From positions 5,580,001-5,644,000 of the forward strand of contig JANJGN010000034.1 in assembly GCA_026770705.1 (NCBI GenBank): a DNA stretch of 64,000 nt, given 5' to 3'. The translations under genes were made by a program, and so were the position numbers. This stretch comes from Isurus oxyrinchus. Lineage: Eukaryota. Position 1 is the stretch's first letter. Every line of letters starts with the position of its first letter. This document shows positions 1 through 64,000 of the stretch, piece after piece. The notes beneath the pieces are model-generated. The model was not told the origin of the DNA, ran no database searches, and worked only from the letters and a program-made list of their open reading frames with translations.

Positions 1-1414
1 AATTTTATAATCAGACGAATCATCAACTTACTGAATGGCAGAGTTGCCTAAAGGGCCGGTGACCTAGTTCTGCTCCTAATACGCGCATGTAAATTCGCAA
101 GAAATGATTTTGTCACAGGGAGAAAATGGCTTCGATCTTCCCAATAATTACTGTGAATACATTTGTGACCAGCCACTTCTTAATTACTGGCAAGCAGTGA
201 AGAGGGTGTGAGTGTTTGTGATGAGGTGAACCTGCGTTTTCTCATTTACATATGTATCCGATAGTAGCTCTGCCGTATGAAATATGCTCAGAGAAGCATG
301 TAAATGAAAGTAAAGAGAGAGAGAGGGATATTTCAGGAAAAAAAAAGATCTGTAGAAAAATGCATTTTGAATTTTTAAAAACACTGTAACTCATGTCAGC
401 ATAAAACATGATACATTTTTCAAAAGAACTACGAAGTGGCTGACACTTTATTTGAAATAGGAAGCTGGAAGTCAATCAGCCTAAGGGCAAAGATTGGGAA
501 ATTATTAGAAATCCTTGTCAGGGATAGACTGAAATAACATTCAGAAAGGCATGGAGTGATCAACATAACCAGAATCGATGAGCTAAATGAAAACCCTATT
601 TGAAGAAGTACATTGAATTGTTTGCTGGGGAAACGGAAAGATATGTTTCAAGTGGCTCAGTGTTAATTGTCAATATGTATTTTCTATGCCATCGGCGTGC
701 AAGAAAGGAGTCGCAATACCCAAATGGTGGCACATAGAAGTATAATCGAAGCTGTGCTATGAATCACAATGAGATCAGTGATATAAGCAGAAGATGGTCG
801 TAGCAGATGGCTGTTTAAAAACAAAACATGGACATGGCTTGTAGAAGAGGTTTGCGTCCTTCTTTTTTTCCGCTTTTGGTTGTTTAATGAAAGACATTTC
901 CTGTATATGTTTTTAGACAATACAAAACCTGGATAGGTACGCATAATGATGAGTGATCTTACATTCTACAGGATCAAAGCAATGTGGTAGATGGAACTCT
1001 AAAGCATATGTCCGGGTCTCATTACTGCTGCTTCCGGGGAGAAGCGAGTGGTGGGAGGGGGAGGGCGGGTGATGGATGTGATTGAAATGGCAGAATATAA
1101 ACAGGTGAATTTTACAGTTAATTGAATCTGATAAGCTGACACTTTTAAGAAAATAACGAGAAATGCAACTCATAGAGCAACACATTTAAGGCCATTTCCT
1201 GAACTTCATATTTCTGGCTTCTTCGAAGTTCCAATACTTGCACACACAAGCACACACTGCAGTCAAGCAACTCACCATGGTTTCTGTCTTTCTCCCTTGA
1301 GGCCCTGAATGTGCGTAATCATGTCTGCATTAATAAACTCTTTGAAGGCTATTTTCCGAAAAGATTCAAACTCCGAAAATTATAATATATTTCACATTCT
1401 CCTCCCTGGTACAG

Positions 1415-1441
1415 AAGAAAGATTGCTGGAAAAAGATATAG
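1415..1441 (+). CDS. Micro-exon 1, class B, 27 nt: (E)ERLLEKDI
   Basis: ttctcctccctggtacag|AAGAAAGATTGCTGGAAAAAGATATAG|gtaaaa; the first residue assumes the upstream exon ends in G. Confidence 0.8.
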   Translation, partial: KKDCWKKI

Positions 1442-1521
1442 GTAAAACACTCGCAATTTAATTTGAGTTGAGGTTTGAAAGAGTTTTTTTATTTACTGAG
1501 CCGAATGAAGCCCTTTTCTAG

Positions 1522-1541
1522 TCAAAACGATTTTGACAAGG
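1522..1541 (+). pseudogene. Frame-broken class C-like micro-exon (20 nt); pseudo-exon or 1-nt assembly error
   Basis: ccttttctag|TCAAAACGATTTTGACAAGG|gtgaaa, 80 nt after a class B exon; one extra A would give a 21-nt exon reading VKNDFDK. Confidence 0.45.
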
Positions 1542-2290
1542 GTGAAATTATTATTTATTTATGTATTTGATTATGTTAATTGAGTAGATGATCTGTAAAT
1601 TTGTTTCAATGAAGTGGAAGTTCCAGACAACCTTTATTCAAAGTATTCATTGTGGGTACAAAGGATATGCAACGTAAAACCTGAACTGATCATTGGCGCA
1701 ATAAAGGCAAGCTTCAGTTCCAATCTATAATTTGTGCTTTTCCCAAAGACATATACGTCTCTTATGGCCTTCTGAAACTCATTCCTAAGACATTCCTAAG
1801 TTAATTACTTACTGATGGTTTATCTTGCCATCCAATCCCAAGTGAGGGGCAAGGAGGAATACGTCTCAAGTCTACCTCCGGCAAAACATGAATTGGTCCG
1901 TTGCTGTGGACATGATTATGATAAGTACTCCAGTCATCTAACCTCCAGAGCTATACCCTCCCACCCCCCCCACCCCCCCAGAATATATTTATTAATAAAC
2001 TAAGTCATGAGTTTAGAACAAAATTTTTTTTGCACTTCAGGTGGTGAGGATATGGTGATAGCTCCATAGGGGAAGTGGAGGACTAGTTGTGAAAGCTATA
2101 TGAAGAGTGAATCTGATTTTTATTAATGGAAGGACATAATGCAAGCATTTACAGAATGTTAAGAAGGAGGAAGCAAATGCGGACGATAAATATTCTTGGA
2201 CAAGATTGACGTAATATCAGATGGCTATGCCGTTCATTTTTTATATGATTATATGTAAATCATCAAAATATTTCTTTACTTGTTTTACAG

Positions 2291-2326
2291 AGCTCGCGAA
2301 AATGAAACATGCCCTCAATGACGCAG
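2291..2326 (+). CDS. Micro-exon 2, class A, 36 nt: ELAKMKHALNDA
   Basis: tttacttgttttacag|AGCTCGCGAAAATGAAACATGCCCTCAATGACGCAG|gtgaag. Confidence 0.88.
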
Positions 2327-3829
2327 GTGAAGAAGGGCCTTTAAGTGCATTTTATATGGAACACGAGTCATATACATTAGTTCCTTAGTAAATCTGTGTT
2401 AATAATTGTCGAGTTGCAACAGATTTGTCATCCGTTCGCCATCTTAACAAGCACACTTCTGACGACCACATGATGTGAAATAAAGCTTACTGAAAGAAAC
2501 GCTCTGTGTATATATAAGTAAAAGGCGGATGTTTGAAAGCGGCACAGGAGCAGAGAGAAAGTCGATGTGCATAGAAAAAAAAACTGAATGTGATAATCCA
2601 TGCATTTGGATTCATGAGGCACAGAGACGTGCGAGGACGCCACTGTGTCTGCCTGAGTTTTGGTGATTGGTGGGGAGGTTGGGGCGTTGGTTTAATTATA
2701 TGATTGGGATTTGGATAATGGTAGAGTAAAGATATAGAAAGGCAAAATATCCTGAAATTTGTACAGCAGAACTTCCTTGATATGTATTTTTTGTTACAAA
2801 TAAAAAGGAAACATTTCTGTGCCTGGTGCTAGAGAATTCATTTCCGCAGTACAGCAAGTTTCATAGTTGTCTTTGATAAGAACGATAAAGGTATTAGAAG
2901 TATTCTATGTGTCGTAGCGTTGAGGAAAGAAAATTAAAACTAAAGCAGCACTCTGCATTGGAAAAGGGTAGAGTTAAGGAGGCTCAAGGAGATCTGATCA
3001 TGGCAAAATGGAAACAATCATGAGAGCAGAAATAAGTTCCAGTCCAGTTATTGACTGTCAGCATCCGTGAAGAGAGAAACAGACTTACAAGGGTTGTGAC
3101 TTATGACCAGAAATCGAAGAATGTTTTGAAAAAAGCAGAACTAGAACAGATGAAGGGATGATAGTTATGGAAGAAATAACATGAATGGTTGCAAAACGGA
3201 TGCCAACAAGATGGAAAGATCAGAAAAGAAAAGGTAACGGTTCCCGACTGAGGAGGAGAGGGATTATGAATGAGGAAGAGAAGGTGGTGAGAAAAAAAAA
3301 AATCAATGGTGCTCATCAGGAGAATTTTAAAACAGGAAACTGCACCAAACACAGCAATTCAAAAGCGATATTGAAGAGGGGGGAACAATGTGACCAAGGG
3401 AGAATGAAATATAAGTTAGCAGATTTCTTAACCCGGTAATTGTCTACATGTAAATAGCCTACGTTTAGTAAGAAGTGGGGAATGCCTATTAGGAGAAATC
3501 GGTTTCTTGGAGGCGTGGGGCAGTGCTTGGACATTCAATGTGCCAGATGTTCTGGTATCAGGAGCACTGATACAACAAACAAAAGTTGTGTTTTCCATTA
3601 GGAGCAATCGGAGGCCCAGACCAGAGCACAGGTGATGCCTTTGGCCAGGAAGGCCACACGTCCAATAGGCTGATTGGCATCCCCTGGACATGGCGGGTCT
3701 GGCTCTTACACTGATGCAACTGTTAGGGACCTGTATTCGATAAATGATATGGAACCAGAGGTTTAACATATTATGATTGCACTCTGGTATATATATTCAT
3801 CTCAGTGCATAATAGTGTCACTGAACCCA

Positions 3830-4885
3830 GTACACAATGTACATGCACTCACACAACCAAGCAACTCACACAAACCATAGTCAACAACACACACACCCGC
3901 AGCCCTGCCTTATCAACCTATCCTACTAACAAGCCAGAACCAATTTCACCGAAATAGACACCCACTGATTCAAACACCCTTGAAACCCCGAAATTTGATC
4001 AGCTACCAAACTCACCCAGCCAGCTGACCGGACATGGGCTCAATATTTCTGGACTGACACTAATATCTACTGAGCCTGCTAAACTCTGTCCTAAACAAAG
4101 TACCCAATAGGTCCAGGATAAAGGCTTGATCTATGAACAACCACCACACAATCAGAATAACCGTTCTTCCTGAACCCGAGCAGCCTAGGGCTGTGCCCCG
4201 ATGGCTTTATCCTCCAATGGTGTGAATACTTCCCAGATCCGAGTGGAGCTCCCTGTGTCCCGATTAACTCATCACCCACCCTCACCCTTCTCCACACAGG
4301 AATATCACTCCAGACTCAGTTCCTGGAAAGTTACGATTCGAATAGCAACACCTGATCATGACTTAATCGGCCTGAAATCACTCGCTATTCTAGCCTAGGC
4401 AATGATCCCACTTAACTCACCAAAGATCCCTCCCTGGCCCCTCAATCACTCAATCATACACTCACAAAACTGTAAGCATACATATTCCGCCTCCCACCTA
4501 TTCAACCACTAGCCAGGACATGGCTACGCACCACTGCCACGGTTGGAATAAAACCTGAACCACACGTGGCCAGCTGGCGACTTGTCTGAAAAGACCTTCT
4601 GACCCCGCCTCACATAATTATGCCTTGACTATGTCCGAAAGCAGCCCACAGAACCAACAAGATTTGCTCCCTTGCCCGTATCCGGCTACCCTTGTCCCTA
4701 CTTTATCTCTGTTGACTGGCCCTGTGACCCTCCGCTCCAACCATTTCGTTACCTACCCACCAGATTACCTACCAAGCCACACTCACTCACATTCAGCCAC
4801 GCAGTAACACACCGACTCATTCACTGAAAGACATTAGCTCCCATCCATTCACTCACTCACCCAGTCAAATACCCATTCACTGACC
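3830..4885. repeat. C/A-rich low-complexity tract with degenerate ACTC/ACCC motifs
   Basis: Strand-biased composition, e.g. actcactcacattcagccac and cattcactcactcacccagtc; no credible ORF. Confidence 0.45.
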
Positions 4886-6105
4886 CACTGAAATCTTTCG
4901 AGTCCCGTAAAGTTCCGACTGAACATAAAATTTATTGTCATAACTAAATTGATGTGCCTTGCGCGTGTTTCTTCTTTAGTGGTGTCCTGTTGCTCTGCTG
5001 TGCTGAAGCATTGTAGAGGCAATTTCTTGAACAATTTCAAAATGGTGATGCAGAAATATTTGCAGTCAGCAGCGATATACCACGACATACAGCCCCCACG
5101 ATCTATTTCTCCCCGACCTCATTAAACCCCTTCACGGCCCAAGGTTTTCCTGAACATCTTACATCCAGCATTATTGATTAATCATTTCCGAAATTCTTTG
5201 CATCAGTTGTTCATTATAGTTTCCGAGGGGAGCAAATGGAGGTATGGATGGATAAGATCGAGAAAGATGTGTTGCTTCCATGACCTTTTTGCTGCACGCA
5301 TGAGGGCACACATATTTATGCCTGTACCAGAAGCACAGGCAACATAAGGAAGGAGGACTTCTACTGAATGTACCGATTTGTAATTACTCTGAAGCCACAA
5401 TGGTACGGAAGGCAGAAGATTAACATAATTTCTCATGCAGTAGTTGCAGTTGAACGTCCAGTTCTGGGCATCATACATTCGATAGAGAAGCAATGCCTCT
5501 GAGAACATTTGTTGACACTTATGAGGCTTGATCTTTCCATAGCTTACTTTAGTTGACATGTGAGACGAGATCATCTATGCTTGTTTTACGATCAGCAATA
5601 AATATTACCGGGAGAGTAATAGCTATAGAAGAGCATGTCATGGTTTGAATGAACACTTGCTGGAAAATTATTTCTGCTGACAAAATCAAGGGAAGCTGGA
5701 GAACACGTTAAATTAATTGCCAAATGTACCAGGGGAAATAAATAGAGGTGTTGTCAGTGCTTTGCAGCTAACAAGCATGAATTAGAATATATCATTTCAA
5801 AAGTCAATGACCCTCTATTCACTCGGAATTTTTAATGGTGAATTAAGAAGCTACTTCAAGGGAAAGCTGTTTCACTTTGCAGAAAGGCCGGGGAAATGAG
5901 TTTATTAGTCAGATAATAAAAAGTTTGAGCACAAGCTCCTATCGGAGAAATCCAGCTTTCAGTGCTGTACCAGGTTATTAAAATATGCTTATATCAATAT
6001 TTGTATCGTGGATCGTCTCCTACTTATCTTCTTCATGTATGGATCATGCATCTTGCTTGTAAAACAAAATATCATTACATTGACATAGCTTGTATTCTTC
6101 CTTAG

Positions 6106-6132
6106 AAGAAAAGTTAGGCCGATGTGCGACAG
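6106..6132 (+). CDS. Micro-exon 3, class B, 27 nt: EEKLGRCAT
   Basis: ttgtattcttccttag|AAGAAAAGTTAGGCCGATGTGCGACAG|gtaaat. Confidence 0.87.
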
Positions 6133-6230
6133 GTAAATGCAGAGAAATTGATGCCCGTGTTCACTCTTACCTTGTCCCATGGACATGATTATCCTGATTA
6201 ATCATTCTGTGCTGAACTTGATTTTCACAG

Positions 6231-6251
6231 TTAAAGGTGGTTCATCAGATG
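6231..6251 (+). CDS. Micro-exon 4, class C, 21 nt: VKGGSSD
   Basis: ttgattttcacag|TTAAAGGTGGTTCATCAGATG|gtgagt; 98-nt intron from exon 3. Confidence 0.85.
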
Positions 6252-7269
6252 GTGAGTATTATTAAATATACTTCTAGCACTTCAAATAAATTACCAATAT
6301 GGATTACCTTTTCACACTTGACAGTTACATCATAATTTTATAAATAATCACAAGACTAATTCGACTTTAGAAGTTGCGTAAGAGATGGTTCAGGTGAGAA
6401 ATGGTAAAAACAAAAAGCTGTACATTACTTGCATCACTACTTTGAATACACTCGTTGACAACAATATGATGAAAGTGCTAGTAGATTCAAGGATTCAAAT
6501 TTGTTAAAAAAATCGATTACTGAATGATGCCATTCTGTTTTCCTTGTTTTCATCTCGAGGGACCACCTTAAATTTTCAATCAATTCGACGTTCCAATTAT
6601 TAACATACATACATCACTCCACAAGGTTTTTTTTAATATTATTGAAAACAAATTCATTTTACTAATACTATATTTCCCATAACGTGACATTTTAAACCCT
6701 AACATCTGAGAAATTTCAGCAGACTCAGTTATGTTTTCTTCATGCAACGTACAATCTCCCCCATAATTTCCAGATCATTCAGTGCGTTTTTACTTCTCCT
6801 TGCTTCAAAACAAGTACACTACTGCTCTTTGCAAATTCCTTTGCTCCTCATTTTCTTTTCCCTGTTTTCTAGGGGATACAGTTCCTTGAGATTCTTCCAC
6901 TATCATTGACCCATTCTACATATTTGAGCACCACAAGATTGCGGAGACATAGTTCATGAATAGACTTCATTTCCTTCTTGGTCAGTGGCATACATGCCTG
7001 ATTATGGCTGTTGGCCGATCTGACAGTACATTCTATTTCGTTTACTCACCACCTACTGCAGACTCAGTCTAGCAGCTATGCTTTAGGACTTGGACAGTTT
7101 GGACAGTATTAATGCCACCAGGCTTACTCTTGGAGATTGACATCGAAGCCTCCCACCCAGAGGATGTGCTGTACCCTAGCCACCATCAGTGATTCCGCCA
7201 CGTGACTTTCAATGTTGAGGAGTGCTGATTGATTAGCTGAAGGAGGGCTGTATGCCATAATCAGGAGAA

Positions 7270-7545
7270 GGATTCCTTGCACATATTTGACTGGAAATTA
7301 AGAAACTTCATCGGGTCCGCAATCGATGTTGAGACCAGGTTAAGGAAGGCAGATTTTCTTTTCTAAGGGGCAGTAATCAACCAGTTATGCTTTAAAACAT
7401 TCGAGAATCGTTTCAATGCCTTCGAATTCTACATTTCGTTGAAATGAAATTCCACCAACTGACTTGGATTTAAACCGGGAGTTCTGCAGATTATTACTCA
7501 GGATCTCTAGTTCACTAGTCCAGCGAAAATACCAATGTCATTGCT
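7270..7545 (-). mobile_element. Degenerate SINE copy
   Basis: Reverse-complement similarity to the copy at about 62295-62595 (gaaggcagattt, ttcactagtccagcg motifs). Confidence 0.55.
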
Positions 7546-7649
7546 TCTTTATCTCTGCTGTATCTGTGATAACGCACGCACACATAAAATATTCACCCAA
7601 AACACTAAATATTGGGCACATTGTAACATATGTGCAGGTTTAGGCCATC

Positions 7650-9065
7650 AGGAACCTTGAGACTGCTTTACCATTGGACTGGATCAAGGCTGTTCTTCAA
7701 TCTCAATAGCAATTTCCCGTAATGTTCACATGTCCCTTCATGTCATCGGTATCTATAAATCTATCAACGCCTGCGTTCAACACTTTCAATGTCTGGGCAT
7801 CCACAAGCCTCTGTGATAGAGAATTCCAAAACTCACCACCCCGTGACAACAGATGTTCCTCGTGATCTCTGTCCTAAGTGGATTAACTAATTTCCTGGAA
7901 TTCGTGTATCAAAATCCATCTGGTTTAAATATTGCAATGAAGTTTGAAAGACGGTTAAACAGGGGGAATATCATTTGTGCACCAATCATATTGAACACGT
8001 AACAATTCATTGCATCCTTTGCTCAGGAGGACAAAAGTTAGAGCAAAATTCACGACGTGGTTTCGCAAAAGCTATATTAAATTGCAGCATGACGTCAATA
8101 TTCCTGCTGGAAATACCGTTGCAATAAAGGCTAGCAAACCATTTGAATTCCAAATTGTGTGTTGCACCTGCTTGTGACTTACGAACAAGAACAACTAGGT
8201 CTCATTGTTCAAATCAAAACTCCCATTCTCTCTCCATGCAAGATGTAATCTGCATCTTTATTTCTCCTACCAATATGCATAACATTACATTGACACTTGT
8301 TATATTCCATCTGCAAAATTTTTGCCACCATATGTAGCCACTCTAAATCTCCAGAAAGCCTCCTTGCATCCTCTACAAAACTCACATTCCCAGGAAGTTT
8401 ATTGTCAACAGTTGATATGAAAATATTACATTTTGCAGGCGCATCCACATCATTGATATCTGTTGTCAATAGCTTGCATCCAAACATAGTTACATGCAGT
8501 GCTCACAATCAGAGCTGCCAACATGCGATTCTTCCTTTTGTATGTACTCTCCTCCTTCTGTCCGATTATAATTCTGAATCCTCCGATATATTTCCCCCAA
8601 ACCCTTGTGCCACAACTTTGCTTACGAACATCCAGTGTGGGACCTTGTCGAAAGACTCCTGAATACCTAAATGCACCACAAAACTGGATTTCCCTAATAA
8701 AAATTGCCAGCAACGTTCTCAAAATACACGGAGAGGTTTGTTAAACATAATTTCCCGTTCGTTAATCCATGCTTACACTGACAGTTTCACCATTGTTTTT
8801 GAAGTGCCCAGTTTATGAGATGTTTATTATATATTTCAGCATTTTTCTTATTCTAATAAATGGCTGACAGGTCTGTAGTTCCTTCCCCCGCCGCCCCCCC
8901 CCCCCCCACACCCACACACACACACACCCCACACCCCCCCTTGCTTATTTAATAGAGGGAGTACGTTTATTAACTTAATATCTGCAAGCACCTTTCCAGA
9001 ATACATGGAGTTTGAATGATGATCGCCACTGCATTCATTATCTCTAAAGTAACCCCTTTCAACAC
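7650..9065 (-). mobile_element. Decayed CR1-type LINE, RT region to 3' end
   Basis: Minus-strand fragments INVLPLLNK...RNYRPVS and KCQCNVMHIGRRN match CR1 ORF2 motifs; frameshifted. Confidence 0.8.
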
Positions 9066-9494
9066 TCAATCACACTCGTCTCTTCGCTCCCTCTAAATCA
9101 CCGAATAGCCTATCTTGATAAAAATGTGAGATCTTCGGGATTCCTCCAAACAGAGAAAAAAAAATCGAGCCGTTTCAAAGCAACCCTTTGAATCTCAGAC
9201 GCCCAGGAATAACATATTTTCCTAAAGTGGTTAACAGCTTTTCTAACAGATTAACTTGCTAAAAAAAACTTACATTTACCTTTACATTTCCTTAATCAGC
9301 AGAACATAAATCAATAATTTAAACTCCAATTCCGTCATCAAAGAATTTGCCGAGATGCCTTGCTGCAAAGTCGCTCCTCTGCAAGGGTCTCACGTAGCCA
9401 GCTATAATCCTTCTATCATCATTCTGGCAACACAAAAAATCCATTTTGAAATTTAATTACCTCAGACCTCCCTACAATTCACTTACATGAGACG

Positions 9495-10095
9495 TTATTT
9501 ATTTTTCTCGTTCACGGGATGAGAGCGGCGCTGGCTCGGACCATATTTATTGTCGATGGTTAACTAACCTTGCAGATATGATGATCAGACACTTTGAACT
9601 TGCACAATACAGTGCTGATAGGAAGGAAATTCCTGCGCTTTGACCAAGCTAAATTGAACGAACTACGACATACTTACATATCAAGATTGTATAATTTATT
9701 GTGGAATGTACAATTGTTGTGTTGTTCCCATTGCATCTGTTACCCTTGTTCTTCTTGGTGGTAGAGTCGAGCGTTTGTAATTTTTTTTCGACAGAAACCT
9801 GGGATGCTCCTGCATTGCATTTTATAGATGGCACACACTGCTGCAACTGTGTTCCAGAGGTGGAGTTATTGAATGTTTAAGCTGGTGGATGGGGTGCCAC
9901 TCAAGCCGAATGCTTTGTCTTGGATGCTGTCGAGCTTCCTGTGTCTAGTTCCAACAGAAGTCATCCAGCCAAACTGAAGTACTTCCAACAGGCTACTGTC
10001 TTGCGCCTTGCAGATGGTGGGCAGGGTTTGTGAAGTAAGGAGATGAGTCTCTCTCCATCGAATGCCAAACCTATATTCTGTTCTTGTGGTGACAG
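9495..10095 (-). mobile_element. 3' fragment of a second LINE family (CR1/L2 group)
   Basis: Minus ORF LLTSQTLPTICKAQ...KLDSIQDKAFGLSGTPST; related copies near 13350, 41335, 43980 and 54254. Confidence 0.75.
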
Positions 10096-10440
10096 TATGG
10101 AACATCCTTACAATCCTTAATGGGCTCCATTTTGCACTTTTACTCAAAGTTGAATCAAAAAAGGAGCACACAATCCACGATGTGCTGGTTAATATATCTG
10201 CAATTGGCTATTTTGTTAATGCCTCCTTAGGCAATAAGTGCATTATGGCACTTGCAGCCCCACGAGTTTTTGAATTGGTCTTATTGTCAACATGATGAAT
10301 AGGGCCATTTGTCCATCTTGCAATCGTGGTGCAGAAATTTGGAGAATCAAGGTCATCCTGCATGCTTATGTTTGTGTTGATCAGTTCAGCCCTCGTTGTA
10401 CTTCAGACAACATCATGAATGGTCATAATACAGCCAACGT

Positions 10441-10587
10441 CGGGGCCTGGCCTAAGTAGCCAAGTGGTTATGTTACTGGGCTTGTAAACCCAAGAGCAAG
10501 AGTTCAACTCTCACAATGGCAAACTATGAAACAATGTAACTTCATCTGAATAAGGACAGATGGAAACGTGTTTGTACTCGAAAGAGT
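10441..10587 (+). mobile_element. Short tRNA-Thr(UGU)-like SINE or retroposed element with 12-bp target-site duplication
   Basis: A-box-like TAGCCAAGTGG, anticodon-arm-like CTGGGCTTGTAAACCCAAG, B-box-like GAGTTCAACTC; flanked by TACAGCCAACGT at 10429-10440 and 10588-10599. Confidence 0.8.
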
Positions 10588-11419
10588 TACAGCCAACGTT
10601 GGTCCTGAAAATTGCCCATTGTACCTGTAATTATCCTGCAAGTGTGAGGTGTCTCAAACCTTTGAGCAACAGGCTGTTATTACACAATATAAACGTGAGT
10701 GGTATTCTCCACGAACAGGATGCTGCAATCAGGCCACAAAACATGTTCTGCCTATTGCAAATGGAGTTGTTTATAAATCGCTGGCTGATGTCATGTCAGG
10801 CATATAGGTCGTATGTCCCAACCATTGACCAATTCTATCAAACAATATGTCCATTCAGCTATTTCAACAGTGAAAATAATGATCGCGCCCAAGCAGCACA
10901 CACTTGCAACACTCAGAACATAGTCTCCACATCCCGTGGCCTGCTAACAATCCTGATTGCACAAAGAATTACACTCAAAACAAATGCGAGATTGTCAGTT
11001 GTTCTCTCTTTGTGTCTCACTTACGCATGATAGAAGCCAAATTTTTCACGAACAGGGCTCTGTCGTTTGCAGAAGGAAAGAAGAGGTGCCGCTTTTTCAT
11101 ATAAACAAAATCTTATGGACCAGTCATTTCCTGGTTCACAGCCCGTGGCAATGACTTGCCCAATCAGGTTCGATCTCTCCGGTTTGCATTTGAAAAAAAA
11201 TCTGGGCCGCTAACTTCTTAATACTGCATACTCCATGGTGAAAATTCCATGTGCCCAGTCCCCAACTAACCAGCTTTCGTTTCTCATGAAGCATAATTAC
11301 CTCTTTCCACTATAGTTTGGTAGTGCCTTCTGATCTACCCAGATGTACGCATGACAAACACTTTTGATGGTATGTCACGGCTGTTCAGCAATACTCAAAT
11401 TAAATATTAACATTCCAAG

Positions 11420-12010
11420 GGGTGTTAAGAAATAACGGAGGGAAGAGGCATGCAGAAATTTTGGGAAAAGGGCCATGCAGTGGACCTAGCAAAAATGTTC
11501 GTTGAAAAAGCTGTCATATACTCCATGGTCTGGAACACCGTCTGATATGCCATCATATTCTCGTACTTTATAAGTCCAGTATACTGAAACTTAAGTTGTA
11601 AAACGTTCACAAAATGTGCACCAGGAAGGATCTGTTTATCTGATAAATGAAAGGCTGACATGGGATGGTATAGTGCATTGGAGCATAGCGAAAATGTCGG
11701 AAGAATACACATCGAGTACACAATTCCACCCGTTAGGAAGAACAAAGTTAGGATAGGTAAATCTTAGATATTCTTTAATAAATCTAATGACATGTTAAGG
11801 ATAACTAGCTGTTCAACAGAAATTAGTTCACAAATTGAATGCCTGTCCTGTGGAACTTAAAGCTAAATGAAGCCAAATGCATCCAAGTGGATCCTCCACA
11901 AGAAATTGAAGGGCAAAATCACAAAGTAGGTTTGGTTAAGGTTACATTGAAGGGAGATTGTAATGGGTATGTAAATGGCATAGGCTAATTAGGCTGTATA
12001 GCTTTTTTTC
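11420..12010 (+). mobile_element. Highly decayed CR1-type 3' remnant
   Basis: ctttataagtccagtatactgaaac...gttcacaa and tggaactta...gaaattg resemble the CR1 ORF2 C-terminal region seen in other copies in this window. Confidence 0.4.
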
Positions 12011-13349
12011 AGGATTGTAACAAAAACTGTTTACTTTGTTTTTGTGTTTAATATTGCAATGAGTCAGTCAGAATTATCAGTTTTTCAATCTTCTCAGGAA
12101 GATTATTTACGTTTTTATTGCCATGATCAATCTCCTTGATTAACTGAAGAATGCATTCTAGCAAATATTCAAATCAAACGAAGCCACGGAATCATTGTAA
12201 TCCATTAAACACTGCTGTTTCGTCCATATGTTTGTTGTGCCTCATGAATGCCTTTGAACTTGCTGATATCGGGAGTGTTCTGGAGTGTACAAAATTATGA
12301 AATCATCAGAATGAATCTAATTATCTCTACTGAAATAAGACTGACAACACATTTTGGGCACTAGCACCGAAGTACTATATACACCAGTCAAGGGCTGTAC
12401 ATCCCGATATTGCGTTCTTTTGAAGTGGACGGAACTAAATATTGTGCACGAAGCTGAAAAACAGGGAATTTCACTGCATCCATTTTACGGTTCTGCTTAA
12501 AATGATTCTATCGAAGGCAGCTATGTAACTATGTCTATTCGGACTGCTGAAACTTTAAAATCCGTTGCTCTCAATTCCAGGGAGGTAACATTTATTGCAT
12601 ATTTTGATCTGAACAAGTTGAATCGCGTCCTCTTCCAAATGTGTGCAAGAACGCTATTTGGAGACACTGGAGTTGGAATTCGGCAAATAATGGCATTCAT
12701 AAGGGCCGGCGATTCATCATCAGCCAAGTATACATGACGTAATTATTTTCAGTTGACATCTTCCCCCGTAAACAGCATCAGGGGGCCGAATACCTGAATA
12801 TCCTCTTTCTACGTTTAATGACTGACATAGGTATAAATGGCCCTGAACTACTCCATCACGTGTTCAACATATTCACTCGATGCCTTTGAACAATATCTGC
12901 AGGAAGAGCAATTGACGTTTCTTTTTATTTCCGAACAACATTTTTTCAGTTTGACAGATATTAAATTGTACTTTAACATTAAAAACAAAGTTAACTTCTA
13001 TAAATTACAAGCACTGGACAGCTTTGCAGTATCAGGGAGTCACACCCGCATCAGAGGGAACAAGGAGCAAATGAACCACTGGGGAAAGTTATTTATGTAT
13101 CCCGTAATTATCGTTTAAACGTCAATTGTGAACAAACAATATAAGCAAGGCTTCACAGCATTCATTGAAACATGATAAAAATACATACGACCCAACGATT
13201 TCAAAATTCCAAACATAATTCCAGAAATGTTTTAAAGACATCAATGAAAACGACGTGTTCTAAAAGCAGAGAGCACACTCATAGGGATCAAGCGAAAAAT
13301 TGCTTTCCTGATTGAATGTCGCCGGTAGGTTGCTGGATGTAATGGTTGT

Positions 13350-13940
13350 TTTAAGAGATGTCTGAGTCGCTGGCTAGGCCTCCATTTACTGCCCTTCTCA
13401 TGTTGCCGCTCAGAAAGTGGTGGTAAGCATCCTTCTTGAACCATTGCAGTCACTGTCGTGTAGGGGCACCCATAATGCACTTAATGGGGGAGTTCAAGGA
13501 ATCTGACCGAGACAGTGAAGGATAGTTAGCATGCTAAGTGGCCTGGAGGGGAACTTCCAGGCAGTGGTGTACTCACCTAACTGCCGCCGCGGTCCTTCTA
13601 TATGACAGCTGTCGTGGGTTTTGGAATATCCTGCAAAAGGAACCTTGGGGAGTTTCTGCAGTGCATCTTGTAAATCGTGCACACGGCTGCCAATGTTCAT
13701 CATTGGTAGAGGGAGTGAATATGGCTTAGGGTGGACCAATCAAACAGGCTGTTTGTTCCAAGATAGTGACAAGTGCCTTGAGTGTTGCCGGAGATGCACT
13801 CATCCAGGGGAGTGGAGAGTATTCATCTCACGCCTTAATTGTACCAAGGCAGGTTTTCTGGAGCCAGGAGGTGAGTTACTTGCAGCAAGGCTTCTAGCCT
13901 CTTTCCTGCTCTTGTAGCCACACTATTTGCGTGGCCACAC
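13350..13940 (-). mobile_element. 3' fragment of the second LINE family
   Basis: Similar to 9495-10095 and 43980-44570 (gctggctaggcctccatttactgcc tail; gagccaggaggtgagttact). Confidence 0.7.
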
Positions 13941-14199
13941 AAATACTGTTCTTATGCGCTGTTGAGATGAAGAACATTCAGAGAATATTTTTAAACAAAT
14001 GTCCTTTTATACTGTAAACTCACTCACATACCGCTCATGAGTTTCATTAATCTATTGCTTGTTAATTCGATGTAATGTGTCCCAGAATTACAAATAGTAT
14101 TTTCAACAATGCAGCACAGTCATCCATGTCCCAGCACATGGAACACACTGCTTCTTGATTCCAAACGTAAGATGGATGCAGCGATCTAAGAGTTCCTTC

Positions 14200-14435
14200 A
14201 ACCACATTATTGCCTGTGACGTCAGGTGGAGAGGCAACTTAATCGGATTTTCACTTCGCTCCTCCTTAATTCTTTACAAATCCAGCCACTCCTGCGTTCC
14301 CAATCTTGCAACTTTGGCTGAGCAGACCTGCGTTGTGCAACGTGTTCGAGAAGCGTAAAGTGGAGGGCAGCAAATTCGGCGGTAATTAAAACACACCCTC
14401 TTTTTTACGCACCAGCTGTGAGGGACCAGGTGAGT
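14200..14435 (+). promoter_or_regulatory. Candidate intronic promoter / first exon
   Basis: CRE TGACGTCA 14217-14224, CCAAT 14300-14304, locally more CpG, strong donor CAG|gtgagt at 14429/14430; TCACGTGA downstream at 14795-14802. Confidence 0.3.
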
Positions 14436-17400
14436 TTAAAGATCCATTTCACTTTCAGGAGCCAGGGAGAATGTACATGTATAACGTAACGAAGCCGATT
14501 GCAGGATTTTGTTCCGGCATCGGGAAGGCGGGTCTTATTGCGTCGGCTCTCTGGGGTGTTTTCAAATCTGGCTAGCTGCTGGGTAGGGCTGGGGCCTGTG
14601 TCGGTTGGGAACGCACCCTTCACTACGGGGGTGATTGTGGTCAGGGAGTTGTGGTGGTTTGAAAGGCTGGGTGTAGGAGGAGCTCAATGAGGAGTCTGGA
14701 GAAGTAAGCAGAAGATTTATCCCGGAGCTGGAAATTGTTTTATTTTTTCATAAGTTTTCTTTCCTGGGACACTGATGCTAAAAGGCAGTCCAAATCACGT
14801 GACGTTTGCTATTTAAATTGCGTTGTTGTATGGTTCTGAATGCAATGCTCTTGCCGAAAGGAAGTTGAACTCCCTGGCAATTGCCATCCAAATCTTACCT
14901 GAGAAATTCCAGGGATTGTTTGTGATGGTGTTTGGGGTGGTGAGGGGCTGGGGGGTTTGGCGACGGGTGGGGGGGGGTGAGGTTGATACGTGCGGGGCCG
15001 AGGGTCGATACGCCACATATACTGCCCTTCAAATCTGAGAACGACCCATCCAACTGGAATTGATTAAACATTCTTTCCATTGTAAAACTGTTAAAATTGT
15101 TTTATAAGTTTGCAAGTATCTTCAACAGTTGAATATGGAACACTATGTGTGTTTCTGCGACGGGAGAAATGTTATTCCTCTGTCTTGTTCTTGTCCCAAA
15201 TGTACAAAACTGGCACCTACCAGGCAATGCTTGAAATGCCTGTATCTACGCTGCCCACAAACCGAAAGACACATCTAGACAAGCCCATGATACTGAATTT
15301 TTCTAATCTCCATCATCTTCAAAGTGACATAATGTGTGGTCGACAAAGTGGCTGTTGCACTAACAAATTTTTGCTTAAAAATGCTCAGTTTGTCTTCCAG
15401 CAGGACGACTCGGATTCAGACCTCTTGGCAGCGCTAGTCAGAACATGGACAAAATAGCTGAATACAGCAAAGGAGTCCAACGCATTTTCCATTGCATTAA
15501 CGCAAAATCTGGCAAACTGAAGGAATTGCAGCAAGTCCTTACTTAACTAGAATGGTGGAAAGCTACAGTAATTAGTGACATGGCGAGAATAAAAACCTTT
15601 TTCGTTGTTCGAATCTAGCTTATAAACGACAAGGCATCCTCACAGAAGTTCGGCAGTGATGTGTACCCGGGTCAAAGATCATCAGCTGCTGGGAAAGTGA
15701 TCTTCCTTCCACGAGAAGACCAGAAATGAGAATTTTTGCAGAGGTTTGCTCTTGGCTTATTATGATTTTGAAGTACTAAATACGGAGGCAGTCCGGTAAC
15801 ACAAAAAACGTGGACAATATTCGGACTTGGACTCCTATGTGGAAAAAAACTTTCACACCTTGCTGGTGTCAGGCAATGAAGATCTCCTGCCAGCCACACT
15901 ATATCCTGCTGATAGGCTAAGGCAGTGGATTCACTTGATCCATCTCCACCACCCCTCCCCACGTCCCCTCGCACCCATCCAACATATATATATGAGGATG
16001 TACCATTTTTGAGCGATATAACTGGATCAGGTGTTTTCATGAAAACAAAATACTGCACTTTCTGAAATTAAATAAAATAGAAAATCGCTGGCATTATCTA
16101 TGAAGAAGGAAATATAATTACTGATCATTGCCCGTTCGTCAGATTCTCAGAGAATATGAATGCTGTGACTACAAGAGTACGTCAAGGGATGAGAAATGTG
16201 TGGCGATAATGTCACCCACATATTCCCAAAGCCTGCCCACAAATCAGACACAATTCATTAATCCAGCAGAGCACCTTTCAGTTGCCTGGAAAGTGCAGCT
16301 CCAACGGTACATGAGGCTTAACATAAGCTAAGTAAAAAAGAAATGCATTTGTTTGGCATTTCATCCACTGCTTTAGCCATTACTGCTTTCACCAGCAGGG
16401 CACTGTTACAGACATGTTTACCATATGTAATATCTACCAATGTCGCACTCCAACAACAATGAGTACCAGCTGAAAAATGCTCTATGTGATTCACCTAACA
16501 TCCTTCGACTGTTTCGTCCAACTGCCCAAACACAACCCCGAGAAAGAACAAAATAAACAGATGCATGAGAGCACTATCACGTACCAATTCCGGTTCAACC
16601 ATCGCAGCATCACGTCTTACAATTCTGATGTTTTACCTTCACTGTCACTGGATCAAGTCTTGGTTCTCCCTTGCTGGTTACTCTATAATTTTAACTTTTC
16701 AAGATGCACAACGACTGCCCTTGAGACTCCAGAACCACTTTTTGCCTACAGCGAGTGGACAACTAATGGTAGCCCAGTCACTGGCGCTCACATTTCTGAA
16801 AGAAATAAAATAAATCCTTGCATCTAGCCGGTCCTAAACCCAACTAACACAACATAAATCTACAATAAAAACTCTCCGTTGCATTTCCTGCAACACCTCG
16901 TTCATTTTTTGATTCTAAAGTAGAAAAGTCTGTTCCTGAGTTGATCAGTAAATGTCATTGACCTCATTCAAAATGCTTATAGATTTTAAAAAAAAATTGA
17001 CAAATGTATATTGAAATTTAGTGCTAAGCCCCATTGAGGCTTTTGAGAAACATAAAGAATTTTCTGCCATGATGTTGTATGGTTTTGTCTTCAATGCCTA
17101 AAAGAGGATAATATTTTCACATGATCCTTTAACCGCGTCCAGGGCTTAAAAACGTGCCATATGCTAATCATAGCTCTCGTAATCAAACTGAGGAATGAAA
17201 TTATTATTGTTATAGTTGCAATGGTGTCCTGGCTTATCAGATGATACAGGTCTTCCTTCTAAACTGTTGTAGCAGATGTATTGAATTATTTATCTTGATT
17301 ACATATTCATGTTTTCATGTCTAAATAATTGTCTTGTTCAATATTAAACATTGGTTTCTGACTTGCACTCGTCGATGATGTATATTAGCACTCGTTAAAT

Positions 17401-18205
17401 GGTGTCCAGCAATTACGTCATCAACACTGCAAGTAATGTTGATCATGAGTCTCACCAGAAGAAATTACTTAGCTCTCCTCTCGAAAAACTTATTGCACAA
17501 CTATAACTATAAATATGATAAACAAAACAGATCGTTGTTTAACAGAGGTTCAACGCTTTATGAGGAATCTAATATATCAAGTTGTCCTCCAATGTTCCAA
17601 AGACCTACTTCTGCCAGACCTAAATGGAAATGAGACATACAGAGAGAAAAAACAGCAACTTGAAAAATCCTCTCACTTACCAATTGGAAAATTGCATTTT
17701 TCTAACTCAATTCTCATGTCCCTACAAGCACGGTGTGCTCAATAAGAAAATAACATGTGAGGTAGGAGCAGGGGTAAGCTGTTCGCCTCTCGAACCCTCT
17801 CAAAGTAAAAGAAAAGGCCGTTGGAATAGCGTTTGCTTGTTCATATTTCTGAAATAAATTATGTTCCATTAAGCCTTTACATTTAGTTTATTTTGGCAGA
17901 CCTATGGCCTATCATTAGAGAGGTTCAACTACGCTGTGGTTGATCAAGATTCACGGCAGTGGGCGCAGGAAGGTACAGATTTAACGGCAATCTAACTGCT
18001 AATGCTGACTGAATTTATGACCCACGTCACGCTTGAACCAATTCTGGGGAATTCACTGCTACTCTCTTTACATTAATTGTAAATTTGATTTCTAAGGTTT
18101 CCGCATAGTTCTCTTGTCTAACAGATTGTGGTGAATGTGTGAGTTAAACGCTTGTTACAAATTCTTAAGAAAGAAACATCATGAGAGAAAAGTTTTGCAT
18201 TTCAG

Positions 18206-18241
18206 AACTTGACATTCTGCGAAAAGCACTAGATGATGCAG
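18206..18241 (+). CDS. Micro-exon 5, class A, 36 nt: ELDILRKALDDA
   Basis: ttttgcatttcag|AACTTGACATTCTGCGAAAAGCACTAGATGATGCAG|gtgagg. Confidence 0.9.
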
Positions 18242-18794
18242 GTGAGGATAGCACTTTAACGACAGAAACGCTTTATAGTGATTGATTTGTATTGCATGAA
18301 GTCTGGAGTTGTTGACTTTGTATCGGGCTAGAGGGAAGTGGACAAAAAATCATTTGTCAACGGTCATTGGAACCACGTGTTCTACGTTCCTGTTGAAGTA
18401 ATTACATTTTCAATGGTTGACAAAAGGGAGGGCAATGCACCAACACAATTTTATGACAATATTCCCGATTTCACACACTTTCTCTCGATGTTCATTTCAC
18501 ATTGATTATCTTTAATTAGATGCAAGTATGCATATGCCAGGGTGAATCTTAAATGGATCTTACAAGAAAACATGGACAAATTGATGTACATGTCCATTAC
18601 TTTCAAGTGGACCACCCTCCGGGGCCAGTTTAACAGAATCTCTGTGCTGTCACTCTGAATTTGTGCTACTTCCAATCGAGAATTTCAAAGTTTTACTTCA
18701 AAAGCACAAATATGCTGTAACACATTACTCCAATATAGTAATATTAGCTAGCAAGATTCGTTTTATATGCTCAAAAATATTTTTTTTTCTGTAG

Positions 18795-18821
18795 AGAACA
18801 AGCTGCGGAAGTGTAATCAAG
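18795..18821 (+). CDS. Micro-exon 6, class B, 27 nt: ENKLRKCNQ
   Basis: tttttttttctgtag|AGAACAAGCTGCGGAAGTGTAATCAAG|gtaaaa. Confidence 0.88.
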
Positions 18822-20888
18822 GTAAAAAGGGGATAATACTTCAATGAGTTTGGTTTTACTGTTGCTCTTAAACAACTATTGTAGAAGTAATTGAGAATTT
18901 GTATTTTAAACTACCTTTAATGGCAAATTGTTCTTGATGCCATAGTAACACAGGCTTGCTGCAATTTATGGAACTTTGTTTTAACCAGGTTTGCTCTACA
19001 AATATTAGTTTGGATATATTTTCCTTCGATGGGTGCAACGAAGATTCACTGAATTGATTATTGTGAGATTGTGTTCATCCTCTCGGAAAGATAAAACAAA
19101 CTTCAGCTAAATTACCTAAAGTTTTTTTTTTAAGTTGTCATCTCAGGAATCGCATATGATTCGGATGGGGTATTTTTGGAATTTTACTTCCTTTCACACT
19201 CCTTGGTGAATATCGCTGTATAAGCAAATAGGAATATGAGTAGATTATTCACACCATGTTGCAACATCCAATGCATCGTGGCTAGTGAGGAAGAAAAATG
19301 AATCAAATAGTCTCTATTGCCCCGTTGCTCTGACACTGTTTATCACACATGTGCCTAACAATCAAAGTTTTACATTTAACAGTTCTTCTAGTACGACCCA
19401 CAAATTTCAGCATTATGTTCTGACAGCCTACTATTGGTAGCCTGTAGAACTGTTTCCTGATTCTAACCCTGAAAGTCCTGTTTATCTTGTTTTATTCGAA
19501 GCTGCGTATTCCTACGCTTCACATTCATAGTAAATGTTTTTGCTCAGTCGATGCTATCTAGTGCTGTGATGCTAAAATCGATCGTTTCCTTATTCATTAA
19601 CTGTAAATGTCAATCAATGTTCTTTGATTAAAGTACATGGACTCCCAACTCACAATGTGCCATGCACACTGGTATGATCGTTTATGGCTGAGATGAGGAG
19701 CCACTTATTTATTCAGTGGTATGTGGATATTTAAAATTATGTACTCTAGAAATTTGCAGATACTCATCATTCAGTATTTTCATGGATGGGATGAATAATT
19801 TACTGATCTCCGATCACACAGTGATTGGGTTAGGCCCACAACGCGTACTCGACTAGAAGTCGGACATCTGTTTCACCATTGAACCTGGTCAGTGCCGCAT
19901 AATTCATACACCGTGAGGCAGAAAATGTGTGAGAATGAAAATCTCCATGTTCCCGCATGAAAGGGGACAGCTTTTCAGAATCTTTTTGATAAAAGGCACA
20001 TTTCTTTCTTCTTCAATTTCCTGAGTATTTAACAATTTTGTCAAAACTTTTTCATAAGACATTACTTTCAATTGTTGTTATTGCATTTCAGCATTTAATT
20101 TAATAATTAATTAATTGTTGCTCGGTTCTTTAGCCAAAAAGGGTAACTTTCTGTACGACAGAACTCTGCAGTCTCTCTCCACATAAATAATAAAATATTT
20201 ACTGTGTATCTTATTCAAAGTTTATAAGCTCGTATGTTGATACCTTACTTTTTTTTTCTGTGAACCCAATCAGATATATCCTGTGGGGACTCTTCACGAT
20301 TTGCTTCTCCACCTACCTTTGTATCATCAGCATATTTCCTGTGAATGCACTCCTTCCCTTCGTTCTCATAATTATTGTACAATTTAAAGAGTTGAGCCAG
20401 GAAACGCTGAACTGTTATGGTACCCTATTCGGTTTAAGGTGCTAATCTGAAAATGGTCCAACACCAGAGGTCTCTATATTTTTTTCTAATTGAAAGCTGC
20501 AAAACCCCGGGTGTAAGCGACGTACGGCCCACTACTAAACAAAATTCATGTCTTCATAGAAATCATTCAATAGCAAAATGTTAGTCAAAATTCTATGCCT
20601 GAAATATGACAAGGAAATATTCTAAATTATTCAAACTCCAGATCATATCTCTTAAAAGAGCAAGAAAGTTAAATGTTCAGATCGATTATCTTTCATCAGT
20701 AAGATGATAAATTTAACAGGTCTAATCTTAATGCTTATTTAGGGAAAGTGACGAGGAAGGAACACTATTCAACATTTTTGCTCGGTTGCAAAGAACAAGA
20801 GGTTACTTAGAAAACAGCATCGAGCATTATCACTGTATGGATATCGAAAGTTAAAATATTTTACTATTATTTCTCATGCAACACTCAG

Positions 20889-20906
20889 GAGCTCGCAAAG
20901 ACGATG
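20889..20906 (+). CDS. Micro-exon 7, class C, 18 nt: GARKDD
   Basis: ttctcatgcaacactcag|GAGCTCGCAAAGACGATG|gtaagt; ends in GATG like exon 4. Confidence 0.75.
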
Positions 20907-22913
20907 GTAAGTCATACTATTTAATAATATTGTTGAGCATCGATCAATCGTTTATACCTAAATCAATTTGGGAACACATGTAAAACTGGAGCTTTCACTC
21001 AAAACCAAAAATTAAACAATGGAATGAGTTCAGTTGTACTGATCAAGTCAAGACGTACTGAAAAAGGGTGACATCAATGTGAAAAGAAAATTAAAACTGA
21101 ACATTGAAGACCTTCATTGGTCCAATAACATAGTTTCTTCAGTTTCAACGAGCCATGAACGTGGCTTCAAAGCAGTAAAACGATACGAGACGCCTCAAAG
21201 GAGCATTGTCAAACGGACATTTGATATCCGGACCCATAGGAAGCTAGCAAACCATGTCATATATGGGCCAGAATTTTAGCTGGACACTTTGGTTACTAGG
21301 CAAAATAATTTAATATGCCCCAGGGAAATTTCTGTCATTTTCAAGAAAAAAATAAATATCTTATTTTTTTTCTCTATGCACGGCTTGCATTACCACAAGT
21401 GTCTCGGAGACCACGAATCAGTCATCACCAGACATATGCTACTTCTGACATATCATTCCTTTGTAACAAAAGGGAGGAAACGATCACAGACCTGCAAAGC
21501 ACGCATTATCCAGTAAAAAAATGTGTCAGCCAAAACAGGATTCAAATAGCTAATGCCATAATCTCTGGACATCTCCCACAGAATTGCAACATTTGTTCAT
21601 GTTGGTTTACTTTTCTCATGCGGATTTGACCAGCAAGGAAACTTGAACCCATACTGGCAGAACGGTTATTATTTTGCCTGAGTTTTCACAACGATTATTA
21701 TCAATACTATTATTATTTTTCCTCAAGTCAATCAAGGATCTTAATGGTAATCCTGGTGACTCCAGAAATTACTGTCCCCACCTGTGTGCGCCTGGTATGG
21801 CGCCTGGTATGACGCCACAGGTTGCTACCACAATCGAAATAACTCTTCACTAATGAAAACATTGAATGCTACATGAGTACCGTCATAGCCTATATTGACC
21901 ACTTCACATTCTCCTACATTACTCAGTAATCTGATGCTACCGGTCAAAATCACTCCTCCCCAGAGATGCTCTCTCGTCCTTTCATGTATTCCGACTAGCT
22001 ATCTCCTTGTTCTACTGGCTTATATGCGAGTGTGTTCTGGCATGATGTTGAGTTTGAAGATGACTGTTCAAAAACCTTTTTAGCTACATGGCTACCGTGA
22101 TATCTCTGCACGGTATTATTGTTGTTGGCATCTTACTGATTAGTTCATTTTGAAAAATAACTGCAGGTTTGCGGCTGCTTGAACAAGCTCATGGCAAGTT
22201 TATTTTCTATTATTCTATCACTAAGTTTTCTGTGTTGTTAAACCTAAGTTAAGAAGCTGCCGTGGGTATCAATCTCCATCTGCGATATAAGATTATGCTT
22301 TCAAGGTCATATTACGATGATTGAGGAGATAATCTAACCTGACATTTCAAAACACTACTTTGAGAAGTGCTGCAGGTACAAATGTTACGGCCGTTTGTGT
22401 GGGAATTTGCAACGTAAACAGCACTCAATAAGCTTTATAGTATCCATGAGTGGAAGCCAATCCACCACCCCCATGTGTGCAGCGTCTATTTTAATTGTTC
22501 CAAGGTTGACGGCTCAAAGTTCAGCTGTCTTGTAGTTGATGTCAGCTATTCTCTTACTAAAGCAATGAGCCTATCTCTACTCTTTCGGGGTCATTGTGCA
22601 TAACATATCTCTTTAACTAAGTTTATAGGCAAATGCCTTAATGTCTCCCTATAGTGTTATTAATAAATCAAATGGTTATAATTGTTAACCGATTAAGCGT
22701 CAAGAATTGTCGTGTAGATCTCCAGCGATGTCATTTTGGAACGATGACTATTTAAAGGGCGTTGTTGTTAATCAATTTATGGTGATGTTATTGCTATATT
22801 TTAAATTTATATCTGCCAAACTGCTCGCTCACTTCATTTCCTTTTCCAACGTACCTAATTGCTTCCAAATCCAGTTTTGTTATATTTCTCTCATATGGAG
22901 GTTTGTTTTTCAG

Positions 22914-22949
22914 AACTAGACAAATGTAAAAAAGCCTTGAAAGACTCAG
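22914..22949 (+). CDS. Micro-exon 8, class A, 36 nt: ELDKCKKALKDS
   Basis: gtttgtttttcag|AACTAGACAAATGTAAAAAAGCCTTGAAAGACTCAG|gtgatg. Confidence 0.88.
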
Positions 22950-24065
22950 GTGATGAAACAAAACAATTGTTGTTTCAAAACGCGTACATGTATCATGTGT
23001 TTGTACTCTCCAATGTAGGCAACTCTCAACATTTTAAATGTCCATATGTGGATACGGGGTCTGTAAATTGAGCAAAGTTTGCATGAACTGGCAGTGGACA
23101 TCATTGAACACAACATAACAAATGATGCATTAATCGGAGTACACTGGGTTGATCTCAAAATGAAAAACATGTCAATTAAAGTAAATGCCATGAATCACTT
23201 CTTCCCATGCACTGTAATATAAAACTAACTGTCTCTCTTAAATATCTGCTTAGGATACGTTTTGTTTTGAAACTTGCAAGCGTTATATTAATACATATAT
23301 ATATATATTAGTACTGAGGAACAAGTCCTCCCGACGTGGGACTATGACAAATATCTGGCACAATCTAATTAAAGGGGTATTGTGCTTGAAAGATCAAACT
23401 GCGTGATTCATTCCCATGATCCTATGAACCTGTATAAATGAACACGGCGTTGTAGCTGTTATGTTAATGCTAAGTAGTGTAAATAAACACCAGAGTAAAA
23501 TGCTTGCCAGTTATAGGATGAATTGGATCATTTGTCACCTGAAAGTATTTGGTATGCCACCTGTTGACTTTAACAGATACGAAAATCTAGATCAAAACTT
23601 TTTTTTTTTTACGATCCACTAGTACGAGACTGCGCTAGAAAAGAACACTGAAACTTCATTCCATAACATGAATGCAATTTCAGGCACATTGGATATGCAA
23701 GTGGATATGTTATGATTCTTGTGGGACTTGTACATATGGTCAAAACTTTAGCCACAAGTTTAAAAAAGGACCAGATCAAGTCGGCTGCACGTAAAGAGGT
23801 CCTGTACATATTGCATTTTTTTGATATCAATGGAAATGAATATCGCGCATTACGTATAAAAGATGTTTGATGCAATATTGACAATTTGGCGTTGCTGTCC
23901 AAGCTGACTGTCAATGTTAATGGAACTGAACATCCGACATAGATTATGAAGCATTTACAATGAATTTAATTTATTATATGCTTTTTATTTCTATGCGCCT
24001 AAACACACCAGTTTTGGTTTTATTTATTATATCATTTAATTTGTTTATAATTATGTTTTTCAAAG

Positions 24066-24089
24066 TTGAGACAAAGAAAACAAGTGACG
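24066..24089 (+). CDS. Micro-exon 9, class C, 24 nt: VETKKTSD
   Basis: ttatgtttttcaaag|TTGAGACAAAGAAAACAAGTGACG|gtaagt. Confidence 0.8.
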
Positions 24090-25085
24090 GTAAGTTACAT
24101 TAAGAACGTGGAAAAGGCTGCCTGGATAAGGATGGTCACCAGCCCCACGTCATAAAAAGAGAGAGTGCTTCTGGTTCCTACAGCGTGGGTCTGTTAAATT
24201 GTTGTTACGAAATGTGCATTTATGCCATCAAACGTCGCCTCCAGGCAACATTAGTTAATGTTGCTTAACACTTCCTGCAACTTTGCTAACCACACTCACG
24301 AATGTAATGTGTTTCCAGCACAAATATATATTGTGATGAACTGACAATGTTATCCAATTGCACAGTCAGGAAATTAAAGTGGCAATTCTAACCAATTATA
24401 TAGTCAGAAAACGAAGACCCCAGGCCACCTGCTGCTTTAAGGGAGGCCAAATTTTAGAACAAATATTAAGTACATGGCGCTTTAGTTCATTGTGAGAATT
24501 AAGATTAATTCACTTGACTATCGCGAAAGATAATGTTCCAACGATAATGAAATTTTCCATCAATTTGGCACTCAAAGCAGAAACCTTGAACAAATTAAAT
24601 GGACTGAATACAAAGCACCACTGCTCTTATAATGCACCTGATCCCGTTCTCCCATTGAGCTGCTCTGGTTAATAAAGTCACATTCGCTCGATTCTGGCCA
24701 TTCTCTTCTTTGTGGAGTAGTGCCTCCGTTGTTTCTCGTTGCACCATCCGTTTCACCTCTTCCAAAACAACAAATCTCCCAGATATGTAAACTTATATAT
24801 TCACTGAGACTCTTGCTGCTGCCTTGTTCACAGTGTGGACTTCTCACAAGCAGTCTCACTCTCCATTCATTTAAGTCAATCCCTAAACTCTAACAGGTAA
24901 CCATGTCCTTGTTATGATATCTGTTTATTTGTATCCATGTCACGCGATGCCTGATGTCACTGTTTGTGAAGTACATTCGGATTTTTTTTCTTTTTGCAAT
25001 ACTCAACATCCTATTGAAATTCAAGCTGTTGTTAATGCTTGGAATCGCAACAAAATATCTGTCTCATTTTTACGTTTTTTTTCAG

Positions 25086-25121
25086 AACTCAAAGAATTGG
25101 GTGATCTGATAGACAAACTGG
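25086..25121 (+). CDS. Micro-exon 10, class A, 36 nt: ELKELGDLIDKL
   Basis: cgttttttttcag|AACTCAAAGAATTGGGTGATCTGATAGACAAACTGG|gtgaga. Confidence 0.87.
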
Positions 25122-25599
25122 GTGAGAATAATCTGTTATTACCAACTCAGCTTTCATAGCATATCTTTGTTCCGTATTTAGTAATTCCCCAAAGCTATTA
25201 ACTTCAAAATGACAATGTAAAACTCACGCTCCAGTTGCATGAATTTCAATTGTATGGGACCGCCAGCTTTTAGATTTATTACTCCTGCCTGAGAGGCTAA
25301 TGAATAATTGATTAAACTTCTCACTAGGGGTGTTCAAATTTAGTGTTAGCATCACGGCCACCCTCATCTTCCTGCTCTAGATTCTTTTGTGTCATTTGAC
25401 CAAACTTTACCTGATGCTTAGGCGTGAAGGATGGTCACTGCACGAGTGTGGTGAATGCTTCAAATAATTATTCTTGCCATTCTTGACTGGGGCAAAAAAA
25501 AATGTTCACGGTGACTCCAGGAAACAGTAAATGTGGAGATTTATCGTGCAATCAGCTCATCATTATCGGGCTCCATTTTCATTTTATAAAAAGGCCCAA

Positions 25600-26310
25600 T
25601 TATCGTCGTGGAGATTTATTACATGGTGTCTTCTCAGATTGTTTCAATAGATAGACAGTTATCTACATGAACCAGACGCATATGCAAGGTAGATTATTGA
25701 CATTGAGCACAGAAACATTATGTTTTGTGGAAACGCAGAACTGAAAACAAAACACATGAAATACTCTATCTGCTGCACAGGATAAGGGTATTATATTATA
25801 TATAATCGGGTCGAGTGCGGGGGCTGCAAACCATTGGATGATGAGCTTAATCTACCTGTGTTAAGAACGTTCGAGAATGTTTCTCTATAGTGATTTCTGA
25901 GAAGATCAGCATAAACGATGAAGAAAGCTAGAGCAAGTTGGATTTTAAAAGAATGAACGGTTAATTTATTACACATAGAACATCGTGAGGGTAATTCATA
26001 GGGATTATACAGAGAGGACAACAAAACTTGTGGCATGGGGATGGGGGACGAGAAATGGAAAATTCATTTTAATATTAAGAAGAAAACAAGATTTTTTTTC
26101 CCATTAGAGCTATGGGGCCTATGGAATTGTCATCTCCAGAAAACAGTGGAGACTGGGTCTTGAATTTATTCAATGTCGATTTAAATAATTTTTGATAAAG
26201 AGGGAAGTCGAGGCTTATGCTGGTCAAAAAAATGAAGTGCAATTGAGGGCGCAATCACATAAACCATGGCCGTAATGAATGACGGATTATCGTACAGCGT
26301 GTTAATTCCG
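25600..26310 (+). mobile_element. Decayed CR1-type 3' fragment
   Basis: tggaattgtcatctccagaaaacagtggagactgggtcttgaattt matches the CR1 WN.LP..V motif region. Confidence 0.55.
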
Positions 26311-26422
26311 ATCTTCCTTTGTTTCCAAATAACTTTTTTTGTGTTGCATATTGATTTTAAATCTTTGGAGTAATACGTTTATGCATGTCTATGGCCATGT
26401 TAATGACATATTTGTATTGCAG

Positions 26423-26449
26423 ATGATAAGTTGCCCCCAACTAATGAAG
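26423..26449 (+). CDS. Micro-exon 11, class B (Pro variant), 27 nt: DDKLPPTNE
   Basis: atttgtattgcag|ATGATAAGTTGCCCCCAACTAATGAAG|gtaaaa. Confidence 0.83.
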
Positions 26450-27929
26450 GTAAAATAATACATCATGTTCACAAGAAATAACCATCAAATGTTGTAGAGA
26501 AAATTAAAATTTGAACTCAGAAACCAATGAATAAAGATAGATAGAGAAACGGGGAGAGCTAAGAAAATAATGGACAAGGGGTCACATGAAGCAAGGAGGT
26601 AGAACATGGTGAGGGGAATGAGAATGAATGTGATTGGGTATCGGGAATTGAGTGACCGGCGGAAATGTGGGAAACAGCCAAAGAACTAGATAAAAAGGAG
26701 GAAAAACCAACAAAGTGAAGAGAAGAAAAGCATCGAAGAAACAAGTAAACAAGATAAAATGAAACAAAAAACAGTGAAAGGCTGTTTTCACACAATCGAT
26801 GTTTTCCCATTTTCTTTTTCCATCCAATGAAAAGGATTTTATTTCAGATGGTGTAACTGTTGTGATATACAGCAAAGTCACGGAAACAGGGAATAATAAT
26901 TGTGTTGGTGTAAATGCCTCGTTATTTGCAAGTTTCTAATAAACCTGCCAAAAAAAAGACATTCAAATCAATTTATCGGCTTTCAAAGGAATTAAACATA
27001 AAATTCATTGCTATTAATGATTACATGTGAATCGTGAGAGCAATTAGCAATAATTCCATATGTAATTTAGTTCGCAATTTTTATTAAGCACAAGCGGGCT
27101 AACCAGTTCAAGTCACCTGGGAAGAATCTGGTTAGGTTTTAATTTATATATTATAAATTATATATTTTGCTGCTCTAATTGTTAATCGCTTTCTTTCCAA
27201 TCCCTAAGTATTTGAATGTTTCAACCTGGTGAAATTATGCATGCTGATTGTAGCAAAACATATTCCACCCAGAGCTGTCTTTGAAAGAATTGGCAATCAA
27301 ATCAGTTAAATGGAAAACAAAAATCACCACCCAGGAGCATTCATCAGATGAAGCATAAATTTCCCTGTAAGGAGTTAATTCCTGGTCGTGACAGCTAAGA
27401 CACCTTTGGGACTAACGGATTGAATTTTATTCAATTACTTTTTTTAGATCACAGGAATAGCGCATGTATTAACCGTTAATTTTACTGATGCATCGAGCCT
27501 TCTAACAATAGTATAATTAAAATTCTTAGTTAATGTCAAAGACTAATTTCATCTTTTACATTGACACAAATATTATTATCGCAAAGTATGAAATCATACA
27601 ACCATAGACTGATTACAAAACAGCTGGAGCCTGTTGTTGCCATGCCTGTGCCTACTTTATGTAAGAGCTAATTAAACTGGACTGCCTATCCAGCTTGTTA
27701 CATAGGACAGTCTCTTATCAAATACTTCAGTCTGTCGTTCAAAATGTTTTCCTCAAAATTGAATTGTTAAACTCTCGAGCAATTTCTGCATTGTTTTCCC
27801 TCACCAGATAATTGGCAACTTCAATTTGAAACCGAAGATTATACCTTGCCCAAGGTCCCAGGAAGTAATATACACTTCGGAATCACTCGCTAAATGCAAC
27901 TAAACAGGACCACCATGTACATGGTATGG

Positions 27930-28095
27930 GTGGACTCCTTTAGCGAAGGAAGCCTGTCATACTCACCTAGTCTAGCCTATATGTGAATCCAGGCCCACAG
28001 AAATGTGGTTAACTCTTAAGTGTCCTCTGTGTTGGCCTGAGAAGCCATCGCATTGCAGGTAAATTAAGGATCGGCGCAACACATGAAAAAAGTAA
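27930..28095 (+). mobile_element. Partial SINE (3' part)
   Basis: cctttagcgaaggaagcctgtcatactcacctagtctagcctatatgtgaatccag matches the copy at about 62485-62545. Confidence 0.6.
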
Positions 28096-30843
28096 TTTAA
28101 AATGTATCATTTGTCAAGTAAACGGTCTTTACCCATTTTGTCTTCTCAATATTGTGATCGTTCCTTATATACACACGACAGTTACGTGAAGCATCACGCT
28201 GGACCAGTATCTTCTCACTAATGTGGGACGGCATCTCTCTTAACATTACCCACCGTATCAAAATTTCTGAGTACGAAATGCAATGTTGCGGACAGATTTG
28301 AGAGGGTTGTATGAGAAATCTGATCTCCACTGAATTATTTTATCAATTACATGGGTTTGATCAGGTCGTTGTATGCTGTTAGACAAGTAATTGCTTGAAC
28401 ATTGGTAATCATTGTGTAGAATAACAGCGGTGATTATTGTGACTGACAATATCTGAACTCTAATAATCTTCAGGCATTACATAGAATCTTTAGCTCATTG
28501 AGCGTTGTGAATTTTTAACCTATTGGCTGTCATTTGTCTTCCATTTCTGGATGCTTGTCACTATGATTACAAAGGAAGATATTTGGCATTCAGCCCGATA
28601 TCAGACTTTGCACATTTAGTTGGCTTTACGTATGTTGCTGGAGGTTTCGAATGCTTCAAATGATGTAGTAGCATCCGAGCAATCCCTCATGGCGTTAATA
28701 GGAAAAGCTTGGCCAGTCAACACTATTAGAACTTCAAAATGCAGCCTAATCCTTTCCATTTGTTTGTTAATTCATTGAAATCATTCCGTGGTGACTGACA
28801 CTTGCACTACTCCTACCAGGGTGGTGTATCTGCTTAATTGCAATGTGAGTTTTGCCACGACCATTAGTCACACTGAAAGGGTTTGGTTAGTTTATAATTG
28901 CACAATCAGTGCCCTTCGATTTCACCTGGCTTGCATATGTCATTATGTTTATGCAGTACGATGGTCATGCAGGAGACAAAACTCCCTCATGGCTTGCTTG
29001 GTTCCATTAACGGATGACAATAACTTAACATGAAGGCAGAGGTTGTAAATTTTGCCACCTTGCGAGGATCACTCACATTTACTCTGTCATTCAGTGGGGC
29101 TTTAAAAGTGTACTATTTCGGCTTGTCAAGAAGATATTTTTGGGGGGGTATTCCAATAGGTGTGGATTGGGCCACCAGACGTTGCATACCTCAATCTGTC
29201 GTATCTCATTCAAATCACAGTCACTGCTTCTTATTTCTACAATAACTAACAAAGTAAATGAATCCCAGCTGATGGATGCAGAAGTTGTGATATAATATGA
29301 GATGGCTCATATCACAAACCAATTGTCCATCATTGATTGACACTAAGCTTGTCCAGTTTTGATACTTCCAATTGATGAGCGATAAATCTTCCTGAATGGG
29401 TTTAATTTCGGAGAAAACATTTGCTGCCTTCTAATTGAGAAACATACATTTAATTGACTTTGTCTGTACCTTCCTAAGTCATTCTGTGTTTTCTGAATTA
29501 GTTCCAATCTCCATTTCTTTGCTTGCCTTCTGCAGTAAACATGACGAAGCTCAAACTTCCTGCAATGTATCATGCCGCCAAACCCCTGTTCTTATATGCT
29601 CTATTTTTAATTGTTTTATGTTTGTTTGTTACTCGGTGCGCATGGCAATCTTTGTCCAATTCGCATGTTTAATCAGGACCCACCGAGGAAGTTTTGCACT
29701 GGAGCGGATGAAAAACTTCCTCCCACTGTTTGCCCCAGGCGCCCTAATGTCACAGGAGCTTCCCACTTGATAGAATTTCTGTAGAAAGGCAAAAAAAGTG
29801 TCACCCTATTTTGACAGCAAAATAACTCCTGTAGCATTTCTAATTGAATACTGCCTATTGCCGTGGCTGTGAGACCCATATTCCCAGCCTCTGTAACTAA
29901 TCCAAATCATGTTCTCGTTCCAAGATGAATTACAAGCGTCTGATGTCTGAGTGTTTGGTGAAAGCTCAATTCTTGTACTGCTAGCCTCAGTGCTCAGAGG
30001 TCTGTGGAACTACGATTTGAATCAAAATATTGTGGTGCTTCCATGGTCCACTGCGGTCTCAGATGGTTAAAATATAGAAATGCAGAGCCTGCCATTTTCC
30101 CGTGCTGCTGTTAAACATTGAAAACCTTCAGACAACATGAGCTGACACAAACCTGTTTCAATTTTTCACTGCTGAGCATAAGTGCACCATGCACTCAAAT
30201 GAAAGGCTGAATAGAAGCACACAATCCTGACGACCTTGTGATGACACATCACATGTAATTGAATTGACTCTGCAGGCCATACACAATGTGGTAGCGTTAA
30301 ACATTTCATTCCTGTCCATGTGTAGAGATTCTAGTCAGGCCGACAAAAGGTGCTTCACAACATATCCTTCCCTCCATTAAAGAAACCTGAAGTTCTACTG
30401 TCCTGGTTACTTCATGCCATATACGTCCATCTCTCGCACACCAACCCATGTTTTTCCATGCACCGCAATTTTATTATCAACCAGTTAATCTACCTGAGAC
30501 ATTTGTTTATTTACATTTGAATGTTGCCAAATTTGCCATGAAAAGAATGATGTCCTCTAGAATATACAAAAATAGTAATCAAAGGGCCGTCTGCAACACT
30601 CTGCACCACTTCTAAAAAATAAAATATTTTAAATCCCATCGCCGAGACTCCATCGATAAGCCACCAGGAATGGTGAAAGCAACAGATGAATTGAACACGA
30701 GCACGTAAATTCGCCTGCTGCTGGTTAGCACAATTTTTGCATTCACCCGAATTCCCCTGACCTTGACATGTAACTATCCCTCTGCTGCTTCACAGCCGCC
30801 CAATGATAATTCTGAAACTGCATCCTTAACAGAGATGCGGTGT

Positions 30844-30909
30844 GGGGCCGGGGGGGGGGGGGGGGGGGGGGGGGGGAGGGGGTTGGTTGGGGTTGGGGGG
30901 GGAGGGGGG
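30844..30909 (+). repeat. Poly-G / G-rich tract (G-quadruplex-capable)
   Basis: Uninterrupted G run at about 30850-30876 followed by further G tracts. Confidence 0.85.
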
Positions 30910-31679
30910 CGGAAATCAGAACACGTGGACTGAAACAATTATTACGGAGTTCAGTGCCACCTTGTAAAGGCAATCCGGGATTGTCAATCAATTGGGTCTC
31001 ATATTCCATGAGCGAAGAGAAGATAACCACTTTAGATATTTGATACAGCTGATACATCTTGGGTAGCCCTCATGCCTGCTTTCATGCAATGCTCCCTTAA
31101 ATTGATGGTAAATTTTATTGAAATTTTAGCGGGCCAAAGCCTAAAGCTGAGGTGCAGAGTAAGCGCATAATGCATTTTTACTGTCTTAAAGTGTGCAATT
31201 TCAATATCACAGAACTATTCAGCGGCGAAGATGCAATTTGATACGCCATGGCCATGTCCGCTTTTTAAGATCACAAGCCAAACAGTCCCACTACCAAATT
31301 TTTCTCCTTAACATTTTATCACGTTCAGCACAGCAAGTAAATCAATCCATAAACCGTTCTTCACTCGGGAGTGCAACCTCTGGTTCCCCTGTCTCTTTGT
31401 ACAACTCGTAGAATATAATTTATATTTATAACACAAATAAATCAATGTTGCCCTATTTTGTATTCTATCAGCACGGAAAAATTCCTAACACAAGGAAAAA
31501 AACAACAAGAGTGCAAACCAAAAATATGTATAAGATTCTATTTGCGTAGATTGGATCTAGACTGGAAAATGCAGATCATTGAAGCTTCATTATCAGATGA
31601 AAAGTACAACATACTTGTCCACAAGTGTTGTACTGTTTTTCGTCAATCATTAATTCTGAATTTCTAATCCTCAAAATAG

Positions 31680-31706
31680 AGTCCAGAGATGCTCTGAATA
31701 AGCTAT
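31680..31706 (+). CDS. Micro-exon 12, 27 nt: ESRDALNKL
   Basis: tttctaatcctcaaaatag|AGTCCAGAGATGCTCTGAATAAGCTAT|gtaagt. Confidence 0.72.
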
Positions 31707-32969
31707 GTAAGTATTTGATATATGTTTAAAGAATGTGACTGCTTTACATGCATCCGAATGTATGTGAGGTGCAATGTGTAGCACTGATCATATGTCCTAA
31801 GGATTATTCAGGCGGCATGTTGCACGGCCCACAATATCTGCACTGCGTTGGTCAAGTCCACCAAACGTGGGCATTTCCGTTTTGTGCAAAGGAGTTTTTT
31901 GCAGTTATAATATGAGTATTTAGGAGTACTGAGTAGCTAAACCCGAATGGCGTGGACAAGATGTATCAGCTCGTGCATATGCATGTGCAAGGAGCTCTTA
32001 ACGCAAAATAGCCATAAATACAGCAGTTTGCGATCCAGGATAATCTTCTTTGTCAAAAGGGTGGCGACATGGTAGAACTAGCTTACACTAGATGCATTGA
32101 TGCGAATAGTAAAAAAGTTATAACAGAAGACTCTAGTCAGTAGGAATGAAATAGGTGGGGGACCTTTTCTTCCGCTCATGGCGATGGATGAAGAGGGATG
32201 GTGGATGTATTATTTGAAGTAAAATCAATTGCATGGAGCAGTTTTGTCGCCGTCTCTCCATTTTGCCTCTTCATTTGTGCTGTCCTGTGAAATTGTCGGT
32301 ATTTCTTTAAGTGCAGTTGAAGTGGAAGGCCCTGCATTGGAAAAGGCCGACTCAATGAAATTGTGCCTCGAATGCCTGCGTATGCTTTCATATAACGGTT
32401 CGTCAAATCTTCAACTTTGCAACTCGGAGACTGCCATTGACCCAATGTGATTGTCACTTGAAATAGAAAGCTGCCTAAATTATCTCCCATGCAAGAACAT
32501 GTTTCATTAAATTTCTTGGGAAATAATATTGATAGATTTCTTTTTCAGAAAAGGTCAATGGACAATATATCGTACTTGCAATTAGTGTGCAGAGTTGCAA
32601 CTAATAATTTGTATTCAAAATCATAGAACTAGAACCTCTGTTAGGTGTGCATATGGTGTTTTAGTCTATTTTAATTTTCAGCTCATGAGGTTGACTCAAC
32701 CACATTCACCCTCCTGATTGCATTTGGACCTAAGACTAGGAGGATTAATAGATGGTTGTGCTGTTAAGTCCAAGAAAAAATCAAGGACTCACTTTCTCAA
32801 TTCGGTGAGAGTGCAGCACCGGAAATGTCTGCAGCCATTCTAAACTCCATTGTCTTTGGTGGGAACGTAAAAACACGTTGCCTTAAAATTATACCTATTG
32901 CCTTCAAAGGAGTGTCAGTTGATTTCTTGAGGGTGAAGGAAATAGAGAGCAATGCAGGTAGGCTTATGA

Positions 32970-33725
32970 AATAACATCACATTGCATAGGATCAGAGGTA
33001 GGCCATTTAGTTATTCTAGCGTGGTGTTGCATTCGATAAGATCATGGCGACCTGTTTCTTGTCAAATCTACGATTTCCTATTTACCACCAATAACCTTGT
33101 GTCATTTGTCTATCAGAAATCCGTCTAAATTTGCCTAAAATGAATTCAATGACCAAGCCCCCACTTCTTTCTCTAAAGAGAATCTCAAAAACCAATCGCC
33201 CTCAGAAAGAGAAAAGAAAATCTCCTCTTATCGATCTAACAATGGAGACGTGCTATTATTAAACTATCTACGCTGGTTCTATTCTCCAGATAAAATGTAA
33301 TATTGTCTTTGTATCTGCCATGTCATGGCACCTCATGCTCAATAGTGTTCAATATGATCACCTCTCATCCCTCTAAATTCATATCGGTGAAGAGCCAATC
33401 CATTCAATTTTGATTATAAGATTCACGCTTCATCTTAGGAATTAGTTGAATCGTCCTTCTCTAAACTGCTTCTGCATCAACCAATTTTAAATTGAACTGA
33501 TTATTAATTATAAAACTCCAGGCGTAATCTCAGCAAGGCCATACGCAGCTGCCAAAAATCAATTTTCAAGTTTCATATTCCATTGCCTTTTTTAATAAAA
33601 CAATTTTGCCTCCTCCTGTACTGTATGCTATCTTTTCGTTTTGGTGGTGATTTCTACACCAGGATGCACAAGTTATCCAGTAAACTATTTTTTTCTTAAC
33701 CTATTCTTCCTGACAAAGTGGACCA
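32970..33725 (-). mobile_element. Decayed CR1-type 3' fragment
   Basis: atcacctctcatccctctaaattc and aatcgtccttctctaaactgcttc are reverse complements of CR1 ORF2 C-terminal motifs; CR1-like tail near 32985. Confidence 0.6.
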
Positions 33726-34020
33726 TTAACTTACAATCAATCTACTCCTATTCAGCGTCAAAGTCGGCAAAGTAATTTCAATAGTTCCAATGGGCGACAT
33801 ATTTTCAACAATATCTTGCTCACTGCTGCAAAGTTTGGGTTCCATCGGGGACACTCGGCTCTAGAACGTATTACAACCTCGGGCCAATATTGAAATGAAG
33901 AGAATATCATGCGGAATTGGCCAGGTTGATTGGAACGTAAATATACATTTTTATTAAGTATCTGATTGCTTGTTAATTAATTGTTGGGAATTATATTTAT
34001 TTTCATCGTTGTCTTCACAG

Positions 34021-34047
34021 CCAAACTGGTGAACGAAAGTATAAAAG
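34021..34047 (+). CDS. Micro-exon 13, 27 nt: SKLVNESIK
   Basis: tcatcgttgtcttcacag|CCAAACTGGTGAACGAAAGTATAAAAG|gtaaat. Confidence 0.82.
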
Positions 34048-35021
34048 GTAAATATGTATGATCAACGTTCAAACGTGTCCTTAATTTTGCATTGTGAACC
34101 AAGGAATTTGGCATCAAGTTGCGGATTATCAATGTGCAAATGACTCAAGTCGATGCCCCCGCTGTTGTGTCATTTTCTAGGGCACGATCTTAATATCAGG
34201 CCGCCACGAAAAATGTAAATTAAAGGATTTGCACAATGATTTGATAAAATGTAATCAGATTTTTATTTTGAAAATTTAATCCACGTAAAACATTACCAGG
34301 AAAGAAAAAATGAAAATGGCCATGGTTTCAAAACTGACAGTATCACAATAGGTGCCCATTGTTCATCTCGGCCAGTTTCAGTACCGTTAATTTCAATCAA
34401 ATCAATTGCCATTTGAATTGATTATTATGTGCATTTATATAATGACATATAGATTGGTAGGATAGTGAATAAAATACCTTTACGTTTTAAACACAGCTTT
34501 TTAACAGGACCACACATAATATGAAGGAACAGTAGAAAGCCAGCGTTCGGACTTAGTATCTTGTAGTCATCGAAATGTTGAACATACAACGAACAAATGA
34601 TCATTTCAAATTTTCTTTGCGAATAGGATACGAATTTGCATTTGAACTTGGGCTGGAAGGCAAACCAGCATAATAGTCATTGATATCTTTATTGATCTAG
34701 TACATGTTCAGTTAAACCAGCAGACCGAATAACAAGCTACACCTACCCTCGCAGTTAACAAGCTACGTCTCTCCGATATTTTATCTTCATTTCTTCAAGT
34801 CTATAGCAGAAATAATAAAAAAAAAGACAGAAATTTCTGCGGAAATGTTATTACCATGGACGTTTCTCTTCCGGTAGCATGAGCAAAGGCAGGCAGAAGA
34901 TTTGATAACATTGGTCTTAAGCTCATGCCTAAGATCTAAGTTTGACCTCATAATATTTAAGACAGACTTCACTAAATAACCCCCGATAAGAAAACACCTA
35001 AGTTTCAATGTTTTTGTTCAG

Positions 35022-35057
35022 ATTTAGATGCAATGAAGAAAGATCGAATGCCTCTCG
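35022..35057 (+). CDS. Micro-exon 14, class A, 36 nt: DLDAMKKDRMPL
   Basis: atgtttttgttcag|ATTTAGATGCAATGAAGAAAGATCGAATGCCTCTCG|gtaagg. Confidence 0.83.
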
Positions 35058-35819
35058 GTAAGGAAGCATAATATGAATTTTATGCTTTTGCTGGTAACAT
35101 TATTCGTTAAATTAACAGATATGGGTCCAGGAATGTGCAGTGCCTTTCATATATTAATGCAACGAGGACATACATTAGCTTCCTGCAAATTCCATCTGGG
35201 TATCGAAGTAACACTTACTATCGTTGTATTTAAAACTTCCCCTTGCCACACGCTCCCCAATAATTGTATCACCTTCTGACACCGTCAACCTAGGTCAATG
35301 CAATGATCCACATCTGACCTATTTTACCTTCCCGATTTCCCTAGCTCCAGTATTAGTGAACGGACGACACATAAGCATTGGAATTCAGCACACATGCGTC
35401 CACTCGACTTTCCAACTCTAGTTGTTCATTTATAATATTTATGCTCAATCAAAGATTTTTGGCCTGGATTTTGGTCATCTTACCATGGATAAACGTATGT
35501 CTAGATTTGTTTCATTACGTGTTCATTTGTAGCAGCATGCAACGCCTTATAATGTTTAATATTCCAGGTAAATCTAAAGCCTCCCTTTGTCAGGCTAAGT
35601 GTTCGAATATCTATTGGTATGTTTGCTCTGATGTTAAATCAGCGTTCCTGTGATCTGCATGCAAAAGTAAGTAGTGATATGAGCACTATGAGTAAATCGA
35701 TGCAATTAAATGACACTTTTGAAGAATATTAGGAGTTGAGTTAAATGCTCTTTGGTTCACAATTTATCATGTTTCAACTCATATTCAGCTTCACTGTTTT
35801 GTTCTCATATATGTTTCAG

Positions 35820-35846
35820 ACAAGAAACCGCCATTCACACACAAAG
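35820..35846 (+). CDS. Micro-exon 15, class B (Pro variant), 27 nt: DKKPPFTHK
   Basis: ctcatatatgtttcag|ACAAGAAACCGCCATTCACACACAAAG|gtgact. Confidence 0.8.
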
Positions 35847-37399
35847 GTGACTAACTACAAATCAGATTGCAGAGGTGCCCGCCACTCCAGGGCGCCGAAT
35901 CTAGGTGCTTTAAATGTATAGATATTAACTAAGAATGTCGGTAAGAGAATTTTTATTGGGAATAGCAATTAGCTCAAGTTCACGAGACGCATAGGCATTT
36001 TTTTCCATTACACAGAGGGAGAGTTTATTATGTCTAGTTTCAGGGGTGCAGCTCTATAAGAGAGGATCAAGGTGTTAAGTCACACAGCCAGTATAAGAAT
36101 GGCACCAAAGCTTTTGCCACAATTATGCATCACGCAGTAACACTAGCCATCTTGCCAAGTGATAAAACTGAACATTTTCCTGTTAATGTGCAAAATGTGG
36201 CCCTGGCTGCTACAGAGGGTTGCACATCTTCGTTTGCTACTGCTCTCATCGTCGCACCCGATAGTGGGACCCTGGATCGCTTTAAACCAGAAGGTGGAAA
36301 TTAAGATATTACCAGTGGGAAAACCTTTCAATTGAAGATTGTAGTTCACCTCCGAGGCCTGCATAATAACAGGGCCAGCTTTCTGGCAGCCAAGTTAGCA
36401 GCACATTTAGATATGGTCGCTGCAGAGGCTAAAGGGAAAAAAAAGAGTGTGCCTCAATGGCAAGCTGCATGAGGAGACAAGGGAATATTCCTAAATCATG
36501 GAGGATACAGCAGAAGTTGAAATCCTGAAGGTAAATACATTTTTTTTGCAAATATCCACCTTTCTGGCAACATCTAAGGCAAGTGGAACATATTTAAATT
36601 TTCAGGGTCTGACATGATACTAGGTTATATTTCAATTTGGACGGCGCCTGAAAGGTTGCCAAAAATCTCTCTTGTGCCGGGGCAAGATTCAGCAATCATT
36701 CGTTAGCATGGGCATCCGGCGTCACATCGGGGATTCCCCCAGCATATGTTCTGGCCCTAACCCCGCAGCTGTTCCCCACCTCTACCCAGGCACAAAGACA
36801 CATACCACACACGCAACCCGCGGGAATCTACCAGGATTTAGCAGGGCGCCCGGTGATGAGCTGCCAGTAAGTATGAAGCCTGAATAAGATCTGCTGGAGG
36901 CGCTAACTCGGACGATCTTTAGCACGTTACTTGTAACCATGGTGTCCCATGCGTGTGTGCCAATCGCAGGCATTTCTGTTCCTTGCAATACAATCAACCT
37001 GCAGGGAATTTTCGGGCACTCCTCCTGGCAGAATGGGATACTATTTTATTAGTTCATCATTCTCCAAGCCGTCTATATAAGTTGTTAAAATCAATAATGG
37101 CGAGTGCGTGTGCCAAAGCACATTGAGCCATTTAATGTGGAGTTATGCATATATATATCAGAGGGGGAAAAAAAGCTGCTTCGATGACGTTAATGGATTG
37201 AGGGGCACGGAATATGCCAGTGCCTCAAGGCACATCAATTCTCTGAATGAATTATTTATTTTCCAATGCTGCGTTTGTTGTTAGTCCGTACAGCCTGTCT
37301 CAGAAGGGAAATGCTGATGCTTGCTTCAACTATTGCCACGTAAATTTTATGAGTAAGTCGGTGACTGTCTAAGCAATAAAGGGTACATAAAATGGCAGT

Positions 37400-38520
37400 T
37401 GATGTCGTGGAACATTGGGAGGAGTTGTTATCATAAATGTACAAAATATTAAGTTCACATAGCCTCATTAATATGGGCTCCAACAAACTGCAGTGATTGT
37501 AAGATATTTAACTATGAAACATGGGATGATAATTTAACAGTTGTTATCTTGCTTGCCCTAGAAGCAATGGAGCCCCAAGAAATGATATGTTTGATCAGTG
37601 CCCTTTGGTTTGTCTTACAATACGCGCAGTAGAATTTTGGTTGCGCTCAGGTTTTCAGAAAATGGATGGTGCCATGGCCTCCAGAGTGTATTGATATAAT
37701 CGTTGAAGGTTTCATTAGCAACGTCGTTGAGAAAACAGGGGCACGTTTGTTTCACAGTTGAGGGAGCATGTGATTCAGACTTTTGACAGAAAATGGAGTT
37801 GCAAATAATGTTCAATCTTTGAACTTAGCAGGGCTCGTTAAACAAACAGCCAATAAATGGATATCTGGACTTTGTAATTAAAGGCGTCAGTTACAAAAGC
37901 CAGGAGGTTTTTCTGAATTCGGATGACGCAAACGTGTGGCTACAGTTCGCCCTGCATTAGAATTCTAGACAGCACACTCCAGATTTCCAGCATCCCCATA
38001 CTTTTGCTTTTACCATTCTGTCACATCCTGAATACAGCTCAGGGAGTTTTTTTTTTATCCTAATGGGCCAAGGATCAGGAATTGCAGTGATATGGAAAGA
38101 ATTGAGAAAAAAACAAACTTTTGTTCTGTTCGGCTTGGATCAGGGAAAGCTAAGATGAAGTTTGAAAGCAGAGTTGAACTTTTTACATTAAGGCATAAAG
38201 AAAGTAAATAAAAAAATGTTTGCAATGGCTGACTAAACGGCACTTGTGGAACGTCTTGAGAAAACGACATGTATCACATAAGGAATCAGTATTGTTTTAA
38301 TATAAGAACACAAAGTGTGTTCGATGCATTGCTAATTATACTGACATAAATAGATTTGGCAGTGGCCTTCGGAAATAAATTGAACAATTTTTTTTCCTGG
38401 AACATTATTAGACTAATGGAGAAAGGATTGGAGAATTGAAGTTGGAGATTGCTAAACGAAAAATTGAGTGCAGGCTAGTTACACTGTATGATCTCGACTT
38501 GTCTTCTCTCCTTGTTTTAT
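37400..38520 (+). mobile_element. Decayed CR1-type RT / 3' fragment
   Basis: Residual CR1 motifs (aaaagccaggaggtttttctgaa; cggcttggatcagggaaagctaagatgaagtttg). Confidence 0.45.
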
Positions 38521-38726
38521 TCAGGGCCGAAATTCCATGATACTTTTCGCCGTCAAACTGAACACATTATTACGGGCTGAGAATAAGTCTGCTGGACTTT
38601 GCACTTTTGTAATCTTTGATCGATGAATTAGTTTTATCACAATAGTTTTAACCACATTATATGCTGCTGAATATTGGATGTTGATATGAATCTGTGGTGT
38701 ATGATTACCTTTCATTCCCATTACAG

Positions 38727-38753
38727 ATTTGTCAAAGATTAATGACGCTCTGG
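38727..38753 (+). CDS. Micro-exon 16, 27 nt: DLSKINDAL
   Basis: ctttcattcccattacag|ATTTGTCAAAGATTAATGACGCTCTGG|gtaaaa. Confidence 0.8.
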
Positions 38754-41334
38754 GTAAAATCTCCTACGACCTGTACACTGGTTGAATTTCTCTGATGGAG
38801 TTTAATTTGAAACGATTTATCAATCTTAACTAAATTCGTTGATTGGAATATATATCAGAGAGCTATGATGAGTTGCAACAATGTGGAACTTATTTGCAAC
38901 ACCACGTTTCTGATTAGTGTAGCTAAATTCACTATTGAGTATTATTTCTCTAAAAGACATGTGAACCCAATCAAATCAGAATTTACTTCAAACTACAGGG
39001 AAGTGGCACCACAACTCAGAGATAGTTTGTTTGACGGGAACTCGGGCAACCTGGAGGCTCGAATTCAAATTACGGAATTCCAAGTGATGAATATAATATT
39101 AGATAATCCATAAAATTGCAATACATGATGCTTTCTCTAATGGTGTCCATAAAGCTAATGGATTAAAAAAAAAACTGATGATTTATGAAAATGAGTTCCC
39201 TAAATAAGTTTTCCCGTGCATAACCGCTGGTCAATGTGCCTCACCAGAACAAAGGTGCAGAATTATCTATCGGCTGAGAAATGGCCGACAACACCTTCAA
39301 TGCACATACAATGGGTTTTCACACTGCCTGAAGTGCTTCTGGAAGGCAGGACGCTATTGTCTTCACAAGTGAAATAAATACACGAGCTGTTGAGAAAGTC
39401 TCCTTCTTGTGAATTAATAGAATGTCACAAAAAACATATATGTATATCACTTAATGGAATGGACGAGTGAACTATTGTTTTAAAATTAACAAGAGTCATG
39501 TTCAACATACCGAAGTCGTGGCCCTGTTCAATTCTTGTCCAAAGTTGTCAGTTGAGTTCACACAAAAGATAATTAGGAAGGCACAAGCACTGTGCGTAGT
39601 AGTTGAAAGCTTTTGTGCAAAATTATTTCACGTAACCTCATTACAGCACAATTGAAGAAAACTTCGCAATTTAGGGTCTTGATATGCCTGGATAGCCTAA
39701 AGTCCAAATAGAGCAGACAGTTTTTGTCACTGACAAATTCTGTTAAATCATAGAGCCAGGACCGCCGATTGTTGCCATATTCATTGGCTTAACCAAATCT
39801 AAAGTACATTAGAGGTTTATGGCCTCGATGATACAGGGATTGTATAGAGGGAGTGGAGAAGTTGCCAAAAAAGACTTACCTGAAGAATTGCAAAAGTGAG
39901 AGATGTTAACGCTCAAGAAATGTTGAGCATGCAGTCTATATTTTCCGTAGAATGAACTGATCATTTCGTTCATATTTGATATTAAATCTAAGGAACTTTG
40001 TGCATCTCAGTCTGTTTACAGGTAGGGGGATGAGGTTATATTTTTCGAGCAGGACTCCGAGAATAACCTGTGGATAATGTTTAAAATGGTGAATATGTTC
40101 TTTGCAAGGTACTTAGAAAAGGTGGTCCCCGAGAAGTAGAGTCCCATTCCAAGTACCTAGTTAATAAGTTTGTTTCAAATGGATAGAAAATTTGAATATC
40201 AGACTAATGTCAAAGAGGTGCCACCCATGCAGAAGAAGCTGTTTCGAACGGTGGTAATAAAAATGTTGTAATAATGTTGAAAAGATAATGAGTTATTAAT
40301 GACCATAGAAAGAATGCATAGCCATCTTGAAACATAACATGAATTGGATTGTCACTGTTCCATTGACATGCATCATCAACAGCTTGCGATTAATGATTTG
40401 TTGCTGTACAATAACATTCTGTCACTTGGGATCAGTGAGGCAGTGTGGTGGGGAGTGGAGTTGGTTTGCGGGGGAGAGTGGGGGTGGTGGTTGTGCGGCA
40501 ATGGGTGCGGAGATGCTGAAATTCTTGCAATTGTGATGCAATGTGAATGTGAGGGTATATTCAGAAGGGATTGAAAAAATCACTGAGAATGGAAGTAATA
40601 AAAATTGAGAAGTGTGTTTGAAGACGAAGGGAATAACTGCTATTAAGTAAGTTGCGAGGAATTGTTTCATTACTGATCAGCATGGAAATATATGCAAAAT
40701 TCTAGATATTAAGATAGATGATTGGGAACATTGATTAGCATGTGACAGTGTAATGGAACTATCATTCAGAACTGGCTGACAAAAAGCAGGATGAAGAGCA
40801 TCTCAAAATTGTAAATGACACGAAAGTAACAAAGAAGATTTATTAGCAACAAACTTATTAATATAATTGAAGTTATCACGTACAGCTTTAAGCATGCAAG
40901 GCATTGTAGAATGAACAGCAAATTAAGGCATTTGATGAAGTGTAAAAATAAACTAAAATAACATTATTCTGGTTCTATTTCAGAGGGCAAAATAGAGGAA
41001 AATATTGCAAAAAAATTATTGACTAATCTATAAGATGGGCAGGAAAAAAAATATGGCTGTAACATAAAAGGTTTCAAACAATAGTTTTGTACAATCACAG
41101 TGAAATTAAGACACGAATTAATATTCTTTAAATGCATCACGATGAAAGCCTTAGGTGAAATTAACATCGTGAGAAATGCTGAACTAAATTGTCTACTTGT
41201 GTAACATCAAATGTTCCCAAGAATTAAAGTAGGAGGAAACTTTACAAACAATCTTCCTTTACATAATTTTCTACTCGCTCCTGACTCGAGACTTCATGCC
41301 AGAAATGTGATCGCCAGCGAAGGCTGTAGCATTG

Positions 41335-43130
41335 TGTTTTAATATCCATGATTTGTTCAAGGGCTGTAGTTGACTTTGTAAAGGCCAGAATTTATTGTCC
41401 ATCTAATATGCGCTTCAGATTCTGGCCAGGATCTGCCCTCTTGAACCTCTGCAATCCATGTATTGCAGGATCCGGCGCAGTGCTTTAGGCAATGTGTTCC
41501 AGGAGACCGGCCAAGTTACAGGGAAGGTACTGTGACATAGCTCCAAGCCAGGCAGGTGTGTGAATTGCAAGAGACGTTGAACTTTTTGGTGCTTCCATGC
41601 ACCATGTCCAACAGTTTCCATGTGGCAAAGATTGCTGGCTTGGAAACTGCTGTAGATGTAGTCTTGGTGAGCTGCTGTAGTGCCTTTTAAGCATCTTCTA
41701 AGCACAGTTCTGCCAGTGTGTATTGACGGTGAAGGGAGTAGATATTAATTGTGCAGAATTGTGTTCCAATGAAACGGCTGCTTAGTCCTGGATGTTCTTC
41801 AGCATTTTAGTGTTGTTGCAGCGGCATCCAGACAAGTGCAACTCATTACATCACAATTCTGGTTTGTACCTTGCAGCTTGTGGAAAGGTTTTGGGGAGTC
41901 AGGAGTTAAGGTAATATCCACAGAATTCCCAGCTTATGGTCCGCTTCTTATATCCAGTGCATTTGCATAGCTGTTCCGGTTCAGTTTCCGGCTAAAGTTA
42001 ACTTGCAGGTTTTCGGTATTGGGGGATTCAACGATAGTAATATGACTAATAACAAGTGGAGATGGACAGGTTCCCTTATTTACGAGATGGCTGTTGTCTG
42101 GTGGTTTTGTGGTATGAATAATCCATGCCACCTTTCAGAAAAAAATCTCTGAATATGTGCATTGGGTACAGACTCCCTCAGTATCTGAGGAATAGCAAAT
42201 GGTGCCGAAAAATAGTGCAGAAATCCCGTGCACATCCTCATCTGTTCTTATAATGGATTGATTTTCAGTGATGAAGCAGCGAAAGATGACTGGGTCAAGG
42301 ACTCTACCTGGATAAATATTTGCCCCAATGTCCCGTGGCGATGATGACTGACATCCATTAAGATAACTATCTGCAGTTGTGCTAGGTATGATGGGAAGAA
42401 ATGGCGATTTAACTCTAGATTTCCATTGACTCCTGAAATTCTGGTGTTCCTTTATTCCATACTTGATCAATTGCTGACCTGAAATCAAGAGCAGTCACTC
42501 TCATCTCACCTCTTGATATTTCGCTCGTGTCAGATCCCAAAACTGGCCCTAGACACATTTTAGTATCTAGGACATTTCGGTCTGGGCCAGCTCAGTCATT
42601 AGCGCTGCTACTAAGGACCTCTTGGGTATCAGCATGGAAGATCCTCTCTCAGACTATATCATGTGCCCTTTCCAACCTCGGTGATTATTTCAATTGGCTT
42701 TCAACAAGGTGGAGGACTGATTCATCAAGCTGTAGAATATTTTTTAAACAGCACGTGTTTTGTTTTCCCATGTTTGATTAGAGGCCATTGGACAACATGA
42801 GGACTGGTGCCAATGTTGCGGATAGCCCAAGTTAACTTCATCTTTATGCCACTTTCTCCAATATGTTGTGAGTCTACCCAGCTAGTGGATAGGCGATACC
42901 CATAGATTATGATAGTGATGACTGGGACCTTGTTTCTCCGGCATGGATCCTTGGCTATGACTGTTTCAGGTTGTAGCTTGATCAGTATGTCTCACAGGTT
43001 TAATAATTTTTACTATAACCCAAGCCGTTAGTTAGGAGGACTTTCCAGTTTGCACAATACCGGGTTCACATTTTGCCCTTCCGGCCCTTGGGTCTATGCC
43101 AGTCTACCTGACCACTTTCTCTACATTTAA
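41335..43130 (-). mobile_element. Decayed second-family LINE (internally deleted)
   Basis: 3' tail aaggccagaatttattgtccatct shared with other copies; RT-like reverse-strand segment tcctcatctgttcttataatgg...ctgggtcaaggactctacctgg. Confidence 0.65.
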
Positions 43131-43149
43131 ACGTCATAGCGTTTTGAAA

Positions 43150-43450
43150 CAGTTGAATGGTTTGCTCGGCCATTTCAGATGCCATTTAAGATTCAAACAC
43201 ATTCTTGGGAATCTGGAGTCGGCAATGGGAAAGTAGAGTTCCTGCATTGATGGACTTCAGTGAAGCAAGTGGATTTATACCACAATTGACGTTCGTTTCA
43301 ATGTCATTATTAGGTTAAAGTTTAGTTCCTAATGCTGTATTTCAATTTTAATTGCGCTAGCTACAGTGGTGAGTTTTGAAACGGTGTCTTCAGACAATTA
43401 GCATGGGACTCTCGATTACAAGCCCAGTGATGTCAAAACTATGCTATTGC
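43150..43450 (-). mobile_element. Degenerate SINE copy
   Basis: ggccatttcagatgccatttaagattcaaacacatt...tctggagtc and gattacaagcccagtga; reverse of the 62295-62595 family. Confidence 0.6.
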
Positions 43451-43979
43451 CCTTGATAAAATGTGAGGAAGTGCTATGCAGAATAACTAAAAGCCGGTCA
43501 AAACAAGTTCGATCGAAATTTAAAAAAAAAACCTAATGAAAATGATCTTATTTAATTAAAAGAAAACACGGCTTAATTAAATCCAGGAAATGCTCATTCA
43601 TTAAGAAAATCTCCTGCCTGACAAAAAGTGTTGGTATTATGCAAGGGACTAAAGGGCAGGTCTGTGCAGTGTAGTTTTCTTTATGCATTTCAGAAATGCA
43701 TTTTTGAGATTTCTTGCATAGCAGATCACCCTCAATCGTACAGTGGCCATGCAATCAAAGAAAAACTGGCAACATGGAGTCAGAGGAAGGGAGCAAAGGA
43801 TAACATGTTTCACTGATGTTTGACGATTTTAAGGCTCTTTCTTGACGCTGGACAGGGCTCAATAATCAAAGGATTAGTCAGGAAAACGGCATAACTGCAA
43901 CTGAAGTTAAATATTTCAATAATATTTGTGGCGTAGTATTTGAGGAGATTTACAATACTAGGAAGTATACATTATTATA

Positions 43980-44570
43980 TTTTATTCATTCAGTGGTGTT
44001 GACGTTGCTGCCTAGGCCTGCATTTATTGACCACGCACCAACACTCAACCCTTTATTACTTGAGAAGGTGGTGGTGATCTGCCTTTCTTAACCATTGCAC
44101 TCAATGTGGGGTAGTTCCACCCACAGTTATTTTAGGGAGTTCAGGGTTTTGAACCAGCTACAGCAAAGGACCGGCGATATAGTCCCATTTCAGAATGATG
44201 AGAGTTTGGAGGGTTATTGTCAGGTGGTGTGGCTCCCATGTGTCAGTTGCACTTGTCTTTCTAGATGGCCGTGGTTTTGAGCATGGAATGTGCTCTCTAA
44301 GGAGTCTTATTGAGCTCCTGCAGTTCATTTTGTAGATAGTAGACATTGTGACCACTGTGCATCGGTGGTGGAACGAGCGAATATGTGTGGATGGAGTGCC
44401 ATACAAGCGGTCTGCTTTGTCCTCAATGGTGTAAACCTTGTCGAGTGTTGTTGGAGTTGCACTGAACCAGCCAACCGAAAAACATTCCATCAAACTCCCG
44501 ATTTCTGCATTGCAGATGGTAAACTCCCTTTGGGGTGTCAGCAGGTGATTGGTTATGCTAATAAAAAAAA
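43980..44570 (-). mobile_element. 3' fragment of the second LINE family
   Basis: Minus ORF TLDKVYTIEDKADRLYGTPST..SFHHRCTV; shared 3' tail. Confidence 0.75.
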
Positions 44571-44649
44571 CATAGAGTAGCAAAAATCTTTATATTTCAT
44601 GATCTTTGAACTCTGAAAGTGGTTTTACAGAAAAATAAATTGGTCAACA

Positions 44650-45230
44650 AGGCATATGCCATCCTTGCCTTTCTCAAAGAAGGCAAATAGAATAACAGCA
44701 AGGAGATTATGAAAAACGTTATAAAATAAGTTTTGAGCCACCTCTGGATTATTTCTGTCATTTCTAGTCGAAGCACTAAAGGAAAGCTAAGAGGAGAGGG
44801 TTGAGAAAATCGGAGTATTCTCTCTCACTAGAGCTACGGAGATTGACGGGCGACGTGGTAGAAGTTTACAACAATATGAGTAGCATCGACAGAGTAGATA
44901 GTCAGAAGCGTTATCCAAGGGTGGGAAAGTCACTTACTAGGGGACATAGATTTAAGGTGAGAGGAGAAAACTATAGAGGAGATGTGCGGGGCATTCTTTT
45001 TATGCAGAGGGTAGTGAGTGTCTGGCATTCGCTGCTAGAGGAGAAGGTGGAAGCTGGTACCATAGTGCTCTTTAAGAGGCAGCTTGCCAAATACATGAAT
45101 AGGATTGGAATAGAGGGATACGGAGCACGGAGTGCAAAATGTTTTAATTGACGGGTAATATTATCGGTGCAGGCTTGGAAGGCAGAAGGGCCTGTTCCTG
45201 TGCAGTACCATAGTTTGTTCTTTGTTCTTT
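44650..45230 (+). mobile_element. CR1-type LINE 3' fragment
   Basis: ORF 44801-45151 SLELRRLTGDVVEVY...TRGHRFKVRG...QRVVSVWHSL is a typical CR1 ORF2 C-terminus. Confidence 0.88.
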
Positions 45231-45911
45231 GAAATAATTGGTTGACTTGCAGAGAATAAAGATCGGATTTACTGGGCTCTCGCCAGGACTGTATATATCT
45301 TTTTATCAATAATTATTTTGTAGGCTTTGGTCGATTCATGTCGAAAGCAAGAGGCAGAGTAGAATCTTAACTGAATTTTATGAATTAAGAGGATAGGGAG
45401 TTATTTCCGCTTGGTTGATGGTCCATAATTAGCATCGTGATCGGAGCAGACTTGAGCGGAAACCTTCTGAAAAAGCGTTTTAGAGGAATAATAGCAATGC
45501 CGAAAATGGTGGCAGCGGGGTTAACCCTCGCAATTCTAACGATTGTACGTATATGCACTTGAAGTGCCATCACATTCGAAGTTGCTCAACGAGTTTCTGA
45601 AAGTGTGATTAGTCCTGATTGCTTCTTCTCGTGTGTCCACTCTTAATTGGTCAATTGCACTGCATCATGCTGTAAATTTCTCTGCACACATGAATACTTC
45701 AATAAAACTAAACATTTACATGGAGCGGTGATTGAAAACAACTTAATTGGCTGCCAGCCAATTAATCCTAACGAAGATGCAGACTACAAAGAAAAGGGCA
45801 GCAGATTATTTCCGACATTATTTGAGCTCGGAGCAGTTGTATGCAAACAGGTTAGAGACTCATAATCCTGTGCTTTGCAAGAAACTCAAAAGGTTTCTCT
45901 ATTATTTTCAG

Positions 45912-45947
45912 AACGGGAAAAACGGCTGAGAGATCTCAAAGATGCAG
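45912..45947 (+). CDS. Micro-exon 17, class A, 36 nt: EREKRLRDLKDA
   Basis: tctctattattttcag|AACGGGAAAAACGGCTGAGAGATCTCAAAGATGCAG|gtgagt. Confidence 0.9.
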
Positions 45948-46878
45948 GTGAGTTGGTAAATTTACTTTCTAATTTCTGACCATGTTGTAAAACAAGCGAA
46001 ATCCAATTCAGCGGGCATTGTGTTCCCCATGCCCTTTGCCTCCACGATTAATTTCTCGATGCAGGAAATCATTGTTAGTTTTAAAAATAACACTTTAATG
46101 AGACATCGCCCACAGAATGCAATGGCCAAAATTCAAATGATGAACAGTTTTGATTGGATCCATTTCGCCATTATTGCATCCAGCTTTGCAAAGCCATGGA
46201 AGAGGAGAATATTTAATTTGACCAGTTCAAAATATTAGGATTAACTGTAAAGATTCGCAAAGAATAACTTCACATTACTTCAACTCTGCCATGCTCAATT
46301 GAAATGTATATGATATTGATAGCTATTCACTGCTTCCGCTCCTGTTAATTTCAATTCTCAGCAAGGAGGTATTTTGTTTATATATTTGTAGTCTATAGCT
46401 TTCACCTAATGCCAAAAAATTCAACGATTTCAGCACTGAGGGTGTACAATAAAGGCAGAGGGTTTTCCTCTTTGCATAATAAGTTATTCTCCTCAGTCTC
46501 TTCACTCAGTTATGCTTTTGAGATCCCATGACGCCCTTTGAAGAATGAAGAACGTGCATCATCAATATTTACGACTCTACAACACTAAACTAAAGCATGC
46601 ATGCAGAACTGTCGTCTGGGCATTATTTGATAAAATCTGGCTATTCGGCCAACGATATTATACGATGGGACATCCTCAAAATCTGGCTCATTTGCTCCAG
46701 TACGCATTACAGCGGTCTGAGCTCGTAAGCAGTTCAATATACATGAGAAGCATTTTGTTTTGTTTCTTTTTTTCTTCAGTTTATTCTGTGGCGCGTGGAT
46801 CGAAAGAATTGAGCATGATTGGTTAGCTCAAAATAACCTGACATATATTTTGTGTACAATTTTGAATAATAATTATAG

Positions 46879-46905
46879 AAGAGAAATTAAAGGCCTGCCG
46901 GAAAG
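46879..46905 (+). CDS. Micro-exon 18, class B, 27 nt: EEKLKACRK
   Basis: aataataattatag|AAGAGAAATTAAAGGCCTGCCGGAAAG|gtaagc; weak pyrimidine tract but clearly similar to exons 3 and 6. Confidence 0.85.
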
Positions 46906-46997
46906 GTAAGCAAGACCACTATCTGAGACGGTAATGGGTGCAACAATTATCATTATTGTTTTGATGACGTTCCATCTATTGTCCTTCATAATCTCAG

Positions 46998-47024
46998 AGC
47001 TGAAAGACTGCAAATCCAACGACC
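46998..47024 (+). CDS. Micro-exon 19, 27 nt: ELKDCKSND
   Basis: gtccttcataatctcag|AGCTGAAAGACTGCAAATCCAACGACC|gtgagt; 92-nt intron from exon 18. Confidence 0.85.
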
Positions 47025-47364
47025 GTGAGTACAGGCAAATTTCCTGCGTGCATTCATTGCAAAGTTAAGCGTGGTGCAAAATGGCTGATTATGAACTGGC
47101 CCTCTTCGTTTGACAGCTTTCAATATGCTTATCTGTACTGAAAACAACGATTATACAAAAAAAAAACATTGTGCCAATTGTGCCGCATTGATCAGGGTTA
47201 AATACTTCTTTACAGTGAGAGAAAAGTCACCATGTTTACTTACTCGACCAACATTCATAAATCTCTCTACACATATTCTTTACTCACGCTCCAGTGATAT
47301 TACATTTTACTAATGTTCCTCTACCAATAGTTTTTTTTTAAGTTGTATTATTTCCATTGGACAG

Positions 47365-47400
47365 AAATTGAAAAACTTAAAAAACTTCTTGAAGATACAG
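47365..47400 (+). CDS. Micro-exon 20, class A, 36 nt: QIEKLKKLLEDT
   Basis: tatttccattggacag|AAATTGAAAAACTTAAAAAACTTCTTGAAGATACAG|gtgaga. Confidence 0.87.
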
Positions 47401-48033
47401 GTGAGAAACATAATTGGCTTCAAAAAATAACTGTTGTCGTTTTATAGTCAAGTAAAGTGAGTGCAAGCCTGTTGATCTCGAATCGTAGAGATACATTGAA
47501 CTTACTTTGAACAACACACACATTACTGAAGTGAGCCGTGTAGACAATATTGCAAAATTTTGGATGGACTGACCGCGCATTGGTTAAAACCTATATTGGA
47601 AATAATCGGTGTTTATAAAGTTGCTGTCGATTGTTCTCGCTCATTTTTTTTAAATCCCAAAGACAGTTACAAAAAATGTATTGTGAAAATTAAGGCATTT
47701 TTTGCGGCCTTCGCATAATATCATATATACGCAATGGAGATATTTTAGTAACTACGGCTTTTTGAGGCACCAGGAGAAATATAGAGGCAGGGCAGTAATG
47801 CCGAGTTGATCGGAGAAGGCGGTGAAGACAGTTACTAACAACCTCCTTAATCATGAGGGCTTTTCTGTTGAACGATTAGGCCTTAACTATGGAAGCAGCT
47901 TTAAACAATGGTTCAGATCCTGCAATTGTGGCAGAAAGAGCTAAGTTCAAGTTCTATTTCACGAAACAAAAAAACAATATAGGTTGCACGTCCACTGCAG
48001 AAAACAGGCAGTGTTACACCTCTGTTCATTCAG

Positions 48034-48054
48034 CTTTTCAACTGGTACTGCATA
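48034..48054 (+). CDS. Possible additional 21-nt micro-exon: AFQLVLH
   Basis: ctctgttcattcag|CTTTTCAACTGGTACTGCATA|gtaagt; frame- and heptad-preserving but compositionally unlike the other exons. Confidence 0.3.
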
Positions 48055-49379
48055 GTAAGTTCACCCCGCCTTCCTAGTTGGATGCAAATCATCCCATTCT
48101 GTTGCTTCAAAGATGTGGACGATCGTTCTGGCTTGTGTCCTGATTGACTTGGTTCTCTCAATGAGTGCATGTATTATGTATATTTCTGCATATAAGGAAA
48201 TAAATGGATAACTAGATCCATAAATAAGTAAATAAATAAATAAGTACGCAAGTCATGATGGCTGCCCTTTCTGATTGTTGGACTATTCTGTGATTATATT
48301 ATTTGCCATATTTCATAACTTATAAAAATAACAACAGGCCAAATGTGTGCCGTTTATTGAAAAGTTGTTTGGAGATCACCGAGACTGCAAAAGACATTCT
48401 TGTGCCTCTTCCTTCCCTTACTGAGGAACTAGGTTGGTCGGCAATTGATTGGTAGGCCGCATACAAAAGCCAGAAAATTATTTTAACCTGTGTGCCCTGT
48501 CACATAAAATCTCGTGGGATATAAGCAAAGTATCATGCCTGCTATCATGTTGTTCACGTCAGTTCTAAACCAAGTGGATAAAAAAAAATGAAATGAAAAC
48601 AACGTGGAAAATTGAGCAACGATTCTCTGTTCTGCAATGTCCCTGGAGTAAAATGTCTAGTAGAGATAGTGTCAAATAATAGGAAGAAGATGTCATTGTT
48701 GTTAAATGAGGAGTACATAATGCACAAAATACCTGGCAAGTAATTCCAGGCTTTTCTTCAAAATTATGCCAAATGTTTTTTTTGAAGTTTTCCTGAAAGA
48801 TTTGCGATGCCTGGTTCACCGCCTCATGCTAAAGGAAGAACCAAGGAGAGAAGCATACTACTAACTAGATTAGTATTGTCACAGTGGTTAATGAGTAAGG
48901 CATTTGTAATGAGTTGCAAATGCAGAGACTTCTGCCTCATGGGTGAAACATCAACAACACAGCTTAGTATAAGCTTGGTGACAGATAGAAAAGAGAACAG
49001 TTGAATTTGTCTTTAGTGCATGCTTTCTACCTCAACATCGCTGCAACAGATTATCCATGCAACTTGAATCTCATAAGTTGTTGCTTCTGCCTGCAGTCAC
49101 TCTAAGGTGCGGCAAAATTCTATGTTCCACATTTAAATATGGGTACCAAAACAGTTCAGTAGTCATTACAACGCGATGAAAGTGGACCTATGGCTGACTA
49201 CAAAGTATTTTATTTTCGTAGCAATTTGATCAGCTGGCCAACTAAGTCCATTAACGAATATGATTGTATGACCCGACCGAAAATAGCCATCTGTTACTTG
49301 TTCCATGTTATTATTCCACAAAGTGATGACCCTAGTTCTGCTAATCACACGTTTTCATTTTTCCCCTTATGCCAAGAGC

Positions 49380-49650
49380 AGCAAATGCTTTAGCCCTTAC
49401 CGTTCTAGTTCACTCTCACTTTGTTGTTTGACCATGGCATATTTCCCAACCTCTCTTTAGCCCCCACATATCGTTCATCATTACTCGTGCTTCAACTGCT
49501 CCACCCTCCGAAACAGTATGAAGGTACCCACATTTCTACTTCTATGTAGCGCTGCAGAAGAGTTATACAGACTCAAAACGTAACTCGGTTTCTCTCTCCA
49601 CAGGTATGGTCAGACCAGTTGAGTTTTTGCAGCATATTATGTTTTTATTT
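49380..49650 (+). repeat. Dispersed repeat fragment (retroelement terminal-repeat-like)
   Basis: gactcaaaacgtaactcggtttctctctccacag...gagtttttgcagcatattatgttttt; a related degenerate segment lies near 20140-20220. Confidence 0.45.
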
Positions 49651-50573
49651 TATTATTGCATAATTGTTGGATAGGAAGTCGAACAATTGTCCGTTGCAAA
49701 TCCAGGCCGTGGTTCTGATGTGGCAAAATTCTAAATTTCTGCATAAGGGTTAAATGGAGGCCTTTGGGAGCACTTCTGCCTGTTAGTCAGAACGTTACAG
49801 ATGCTCCCCCCACTCCAAGACAAAGAAAAGCAAAACTGAGGTGGAAACACCATTGTTCTTCGAATGGAGGACTAAATCTCAGGTTTTTCAGTACTAGCAA
49901 AATATGTTCTTTATTTTTTTCAAGTGAATCTTTACCGACAGCTTGCACGCCATCTATGTTGCAAGCAAAGGTTTGCCGATCATTTGCGATCTTCCCTGGA
50001 ATCAGGCATATTATCTTAATCAAGCAACATCTCTAAAACAGGTTGCGTGTTATTGCTGCTGTACAAAATTTCTGTGTCCCAATCAGATTTCGAGTTTTCA
50101 GCATTGTGAATTCGGTGCTTTGACCTTGCCTTTAAGAAACAGATGGAATTTGCTTTGGGCCTTGCAAGCTTCATCACAGTATTAAGTTGTGTTATTTCAA
50201 ATGGCTCAATTTTTTTCCCATGTAAATGTCCATTTACTTCACACCGGTTCAATTATTTTCCCATATGAGTTTCAAGTGCCATGACAATTACACTGAAATT
50301 AAAGCATTGGCAATCACGAATTAGCTGGATTGCAGATCATCCCTTGACGCACATGCTTTGTACAATAAAAATAAAAGACAAGTGGAGTTGCATTAAAAAC
50401 ACTGACCCAATGTTTTCGAGACGTTGAGGTGCAGGTGGATGCAAATCTCATGGCAAACATTTAATTCACTTAATTTTCGATTGCTCTGACAAAACGTTGA
50501 GTTGCACAGGGTCTTCAAAATTAATTCACTTCCTGTTGCACCACATTTTATCATGTTCGTTTCTTCTTCCCAG

Positions 50574-50600
50574 AAACTGACTTGGTTAAATGCCAGTTGG
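50574..50600 (+). CDS. Micro-exon 21, class B, 27 nt: ETDLVKCQL
   Basis: cgtttcttcttcccag|AAACTGACTTGGTTAAATGCCAGTTGG|gtaagt. Confidence 0.88.
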
Positions 50601-51479
50601 GTAAGTGTGTTTTTACATTCATTTTCTCTCGAAAGTTAAAGCATTATGTGTCAACAGTTCGGGATTCTATGAGTATGCATTATAATTGGGCCATGAAATG
50701 ATGATTTTTAACCTATAACAAGGAACACGAGCTCCAAAAAACGTGTGTAGGAAACCTACTTCATTGGCCGGTTCATCTATTCCCGTGGCCTTTGGAGTAA
50801 CTTGAATCGATCATAATGGTTAAGGGTTCCTTGATATCTTCCGAAAGCAATTGAAAAGAAAACAATGTACATTTCTGATAGTTCTCTTTTTCTTCAAATG
50901 TCACCTTTACTTCTTATTTGCTTGGATTGAGTTCCCGATTTCCACCATACATTGTGCGAGGTGTGTGTACAAAATTCTCCCCTTCGTGCAACAACTTTAT
51001 TCAGATTCAAAACATTCGTTTTGGGCGCCAGTAGCAGCAAATAACTCTGCTTTATTAGATCCATTATCTTCTCTTATTACGCAAAGAAGCACAATTGGAT
51101 CACCTCTCAATATTAAACACGCAAAGGAATGCAAATAAAATGTATTAACACAGTCCATACAGCCAAAGATGAACATTTACGTTAGCTGTGACTATAGATG
51201 AAGAGAAAACAACGTTCTATCCACAAATAAACTATAGTATTAAGTAAAATACTGGTAGAAGATTTAGTAATCACTGGGCTCAACAGCTAGCCATTTCGAA
51301 TAATTCCCCGTGATATCATGATACGATTGAAAGCATGGGGTACTGCAAAGGCCATTGGTCTGGACAGCATTCCGCCAATGCCACTGAGTTCATCTCCTCC
51401 TGAACTAACCGCACACTTATGCAAAGTTTTTCAGTCCAACCACGCAATAGACACTTATAGGTAATTTGGGAGATTGTTA

Positions 51480-52377
51480 AGGGACGCACTATACATACAA
51501 GCAAAAAAGCAGCACGATCCCGACCCGGTCAATTACCGCTACACGAGTCGAATCTCGATCTTTGTTAAATTTGAGAGATATTTCATCGGCAGCGCTATCA
51601 AGCGACACTAACTCGGCAATCACCTCTTGAGTGACGCACAGTTTGGGTTCCGCAAAGACCCTCTCATTTCCTGACCTCATTACATCTTTCATCGAAACAT
51701 GTACTAAAGAGCAGAACTGAATATACATGAGACTGCCTGTTCTTGACATCAAATCATCATTTTACCGAGGGTGGCATCAAGGAGCAACAGAAGAAAAAAA
51801 AATCTCTATTCAATGCTTATCAGAGGAAAACTCTCCACTGGTTGGTGTAATAACTAGCACCAAGGAAAATTATTGTGGATCATGGAGGTAAGTTAGCTTA
51901 GTCCAGGCATATCGAAGCAGGATTCCCTAGGGGTACTTGTGTCTTAGGCCCAAATGATTTCAATTGTCTCGTAAATGACCTTCATTCCATCATAAGATGA
52001 GAACTGTGGATGTTGGCAAGTAATTAAGCAAATTTTATCACCATTCACGAATCCTCAGAAACTTAATTCCCAGCACCCATATGCAGCCAGACGTGGACAT
52101 TATTGAGGCTTGGGATTAACAGTGGCCAGTAACATTCACGTCATGCAAGTGCCATTTATAACCATTTCAAACTATCCAAAACCTAACCAACTCCCCTTGA
52201 CCTCCAATGGCTTTAAGTTCGATGATAACCCCCAGGAGCAACAATATTGGCTGTTTCAACTGACCAGAAACTGAACTGGGCCACCAATTCACATACTGTG
52301 GTAACAAGAGCAGGCCGGAGGCAGGAAGTTCTGTGGAGTGTAACTGAAGCCCTGATTCCAAATGCCGTCCCCCATCT
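51480..52377 (+). mobile_element. Second-family LINE RT region, 5' half (split by a CR1 insertion)
   Basis: ccggtcaattaccgc (P.NYR), cagtttgggttccgc (QFGFR), cttgacatcaaatcatcatttt (LDIK..F), DQKLNW motifs. Confidence 0.8.
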
Positions 52378-54253
52378 GGCACGGAGGTTTACAAAAGCAA
52401 CCTGCAGAGCAAAGAGTGGATATTTGAAAGCTCTGGCTGGTAAAATATGTAAAATCCCAAGATATTCTATATGTTCATCAATGTGAAAAGGGTATTCCAG
52501 GAAAGAGTGCTGTCCATTGGGGACCAAGGGGACAATCTATGGTTGGAGCGAGAGGCCAAAAATCGAATGTAGTACGATTGCTTCATATCCATCTTCACAC
52601 AAGAGAATAAGGATGACTGTATAGAACTCGGGGATTGAGAAAGGAAGTTATTGCACACTTTGAAATAAGGAGTGGCAAGGTATTGGTAGTGTTGGCACGC
52701 TGAAATGAGATCATATCTTCAGATCCGGATTTTGTTGGTCCCAGACTGCTGAGGGAGACCAGGGAGGTTAGCACAGGGTTTTCTGAACCATTTTTAAAAT
52801 TCCCATCTTGCTACGGGGTGATGCCAGAGGACTAGAAAAAAGCTAATGTGGTTCTGCTATTTAAGGATGGTTGTAGCGATAATTTCGCGAATTGCGGACC
52901 GATGAGTCTCACGACATTGGTAGGTAAACTATTGGAAAAAATTCTGAAGGAGAGATTATATTTCCATGTAGAGAGGCAACGTTTGATCAGGGATATTTAG
53001 CATGGCTTTGTCCGAGGGAGGTTATGCCTAAATAATTTTATTGAAAATGTTGAGGAGGTGACCAGTTGTCTAGATGAGGATATTGCATTTGATGTAGCTT
53101 ATATCGATTTCAGCAAATGCTTTGATAAGTTCCATCATGGGAGACTTATAAGGGAGGCAAATGCACATGGAACACGGGGTGTTTTGATAAGGTGGATTCA
53201 AAATTGGCTTAGTTGAAGGAAGCAGAGAGCGTTGGCAGAAGGATGCTTCAGTAGTTGGAAGCGAGTGTCCCGTGGCGTATCAGAGTGATCGGTGTTGGGT
53301 CCCCTATTATTTGTTATTTATATAAACGACAATTATGACTATGTGGGGGGAGAATTAGTAAGTTTGCGGAAGACACAGAGATTGGCGGGGTGGTTAACAG
53401 TTAGGATGAGTGTCCTGGGCTACAGGGAGATATAAATGGGATAGTCAAATTGGCAGCTAAGTGGCAGATGGAATTTAATCCTAAGAAGTGTGAGAAATGT
53501 ACTTTGGGAGGCATAATTTTACAAGGAAATATTCAATGAATGGCAGACACTAGGAGGTTCTGAAGAACAAAGGGAAACTGGCCTGTGTTTCCATAGATCA
53601 CTGATGAAAGAGTGCCATGTTACTGGAGTTTGAAAAAGGCACTTGCCCTTACCCAACGAGGCATAGATAACAAAGGCAGAGAGGTCAGTTTAGAGTTATA
53701 GAACCTTGGTGAGGTCACAGCTGCTGTTCTGGTCGGCATATTATAAGATGGATGTAAATGCAAAATTATAGGGTGGAGAGGAGATTCACCAGTATATTGC
53801 CTGTGAAGAAACATTTAAATTATGAACAGAGGTTGGATTGACTTGTGTTGTTTTCGTTGGAGCAGAGAAGACTAAGGGTTGACCTGATCTATGTGAAGAA
53901 GATTTTAAGTGGCATGGACAAGGTGGATAGGGAGCAACTACTGACCTTATTCTATGGTCGATTAACGAGGGGATGCAAATTCAAATTGAGGGGCAGGAGG
54001 TTTAGGGTGAATGTGGGGGGAAAAAATATTTTATTTGCAGAGAGTGGTGATGGCTTGGAATCCGCAGCCTGGGAGGGTGATGGAAGGGGGTTGCCTCACA
54101 TCCTTTATAAAGTTCCTGGATGACCAGTTGACACGTTATAAAATTCAAGCTTATAGGCCAAATGCCAGTATATGGGATTACGTAGGTCGGCCAGGTGTCC
54201 CTCACATGTCGGTGTAGGGTCGCTGCTGCAATGGATTATTCTGTGATTCTATG
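52378..54253 (+). mobile_element. 5'-truncated CR1 LINE nested in the second-family LINE
   Basis: RT motifs DFSKCFDK, GPLLFVIYIND, SKFAEDT; C-terminal FSLEQRRLRVDLI; 3' tail ATTCTGTG-ATTCTATG; ATCT on both sides. Confidence 0.9.
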
Positions 54254-54745
54254 ATCTACAAGGCAATGCGCAAGATTGTGCTCGATTGCTCCACGCTTTC
54301 TTGGAAGACTGCCACTCCAACAACACGCAAGGAGGTCGGCACCTTCCACTATATATCCTTAAACTAGATTGGCATCACATCCATAACCCTCAACTTTCAC
54401 TCCCACTATCAGGGACAGTGGCTGCAGCGCATTCCAACTGCACGAAGCTCTGCTGTAACTCCCCAATGACCCTTTGGCACCACCTTCCAAAATCATTATT
54501 TCTATTACCCAGATGGAAAACGGCATCAGATACATGTGAAAACCAACACGTGGATGTTCCCCTCGAAGTCACGCGCCACCCTCACCTACCACAGTTTCTC
54601 AGAATATTGGATCTCCTTTCCTAGCAGCAATGCTGGTGTTCCTGCAACAATTAGATTGCAGCAGTTCAAGAAGGCAGGTCACTCTTACCTCCTCAAGGCT
54701 ATTAAGGATGGGCAATAAAAACTTACCTAGCCAAGACGCCCACAA
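54254..54745 (+). mobile_element. Second-family LINE, 3' half
   Basis: Resumes with atctacaaggca (IYKA) and ends in the family tail ttaaggatgggcaataaaa...ctagccaagacgcccac. Confidence 0.8.
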
Positions 54746-56263
54746 ATTAACAAATTAACATGAAACAAATGAGGAACAAATTTAAAAAATATATATATAC
54801 ATGAGTCGGTGTCAGTTCTCTTAACTCAACTAGCGCAAGTTGCACTAAATTATCTAATTCTAGCGCAGCCAGTTCAAAAACGGAAGCCTTATCAGCCTCG
54901 CTTTTTTCTCTTTGAAAGACAGGGCTTGAGGTTGATCTTATAGGACATTTCAATTGCTTAAGGTGTTACGTTAAATATAAAATCGTGATTATATTCCCAG
55001 CTTTGTTAGAAACCGGAGCTATGTTTCATGAATGTATAATATAGATAAGTATAACCCATAAGGTGTACGGGCAGCTGGGGAAGTTTTGAACTTTGCAGCT
55101 TAAGAATGAATAGCCTGGAATTATTTAAAGCTAATATAGACATCCATATCAGACAGGAAGTATCAGAAGTTTCTGTTGAGAACAATAGACATCGAGTGAT
55201 CACCGGAGATGTGAATAAAAAATAGGGATATTAATAGAAATATTAAGCCTAAAGGTCATATTATCACGTTGTTTAACCAATGTGATTCGACATATTTGTG
55301 AAAAATGTCCGAATGAATTCTGTGCAATTTCTGTTTTGTGATCAACTATGCATGTTTCCAAATCCTTACAACTCAAAGGCCTACAGCTTAAAATATTGTT
55401 AAATGTGATTAGTTTCAGAAAAACTATTATTCTTTTGCAATGTTATTTTGGCTTTGCTTGCATTGAGCTCTGCAAAATGAAAATAACGTTAGTGTCCTTG
55501 TTCTGATGGCAATGGTTCGGGAAATATGACAAGCCTAGTAATAGGGCTTGTGGGTCAATTAAATATGACAAACGTTGCATGTGGTGACATGACACACAAT
55601 TCTGAAAATTCTAGACGGGTCACTGCCACATGACTAACGCCTCGTTATCATGTTACTATACAAAAAGTGAAATGAAATATCAAAATAATTGTGATTCTTT
55701 AAACCTTACGCATCTTACATATGATACAACGATCAATATTACATTTATAAGGTGCAGACTTTCAATTTGCAATTGCCCTTGCAGGTCAGCAGTTTTTTTT
55801 TTCTGGATAATCACACGAAATGTGGTTCTTCTTGCAAATGATGAGATTTAACCTTTTTTTGGTGACTTCAATTTAAAACGCAATTCAAAATAGAATTTTA
55901 AAAGTCAAGCAGCCAGCAAGTTTTTTTCTGGTTTTGTGTTGGGTTAAACAATACGAGTACCGCCTGCACATTCATGATTACTTATTCAAATTCTCCTTCT
56001 CTAACTCCGCCTTATGTTATCTATTAAATCGCGATTCAAAACTGCCCGCACCAATTTTGAAAGAAAAATGATGGCTCAAGACAGCTGGCAACAAAAAACA
56101 ATTAGCACACGTGGGCAACACCACAAAATTTGCTGTGCATGAACATTTTCAGCCCTACATCACGTCAAAATGTTAAAGGCATCCTTATTATGCTTTCTTT
56201 TCGTGAACAACCCTAGTTTACACAACGGAAGTTGAGGCATTTCTGCTTGCTATTCTTTGACAG

Positions 56264-56299
56264 AAAATGAAAAACTGAAGCAAGAATTGATAAAGAAAG
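56264..56299 (+). CDS. Micro-exon 22, class A, 36 nt: ENEKLKQELIKK
   Basis: cttgctattctttgacag|AAAATGAAAAACTGAAGCAAGAATTGATAAAGAAAG|gtgaaa. Confidence 0.87.
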
Positions 56300-57118
56300 G
56301 TGAAAAAATGAGAATGATGTGGATGGTTAACTTCAAGACTTGAGCCATATCAGTTTCCTTTCTGCAGAAAAGTGGCACGTACTAAAATATGCAGAGTGTA
56401 AATTATTTGTAATGTTCAATACTGCTTTTTGTCGCAAACTGATTGATTGCTAATTAAACATATTAATAGAAATCAATAGTAGATATACTGTATTGAATAG
56501 AAGTTATACAAAAGTCTAATTTTTTTTTATTTTGACCTATCATGAAGCGAACACTTGTTTTTAATGTTTTTCACTCGCTTTGTCACAAACGATGCTATGG
56601 ATACAACGAGACTCTACAATGTTCTCCTCTCTGGAAAACCTCCTGCACTGGCAATATGATTGTGTAAACCAATAGCTCTGCTGCATAAATCCTAACTGAA
56701 GTCAAATTTTAATCATTCTGATCGCCTGTGCAAAGATGTGAAAGATGATTCAATGCTACAAATCTACAAGATATAAGGATCTCTAATATACTGGCATTAT
56801 ATATATACAGATATTCATTCCACTGCCTGGGCTCTCTGCTTTGCAATTATTTCCCTTAACTTCCCCGCATTCCCCACTCTTGCTCATTCTTGATACCCTT
56901 AAGTCTACATCTGTGATCAATATTTTTCTTAACAGACATGGCAATATGCTGTTATCAGAAAATATTTATTTCATGCCACTCCTGTGAAATGTACTTGAGT
57001 GCAAATTTTGCTAAAAGTCGCAGTAAAGTTAGAGTAAAAGAAAAAAAAAAATATTTTATTAGTATTTCATTAGGAAATAACACGATTTAACATTTTCGAT
57101 ATGTTTTCACATATTCAG

Positions 57119-57145
57119 GCGTGGATTTGAAAGACGTGTTCCCAG
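57119..57145 (+). CDS. Micro-exon 23, class B, 27 nt: GVDLKDVFP
   Basis: gttttcacatattcag|GCGTGGATTTGAAAGACGTGTTCCCAG|gtaatg. Confidence 0.8.
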
Positions 57146-57299
57146 GTAATGGATCAACTAATAAATGATTATAATTTGGCCAAAAGAAAAGAGCATCACT
57201 GTAATTGCTACTCGACAATCATAGAATAGTAAAATGACGCAGAAGGGAAAGGGTTTTGTAAGCGTATATGCAGGTTACCAAGGAAAATGATATGAAGGC

Positions 57300-58760
57300 C
57301 TTGCAGGGCATCTATTTTCGTAATGATACTCAGGGTGTGACAGGGAGGGCAGAGTGTACAAACATAGGAAACAGCAGCATGGTATTCTGAGTAAAGTAAA
57401 TGAATTAACAACACAAGTAGAGATAAACGATTATCAAAGTATACATATTGCAGAGATATGGTTACAAGGCGATCATAGGTAGGAGGTAAATAGTCAGGGG
57501 TTATGTGACTATTTTAAAGGGCAGGCAGGAAAAAAAAGTGCTGTGTGGTACCTTTGTTAGTAAAATTTGGAATAAGTCCCAAAGCAAGAAACGCTCCTGG
57601 GACGGAAAATGTGGAATCCATACGAGTGAATGTAAGAAATAACAGGTTGAAGAAGACACTCTTGGGGGAACTCTATAGGCCCCTGTCAGTGGGCGTAGTA
57701 TAGTCCAGAGGACAAATGAGGAGATAATGATTTGAGTAATATGTTGCGAATTCAACCAGGGATCAGGCTATTTTAGATCTGATAATGTTTAATGAGGCAG
57801 CAAGGTTAATACATGATCTCAGTGTCAAGGATATCGTAGGAAAGTGTGAACATAATACTTTAGGATTTAACGTTCAATTGGAGAGTGAGAAACCTGGGTT
57901 GGAAAATAAATGTGCACATCTTAAATAAGGGTAATAACAAATTAATGAGGGCACAATTGACTCCAGTGGACTTAGATTCATTGTAACAGAAATGAAGTCT
58001 GCTGAACAATAACAGACTTTTAAGAAAATAGTTCATGACTCTCCAAAAATATATCTATACCAGTTTGGAAGACGTGTTCAAGGAAGGGGATGACCCAACC
58101 ATGGTTCAACAGCAAATTTAAGGACAGGAACAAATTGAAATAGAAGAAAACATATAATTTAGCTAAATTTGGAGGTAATCAGAGGATTGGGAAAGTTTCA
58201 AAAGAAACTACAAAATAGGTCTAGAACAACAATAAAGAGGGATAAAATTAACATTAAGGGTAAACTAGCAAATAATATAAAAACAGCGTGTAAGGGTGTA
58301 TTGAAATATATGTATATATATAGAGGGAGAGAGTGGCCTAATAGAGCATAAGCACCTTAGAGAATGAAGCAATAGCAAAGATTATGGGGGACCAGGAAAT
58401 GGCAGATGAGTTCAATAAATCCTTTGCTTCAGCCTTCTTAGTAGTAGAGGCGAATGGTATTCCACAAATTAATAAATTTTCAAGGGCGAATAAGTGTGTG
58501 GGGTTGAGGGGGTGGGGGGGGGGGGTGCGGGCGGGGAGTGGTGGAGGAGATTAATGCAATAACTAGCATAAGAGACAAAGTTCTGGGCAAACGAATGGGT
58601 CTAAAGGCTAATAATTCCCTTTGGCCTGATGGGTTTCATCCTAGCATATTGGAGGTAGTAGATACAGAGATATTGGAAGCAATTGTAATAATCTCCGAAT
58701 AATCTTTTGCCTCCTGTAAAGTCCCAAAGGGTTGCAGAACGGCCAGTGTAATAATCCGTT
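57300..58760 (+). mobile_element. Decayed CR1-type LINE, endonuclease/linker region
   Basis: attgcagagatatggttacaa (I.E.WL), ctctataggccccct-like YRPP, attttagatctgata (ILDL), ggcctgatgggtttcatcctagc (GPDG.HP). Confidence 0.75.
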
Positions 58761-59025
58761 TTCCTTTTCTTTGCGAATAGACCCTGCCCTCCCCTTCTCC
58801 TCTCTCCAAAATGCCAGCCTCTACAACAACCTCCCTTTTGAAGGATTTTTTAAGCAACCTCTTGGAGCAATATGTCACTGAGTTCATATTACAATATATT
58901 GTCCGCTGTCAATGTCAGTTTCATGGCGCCATGGTGCCCTGTGCTCGGTTGTTATATAGCCTGAATACCAGCAGTTATGGCTTTGCTAAATGGAAAATGC
59001 AACAATGTAATAATTTTGTCTTCAG

Positions 59026-59052
59026 ATCGACAGATAGGAGATACAGAATCAA
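59026..59052 (+). CDS. Micro-exon 24, 27 nt: DRQIGDTES
   Basis: taattttgtcttcag|ATCGACAGATAGGAGATACAGAATCAA|gtaacc; weak donor. Confidence 0.6.
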
Positions 59053-60205
59053 GTAACCAATATTTTAATATTTTTCTCATTTTTTTTGTTTATAAAACAT
59101 ATATAATTGCAGTCGTTCGATCACAGAATCTCGGGGTGATGCAACACAGAACAAAGTTTTGATGCGGCTTTTCAGGCCTGTGCCAGCACATTACCTAGCG
59201 TCTTACAATTAGCCGAATTTCATTCATGTTCTCCCCAAACTCATTTTCTTCACTTAATGCTAGTTTTCATTTGTCCTTTAAAAATTGCTGCTGGATCCCA
59301 CTACCTTATTTTTACCATTTAACTTTAAGAAATCATTGCGTAAAAAGTAACATTAACCTTCAATATCCCCACGATTTTTTTTTATTTTACTCTATCAGAT
59401 CAATTCATGCTTCTGAATCCCTCTGTGAAATCACATTTTAATCTCTCTGCTCTAGACAAAGACGCAGCTCCAGCCAAAACGTCCCCAGTCTGGACACATA
59501 ACTTTAATCCGTCATTTCAGTGTGTATTTATTTCACATTGTTCGCTTGATGTCTGTGACTATGACTATTCTTCGAAGAGTTTGTCATATTTGTGATTTAT
59601 TTGACTGACGAAAGTGATTGCTTCATGTTTTTTTTCGCAAAAGAAAGCTAAACCTCGTTAAGGACAGCAGGAAAATCGTGTCTACTATAAATAAAATAGA
59701 ATCAAACCATCCCTGGGTGCAATTATGAAACACATCTTCAAATACATAGTGACAGAAGTACAATACTCTCGCAACTAGCTCTGAAAGGCAATTGTTGTTG
59801 AGTTAATTGTAAACGTTGACGCGGACAATGATAGTTTGTAGATTGGTGCCAATAGCACAAGATTCGATCGCCCTTCTTGCTGGGTTTTATTCTCAACCTC
59901 CCTCCTGGCCCTACCCTGGTGGCGATTGAGGTGATCTCGGTTCATTCTGCTTTCGGGCAGATTGAACCCAGATCTGATGATTATTGATGTGTTGCTTTAA
60001 TTTACCAAATGCATTAACTGACATAGAAAAATGGCAGGTGTTTTACGTTAAATCAGAAAAAGACTTATTGATTTCAAGAACTTACTGGAGGGAAAACTCA
60101 CTAAATAGATCCCTTTTTTTTTGTGTAGACAGGGATCGAGATCTTTAACTTATATGGAATAGAGCAGTAGAGGCAATGCAGGCTGCTGTGAAATACTTGC
60201 TCCTG

Positions 60206-60300
60206 AATAATAATAATAATAATAATAATATTTATAATGATAATAATAAGAAGAAAAAGAAGAAGAAGAAGAAGAAGAAGAAGAAGAAGAAGAAGAATAA
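60206..60300 (+). repeat. Compound microsatellite (AAT)n-(AAG)n
   Basis: Directly visible; it produces the poly-N/K/L/S ORFs in the track. Confidence 0.95.
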
Positions 60301-61469
60301 CATAGGGGCTCAATGTAACGTATACAAATACCACAAGGCATCAAGAGTGCTCTCACTTCAGGCAAATGCAGATGGTTTGCATATCTTTTGCAGCATATAT
60401 GCCTTCTGTGGCTCTAATTGATAATGTTGCTTCCAGGGAATAGTTCAAAATATTAGGCACTACCCTCTAGGAAAGATGGCTATGTCATGGAGCAGAGAAA
60501 ATTAGATAGGCAGCGATAGGACAATAAATTACTCCACACATCTGGAGTGCCAAGAAAAGTTGCGATGTTTGCCCACAAAACAGACAAGGTTTCCAGAAAA
60601 CAAAATAGTTGTGCAGTTCATAATAATGAAGGGATTTAATAGCTCATCAAGGCAGAAACTCAGTGCAGTGCAGAGTGACGGTTATTCATTCGATGCAAAT
60701 TTATGTTTGTTACTAAAAGGAAGCAAAGGTCAGCTAAAGGCTGCTTTTATGCATCACTAAAAGCCTGCCTGCAAACATGCAGGTTTAAAAAAAAAACAAG
60801 TTTTCAAATGTGTGATGGTGAAATATTTGAATCTAAATATTTTATTGGAGTCTATTTACATAGAGGGGGACATTTTATTGATTGGTTTAACCTTAAAACG
60901 AGCTTGTGCATGGATTATTGTCTCAAAGTTCTTCTTTAATGTTCATCATACTCTGATTCAATGCTTATTTGCCCTCGTCATTTTAACCATCCATTTTTTT
61001 TATATTGTGTAAATGTCTGCTGAATTTATTTAACCAGGAGGCCGAGAGATACACGATATTCAGGCGTAGCAGTTCAATTCCTTAAAGTATACAATATATA
61101 AAAAAATGGGGAATCTTAGCTGATAATAAATGTTTTTCATAGAGAAGGTGAATGAGGAGCTATTTATGTGAAACAAGGAATTGATAGGGACCTAGAACGA
61201 ATGTATTTTCACTGTGTTCACGATCGAAAAAGAAAACTCTACTAATAGTAGAAAAATGGATGAAAGTAGTTGGAGGTAATTTTAAAATAATAACTTTGAC
61301 AAGAGAGAGGAAAATTGGCAACTTGATTGTAAGAATGAATTGCAACTCTTCTGGACATGATCATCTGCATAATGTGATCTTAAAGCAAGAAACTGCAGAC
61401 AATGTGCATAGAGTGGTTGTAACCTACCAATGTATTGTGGACAAGTGTAAAATACACATTTAACAAACA

Positions 61470-62270
61470 CTTTCTCTATTCGGGAAAGAAGGAAGTCCGG
61501 ATGTCGGAAAATATAGATATCTTGTTCTAGTATGTAGACAAGTTTGTTGAAGATACAAAAATATCCGTGAAAACGAATTCGGTAGGCACAACGAGGCTAC
61601 AAAGGAATATACAATTATTAATTGACAGTCCAAATAAATGACTGATAGAGTATAATGTTGGAAAATGGGAGGCTGCCACTTTGATAAAAATTTAAAAAAA
61701 TAGAAAAATACGAATTATCTGGAACAAATAAATTTGAGACTTTGCATGTATGAAACGCAAAACGCGAAAACGCAGCTACCAATACTAATTAGGGAAACAA
61801 CTTTTTACATATTTTATTGTAAAATGGATGGAGTACAAAATCAAGAACACTTGCAACAGCTATATAGGTTCTTGGTGTCTCAGCATCTAGAGTACTACGT
61901 GCAACTTGTGTCTCCTTCCTTCAGAAGGAATGTAGTCGCAAAGGAGACATTTTAGAGAATTTTTACTTTGGTCTATTCCAATGATGAAAAGGTTGCCTTG
62001 ATCGGAAAGTTAAGTATGTGCGATGATACATTGGGAACATATGCAAAAACGATGGGCTTGAAAATGTAAATGTTATGAGGCTGCATGTCCTTCTCTATAA
62101 TATAGAAATTGGGCTGAGATGCGGCGGGGGTGAAATGGTGAGCTTCAGCATAAGATATCGCCCATTGGTGATGAATAGGCATTTATACTCCAGGGAGTAG
62201 AATATATTTTGAATTCACTCACTCGGAGAGCTGTGGAGGATAATAGATTAAATCTGATAGACGTTGGAAG
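61470..62270 (+). mobile_element. Decayed CR1-type 3' fragment
   Basis: ORF fragment LQQLYRFLVSQHLEYYVQLVSP matches the CR1 motif LYK.LVRPHLEYCVQFWSP. Confidence 0.7.
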
Positions 62271-62294
62271 AGGGAGAATAATCTCCGTTGTTTT

Positions 62295-62595
62295 AAATGG
62301 TAATAACGCTGGATTAATGAGCAAGAACTCGGGCTAATGCCCTGGGATAAAACAGTTCAAATGCTATCACAGCAGCTGGGGGGATTCAAATTCAATTAAT
62401 AAACATTTAATTAAAAGCTAATCTTAAGAGCGGTGACCATGGGTCATTGCTCATTGTTTTAAAAAGGCATCTGCTTCTCTCAAATCCTTTAGGAAAGGAA
62501 GCCTGACGTCATTCCCTGATTTGCTGCACATGTGACTCCAGAGATAACACAAAATGGCTGTCACTATAATTCATTCTGCAAAGGCCGAGCAAGAA
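62295..62595 (+). mobile_element. SINE copy (tRNA-like head, degenerate)
   Basis: B-box-like cagttcaaatgctatcac; body cctttaggaaaggaagcctgacgtc...acatgtgactccaga shared with three other copies in the window. Confidence 0.65.
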
Positions 62596-64000
62596 AATCA
62601 GTTTTCTCACATACATAATCTGTATACTCAATTCGAGTTTAGATTTATTGTGTTGGTTAGTTATGTGGACTTCTTTACAAACAGATAGTTTTTGCCTAAT
62701 GCGAAACATTCCAGCAGCGGGCATTTTGGAGCTTTTCAAAATAAATGATTATTTATGATCACACACATGCCCCTTATGTTTGAAGCATAGAGTCTCAGTC
62801 ACTCATTTTAACATACATTGTCACACCCACAAAGATTGAAAACATTTGAAGATAACGCTATAATTATGTAAAAAAATGAAATTTATAACTCAGTCTCAAT
62901 AACAATACTCAATACACAAGCAGCCCTTAGTTTAGCTGATATTATATTGGATCGAAGCCCTTTGAGGAGCAAGTTGTTCTCATGAATGCATTAAAGCCCC
63001 TTATGGGCCCGTAGCCAGCGGCATGACTCTCAGTCAGACTTGGATGGTTGAACGTATTTATTCATTCGGATGCAATAGAAGGCATTCAGTTATGAGGAAT
63101 CAATTGTTTCAGATATTTAAGATGCTTCACCATGATATTTAGGTTTTAAACTGCAGTTCCTGAAAGTTAGCTGCAGTCACATGATTGAAACGTAATAGTT
63201 CTGAGATTCAGGCCAGCACAATAGATTGGCAGTTGAAAATGGTCATATAGTCTTGCCTCTGCCTAAGCCTGATCTCCAATATTCTTTTCTGATCAGTATG
63301 GCACTCGGAGAGAAACAGGATAGAGACCACATAGTTCTTAAGCACCAGTACACCCTTAGACAATTAGATCTGTCAGCATGATGGACGGCTGTGAAGTACC
63401 ATTGTTGAAGTCATTATTTTACTAAATATTGGCCATAGAATTGCTGTCTGTAATTTAATTGCAAATAGTCACATACTGCGATCAGAAAAAAAAAATACTT
63501 TTATGTCCAACTTCCAAAGTATGACCTTACAGTCCTAAATAGGCACTACAGCCAGGTGTTTCCTGAAAATGACATTTGTACGGAAACATGCATAATGGAG
63601 GACTAAGCTATCCCAGAAGGAAAGGGTCAGAAATAATCGCTGCAGTACAACCACATCCAGTGGTGAACCCTGCTGGATAACTGAGCACATTAGCTGCGAG
63701 ACGAGGCACTGCAAATGCCCGCAACCTCAATGATCAGGAGGTAGACATTCATTGCAAAAACGAGAATAAAATTAAAAACGCTGAAGCATTTTCAAATATC
63801 TTTGCCAGAAGTGCTGAGTGGATGATGCATCTCGATGTTCTCCTAACATTCTCAGCATTACAGATGCCAGCCTTTAATAAATTCAATTCATTCCACATAA
63901 GATAAAGAAAATATCGAATACACTGGATACTACAAAGGCTACGGGTCCTATCAAAAGCCTGGCAATAGTAATCAGGCGATGCACCCCAGAACAAAGAGTA

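Follow-up and report, generated by a model that had tools for sequence, protein, structure and literature searches.

A micro-exon array running at least 1.07 Mb towards a B30.2 exon in Isurus oxyrinchus: a probable giant gene of a chondrichthyan family

The 64,000-nucleotide stretch of Isurus oxyrinchus DNA analysed here (the window) carries micro-exons of an array that continues on a single strand over no less than 1.07 Mb, in the direction of a B30.2 exon in compatible phase. It is probably (roughly 0.7) part of a single giant gene, which belongs to a chondrichthyan family and encodes a short N-terminal leader, a very long coiled-coil rod and a C-terminal B30.2 domain. The plus-strand array was traced on C34 from 5.325 Mb (probably from 4.88 Mb) to the terminal B30.2 exon at 6.396 Mb, a distance of 1.07-1.5 Mb, and by extrapolation it totals 360-550 exons (Table 1). 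The probable link between the window and the 6.396-Mb exon comes from strand, phase and sampling; nine of eleven 5-kb samples between 5.325 and 6.215 Mb contained family exons. The earlier note on this DNA had named a PRY-SPRY exon among the things that might lie downstream, and one was found 752 kb beyond the window in a compatible phase.

The 24 AG/GT-flanked segments listed in that note were reproduced over 1415..59052 (eight of 36 nt, thirteen of 27 nt and single ones of 18, 21 and 24 nt; 702 nt in total), and phase 1 was free of stops throughout. With generic splice scores only, 27-nt and 36-nt matches in the window numbered nine and nine on the plus strand versus two and two on the minus strand, other segment lengths gave a mean of 0.85 and a maximum of 4, and 30 dinucleotide shuffles of the window yielded 0-5 matches. 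A generic scan of 264 kb returned 38 and 30 matches of the two lengths on the plus strand and 6 and 7 on the minus strand. Comparison with a paralog 1.09 Mb away covered 13 of the 24 window exons, 12 of which kept their length, frame and both splice sites, whereas the segment at 11343-11369 became doubtful. The list proved incomplete, as the GC-donor exon at 22167-22193 had been missed, and possibly that at 31680-31706 too, and neither end of its span was the end of the gene, the same plus-strand array extending both ways. Candidate exons at 31329 and 21766 were rejected; the donor of each is absent in the paralog, where 31329 also has a stop. The 13 exons that had not been found by pattern differed from the paralog at 32 of 363 bases, compared with 3,262 of 18,103 in introns (P = 1.5e-6), and they retained 52 of 52 splice bases, compared with 1,221 of 1,938 for intronic AG/GT; their pN was 0.068 and their pS 0.183. 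The array exons are selected coding sequence, under purifying selection relative to the paralog. It is scarcely credible that they are chance AG...GT segments or a decayed repeat belonging to no gene: every segment is short and 11343 failed the paralog comparison, but the strand and length bias, the purifying selection and the genome-wide clustering beside B30.2 exons speak against it, and the controls have already refuted it.

Table 1. Features of the window (positions 1 to 64000) and of the surrounding array (positions on C34)
Feature	Position	Strand	Remarks
Whole window	1..64000	+	internal slice of larger gene
27-nt phase 1-1 exon, D type	1415..1441	+	paralog copy identical
A-type exon, 36 nt	2291..2326	+	kept in paralog
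B-type exon, 27 nt, Cys-bearing	6106..6132	+	kept in paralog
21-nt exon, shortened C slot	6231..6251	+	kept in paralog
27-nt segment from earlier note, doubtful	11343..11369	+	leave-one-out score 6.1; in paralog acceptor lost, 9/27 bases differ
A-type exon, 36 nt	18206..18241	+	score 40.2
B-type exon, 27 nt	18795..18821	+	score 29.1
18-nt exon, shortened C slot	20889..20906	+	paralog keeps frame and splice sites
D-type exon, 27 nt, GC donor; absent from earlier note	22167..22193	+	paralog keeps exon and GC donor
A-type exon, 36 nt	22914..22949	+	score 41.4
24-nt exon	24066..24089	+	paralog peptide identical
A-type exon, 36 nt	25086..25121	+	score 20.7
B-like exon, 27 nt	26423..26449	+	score 24.7
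Possible extra 27-nt exon	31680..31706	+	score 4.8; paralog keeps frame and splice sites, 6/27 bases differ
27-nt exon	34021..34047	+	score 21.6
36-nt exon	35022..35057	+	score 13.7
27-nt exon	35820..35846	+	score 15.0
27-nt exon	38727..38753	+	score 10.0
A-type exon, 36 nt	45912..45947	+	kept in paralog
B-type exon, 27 nt	46879..46905	+	kept in paralog
C-type exon, 27 nt, 92-nt intron before it	46998..47024	+	kept in paralog
A-type exon, 36 nt	47365..47400	+	kept in paralog
B-type exon, 27 nt	50574..50600	+	score 21.4
A-type exon, 36 nt	56264..56299	+	paralog copy identical
27-nt exon	57119..57145	+	weak score 3.8, yet kept in paralog
27-nt exon	59026..59052	+	score 15.7
Most upstream family exon seen	C34 4,881,641		same gene only possibly
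Array read whole, 89 exons called	C34 5,460,369-5,721,881	+	
Tandem units of about 28 kb	C34 5.89-6.17 Mb		
Last 27-nt exon	C34 6,395,161-6,395,187	+	
B30.2 (PRY-SPRY) terminal exon	C34 6,395,819-6,396,339	+	

The regular part of the array repeats a unit of four exons (36 + 27 + 27 + 27 nt, or 39 residues), in place of the 36/27-nt module first proposed, and there the rod has a hydrophobic period of 3.54 residues. Among the 88 joined exons, 84 were 27 or 36 nt long and one was 21 nt; these two main lengths are favoured by the exon model, but the generic scan peaks at them too. The 234-aa product described earlier is a genuine coding slice, but it amounts to only about a twentieth of the array. 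A single exon pattern gave 62 matches in the genome versus 13 in the control; 46 of them lay within C34:2.84-7.17 Mb, and all 46 pointed towards the next family B30.2 on the same strand. Five arrays of this kind lie on C34 and probably two more on C21, and the family fills several megabases of the genome.

It is possible, but unlikely, that several smaller genes or alternative transcription units are present together with dead exons, so that the window exons belong to a shorter rod, perhaps without this B30.2, or to a super-locus with alternative terminal B30.2 exons (4.817, 6.396 and 7.497 Mb, all on the plus strand). Samples empty at 4.95, 5.15, 5.20, 5.25, 5.76 and 6.21 Mb are consistent with this account, although empty samples of 2.5-5 kb are expected, since introns within the array reach 15.6 kb. 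The interval 5.05-5.325 Mb may contain a gene boundary, because only weak 21-nt candidates were seen there and four of nine upstream samples were empty, and some exons are dead, since one B-type exon, at +97059, contains a stop. The paralog spans 1.10 Mb, the 5.329-Mb region has no paralog match, and the RefSeq models of the relatives are divided into rod-only and B30.2 pieces, which would also suit separate genes. In contrast, neither a first nor a terminal exon occurred in the 264 kb of array read whole, and the consecutive catshark models P0193 and P0191 overlap one longer model from a sister species, P0166, as would be expected of split annotation. A look-up for positions 45500-50800 of the window listed no RNA data set containing them. 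Four of five same-species sequencing runs aligned with the B30.2 locus (at most three samples, RNA status guessed) left the B30.2 exon uncovered and gave short repeat-like pieces only, which is uninformative either way.

The 88 joined exons found their best match among 190 fetched proteins in the catshark rod and B30.2 protein P0166 (188 bits), compared with at most 110 bits for 30 within-exon shuffles and at most 169 bits for 30 exon-order shuffles. The identity of the gene rests on the terminal exon and this local comparison, because comparison of the spliced product was confined to those 190 proteins. The 24 window exons alone gave no match when composition correction was applied (best E 0.32), and a word-indexed search with the B30.2 domain alone returned no longer protein. 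Relatives in the same B30.2 clade with the same rod include XP_042192744.1, XP_038671249.1, XP_055510696.1 and the XP_069775384-428 series, and relatives join a rod of this kind to a B30.2 of this kind. In RefSeq they appear as automatically named fragments (nuclear-pore anchor-like, A33-like, TRIM69-like, golgin-like, also TRIM- and BTN-like) of about 200-1,697 aa; no relative recorded is longer than 1,697 aa. Judged from these models, the family is broken up and misnamed by public annotations and is present across sharks, rays and chimaeras. The earlier proposal holds in that the gene is chondrichthyan, under-annotated and made of symmetric phase-1 micro-exons. In the literature searched, from which subscription journals were mostly absent, no title or abstract opening described the family; PMC12841164 cites a supplementary butyrophilin phylogeny and has sharks and rays in its species list, so members could be included there.

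The family B30.2 domains formed one clade (SH-aLRT 100), separate from BTN and TRIM domains and with named members that were all chondrichthyan, in a quick, midpoint-rooted tree of 89 rows, four of them labelled BTN. Among solved structures BTN3A1 matched best in both sequence and fold, with TRIM58 (sequence) and TRIM7 (fold) nearly equal to it, and the AlphaFold model of the domain was moderate (pLDDT 68) and did not separate BTN from TRIM. The phosphoantigen pocket of BTN3A1 comprises H351, H378, K393, R412, R418 and R469 (PMC4303140). Of 14 family domains, 13, 14 and 11 had a basic residue at the positions of K393, R412 and R469, respectively, where 165 other domains differed for the most part; W391 was kept, and a conserved Arg lies at position 106 of the domain. 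H351 and H378 were both replaced and R418 was unmatched in the alignment, so that the pocket is not the full BTN3A1 type and keeps basic residues at three positions only. The family B30.2s are poor in cysteine, with 0.54 per domain versus 2.33 for comparison.

These likenesses bear on a form of the one-gene model that we hold to be rather improbable, in which unseen 5' IgV and transmembrane exons would make a BG/butyrophilin hybrid, a type I membrane protein with a giant rod on its cytoplasmic side that takes the B30.2 deep into the cell and links the surface with either the cytoskeleton or a metabolite signal. Small heptad exons followed by B30.2 are the butyrophilin layout (PMC4046983), and this version would also fit the BTN3A1 match with its three kept basic residues, a basic cluster after the leader of the chimaera protein P0035, as found behind a transmembrane helix, and two family B30.2s lying alongside canonical butyrophilins on C21. 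Against it, TRIM58 and TRIM7 score almost as well, and BTN-type IgC (PF22705) gave 37 matches with all 110 candidates scored, the best on C21 and none in C34:2.7-7.5 Mb. No V-set exon occurred in that interval among 150 of 3,319 candidates scored, an Ig domain was found in none of seven family proteins scanned, and V-set is not listed for those atlas clusters of long SPRY proteins whose features come closest to P0166. No Ig or transmembrane exon was found in the DNA read, which took in almost none of the roughly 64 kb at C34:4.817-4.882 Mb towards the 5' end. The suggestion of a receptor tail or stalk is thus weakened by the missing IgC and the separate B30.2 clade but stays one possibility among several, and a protein that is secreted or lacks Ig domains is no less likely.

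It is very improbable that the gene encodes a TRIM-like E3 ligase whose coiled coil has grown to an enormous length and whose RING and B-box lie in the unread 5' end. RefSeq labels relatives TRIM39-, TRIM58-, TRIM69- or A33-like and the TRIM B30.2 matches nearly equal those of BTN, but the names derive from the B30.2 alone, the clade stands apart from TRIMs, RING or B-box was found in none of the seven family proteins scanned (most apparently 5'-incomplete), and two leader-bearing relatives have no room for either domain.

Short hydrophobic leaders resembling signal peptides open P0151 (skate) and P0035 (best 9-mer 3.31 and 2.81, best 19-mer 1.48 and 1.59, by hydropathy only); they are taken from automatic gene models and may instead represent the end of a transmembrane exon. 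A search of the Isurus oxyrinchus genome with the N-terminal 384 residues of P0035 gave no match, a heuristic scan of the fetched DNA for signal-peptide exons gave one match, a microsatellite, and scoring 150 of the 615 Lectin_C candidates yielded none on C34 that matched. N-glycan sequons were not enriched, their counts giving no location signal, and cysteines in the rod do not imply secretion, because BG cytoplasmic tails have them too (PMC5938342). Given the gene, secretion is the leading location at somewhat under an even chance; a type I membrane protein bearing a V domain not seen so far and a cytosolic or N-anchored protein are each unlikely to a similar degree, and a TRIM protein is a slight prospect.

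If the window belongs to one giant gene, its exons would be spliced into a single polypeptide of at most some 3,500-5,400 residues, measuring 0.5-0.8 micrometre as a coiled coil. The rod may oligomerise and so carry two or more B30.2 heads, permitting avidity binding far from the N-terminus, and the head may bind a conserved anionic ligand (phosphate- or sulfate-bearing) through its basic and aromatic pocket on the BTN3A1 face. Since all exons are 3n and phase 1-1, rod length could change freely, both through exon skipping and through duplication of the 28-kb units. In a ray relative, in-frame blocks of 8, 8, 11, 12 and 23 residues distinguish the RefSeq isoforms. We tentatively envisage, at odds well below even, a secreted recognition family of cartilaginous fishes that pre-dates the chimaera-shark split and bears B30.2 on rods of up to 0.5-0.8 micrometre. 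One member would be a 1.5-Mb gene of about 500 coding exons that sets its rod by skipping or duplicating 39-residue cassettes, and the head of its product would bind a conserved anionic ligand extracellularly. B30.2 domains usually act as sensors in the cytosol; a secreted one mounted on a rod, with a partly conserved BTN3A1-like pocket, would, if true, bear on the origin of butyrophilin ligand sensing, and the domain on its own lends itself to expression and testing. As one transcript, the gene would rival the highest vertebrate exon counts known to us, about 500 coding exons exceeding the 363 of titin, and would be a natural test for splicing hundreds of 27-36-nt exons.

Butyrophilin and BG genes, the comparison made earlier, are the nearest. 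Enterophilins also combine a long heptad rod with B30.2 and are not known to carry Ig domains, but they are mammalian and cytosolic, with a few hundred residues of plain heptads. Schistosome micro-exon genes have symmetric arrays that permit in-frame skipping and encode short products not known to carry B30.2; they are unrelated in lineage and sequence, an analogy of design only. TRIMs with PRY-SPRY likewise place a coiled coil before B30.2, and the rod of the chondrichthyan family is far longer. Vespryns are extracellular B30.2 proteins with a single cysteine (ohanin; PMC12730704), alike in the B30.2 and the possible extracellular location, but ohanin is rodless and has 107 residues. Butyrophilins such as BTN3A1, with two Ig domains, a transmembrane helix and few heptads (PMC4046983), share the small coiled-coil exons before a terminal B30.2 exon, whereas the shark gene would have hundreds of exons, no BTN-type IgC in its cluster, a separate B30.2 clade and neither H351 nor H378. 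Chicken BG genes build a long, cysteine-bearing coiled coil of varying length from many symmetric split-codon micro-exons (PMC5938342), as the shark array does. BG exons are of 21 nt in about 29-38 repeats, accompany IgV and transmembrane exons and are described without B30.2; in place of such a tail of 21-nt heptad exons the shark gene has exons of 27 and 36 nt that make up a 39-residue unit, would have about ten times the BG number, and ends in B30.2.

The window lies inside a real and selected gene, as predicted from the genome, which is very large, is built of micro-exons and belongs to a chondrichthyan family of proteins joining a coiled-coil rod to a terminal B30.2 (PRY-SPRY) domain. No long coding frame of note was present within the 64-kb window (G000:C34:5,580,001-5,644,000 of the 4.98-Gb genome). 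A generic splice-site scan recovered all 24 AG/GT-flanked segments listed in the earlier note (eight of 36 nt, thirteen of 27 nt, and single ones of 18, 21 and 24 nt), which total 702 nt and are stop-free in phase 1. The minus-strand and shuffle controls proposed in that note gave far fewer 27- and 36-nt segments than the plus strand. Peptide-blind splice scores retained nine 27-nt and nine 36-nt segments on the plus strand of the window versus two and two on the minus strand, with an average of 0.85 matches for other segment lengths and 0-5 in 30 dinucleotide shuffles. A leave-one-out exon model applied to 264 kb, partly circular as a test since its seeds were picked by hand, scored ≥12 in 83 of 1,668 plus-strand candidates, 2 of 1,781 minus-strand candidates and 0-3 in five shuffles. 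Freedom from stops in phase 1 follows from how the exons were selected; the remaining two frames contained 73 and 89 stops in approximately 875 codons. Tandem NAGNAG acceptors were observed at window positions 1415/1418 and 6106/6109, where splicing at the second would leave the exon one codon shorter, as were a G-rich run (30850-30909) and adjacent AAT/AAG microsatellites (60206-60297). The introns also contain broken retroelement-like reading frames (upstream flank, approximately -61460 to -60230, and stretches L050 and L053), which we take to be Penelope-like.

Selection was evaluated against a paralogous array approximately 1.09 Mb downstream. In the first comparison, length and frame were kept in all 21 exons, 10 of which had been found through patterns, and 84/84 splice bases were kept. 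Sixteen exons not found through patterns were then set out for the test, and the paralog covered 13. These differed at 32 of 363 bases, versus 3,262 differences over 18,103 intronic bases (P = 1.5e-6), with pN of 0.068 and pS of 0.183; all 52 splice bases were kept, versus 1,221 of 1,938 intronic AG/GT dinucleotides. Two of the three initially uncovered exons were compared later and are outside these totals: 57119 was kept and 11343 failed. Thirteen of the 24 originally listed segments were compared with the paralog, and 12 hold as exons, the exception being 11343.

The 36/27-nt module proposed in the earlier note had to be revised: the regular stretch has the exon order 36-27-27-27 nt (types A to D, 39 residues), and the simpler module was read because the unit is degenerate within the window, with slots shortened or missing. 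The strongest hydrophobic period was 3.54 in the regular stretch, in agreement with 39/11, and 3.59 across all 89 exons. Charged residues make up half of the encoded rod, and the 87 junction codons included 45 Glu and 19 Asp. B-to-C introns (window 46906-46997; upstream flank near -13797, -8155, -1783 and -35659) are often only approximately 90-110 nt long, versus a median of 1,688 nt. One B-type exon in the downstream flank (97059-97085) has intact splice sites and an in-frame stop, being either a dead copy or a truncating exon.

The array runs through the entire 264 kb read (-119.6 kb to +141.9 kb), in which neither a first nor a last exon was found. A SPRY scan gave one match inside the cluster, whose protein then retrieved five related B30.2 exons on C34, the next-best matches being two on contig C21. 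The PRY-SPRY exon that the earlier note suggested seeking downstream was thereby located at 6.396 Mb.

Coordinates of additional exons and of B30.2 exons
Feature	Position	Strand	Remark
27-nt exon with GC donor	window 22167-22193	+	absent from the earlier list; GC donor kept as GC in paralog
Possible further exon	window 31680	+	paralog comparison
Related B30.2 exon	C34 2.709 Mb	-	protein search
Related B30.2 exon	C34 3.474 Mb	-	protein search
Related B30.2 exon	C34 4.817 Mb	+	protein search
Related B30.2 exon	C34 6.396 Mb	+	protein search
Related B30.2 exon	C34 7.497 Mb	+	protein search
Exact span of the 6.396-Mb (terminal) B30.2 exon	C34:6,395,819-6,396,339	+	phase-1 acceptor; preceded by 27-nt exon

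A single exon pattern had 62 genome matches versus 13 for its control: 46 in C34:2.84-7.17 Mb and 4 next to the two C21 exons, with the remaining 12 located elsewhere. The strand of all 46 was that of the next family B30.2 downstream. Two earlier patterns were noisier (299 versus 732 for the control with one mismatch permitted, and 34 versus 40), and only their C34 rows were kept, as leads. Family exons were present in 9 of 11 5-kb samples from C34 5.325 to 6.215 Mb; nine samples of 2.5-3 kb between 4.88 and 5.29 Mb yielded clear exons in three, a weak 21-nt candidate in two and nothing in four. An array length of 1.07 Mb has good support; should the upstream part be of the same gene, the length would be 1.51 Mb. 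C34 4.817 Mb is the upstream limit for the first exon. Extrapolated from the sampled density of 0.24-0.38 exons per kb, the array would hold approximately 360-550 exons encoding 3,500-5,400 residues, an upper frame rather than a count. Approximately ten copies of a 28-kb unit occupy C34 5.89-6.17 Mb. Recent internal tandem duplications were seen in both paralogs, the second at 7.10-7.17 Mb with a unit of approximately 20-22 kb; the units differ, and therefore the rods lengthened independently.

The closest relatives of the terminal domain were RefSeq models of skate, catshark, chimaera, electric ray, basking shark and epaulette shark, named TRIM-, A33-, BTN3A1- or nuclear-pore-anchor-like. All seven relatives scanned contained SPRY, and none contained an Ig, RING or B-box family. 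The relatives and the five C34 domains formed one branch (SH-aLRT 100) in a quick midpoint-rooted tree of 89 domains, which left out approximately 95 other fetched domains, the careful search being unfinished. Among 190 fetched proteins, the 88 joined exons aligned best with the catshark rod P0166, beating all 60 shuffled controls (E = 3.5e-12 after composition correction); the 24 window exons alone gave no match surviving this correction. Two consecutive models of one catshark overlap a single model of another, which indicates an annotation split. In-frame blocks of 8-23 residues distinguish the isoforms of a ray model, indirect evidence for exon skipping in the family rather than in the window's gene. 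The ESM Atlas contains clusters of SPRY proteins 1,277-1,802 aa long for which no Ig or RING family is listed, two of the clusters bearing late-numbered isoform names; these clusters may be the rod + B30.2 family or a bony-fish parallel. Among the titles and abstract openings listed in literature searches, none described a rod + B30.2 micro-exon family.

BTN3A1 was the best solved-structure match of the head by sequence and, narrowly ahead of TRIM7, by fold (predicted model, pLDDT 68). Its pocket is described as R412, R418, R469, H351, H378 and K393 (PMC4303140), with H351, Y352 and W391 likewise given (PMC7348870). Counted along the sequence alignment with BTN3A1, the 14 family domains had a basic residue at the positions of K393 (13/14), R412 (14/14) and R469 (11/14) and Trp at W391 (12/14), where the 165 other domains mostly differ; H351 and H378 were both lost. 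This conservation would suit a conserved anionic ligand rather than phosphoantigen sensing itself.

The skate and chimaera relatives (P0151 and P0035), both automatic gene models, open with short hydrophobic leaders, and family B30.2s average 0.54 Cys versus 2.33 in others (samples not independent). Together these features lean towards putative secretion, against which counts the lack of sequon enrichment. Cys in the rod is a weak guide to location because BG cytoplasmic rods carry Cys too. P0035 has two R-x-K/R-R motifs among its first 63 residues (18-21 and 60-63), possible proprotein sites; P0151 has none.

Butyrophilins are described as having two Ig domains, a few heptads and a B30.2, and BG genes a single V domain plus 21-nt exons that encode approximately 29-38 repeats (PMC4046983, PMC5938342). 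The window's gene resembles a BG tail with a BTN head attached and falls outside both groups on the tested features; no BTN-type IgC was found in the C34 cluster (2.7-7.5 Mb; all 110 candidates scored). The V-set candidates scored, 150 of 3,319, included none in that interval. Ohanin, a venom B30.2 protein, has 107 residues (PMC12730704). Butyrophilins of sharks and rays are reported on the MHC chromosome (PMC12841164). In this genome, BTN-type IgC exons occur within a SPRY cluster on C21. Two more probable family genes (C21:89.67-91.35 Mb; four exon-pattern matches, B30.2 at 89,722,233 and 91,348,269, all on the plus strand) share that contig with this large cluster and its canonical butyrophilin IgC exons. 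Elsewhere, at 13.07 Mb and 16.39-16.51 Mb, C34 carries a V-set exon, weakly matching the PVRIG type, and three C2-set exons. With 150 of 615 Lectin_C candidates scored, the majority of at least 133 matches fell in C43:0.02-5.96 Mb, where split C-type lectin exons are densely arrayed.

Follow-up and report, generated by a model that had tools for sequence, protein, structure and literature searches.

The window analysed here is a 64,000-nt stretch of DNA (C34:5580001-5644000, positions 1..64000, + strand) that lies wholly inside an array of micro-exons. Between positions 1415 and 59052, 24 micro-exons bounded by AG and GT, with a total length of 702 nt, were rebuilt on the + strand:

1415..1441, + strand, micro-exon 1: 27 nt, B type, phase 1-1
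2291..2326, + strand, micro-exon 2: 36 nt, A type
6106..6132, + strand, micro-exon 3: 27 nt, Cys-bearing
6231..6251, + strand, micro-exon 4: 21 nt, polar linker
18206..18241, + strand, micro-exon 5: 36 nt
18795..18821, + strand, micro-exon 6: 27 nt
20889..20906, + strand, micro-exon 7: 18 nt, polar linker
22914..22949, + strand, micro-exon 8: 36 nt
24066..24089, + strand, micro-exon 9: 24 nt, polar linker
25086..25121, + strand, micro-exon 10: 36 nt
26423..26449, + strand, micro-exon 11: 27 nt, helix break (Pro-containing)
31680..31706, + strand, micro-exon 12: 27 nt, sole T-ending exon; T conserved in the paralogue
34021..34047, + strand, micro-exon 13: 27 nt, starts with CC
35022..35057, + strand, micro-exon 14: 36 nt
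35820..35846, + strand, micro-exon 15: 27 nt, helix break (Pro-containing)
38727..38753, + strand, micro-exon 16: 27 nt
45912..45947, + strand, micro-exon 17: 36 nt
46879..46905, + strand, micro-exon 18: 27 nt
46998..47024, + strand, micro-exon 19: 27 nt, C-ending
47365..47400, + strand, micro-exon 20: 36 nt
50574..50600, + strand, micro-exon 21: 27 nt
56264..56299, + strand, micro-exon 22: 36 nt
57119..57145, + strand, micro-exon 23: 27 nt
59026..59052, + strand, micro-exon 24: 27 nt, A-ending; outside the compared paralogous stretch

Thirteen of these are 27 nt and eight are 36 nt long, the others measuring 21, 18 and 24 nt, and all are phase 1-1. The joined chain contains no stop codon in the phase-1 frame, versus 21 and 24 in the remaining frames. 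All 23 exons inside the stretch compared with a paralogous copy keep their length, their AG/GT boundaries and an open frame there; background dinucleotides are kept at 2082/3133 (AG) and 1748/2909 (GT). Exon mismatches amount to 76 in 675 nt (89% identity), versus about 79% identity in long aligned blocks. The 24 micro-exons are real exons, and the comparison shows that they are under purifying selection relative to the paralogous copy. None of 90 candidates for extra exons in the window was convincing; those at positions 11343 and 30326 were dropped, as they were not among the paralogue-conserved candidates.

The initial annotation had read the ends of these exons as pointing to a possible splice-based diversification system. 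Its counts are correct: 21 of the 24 exons end in G, and exons 12, 19 and 24 in T, C and A; any subset keeps the frame, as every exon is phase 1-1; and exon 12 alone creates junction stops. These arise in 6 of 276 ordered pairs, always when exon 12 is joined to one of exons 17-22. When subsets were drawn at random with 50% inclusion, 3.1% of them carried a junction stop. However, generic donor sites carry G at position -1 with a frequency of 0.78-0.85, at which at least 21 G-ends among 24 exons have a probability of 0.19-0.51 (0.12 at a frequency of 0.75). Of the simulated exon sets, 33% contained six or fewer stop pairs, as did 75% when only neighbouring junctions were required to be open, so that an intact in-order frame makes a low stop-pair count likely (P=0.75). 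The G-ends and phase symmetry are ordinary, a generic by-product of splice signals. The architecture is thus not supported as evidence for diversification: G-ends and stop-poverty fit chance expectation, and the T-ending exon 12 is conserved. Its compatible neighbour is likewise retained in the paralogue; because exon 13 starts with CC, their junction forms a sense codon. Among six T-ending exon calls in the array scan, the next exon was compatible in four, gave a stop in one (a 30-nt call near threshold) and was not called in one; the adjacent-junction argument has few cases behind it.

The A exons encode 12 residues, hydrophobic at 2, 5 and 9, and the B exons nine residues, hydrophobic at 4; cysteine makes up 4.4% of rod residues, at fixed core positions. 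It had been proposed that loss of A or B alone would break the heptad register and loss of both would preserve it. The arithmetic is right for A and B, but strict A/B alternation is absent, and even in the full chain, with the exons as we classed them, 6 of 18 steps bring a register change.

Exons 1 and 24 are not gene ends; they lie in the middle of an array of about 1.5 Mb (C34:4.87-6.40 Mb). Its start is some 710 kb upstream of the window, near C34:4.87 Mb, and it ends about 750 kb downstream in a B30.2 exon at C34:6395819. A scan of 754 contiguous kb by splice signals alone yielded 115 candidates of 21/27/36 nt on the + strand versus 16 on the - strand; stops occurred in 5 of the 115 versus 5 of the 16, a comparison that is partly circular because stop-free exons had served to train the model. 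Exon calling gave 162 exons versus 5 in the minus-strand control and recovered 16 of the 24 window exons, and the array total extrapolates to 318-477, or roughly 320-480. The A-exon pattern had 119 matches in all (control 12), and 55 of the 100 matches listed fall on C34 2.76-7.03 Mb. The four matches to one 21-nt exon pattern all fall at 5.24-5.26 Mb. Judged from sequence, the window looks like the middle of a single very large gene (~1.5 Mb); it belongs to a cluster in which about five such giant genes span roughly 4.8 Mb. The offset to the paralogue shifts stepwise (1.606, 1.365, 1.300 and 1.087 Mb), and ten blocks recur at 25.6-29.7 kb spacing within C34 5.89-6.14 Mb. Since the paralogues are distinguished by exon blocks of >200 kb, rod length has demonstrably changed at the DNA level.

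The array terminates in a single B30.2/SPRY exon (Pfam SPRY, 1.8e-13), whose best solved match is the B30.2 domain of BTN3A1 (7e-20). It is the one B30.2 exon among the matches listed for 4.817-6.396 Mb, and it rules out a C-type lectin or fibrinogen-type head; the idea of such a head had come from the 63-nt A+B unit, which recalls that of CD23. Relatives occur in chimaera, rays and sharks, and the family is therefore old. In a B30.2 tree, 11 family domains (one isoform per gene) lay on one side of a 100/100 branch versus 17 Ig-bearing and 22 RING/B-box rows. These rows were picked by similarity and labelled by motif; they comprised every Ig-labelled row (17) and 22 of the 34 RING/B-box rows, with unlabelled rows excluded, and the tree favours neither a butyrophilin nor a TRIM origin. 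Five full relative models contained no RING, B-box or Ig domain. The catshark model P0166 (945 aa) joins about 770 residues of such a rod to a family B30.2 domain, and the window peptide scored 164 against it (shuffles 107 +/- 12, maximum 143, n=300). The bamboo shark record consists of the B30.2 exon alone. Searching with the single domain revealed no relative of greater length among 534 candidates, and one of 14 profile-search matches was a family member. Four of five listed same-species contig sets covered the B30.2-exon stretch on repeats only and were uninformative. The relatives' database names (TRIM39/58/69-like, zinc-binding protein A33-like) look like mislabels driven by the B30.2 domain.

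For the front end of the protein, the skate member P0152 has a signal-like hydrophobic segment at its start and heptads immediately after it. Among eight relatives, one signal-like start was clear and one doubtful, and six lacked a hydrophobic start. A 16-codon, phase-1, signal-like exon lies ahead of the paralogue's array; its two known copies are 91% identical, versus 81% in their surroundings, and the copy at 6.42 Mb, which derives from the downstream side of a duplication, is a candidate for splicing to the array. Near the start of the window's gene no homologue of this exon was found, nor was a first exon (4.817-4.828 Mb lay outside the reading), and 4.842-4.888 Mb yielded no signal, Ig or membrane exon. 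Ig families were absent from 122 + strand frames in the 5' region of the paralogue, 49 frames of 4.842-4.888 Mb and five relatives; this search left out 4.817-4.842 Mb of the gene, and the part from 4.828 to 4.842 corresponds collinearly to a paralogue stretch included in the reading. As to a transmembrane exon, neither 5' region scanned held a hydrophobic phase 1-1 exon, and none was evident in relatives. An Ig/membrane or RING/B-box front end was rejected, as none was found in the 5' regions and array stretches scanned. The paralogue's first micro-exon carries an in-frame ATG, which was likewise rejected as a start, since the matching exon of the window's gene sits mid-array.

Butyrophilins (BTN/BTNL/ERMAP) share with this gene very short heptad exons ahead of a C-terminal B30.2 domain encoded in one terminal exon. 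They differ in having IgV/IgC exons, of which none was found in the regions scanned, and a transmembrane exon, absent from the 5' regions scanned; moreover, their heptad exons are few, whereas the window's gene has hundreds and its B30.2 domain falls in its own clade. Enterophilins combine heptads with B30.2 without Ig, and ohanin/vespryn a signal peptide with B30.2; both are far shorter. TRIM proteins with B30.2 also place a coiled coil before it, but no RING or B-box was found in the five full relative models scanned, and the family's coiled coil is micro-exon-encoded. Chicken BG genes, as described in the available part of PMC4046983, form a tandem, expanding and contracting cluster with some alternative splicing, and their long coiled-coil tail is built from many 21/24-nt exons (13-36 per gene). 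The tail of many symmetric heptad micro-exons resembles ours in its way of working only: the exon number here is about 10x larger and mostly 27/36 nt, the IgV and membrane segments of BG were not found, and the gene ends in a B30.2 domain, which that part of the source does not describe for BG. Schistosome micro-exon genes, according to the portion available of 10.1101/2023.06.21.545858, have short, mostly 3n exons, long introns and a signal peptide, and produce isoforms by splicing their central exons alternatively. They number 10-20 exons per gene, and their isoform sets are verified. Mostly symmetric 3n micro-exons are common to both, but there is no homology, and the window's exons are coiled-coil repeats with a globular head; a signal-like segment is seen in the skate relative and, as an exon, ahead of the paralogue's array, none having been found for the window's gene, and single-block variants in relatives' database models are the only counterpart to combinatorial isoforms seen in the family.

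The best explanation, which we consider probable, is a giant cartilaginous-fish gene encoding a Cys-containing coiled-coil rod from phase-1 micro-exons, with a C-terminal B30.2 (PRY-SPRY-type) domain and splicing mostly in order. The rod would comprise thousands of residues in segments from 21/27/36-nt phase-1 micro-exons, carry a single B30.2 cap and lack RING, B-box, Ig and membrane segments, none of which was found. Exons and exon blocks were presumably duplicated or deleted in the DNA with the frame intact, which is safe because every exon is phase 1-1, and the rod probably grew and the paralogues diverged in this way. Splicing would tolerate occasional loss of a single exon. There are even chances that the protein is secreted as disulphide-linked parallel oligomers, with the rod as a spacer or fibre and multivalent binding of a ligand by the clustered B30.2 heads, an arrangement of stalk and head that we liken to collectins.

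It is unlikely that the 1.5 Mb break up into several transcription units of lesser length, or carry alternative 3' ends, with B30.2 reached by the last alone, much as BG genes and BTN3A2 lack the domain. The array reading missed about 42% of the span, for the most part 5.874-6.34 Mb together with most of 4.89-5.12 Mb, where internal gene ends may lie; exon type varies along the array, with a run of 21-nt exons at 5.16-5.30 Mb; and relatives' database models reach just 202-945 aa. Against this, micro-exon calls occur in all 50-kb bins of the 754 kb covered, the unit is copied collinearly in the paralogue, and motif scans of array stretches gave no convincing Ig, RING or B-box frames. Somewhat less doubtful is that the same gene encodes a cytosolic protein, a long coiled-coil scaffold dimerising B30.2, like the BG zipper tail or a RING-less TRIM derivative. 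In BTN and TRIM proteins the B30.2 domain is cytosolic, and the lack of front-end exons at 4.842-4.888 Mb and of a hydrophobic start in most relatives would agree with this, as would the zipper protein, a soluble BG tail in the available part of PMC4046983. The skate start, the conserved signal-like exon in the cluster and the regular core cysteines speak for secretion, and the relatives' models may be 5'-truncated.

Isoform models of Callorhinchus, Narcine and Scyliorhinus lack one internal 9-residue block, and Narcine models also differ by a single internal 6-residue block; these are database models without visible RNA support. Either loss is the expected product of skipping one phase-1 micro-exon, and skipping of heptad exons has been reported in macaque BTN3A (PMC6790196, available in part). 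For the window's own exons, no RNA record was listed at positions 45700-47600. Combinatorial splicing of the array is possible. We nevertheless regard as improbable that the array diversifies by wide skipping, with joint loss of A and B, so as to adjust the length, register and cysteine content of the rod. The safe frame of any subset, the rarity of junction stops and these missing blocks would suit it, as would the schistosome genes, which act in this way (10.1101/2023.06.21.545858, same portion); the Atlas offers a lead only, in chordate clusters whose SPRY-only members bear isoform-numbered names and include one of 1579 aa. However, only 1-2 internal variants were seen per relative gene, the annotated skips are of 9 (B-sized) or 6 residues and not the 21 of A+B, the G-ends and stop-poverty are generic, T-ending exons persist, and the register shifts already without skipping. 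Similarly improbable is a single gene of 300-480 micro-exons whose regulated skipping would give secreted, disulphide-linked rods with a B30.2 head that vary in length and cross-linking; if true, it would be a vertebrate counterpart of the schistosome genes, with an extracellular B30.2 recognition module.

Symmetric, G-ending exons that allow skips are ordinary, but the underlying cluster of giant genes is not. It apparently represents the butyrophilin/BG heptad-micro-exon design in a giant form not described before. If secreted, its product would be a new class of long-stalk extracellular B30.2 protein. If the array is joined in one transcript, the gene would be among the most exon-rich in vertebrates (titin has about 363 exons) and a natural test bed for the in-order splicing of hundreds of micro-exons. 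Its coding sequence consists almost entirely of 21-36-nt exons and has been largely overlooked by gene predictors, and databases class the relatives as TRIM ligases although they lack RING and B-box.

The 24 micro-exons, each bordered by AG and GT, were found by scanning and reading the window (G000:C34:5580001-5644000, within the 4.98-Gb genome), and they lie on the plus strand between positions 1415 and 59052. Thirteen are 27 nt long, eight are 36 nt, and the others are 21, 18, and 24 nt; the joined chain is open only in the frame in which introns follow codon base 1. A paralogous stretch is located about 1.09 Mb downstream of the window. Within the 60 kb fetched, 23 of 23 exons kept their length, AG, GT, and open frame, and exon identity was 89% (76 of 675 positions differ) compared with about 79% in long blocks. 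The background conservation was 66% for AG and 60% for GT. Because these features were retained, identity exceeded that of the long blocks, and AG and GT were otherwise often lost, the 23 matched micro-exons are, judged by this comparison, selected exons.

The last base is G in 21 of the 24 exons, T in exon 12, C in exon 19, and A in exon 24, and 6 of 276 ordered exon pairs make a stop, every one from exon 12. The counts of the initial annotation were thus right, but stop-proof ends are not a special feature of these exons. Donor sites carry G at position -1 with a frequency of 0.78-0.85, and, assuming this frequency, the probability of at least 21 G-ends in 24 exons is 0.19-0.51. Six or fewer stop pairs occurred in 33% of simulated sets in which the exon starts were held the same, and in 75% of draws if only neighbouring junctions were required to be open. 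The architecture argument is ordinary. The exon-side donor consensus is given as AG in PMC1626468.

An exon-calling model blind to the exon's own end bases was run over 754 contiguous kb. It called 162 exons, compared with 5 in the minus-strand control, and recovered 16 of the 24 window exons. The called exons end in G (141), A (13), T (6), or C (2), and 102 of them begin with a pair that gives a stop after T. For the six exons ending in T, the next exon was compatible in four cases and incompatible in one doubtful 30-nt call, while one had no called neighbour; the T of exon 12 and the CC of exon 13 are both conserved in the paralogue. This pattern fits selection on in-order junctions; had selection favoured free skipping, the T should have been eliminated.

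Hydrophobic residues occupy positions 2, 5, and 9 of A exons (36 nt) and position 4 of B exons (27 nt), so that A+B spans three heptads, as had been proposed; Cys is found at A5 in 39% and at B7 in 26%. However, the register shifts at 6 of 18 steps in the all-exon chain, consecutive B exons are frequent, and polar linker exons as well as Pro-containing ones break the rod. With a rod segmented in this way, there is less reason to expect obligatory co-skipping of A+B. Between isoform models of relatives, the internal difference is a single block, 9 residues long in three species and 6 residues long in one; the remaining differences are N-terminal. A 7-residue block is also missing from an older Callorhinchus model. 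These few differences fit skipping of single micro-exons instead of A+B pairs. Heptad-exon skipping is described for macaque BTN3A (PMC6790196).

Rod length changed in the DNA. The offset to the paralogue shows two separate drops, of 241 kb and about 210 kb; ten repeated blocks are spaced 25.6-29.7 kb apart. Gain and loss are thus observed at the DNA level; for diversification by splicing, the architecture is only permissive. Internal duplication is favoured where exons are symmetric, a property that also makes skipping easier (PMC3632108).

Micro-exons were present on the plus strand throughout all sequence read (5.12-5.874 Mb of contig C34) and, in sampled stretches, as far back as about 4.87 Mb. 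The array reaches a phase-1 terminal exon at C34:6395819, which encodes a full 172-residue B30.2 domain (Pfam SPRY, 1.8e-13; BTN3A1, 7e-20; TRIM58, 4e-19). With 150 of 455 candidates scored, C34 carries at least five B30.2 exons (2.71, 3.47, 4.82, 6.40, and 7.50 Mb), and none between 4.82 and 6.40 Mb was among the matches listed. For the A-exon pattern, 55 of the 100 matches listed fall between 2.76 and 7.03 Mb of C34. The sequence read covers about 58% of the 1.53-Mb array span, and extrapolation on this basis yields 318-477 micro-exons and, from that number, a rod of about 3,000-4,500 residues.

In how it works, the shark array is comparable to the heptad-exon tails found in butyrophilins and in chicken BG, the latter reported with 13-36 exons (PMC4046983), whereas schistosome MEGs resemble it in layout only (10.1101/2023.06.21.545858). 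Scanning of the 5' regions revealed no Ig, membrane, RING, or B-box exon ahead of this array or that of the paralogue, and on its front-end domains the shark gene belongs to neither BTN, BG, nor TRIM. The nearest B30.2 domains are from Chiloscyllium, Leucoraja, Scyliorhinus, Callorhinchus, Narcine, and Cetorhinus, which would put this genome in the cartilaginous fishes. In the tree the family's domains form one well-supported group, separate from Ig-bearing and RING/B-box proteins. SPRY stood alone in all five full relative models scanned, and a 945-residue catshark model combines about 770 residues of similar rod with the B30.2 domain. The heptad-exon tail design is already known; what is apparently new, beneath the ordinary architecture argument, is a giant micro-exon B30.2 family, of which no published description was found in mainly openly accessible literature.

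The skate model (P0152) starts with a signal-like segment. Ahead of the paralogue's array lies a phase-1, signal-like exon of 16 codons that is conserved and came from the duplication's downstream side:

L049:1338-1477 (a stretch fetched outside the window) and C34:7.5107 Mb: signal-peptide-like coding exon, with a candidate short non-coding exon upstream

Because six of eight relatives examined have no signal-like start, the chances that the protein would be secreted are about even. An Atlas search with P0152 returned chordate clusters whose proteins carry SPRY alone and are named butyrophilin-like or DDB_G0290503-like; one is of 1579 aa (score 0.84). As a lead only, they hint at a similar long-rod B30.2 architecture, parallel to this one, in other fishes.

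The C34 cluster is arranged head-to-head, with two minus-strand genes (2.7-3.93 Mb) and three plus-strand genes (4.39-7.5 Mb). At a tandem-duplication junction (L050:3485-3690; C34:6.4335 Mb), the left side matches 7.516-7.520 Mb and the right side 4.828 Mb onward, and the paralogue is therefore probably a chimera with the 5' end of the next gene. Fragments at L048:5857-6582 that weakly match rhodopsin-family GPCRs probably represent a pseudogene, and LTR-retrotransposon remnants occupy L047:9516-L048:1892. Elsewhere, 138 of the 150 B30.2 matches listed sit in one cluster (G000:C21:83-118 Mb). This C21 cluster may hold further family members, as suggested by two A-type micro-exon matches at 89.81 Mb and by the positions (89.72 and 91.35 Mb) of the two domains that scored best outside C34.

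In the window, exons 4, 10, and 14 contain in-frame internal AG acceptors (6237, 25095, and 35028), which are kept in the paralogue and could trim 2-3 residues. Two very short introns of 98 nt (6133-6230) and 92 nt (46906-46997) lie between paired 27/21-nt exons, a spacing that recurs in units upstream. Just upstream of the window, there are about three repeats of a 36+27+27+27-nt four-exon unit, whose 39 residues are not divisible by 7 (C34:5.555-5.582 Mb; L008-L010, running into window exon 1). Degenerate LINE-like remnants, as judged by eye, lie within introns at about 52400-54200 and 57300-58700, and a G-run (30850-30909) and AAT/AAG microsatellites (60206-60297) are also present.

Follow-up and report, generated by a model that had tools for sequence, protein, structure and literature searches.

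A large array of register-preserving micro-exons in Isurus oxyrinchus, probably encoding a coiled-coil rod followed by a B30.2 domain

Related systems

Chicken BG genes are among the closest described counterparts. They comprise a signal peptide, an IgV domain, a membrane exon and 13 to 37 exons for a long coiled-coil tail, with B30.2 absent from the structure described. The tail exons are phase-split micro-exons of 21 nt, some of 18 or 24 nt; a true heptad spans two of them, their number varies, and splicing yields isoforms (PMC5938342, PMC4046983). Butyrophilins carry heptad repeats and then a B30.2 domain (PMC4046983).

Like BG genes, the shark locus analysed here has a tail of many symmetric micro-exons in coiled-coil register. 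It differs in exon size, mostly an alternation of 36 and 27 nt, in having hundreds of such exons and in closing with a B30.2 exon; an Ig or membrane exon was not found in the searches described below. With butyrophilins it shares the heptads and the B30.2 domain, whose best solved structure match, over the full length, is that of BTN3A1 (E 4.7e-20). In contrast, a butyrophilin combines two Ig domains and a membrane segment with no more than a few heptads, and in a quick, unrooted tree the shark B30.2 groups in a clade of its own. TRIM proteins with PRY-SPRY (TRIM21, TRIM39, pyrin) also place a coiled coil before B30.2, but the shark rod is far longer, and no RING was detected by motif scan in models of its clade. 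The enterophilins of guinea pig are soluble proteins of a few hundred residues in which a long heptad zipper leads to a B30.2 domain at the C-terminus; they are not known to carry Ig or RING. By that description their layout would resemble that inferred for the shark gene, at a far smaller size. A link of enterophilins to SNX1/EGFR trafficking appears in the table and reference list of a review (PMC13749957).

Heptads written in micro-exons are already known from chicken BG and butyrophilin genes, so that the point made by an initial annotation of this DNA, an exact three-heptad exon pair, is modest on its own. The novelty lies in scale and in the joining rule: one chromosome carries five related genes, of which two exceed 1 Mb, and hundreds of 27/36-nt exons in register-preserving alternation, as well as a B30.2 subfamily that annotation has mostly reduced to short 'TRIM39-like' stubs. 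No description of a family combining rod and B30.2 was found in a literature coverage that excludes most subscription journals. The locus is, in our judgment, probably one very large gene of a cartilaginous-fish family, encoding a segmented alpha-helical coiled-coil rod and then a B30.2 (PRY-SPRY) domain.

Exons of the window and the rule at their joins

The window is the whole stretch of 64,000 nucleotides analysed, positions 5,580,001 to 5,644,000 of contig JANJGN010000034.1 (hereafter C34). It holds 23 exons, all of phase 1-1 and on the + strand, spanning 1415-57145; the initial numbering was reproduced. Each exon below is supported by a tandem paralog and, where named, by a further pattern or scan.

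1415..1441, +, exon 1, 27 nt, type 2 (D-like; Leu at 4-5), paralog identical 27/27
2291..2326, +, exon 2, 36 nt, class A, GTGA donor
6106..6132, +, exon 3, 27 nt, class B, GTAA donor; B-exon pattern
6231..6251, +, exon 4, 21 nt, polar (VKGGSSD), 98 nt past a B exon, as C exons
18206..18241, +, exon 5, 36 nt, class A; splice scan
18795..18821, +, exon 6, 27 nt, class B; B-exon pattern
20889..20906, +, exon 7, 18 nt, polar (GARKDD)
22914..22949, +, exon 8, 36 nt, class A, next exon not 27 nt
24066..24089, +, exon 9, 24 nt, polar (VETKKTSD)
25086..25121, +, exon 10, 36 nt, class A
26423..26449, +, exon 11, 27 nt, class B, two prolines (helix break)
32775..32804, +, exon 12, 30 nt, acceptor weak but kept in the paralog
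34021..34047, +, exon 13, 27 nt
35022..35057, +, exon 14, 36 nt, class A, GTAA donor, off-pattern
35820..35846, +, exon 15, 27 nt, with proline, off-pattern
38727..38753, +, exon 16, 27 nt, type 1 (Leu at 2)
45912..45947, +, exon 17, 36 nt, class A
46879..46905, +, exon 18, 27 nt, class B; B-exon pattern
46998..47024, +, exon 19, 27 nt, class C, 92 nt past a B exon
47365..47400, +, exon 20, 36 nt, class A
50574..50600, +, exon 21, 27 nt, class B
56264..56299, +, exon 22, 36 nt, class A, paralog identical 36/36
57119..57145, +, exon 23, 27 nt, class B, with proline

Comparison with the paralog shows that these exons are real and under purifying selection. Both AG and GT are kept at 23/23 exons (46/46 dinucleotides), against a background retention of 0.65 (AG) and 0.58 (GT). 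There are no indels in 678 exon bases, 603 of which are identical, versus 81.4% identity in introns; dN/dS is 0.38 (Fisher p 2e-4), and neither copy contains a stop. A splice-site scan gave 23 matches on the + strand versus 5 on the - strand, a count that is partly circular because the scan was trained on 19 window exons; the paralog is the independent test. A further scan gave 123 versus 4 matches on the two strands. That the exons are chance splice-like motifs or belong to a dead gene is hardly credible and close to refuted by the selection, splice-site, indel and stop data and by this strand bias, even though the 'kept in paralog' filter, used alone, passes 6 false minus-strand candidates, so that single weak exons may be chance. 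The exon catalogue beyond the window comes from a scorer trained on its own best matches.

An Rfam scan returned 0 matches. No RNA record was found for window positions 17500-27000. Four of five same-species RNA runs were compared with the B30.2 locus, and none of the four covered the B30.2 exon; this speaks neither for nor against expression. The additional exon candidates 3602-3631 and 41101-41154 had AG/GT kept in the paralog but acceptor scores of at most 1.9, and were not accepted. The former sits between the first A and B exons; if real, it would break the first A-B pair.

Class A (36 nt) plus class B (27 nt) had been proposed to equal exactly three heptads, with register conserved across the splice junction. 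The six A-B pairs quoted in support do have the reported residues at positions 2/9/16 and 5/12/19, and the sum holds for them, but two of the eight window A exons had been left out and do not fit: exons 8-9 give 20 aa, and exons 14-15 read L,R,P / M,L,T. Successive A exons of the window are spaced by 28, 27, 20, 40, 30, 30 and 21 aa, two of the seven being multiples of 7. Conservation of register across joins is not above chance in the window alone, where 53, 71 and 135 of 500 exon-order shuffles matched the 3.5-residue periodicity (window sizes of 21, 28 and 42). It stands gene-wide: the hydrophobic 3.5-residue periodicity that characterizes a coiled coil was matched by 0/200 shuffles, at all nine settings, for the 127 exons of 5.38-5.844 Mb (464 kb).

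This core set consists mainly of exons of 27 nt (65/127) and 36 nt (47/127), with 2/127 of 21 nt. The exon after A encodes a 9-mer in 36 of 47 cases. In A exons, the hydrophobic fraction is 0.85, 0.81, 0.83 and 0.30 at positions 2, 5, 9 and 12, respectively; in the 9-mer that comes next, it is 0.89 at position 4 and 0.58 at position 7. As a 21-residue, three-heptad module, A+B is the commonest A-to-A unit gene-wide (17/46); 26/46 units are not multiples of 7, some of which may reflect missed exons. The reported donor preference was also borne out, with GTGA at 7/8 of the 36-nt and GTAA at 9/11 of the 27-nt window exons; in the larger set, GTAA is used by 10/47 A versus 31/42 B exons (p 7e-7).

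The rule at exon joins is wider than A+B: alternation of two exon types generates both 21- and 18-residue modules. One type, of 12 or 9 residues, has Leu at codon 2 and the other has it at codon 4; the two alternate at 69 of 83 classifiable joins, versus 49 +/- 5% in shuffles, with 0/5000 reaching the observed level. In the scheme that we propose, a type 1 exon would be either A (12 aa, core positions 2-5-9-12) or C (9 aa, core positions 2 and 6), and would be followed by a type 2 exon, B or D (9 aa, core positions 4 and 7 or 4-5). A+B would thus give 21 residues or three heptads, C+D 18 residues, i.e., two heptads and a four-residue stutter, and A-B-C-D 39. As all rod exons are of phase 1-1, copying, loss or skipping should not break the frame, and the alternation may be maintained by selection for an unbroken hydrophobic seam. 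The window itself would be a decayed, hinge-rich part of the rod, with short polar and proline-bearing exons.

Growth through exon duplication, as initially suggested, is plain. The unit then put forward, a three-exon cassette of A, B and a polar linker copied 8-9 times, is not supported. The array is not window-sized but extends over more than 1.3 Mb, up to the B30.2 exon. B plus a polar linker follows only 2/8 window A exons, and six four-exon A-B-C-D units of 39 aa lie directly upstream of the window. The first polar linker, exon 4 (6231), lies 98 nt past B, a spacing typical of C exons, which are often 92-148 nt past the B exon (6 cases), and it is therefore probably a shortened C exon. 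Self-comparison of exon flanks showed that the intron sequences around the eight window A exons resemble each other no better than random ones do (best score 26 among 28 pairs, equal to the random 99.5th percentile). A and B exons do not co-vary, which lends no support to their co-duplication (Mantel r 0.09, p 0.15, 36 pairs).

Extent of the inferred gene and its B30.2 domain

We infer that the whole window (1..64000, + strand) is the middle slice of one very large gene at about C34:4.83-6.396 Mb. Its last coding exon, outside the window and 752 kb downstream, encodes a B30.2 (PRY-SPRY) domain and a stop (C34:6395819-6396339). We counted 191 exons in a reading that left out 393 of the 463 kb at 5.844-6.307 Mb, and estimate about 340 over about 1.56 Mb, 750 kb of which enter the figure by estimate alone. 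Genome-wide, all 18 matches to a B-exon pattern fall at C34 3.41-6.85 Mb (control, 2), as do 15 of 19 matches to a second exon pattern at C34 2.84-7.22 Mb (control, 0); three matches to the latter lie on C21, upstream of a B30.2 from the same clade as those of C34. An A-exon pattern was too loose for this search (2/34 matches on C34) and was discarded.

C34 carries five related B30.2 exons, each downstream of and on the same strand as such micro-exons, and a 27-nt tryptophan-bearing exon precedes B30.2 at 6.395, 7.496 and 4.814 Mb. Paralog pairs are collinear (4.83-4.85/6.43-6.46, 5.09/6.457, 5.58/6.668, 6.30/7.298 and 6.396/7.496 Mb) and bracket one duplicated unit with one B30.2. Between genes, micro-exon density falls to background (1 on + and 2 on - in 60 kb).

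This duplication of a whole unit with a single B30.2 is difficult to reconcile with the idea that the 1.5 Mb is divided among a number of shorter transcription units or has alternative last exons, with the window encoding a rod-only protein that never reaches B30.2, like a BG-derived zipper protein. Exons share one strand in every zone examined at 5.05-6.395 Mb, with a few single 7-kb samples devoid of exons, and a relative, Callorhinchus, has a 1697-aa model; both also argue against a split. The exon mix does shift along the array, with 21-nt exons near 5.1-5.3 Mb (10 of the 19 found at 5.05-5.38 Mb) and 15-nt exons near 5.94-6.24 Mb, large gaps were left out of the exon reading, and most models in relatives are short; for BG, a soluble product consisting of the tail alone has also been described (PMC4046983). 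Several units are, on balance, quite unlikely. If one transcript does span the gene, it would rank among the most exon-rich in vertebrates and offer a natural test of coiled-coil growth through exon duplication and of the role of B30.2 without Ig or RING.

Assignment of the last exon to the B30.2/PRY-SPRY family rests on a Pfam SPRY match (E 1.8e-13, 51.1 bits versus a cut-off of 26.3) and on the BTN3A1 match; TRIM21 and pyrin match at about E 1e-10 to 5e-13. Its connection to the window exons would be through the common transcript. Pfam PRY did not match this exon, and a genome-wide PRY profile gave no match on C34 among the best 150 of 313 candidates scored, a blank that is misleading because the domain there is too diverged. 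In a quick IQ-TREE search of 75 domains (unrooted; 79/154 lower-scoring domains, 13 near-duplicate rows and the two relatives' models described below omitted), the domain sequence groups in a distinct 15-row clade (SH-aLRT 100), apart from the other 60, most of which are unnamed. All named members of the clade are from cartilaginous fish, and RefSeq calls many of them 'TRIM39-like', 'TRIM69-like' or 'A33-like'. Searched with the B30.2 query, proteins of near length gave 3 matches in 13; of 833 longer candidates, none matched at E 1e-20.

Two RefSeq models in relatives, Callorhinchus milii XP_042192744.1 ('nuclear-pore anchor-like', 1697 aa) and Narcine XP_069797409.1, are predicted to combine a rod with B30.2. 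They share the subfamily motif of the Isurus B30.2, and their rods show 12- and 9-residue units; they are automated models with no described function and are far shorter than the inferred Isurus gene. The Narcine rod can be aligned collinearly to the final exons of that gene (score 102), a score reached by 9/2000 order shuffles and 0/119 other 8-exon runs, with one exon boundary picked after the target had been seen. An HMM built from 29 A+B modules scored the Callorhinchus rod at 76.5 bits without composition correction, versus at most 35.8 in 100 heptad-block shuffles, and at -72 bits with HMMER's correction; the rod thus beats shuffles only without it. Prediction of a two-copy complex of Callorhinchus rod residues 560-700 gave no usable answer (score 0.02). 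A single-sequence fold of the Leucoraja model, with only N-terminal helices and a mean pLDDT of 45, was not used.

The 5' part and the proposed protein

Neither the start codon nor the first coding exon of the inferred gene was located. A start exon candidate at 4,849,980 falls inside an interspersed repeat and was rejected; a 111-nt exon candidate at 4,859,457 is without a paralog counterpart.

A true butyrophilin- or BG-type membrane protein would have a signal peptide, Ig domains and a membrane exon in this 5' part, the rod forming an enormous cytoplasmic tail. Heptad micro-exons do precede a B30.2 exon here, but extracellular IgV and IgC domains were not found within searches covering C34 2.7-7.5 Mb. 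A genome-wide search with butyrophilin IgC (PF22705) gave 39 matches (110/110 candidates scored), and an IgV query, with 150 of 410 candidates scored, gave 47; none of these matches lies in that interval. Both searches may miss a very diverged Ig in DNA beyond the parts read. The IgV query detected V domains of 29-34% identity elsewhere on C34, and the butyrophilin-type Ig exons of Isurus lie on another chromosome, C21. There were no Ig, RING or B-box Pfam matches in 63 open frames of at least 78 aa from the complete 62 kb preceding the first micro-exon of the paralog or in 28 frames at 4.850-4.877 Mb, and no convincing signal-peptide or membrane exon at 6.397-6.467 or 4.817-4.877 Mb.

A motif scan of the clade's stored models likewise detected no Ig, RING or membrane segment, nor did Pfam on five of them; these models are predictions, mostly short (101-460 aa), whose 5' ends may be missing. 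The N-terminal RING and B-box of TRIM proteins were thus not found in the clade models or in the 91 frames scanned. With the B30.2 domain also in its own clade of the quick tree, we regard a membrane protein of this kind as unlikely. It would be in keeping with BTN3A1 as the best solved match, with the hydrophobic stretch that opens the Callorhinchus and Leucoraja models, with a 5' reading that covers 14 of 173 kb at 4.877-5.05 Mb, and with the abundance of 21-nt exons in the 5' array, as in BG tails (PMC5938342). A CD23-like type II C-type lectin with a stalk of 21-residue neck repeats was rejected, as the array terminates in B30.2; Lectin_C gave no match on C34 among the best 150 of 614 candidates scored.

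For the rod and B30.2 protein, the most likely working model is a cytoplasmic dimer in which two chains zip up along their rods, so that their two B30.2 domains are held as a head for ligand recognition, an arrangement as in a butyrophilin tail or the coiled-coil and B30.2 half of a TRIM protein. The rod, of roughly 3,400 residues, would act as a spacer whose length exon gain, loss or skipping could change. By the same model, all exons would enter one mRNA, some would be skipped in Isurus oxyrinchus, and the dimer would have an immune or cytoskeletal role.

Cysteines are almost confined to core positions (12/14 at position 5 in 12-mers; 29/30 at positions 6-7 in 9-mers). Together with the size of the protein, this would suit a secreted or structural fibre, its chains disulfide-locked and B30.2 serving as an assembly or anchoring head, not a sensor. 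Such a fibre is highly unlikely: B30.2 is cytoplasmic in butyrophilins and TRIM proteins, and no signal-peptide exon was found in the 5' regions searched. Cytoplasmic coiled-coil cores also tolerate cysteine, and a figure legend on BG tails marks cysteines (PMC5938342).

A bolder version of the rod and B30.2 reading is possible but doubtful. A single gene of ~1.5 Mb with roughly 340 coding micro-exons would encode a coiled-coil ruler half a micrometre long and headed by B30.2. The two-letter exon grammar of this gene, with different donor classes, would let splicing or deletion of exon pairs step the length by 21 or 18 residues in register. The family, confined to cartilaginous fish and missed by annotation, would provide length-tunable sensors or tethers. 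Titin has about 363 exons, a number close to that estimated for the shark gene. RefSeq isoforms in Scyliorhinus, Callorhinchus and Narcine differ by in-frame pieces of 9 or 6 residues, which fits the rod and B30.2 reading; they mostly skip single exons, which leans against a ruler tuned by paired skipping.

Micro-exons of the window and their conservation

A splice-site scan of the window (G000:C34:5,580,001-5,644,000, contig C34 of the 4.98-Gb genome) identified 23 exons on the + strand, each beginning and finishing one base into a codon, and reproduced the exon numbering of the initial annotation. The six pairs cited there, a 36-nt exon (class A, 12 aa) followed by a 27-nt exon (class B, 9 aa), translated to the residues quoted. 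The donors were also as reported, with GTGA in seven of the eight 36-nt exons and GTAA in 9 of 11 27-nt exons. The window has 10 open frames of at least 120 aa, none long enough to be notable, and no match to Rfam.

A tandem paralog about 1.09 Mb downstream, whose alignment covers 57,287 of the 64,000 bases, provided an independent test. It retains every one of the 23 acceptors and 23 donors, against an intronic background of 0.65 for AG and 0.58 for GT. The 678 exon bases contain no indels; of random intron stretches matched in length, 76% are indel-free. Identity is 603/678 in exons and 81.4% in introns. No stop interrupts the 225 exon codons compared, in which 29 changes are synonymous and 46 non-synonymous (dN/dS 0.38, p = 2e-4). 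The window exons are real and under constraint. At window 3602-3631 and 41101-41154, AG and GT are likewise kept in the paralog; we turned these two candidates down because their acceptors are weak.

Heptad register and exon classes

The initial annotation proposed a 21-aa heptad register running through each A+B pair. In the window the six quoted pairs have the residues stated, but two of the eight A exons, omitted from that account, do not fit: the exon after exon 8 is 24 nt long, and in exons 14-15 the core residues are L,R,P. Successive A exons are spaced by 28, 27, 20, 40, 30, 30 and 21 aa, and between 53 and 135 of 500 exon-order shuffles matched the 3.5-residue periodicity of the joined 226-aa frame. 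Prolines are more frequent in the window (6/226) than in the flanking rod (9/1054); the window is a stretch rich in hinges.

The gene-wide set comes from 464 kb of gap-free sequence (C34 5.38-5.844 Mb) scanned with an exon scorer whose training set was its own 71 top hits. The scan yielded 123 exons on the + strand versus 4 on the - strand. With four paralog-checked window exons added, the resulting 127 exons (27 nt in 65, 36 nt in 47) join into 1280 aa without a stop. The hydrophobic fraction in A exons is 0.85 at position 2, 0.81 at 5 and 0.83 at 9, and in the 9-mer that follows an A exon it is 0.89 at position 4 and 0.58 at 7; this pattern is a-d-a-(d)-a-d. At this scale the register is kept across joins: under each of nine settings, all 200 shuffles fell short of the natural order. 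Units from one A exon to the next are most frequently 21 aa long (17/46), followed by 39, 30 and 12 aa (6 each).

Among the 27-nt exons, two kinds can be told apart by their Leu, which is at codon 4 in B and D and at codon 2 in C. If A and C are grouped as type 1, and B and D as type 2, the types alternate at 69 of 83 classifiable joins, those touching the 25 unclassified exons being left out, versus 49 +/- 5% in 5000 shuffles. The donor tracks exon class (GTAA in 31/42 type 2 exons and 10/47 A exons), most simply because class-specific donors were inherited along with each exon class. In six 39-aa A-B-C-D units the core falls at positions 2, 5, 9, 16, 19, 23, 27 and 34-35, from which we infer five heptads plus a single stutter, located in C. 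Cysteines occur at core positions A5, C6 and B7.

The exons and quoted pairs of the initial annotation stood, but its three-exon cassette, copied 8-9 times, was not supported: window A exons lack flank similarity, and A and B exons do not co-vary. Its first "linker" follows the B exon at 98 nt, a spacing frequent among C exons, and so is probably a clipped C exon. Recent three-exon duplication with similar flanks was found only at 5.75-5.78 Mb (C34:5751622-5775238, L036-L039), where the unit, in about four copies, comprises A, B and a 12-residue exon with a polar end.

Other parts of the array differ in exon size. Two stretches 139 kb apart, L049 (5.97 Mb) and L052 (6.11 Mb), carry near-identical series of 36- and 15-nt exons, which suggests internal duplication; 15-nt exons cluster around this 5.97-6.11 Mb part. 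The 5' array (C34:5084784-5292611; L093, L094, L076, L077, L059) consists mostly of 21-nt exons, each one heptad long, which at 5.24-5.29 Mb occur in local tandem copies, and is the part most resembling the chicken BG tail.

Probable extent of the gene

A B-exon pattern search gave 18 matches, all at C34 3.41-6.85 Mb. Micro-exons were found in samples as far as 6.395 Mb, followed by the putative last exon, whose 521 coding bases encode a B30.2 (PRY-SPRY) domain. A genome search, with 150 of 455 candidates scored, found five related B30.2 exons on C34, at 2.709 (-), 3.474 (-), 4.817 (+), 6.396 (+) and 7.496 (+) Mb. The genes ending at 6.396 and 7.496 Mb are tandem copies with a common 5' block (4.828-4.850 and 6.434-6.456 Mb), beyond which the alignment skips to 5.091 Mb. 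The 241 kb concerned (C34:4850373-5091193 versus 6455835-6455840) are either absent from the downstream copy or gained by the window's gene; despite this difference, purifying selection is still seen in the window's region of the downstream copy. Based on the shared block and the jump to 5.091 Mb, the window's gene would be about 1.56 Mb long, with micro-exons from ~5.05 Mb, assuming continuity across unread gaps. The 817 kb read contain 191 exons by our count, which extrapolates to an estimated ~340 exons and ~3,400 residues.

On contig C21, two more B30.2 genes of the same clade lie at 89722233 and 90753061-91348742, one with upstream B-type micro-exons. Between the two tandem genes, L080:9292-9582 holds a weak 7tm_1 receptor fragment (E 8.5e-5, under the cut-off).

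C21 carries exons of the butyrophilin IgC and IgV types, and C34 has other Ig genes at 15.7-17.6 Mb; none of the IgC (110/110 candidates scored) or IgV (150/410) type was found at C34 2.7-7.5 Mb. After histidine-rich repeat frames were set aside, the two 5' regions gave 91 open frames of at least 78 aa, in which neither Ig nor RING nor B-box was detected. The 5' sequence read yielded no start codon; another 159 kb of the 5' part are unread, and a membrane anchor of the rod protein may lie there. Near the 5' end, a candidate phase 1-1 exon of 111 nt (L100:2457-2567) is flanked by strong splice sites (12.5, 12.0) and has no paralog in the genome.

Relatives and genomic surroundings

Among 1.84 billion representatives, the best single-domain matches to the B30.2 domain were either models from cartilaginous fish or unnamed assembly proteins. 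A quick tree of 75 domains placed these matches in a single clade (15 rows, SH-aLRT 100) together with the two C21 domains and all five from C34, and one Isurus domain adjoined a Cetorhinus protein by very short branches. A motif scan of the clade's stored models detected no Ig, RING or membrane motifs. The Callorhinchus model has a rod of ~1,200 residues ahead of B30.2, whose exon-profile score is negative with composition correction and positive without. In the Narcine model, the rod before B30.2 was parsed as C-D-A-B-A-B-A and aligns in order with the last exons of the window's gene, one boundary having been chosen after the fact. RefSeq isoforms of three species differ by in-frame 9- or 6-residue pieces, the lengths expected if single 27- or 18-nt exons were skipped. 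Such single-exon skipping would break the register and would tell against a strictly pair-wise splicing rule.

By analogy, the product would resemble a chicken BG tail joined to a butyrophilin or TRIM B30.2 domain. We did not class it as butyrophilin, BG or TRIM because the searches described above did not find their defining N-terminal parts. The comparison draws on published accounts of BG and butyrophilin structure (PMC5938342, PMC4046983) and of Ig-SPRY origin in jawed vertebrates (PMC11788884), and, for enterophilin, on a review (PMC13749957). Among the papers listed in literature searches, none was on a family of giant micro-exon rods with B30.2. Judged from sequence, these genes would constitute a chondrichthyan family of giant micro-exon rod and B30.2 genes with a two-class exon rule.

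Elsewhere in the genome, among the matches listed, are a very large C-type lectin array (contig C43, 0.02-5.96 Mb) and a cluster rich in PRY and butyrophilin-type genes (C21, 82-118 Mb); Ig V clusters occupy C34 15.7-17.6 Mb. Interspersed repeats lie in the window introns at 9518-9864, 13357-13710, 29942, 41436 and 43995-44372, and the stretches 52400-54200 and 57300-58800 look by eye like decayed CR1-type LINE sequence. A G-rich run occupies window positions 30850-30909, and (AAT)n and (AAG)n microsatellites lie side by side at 60206-60297.
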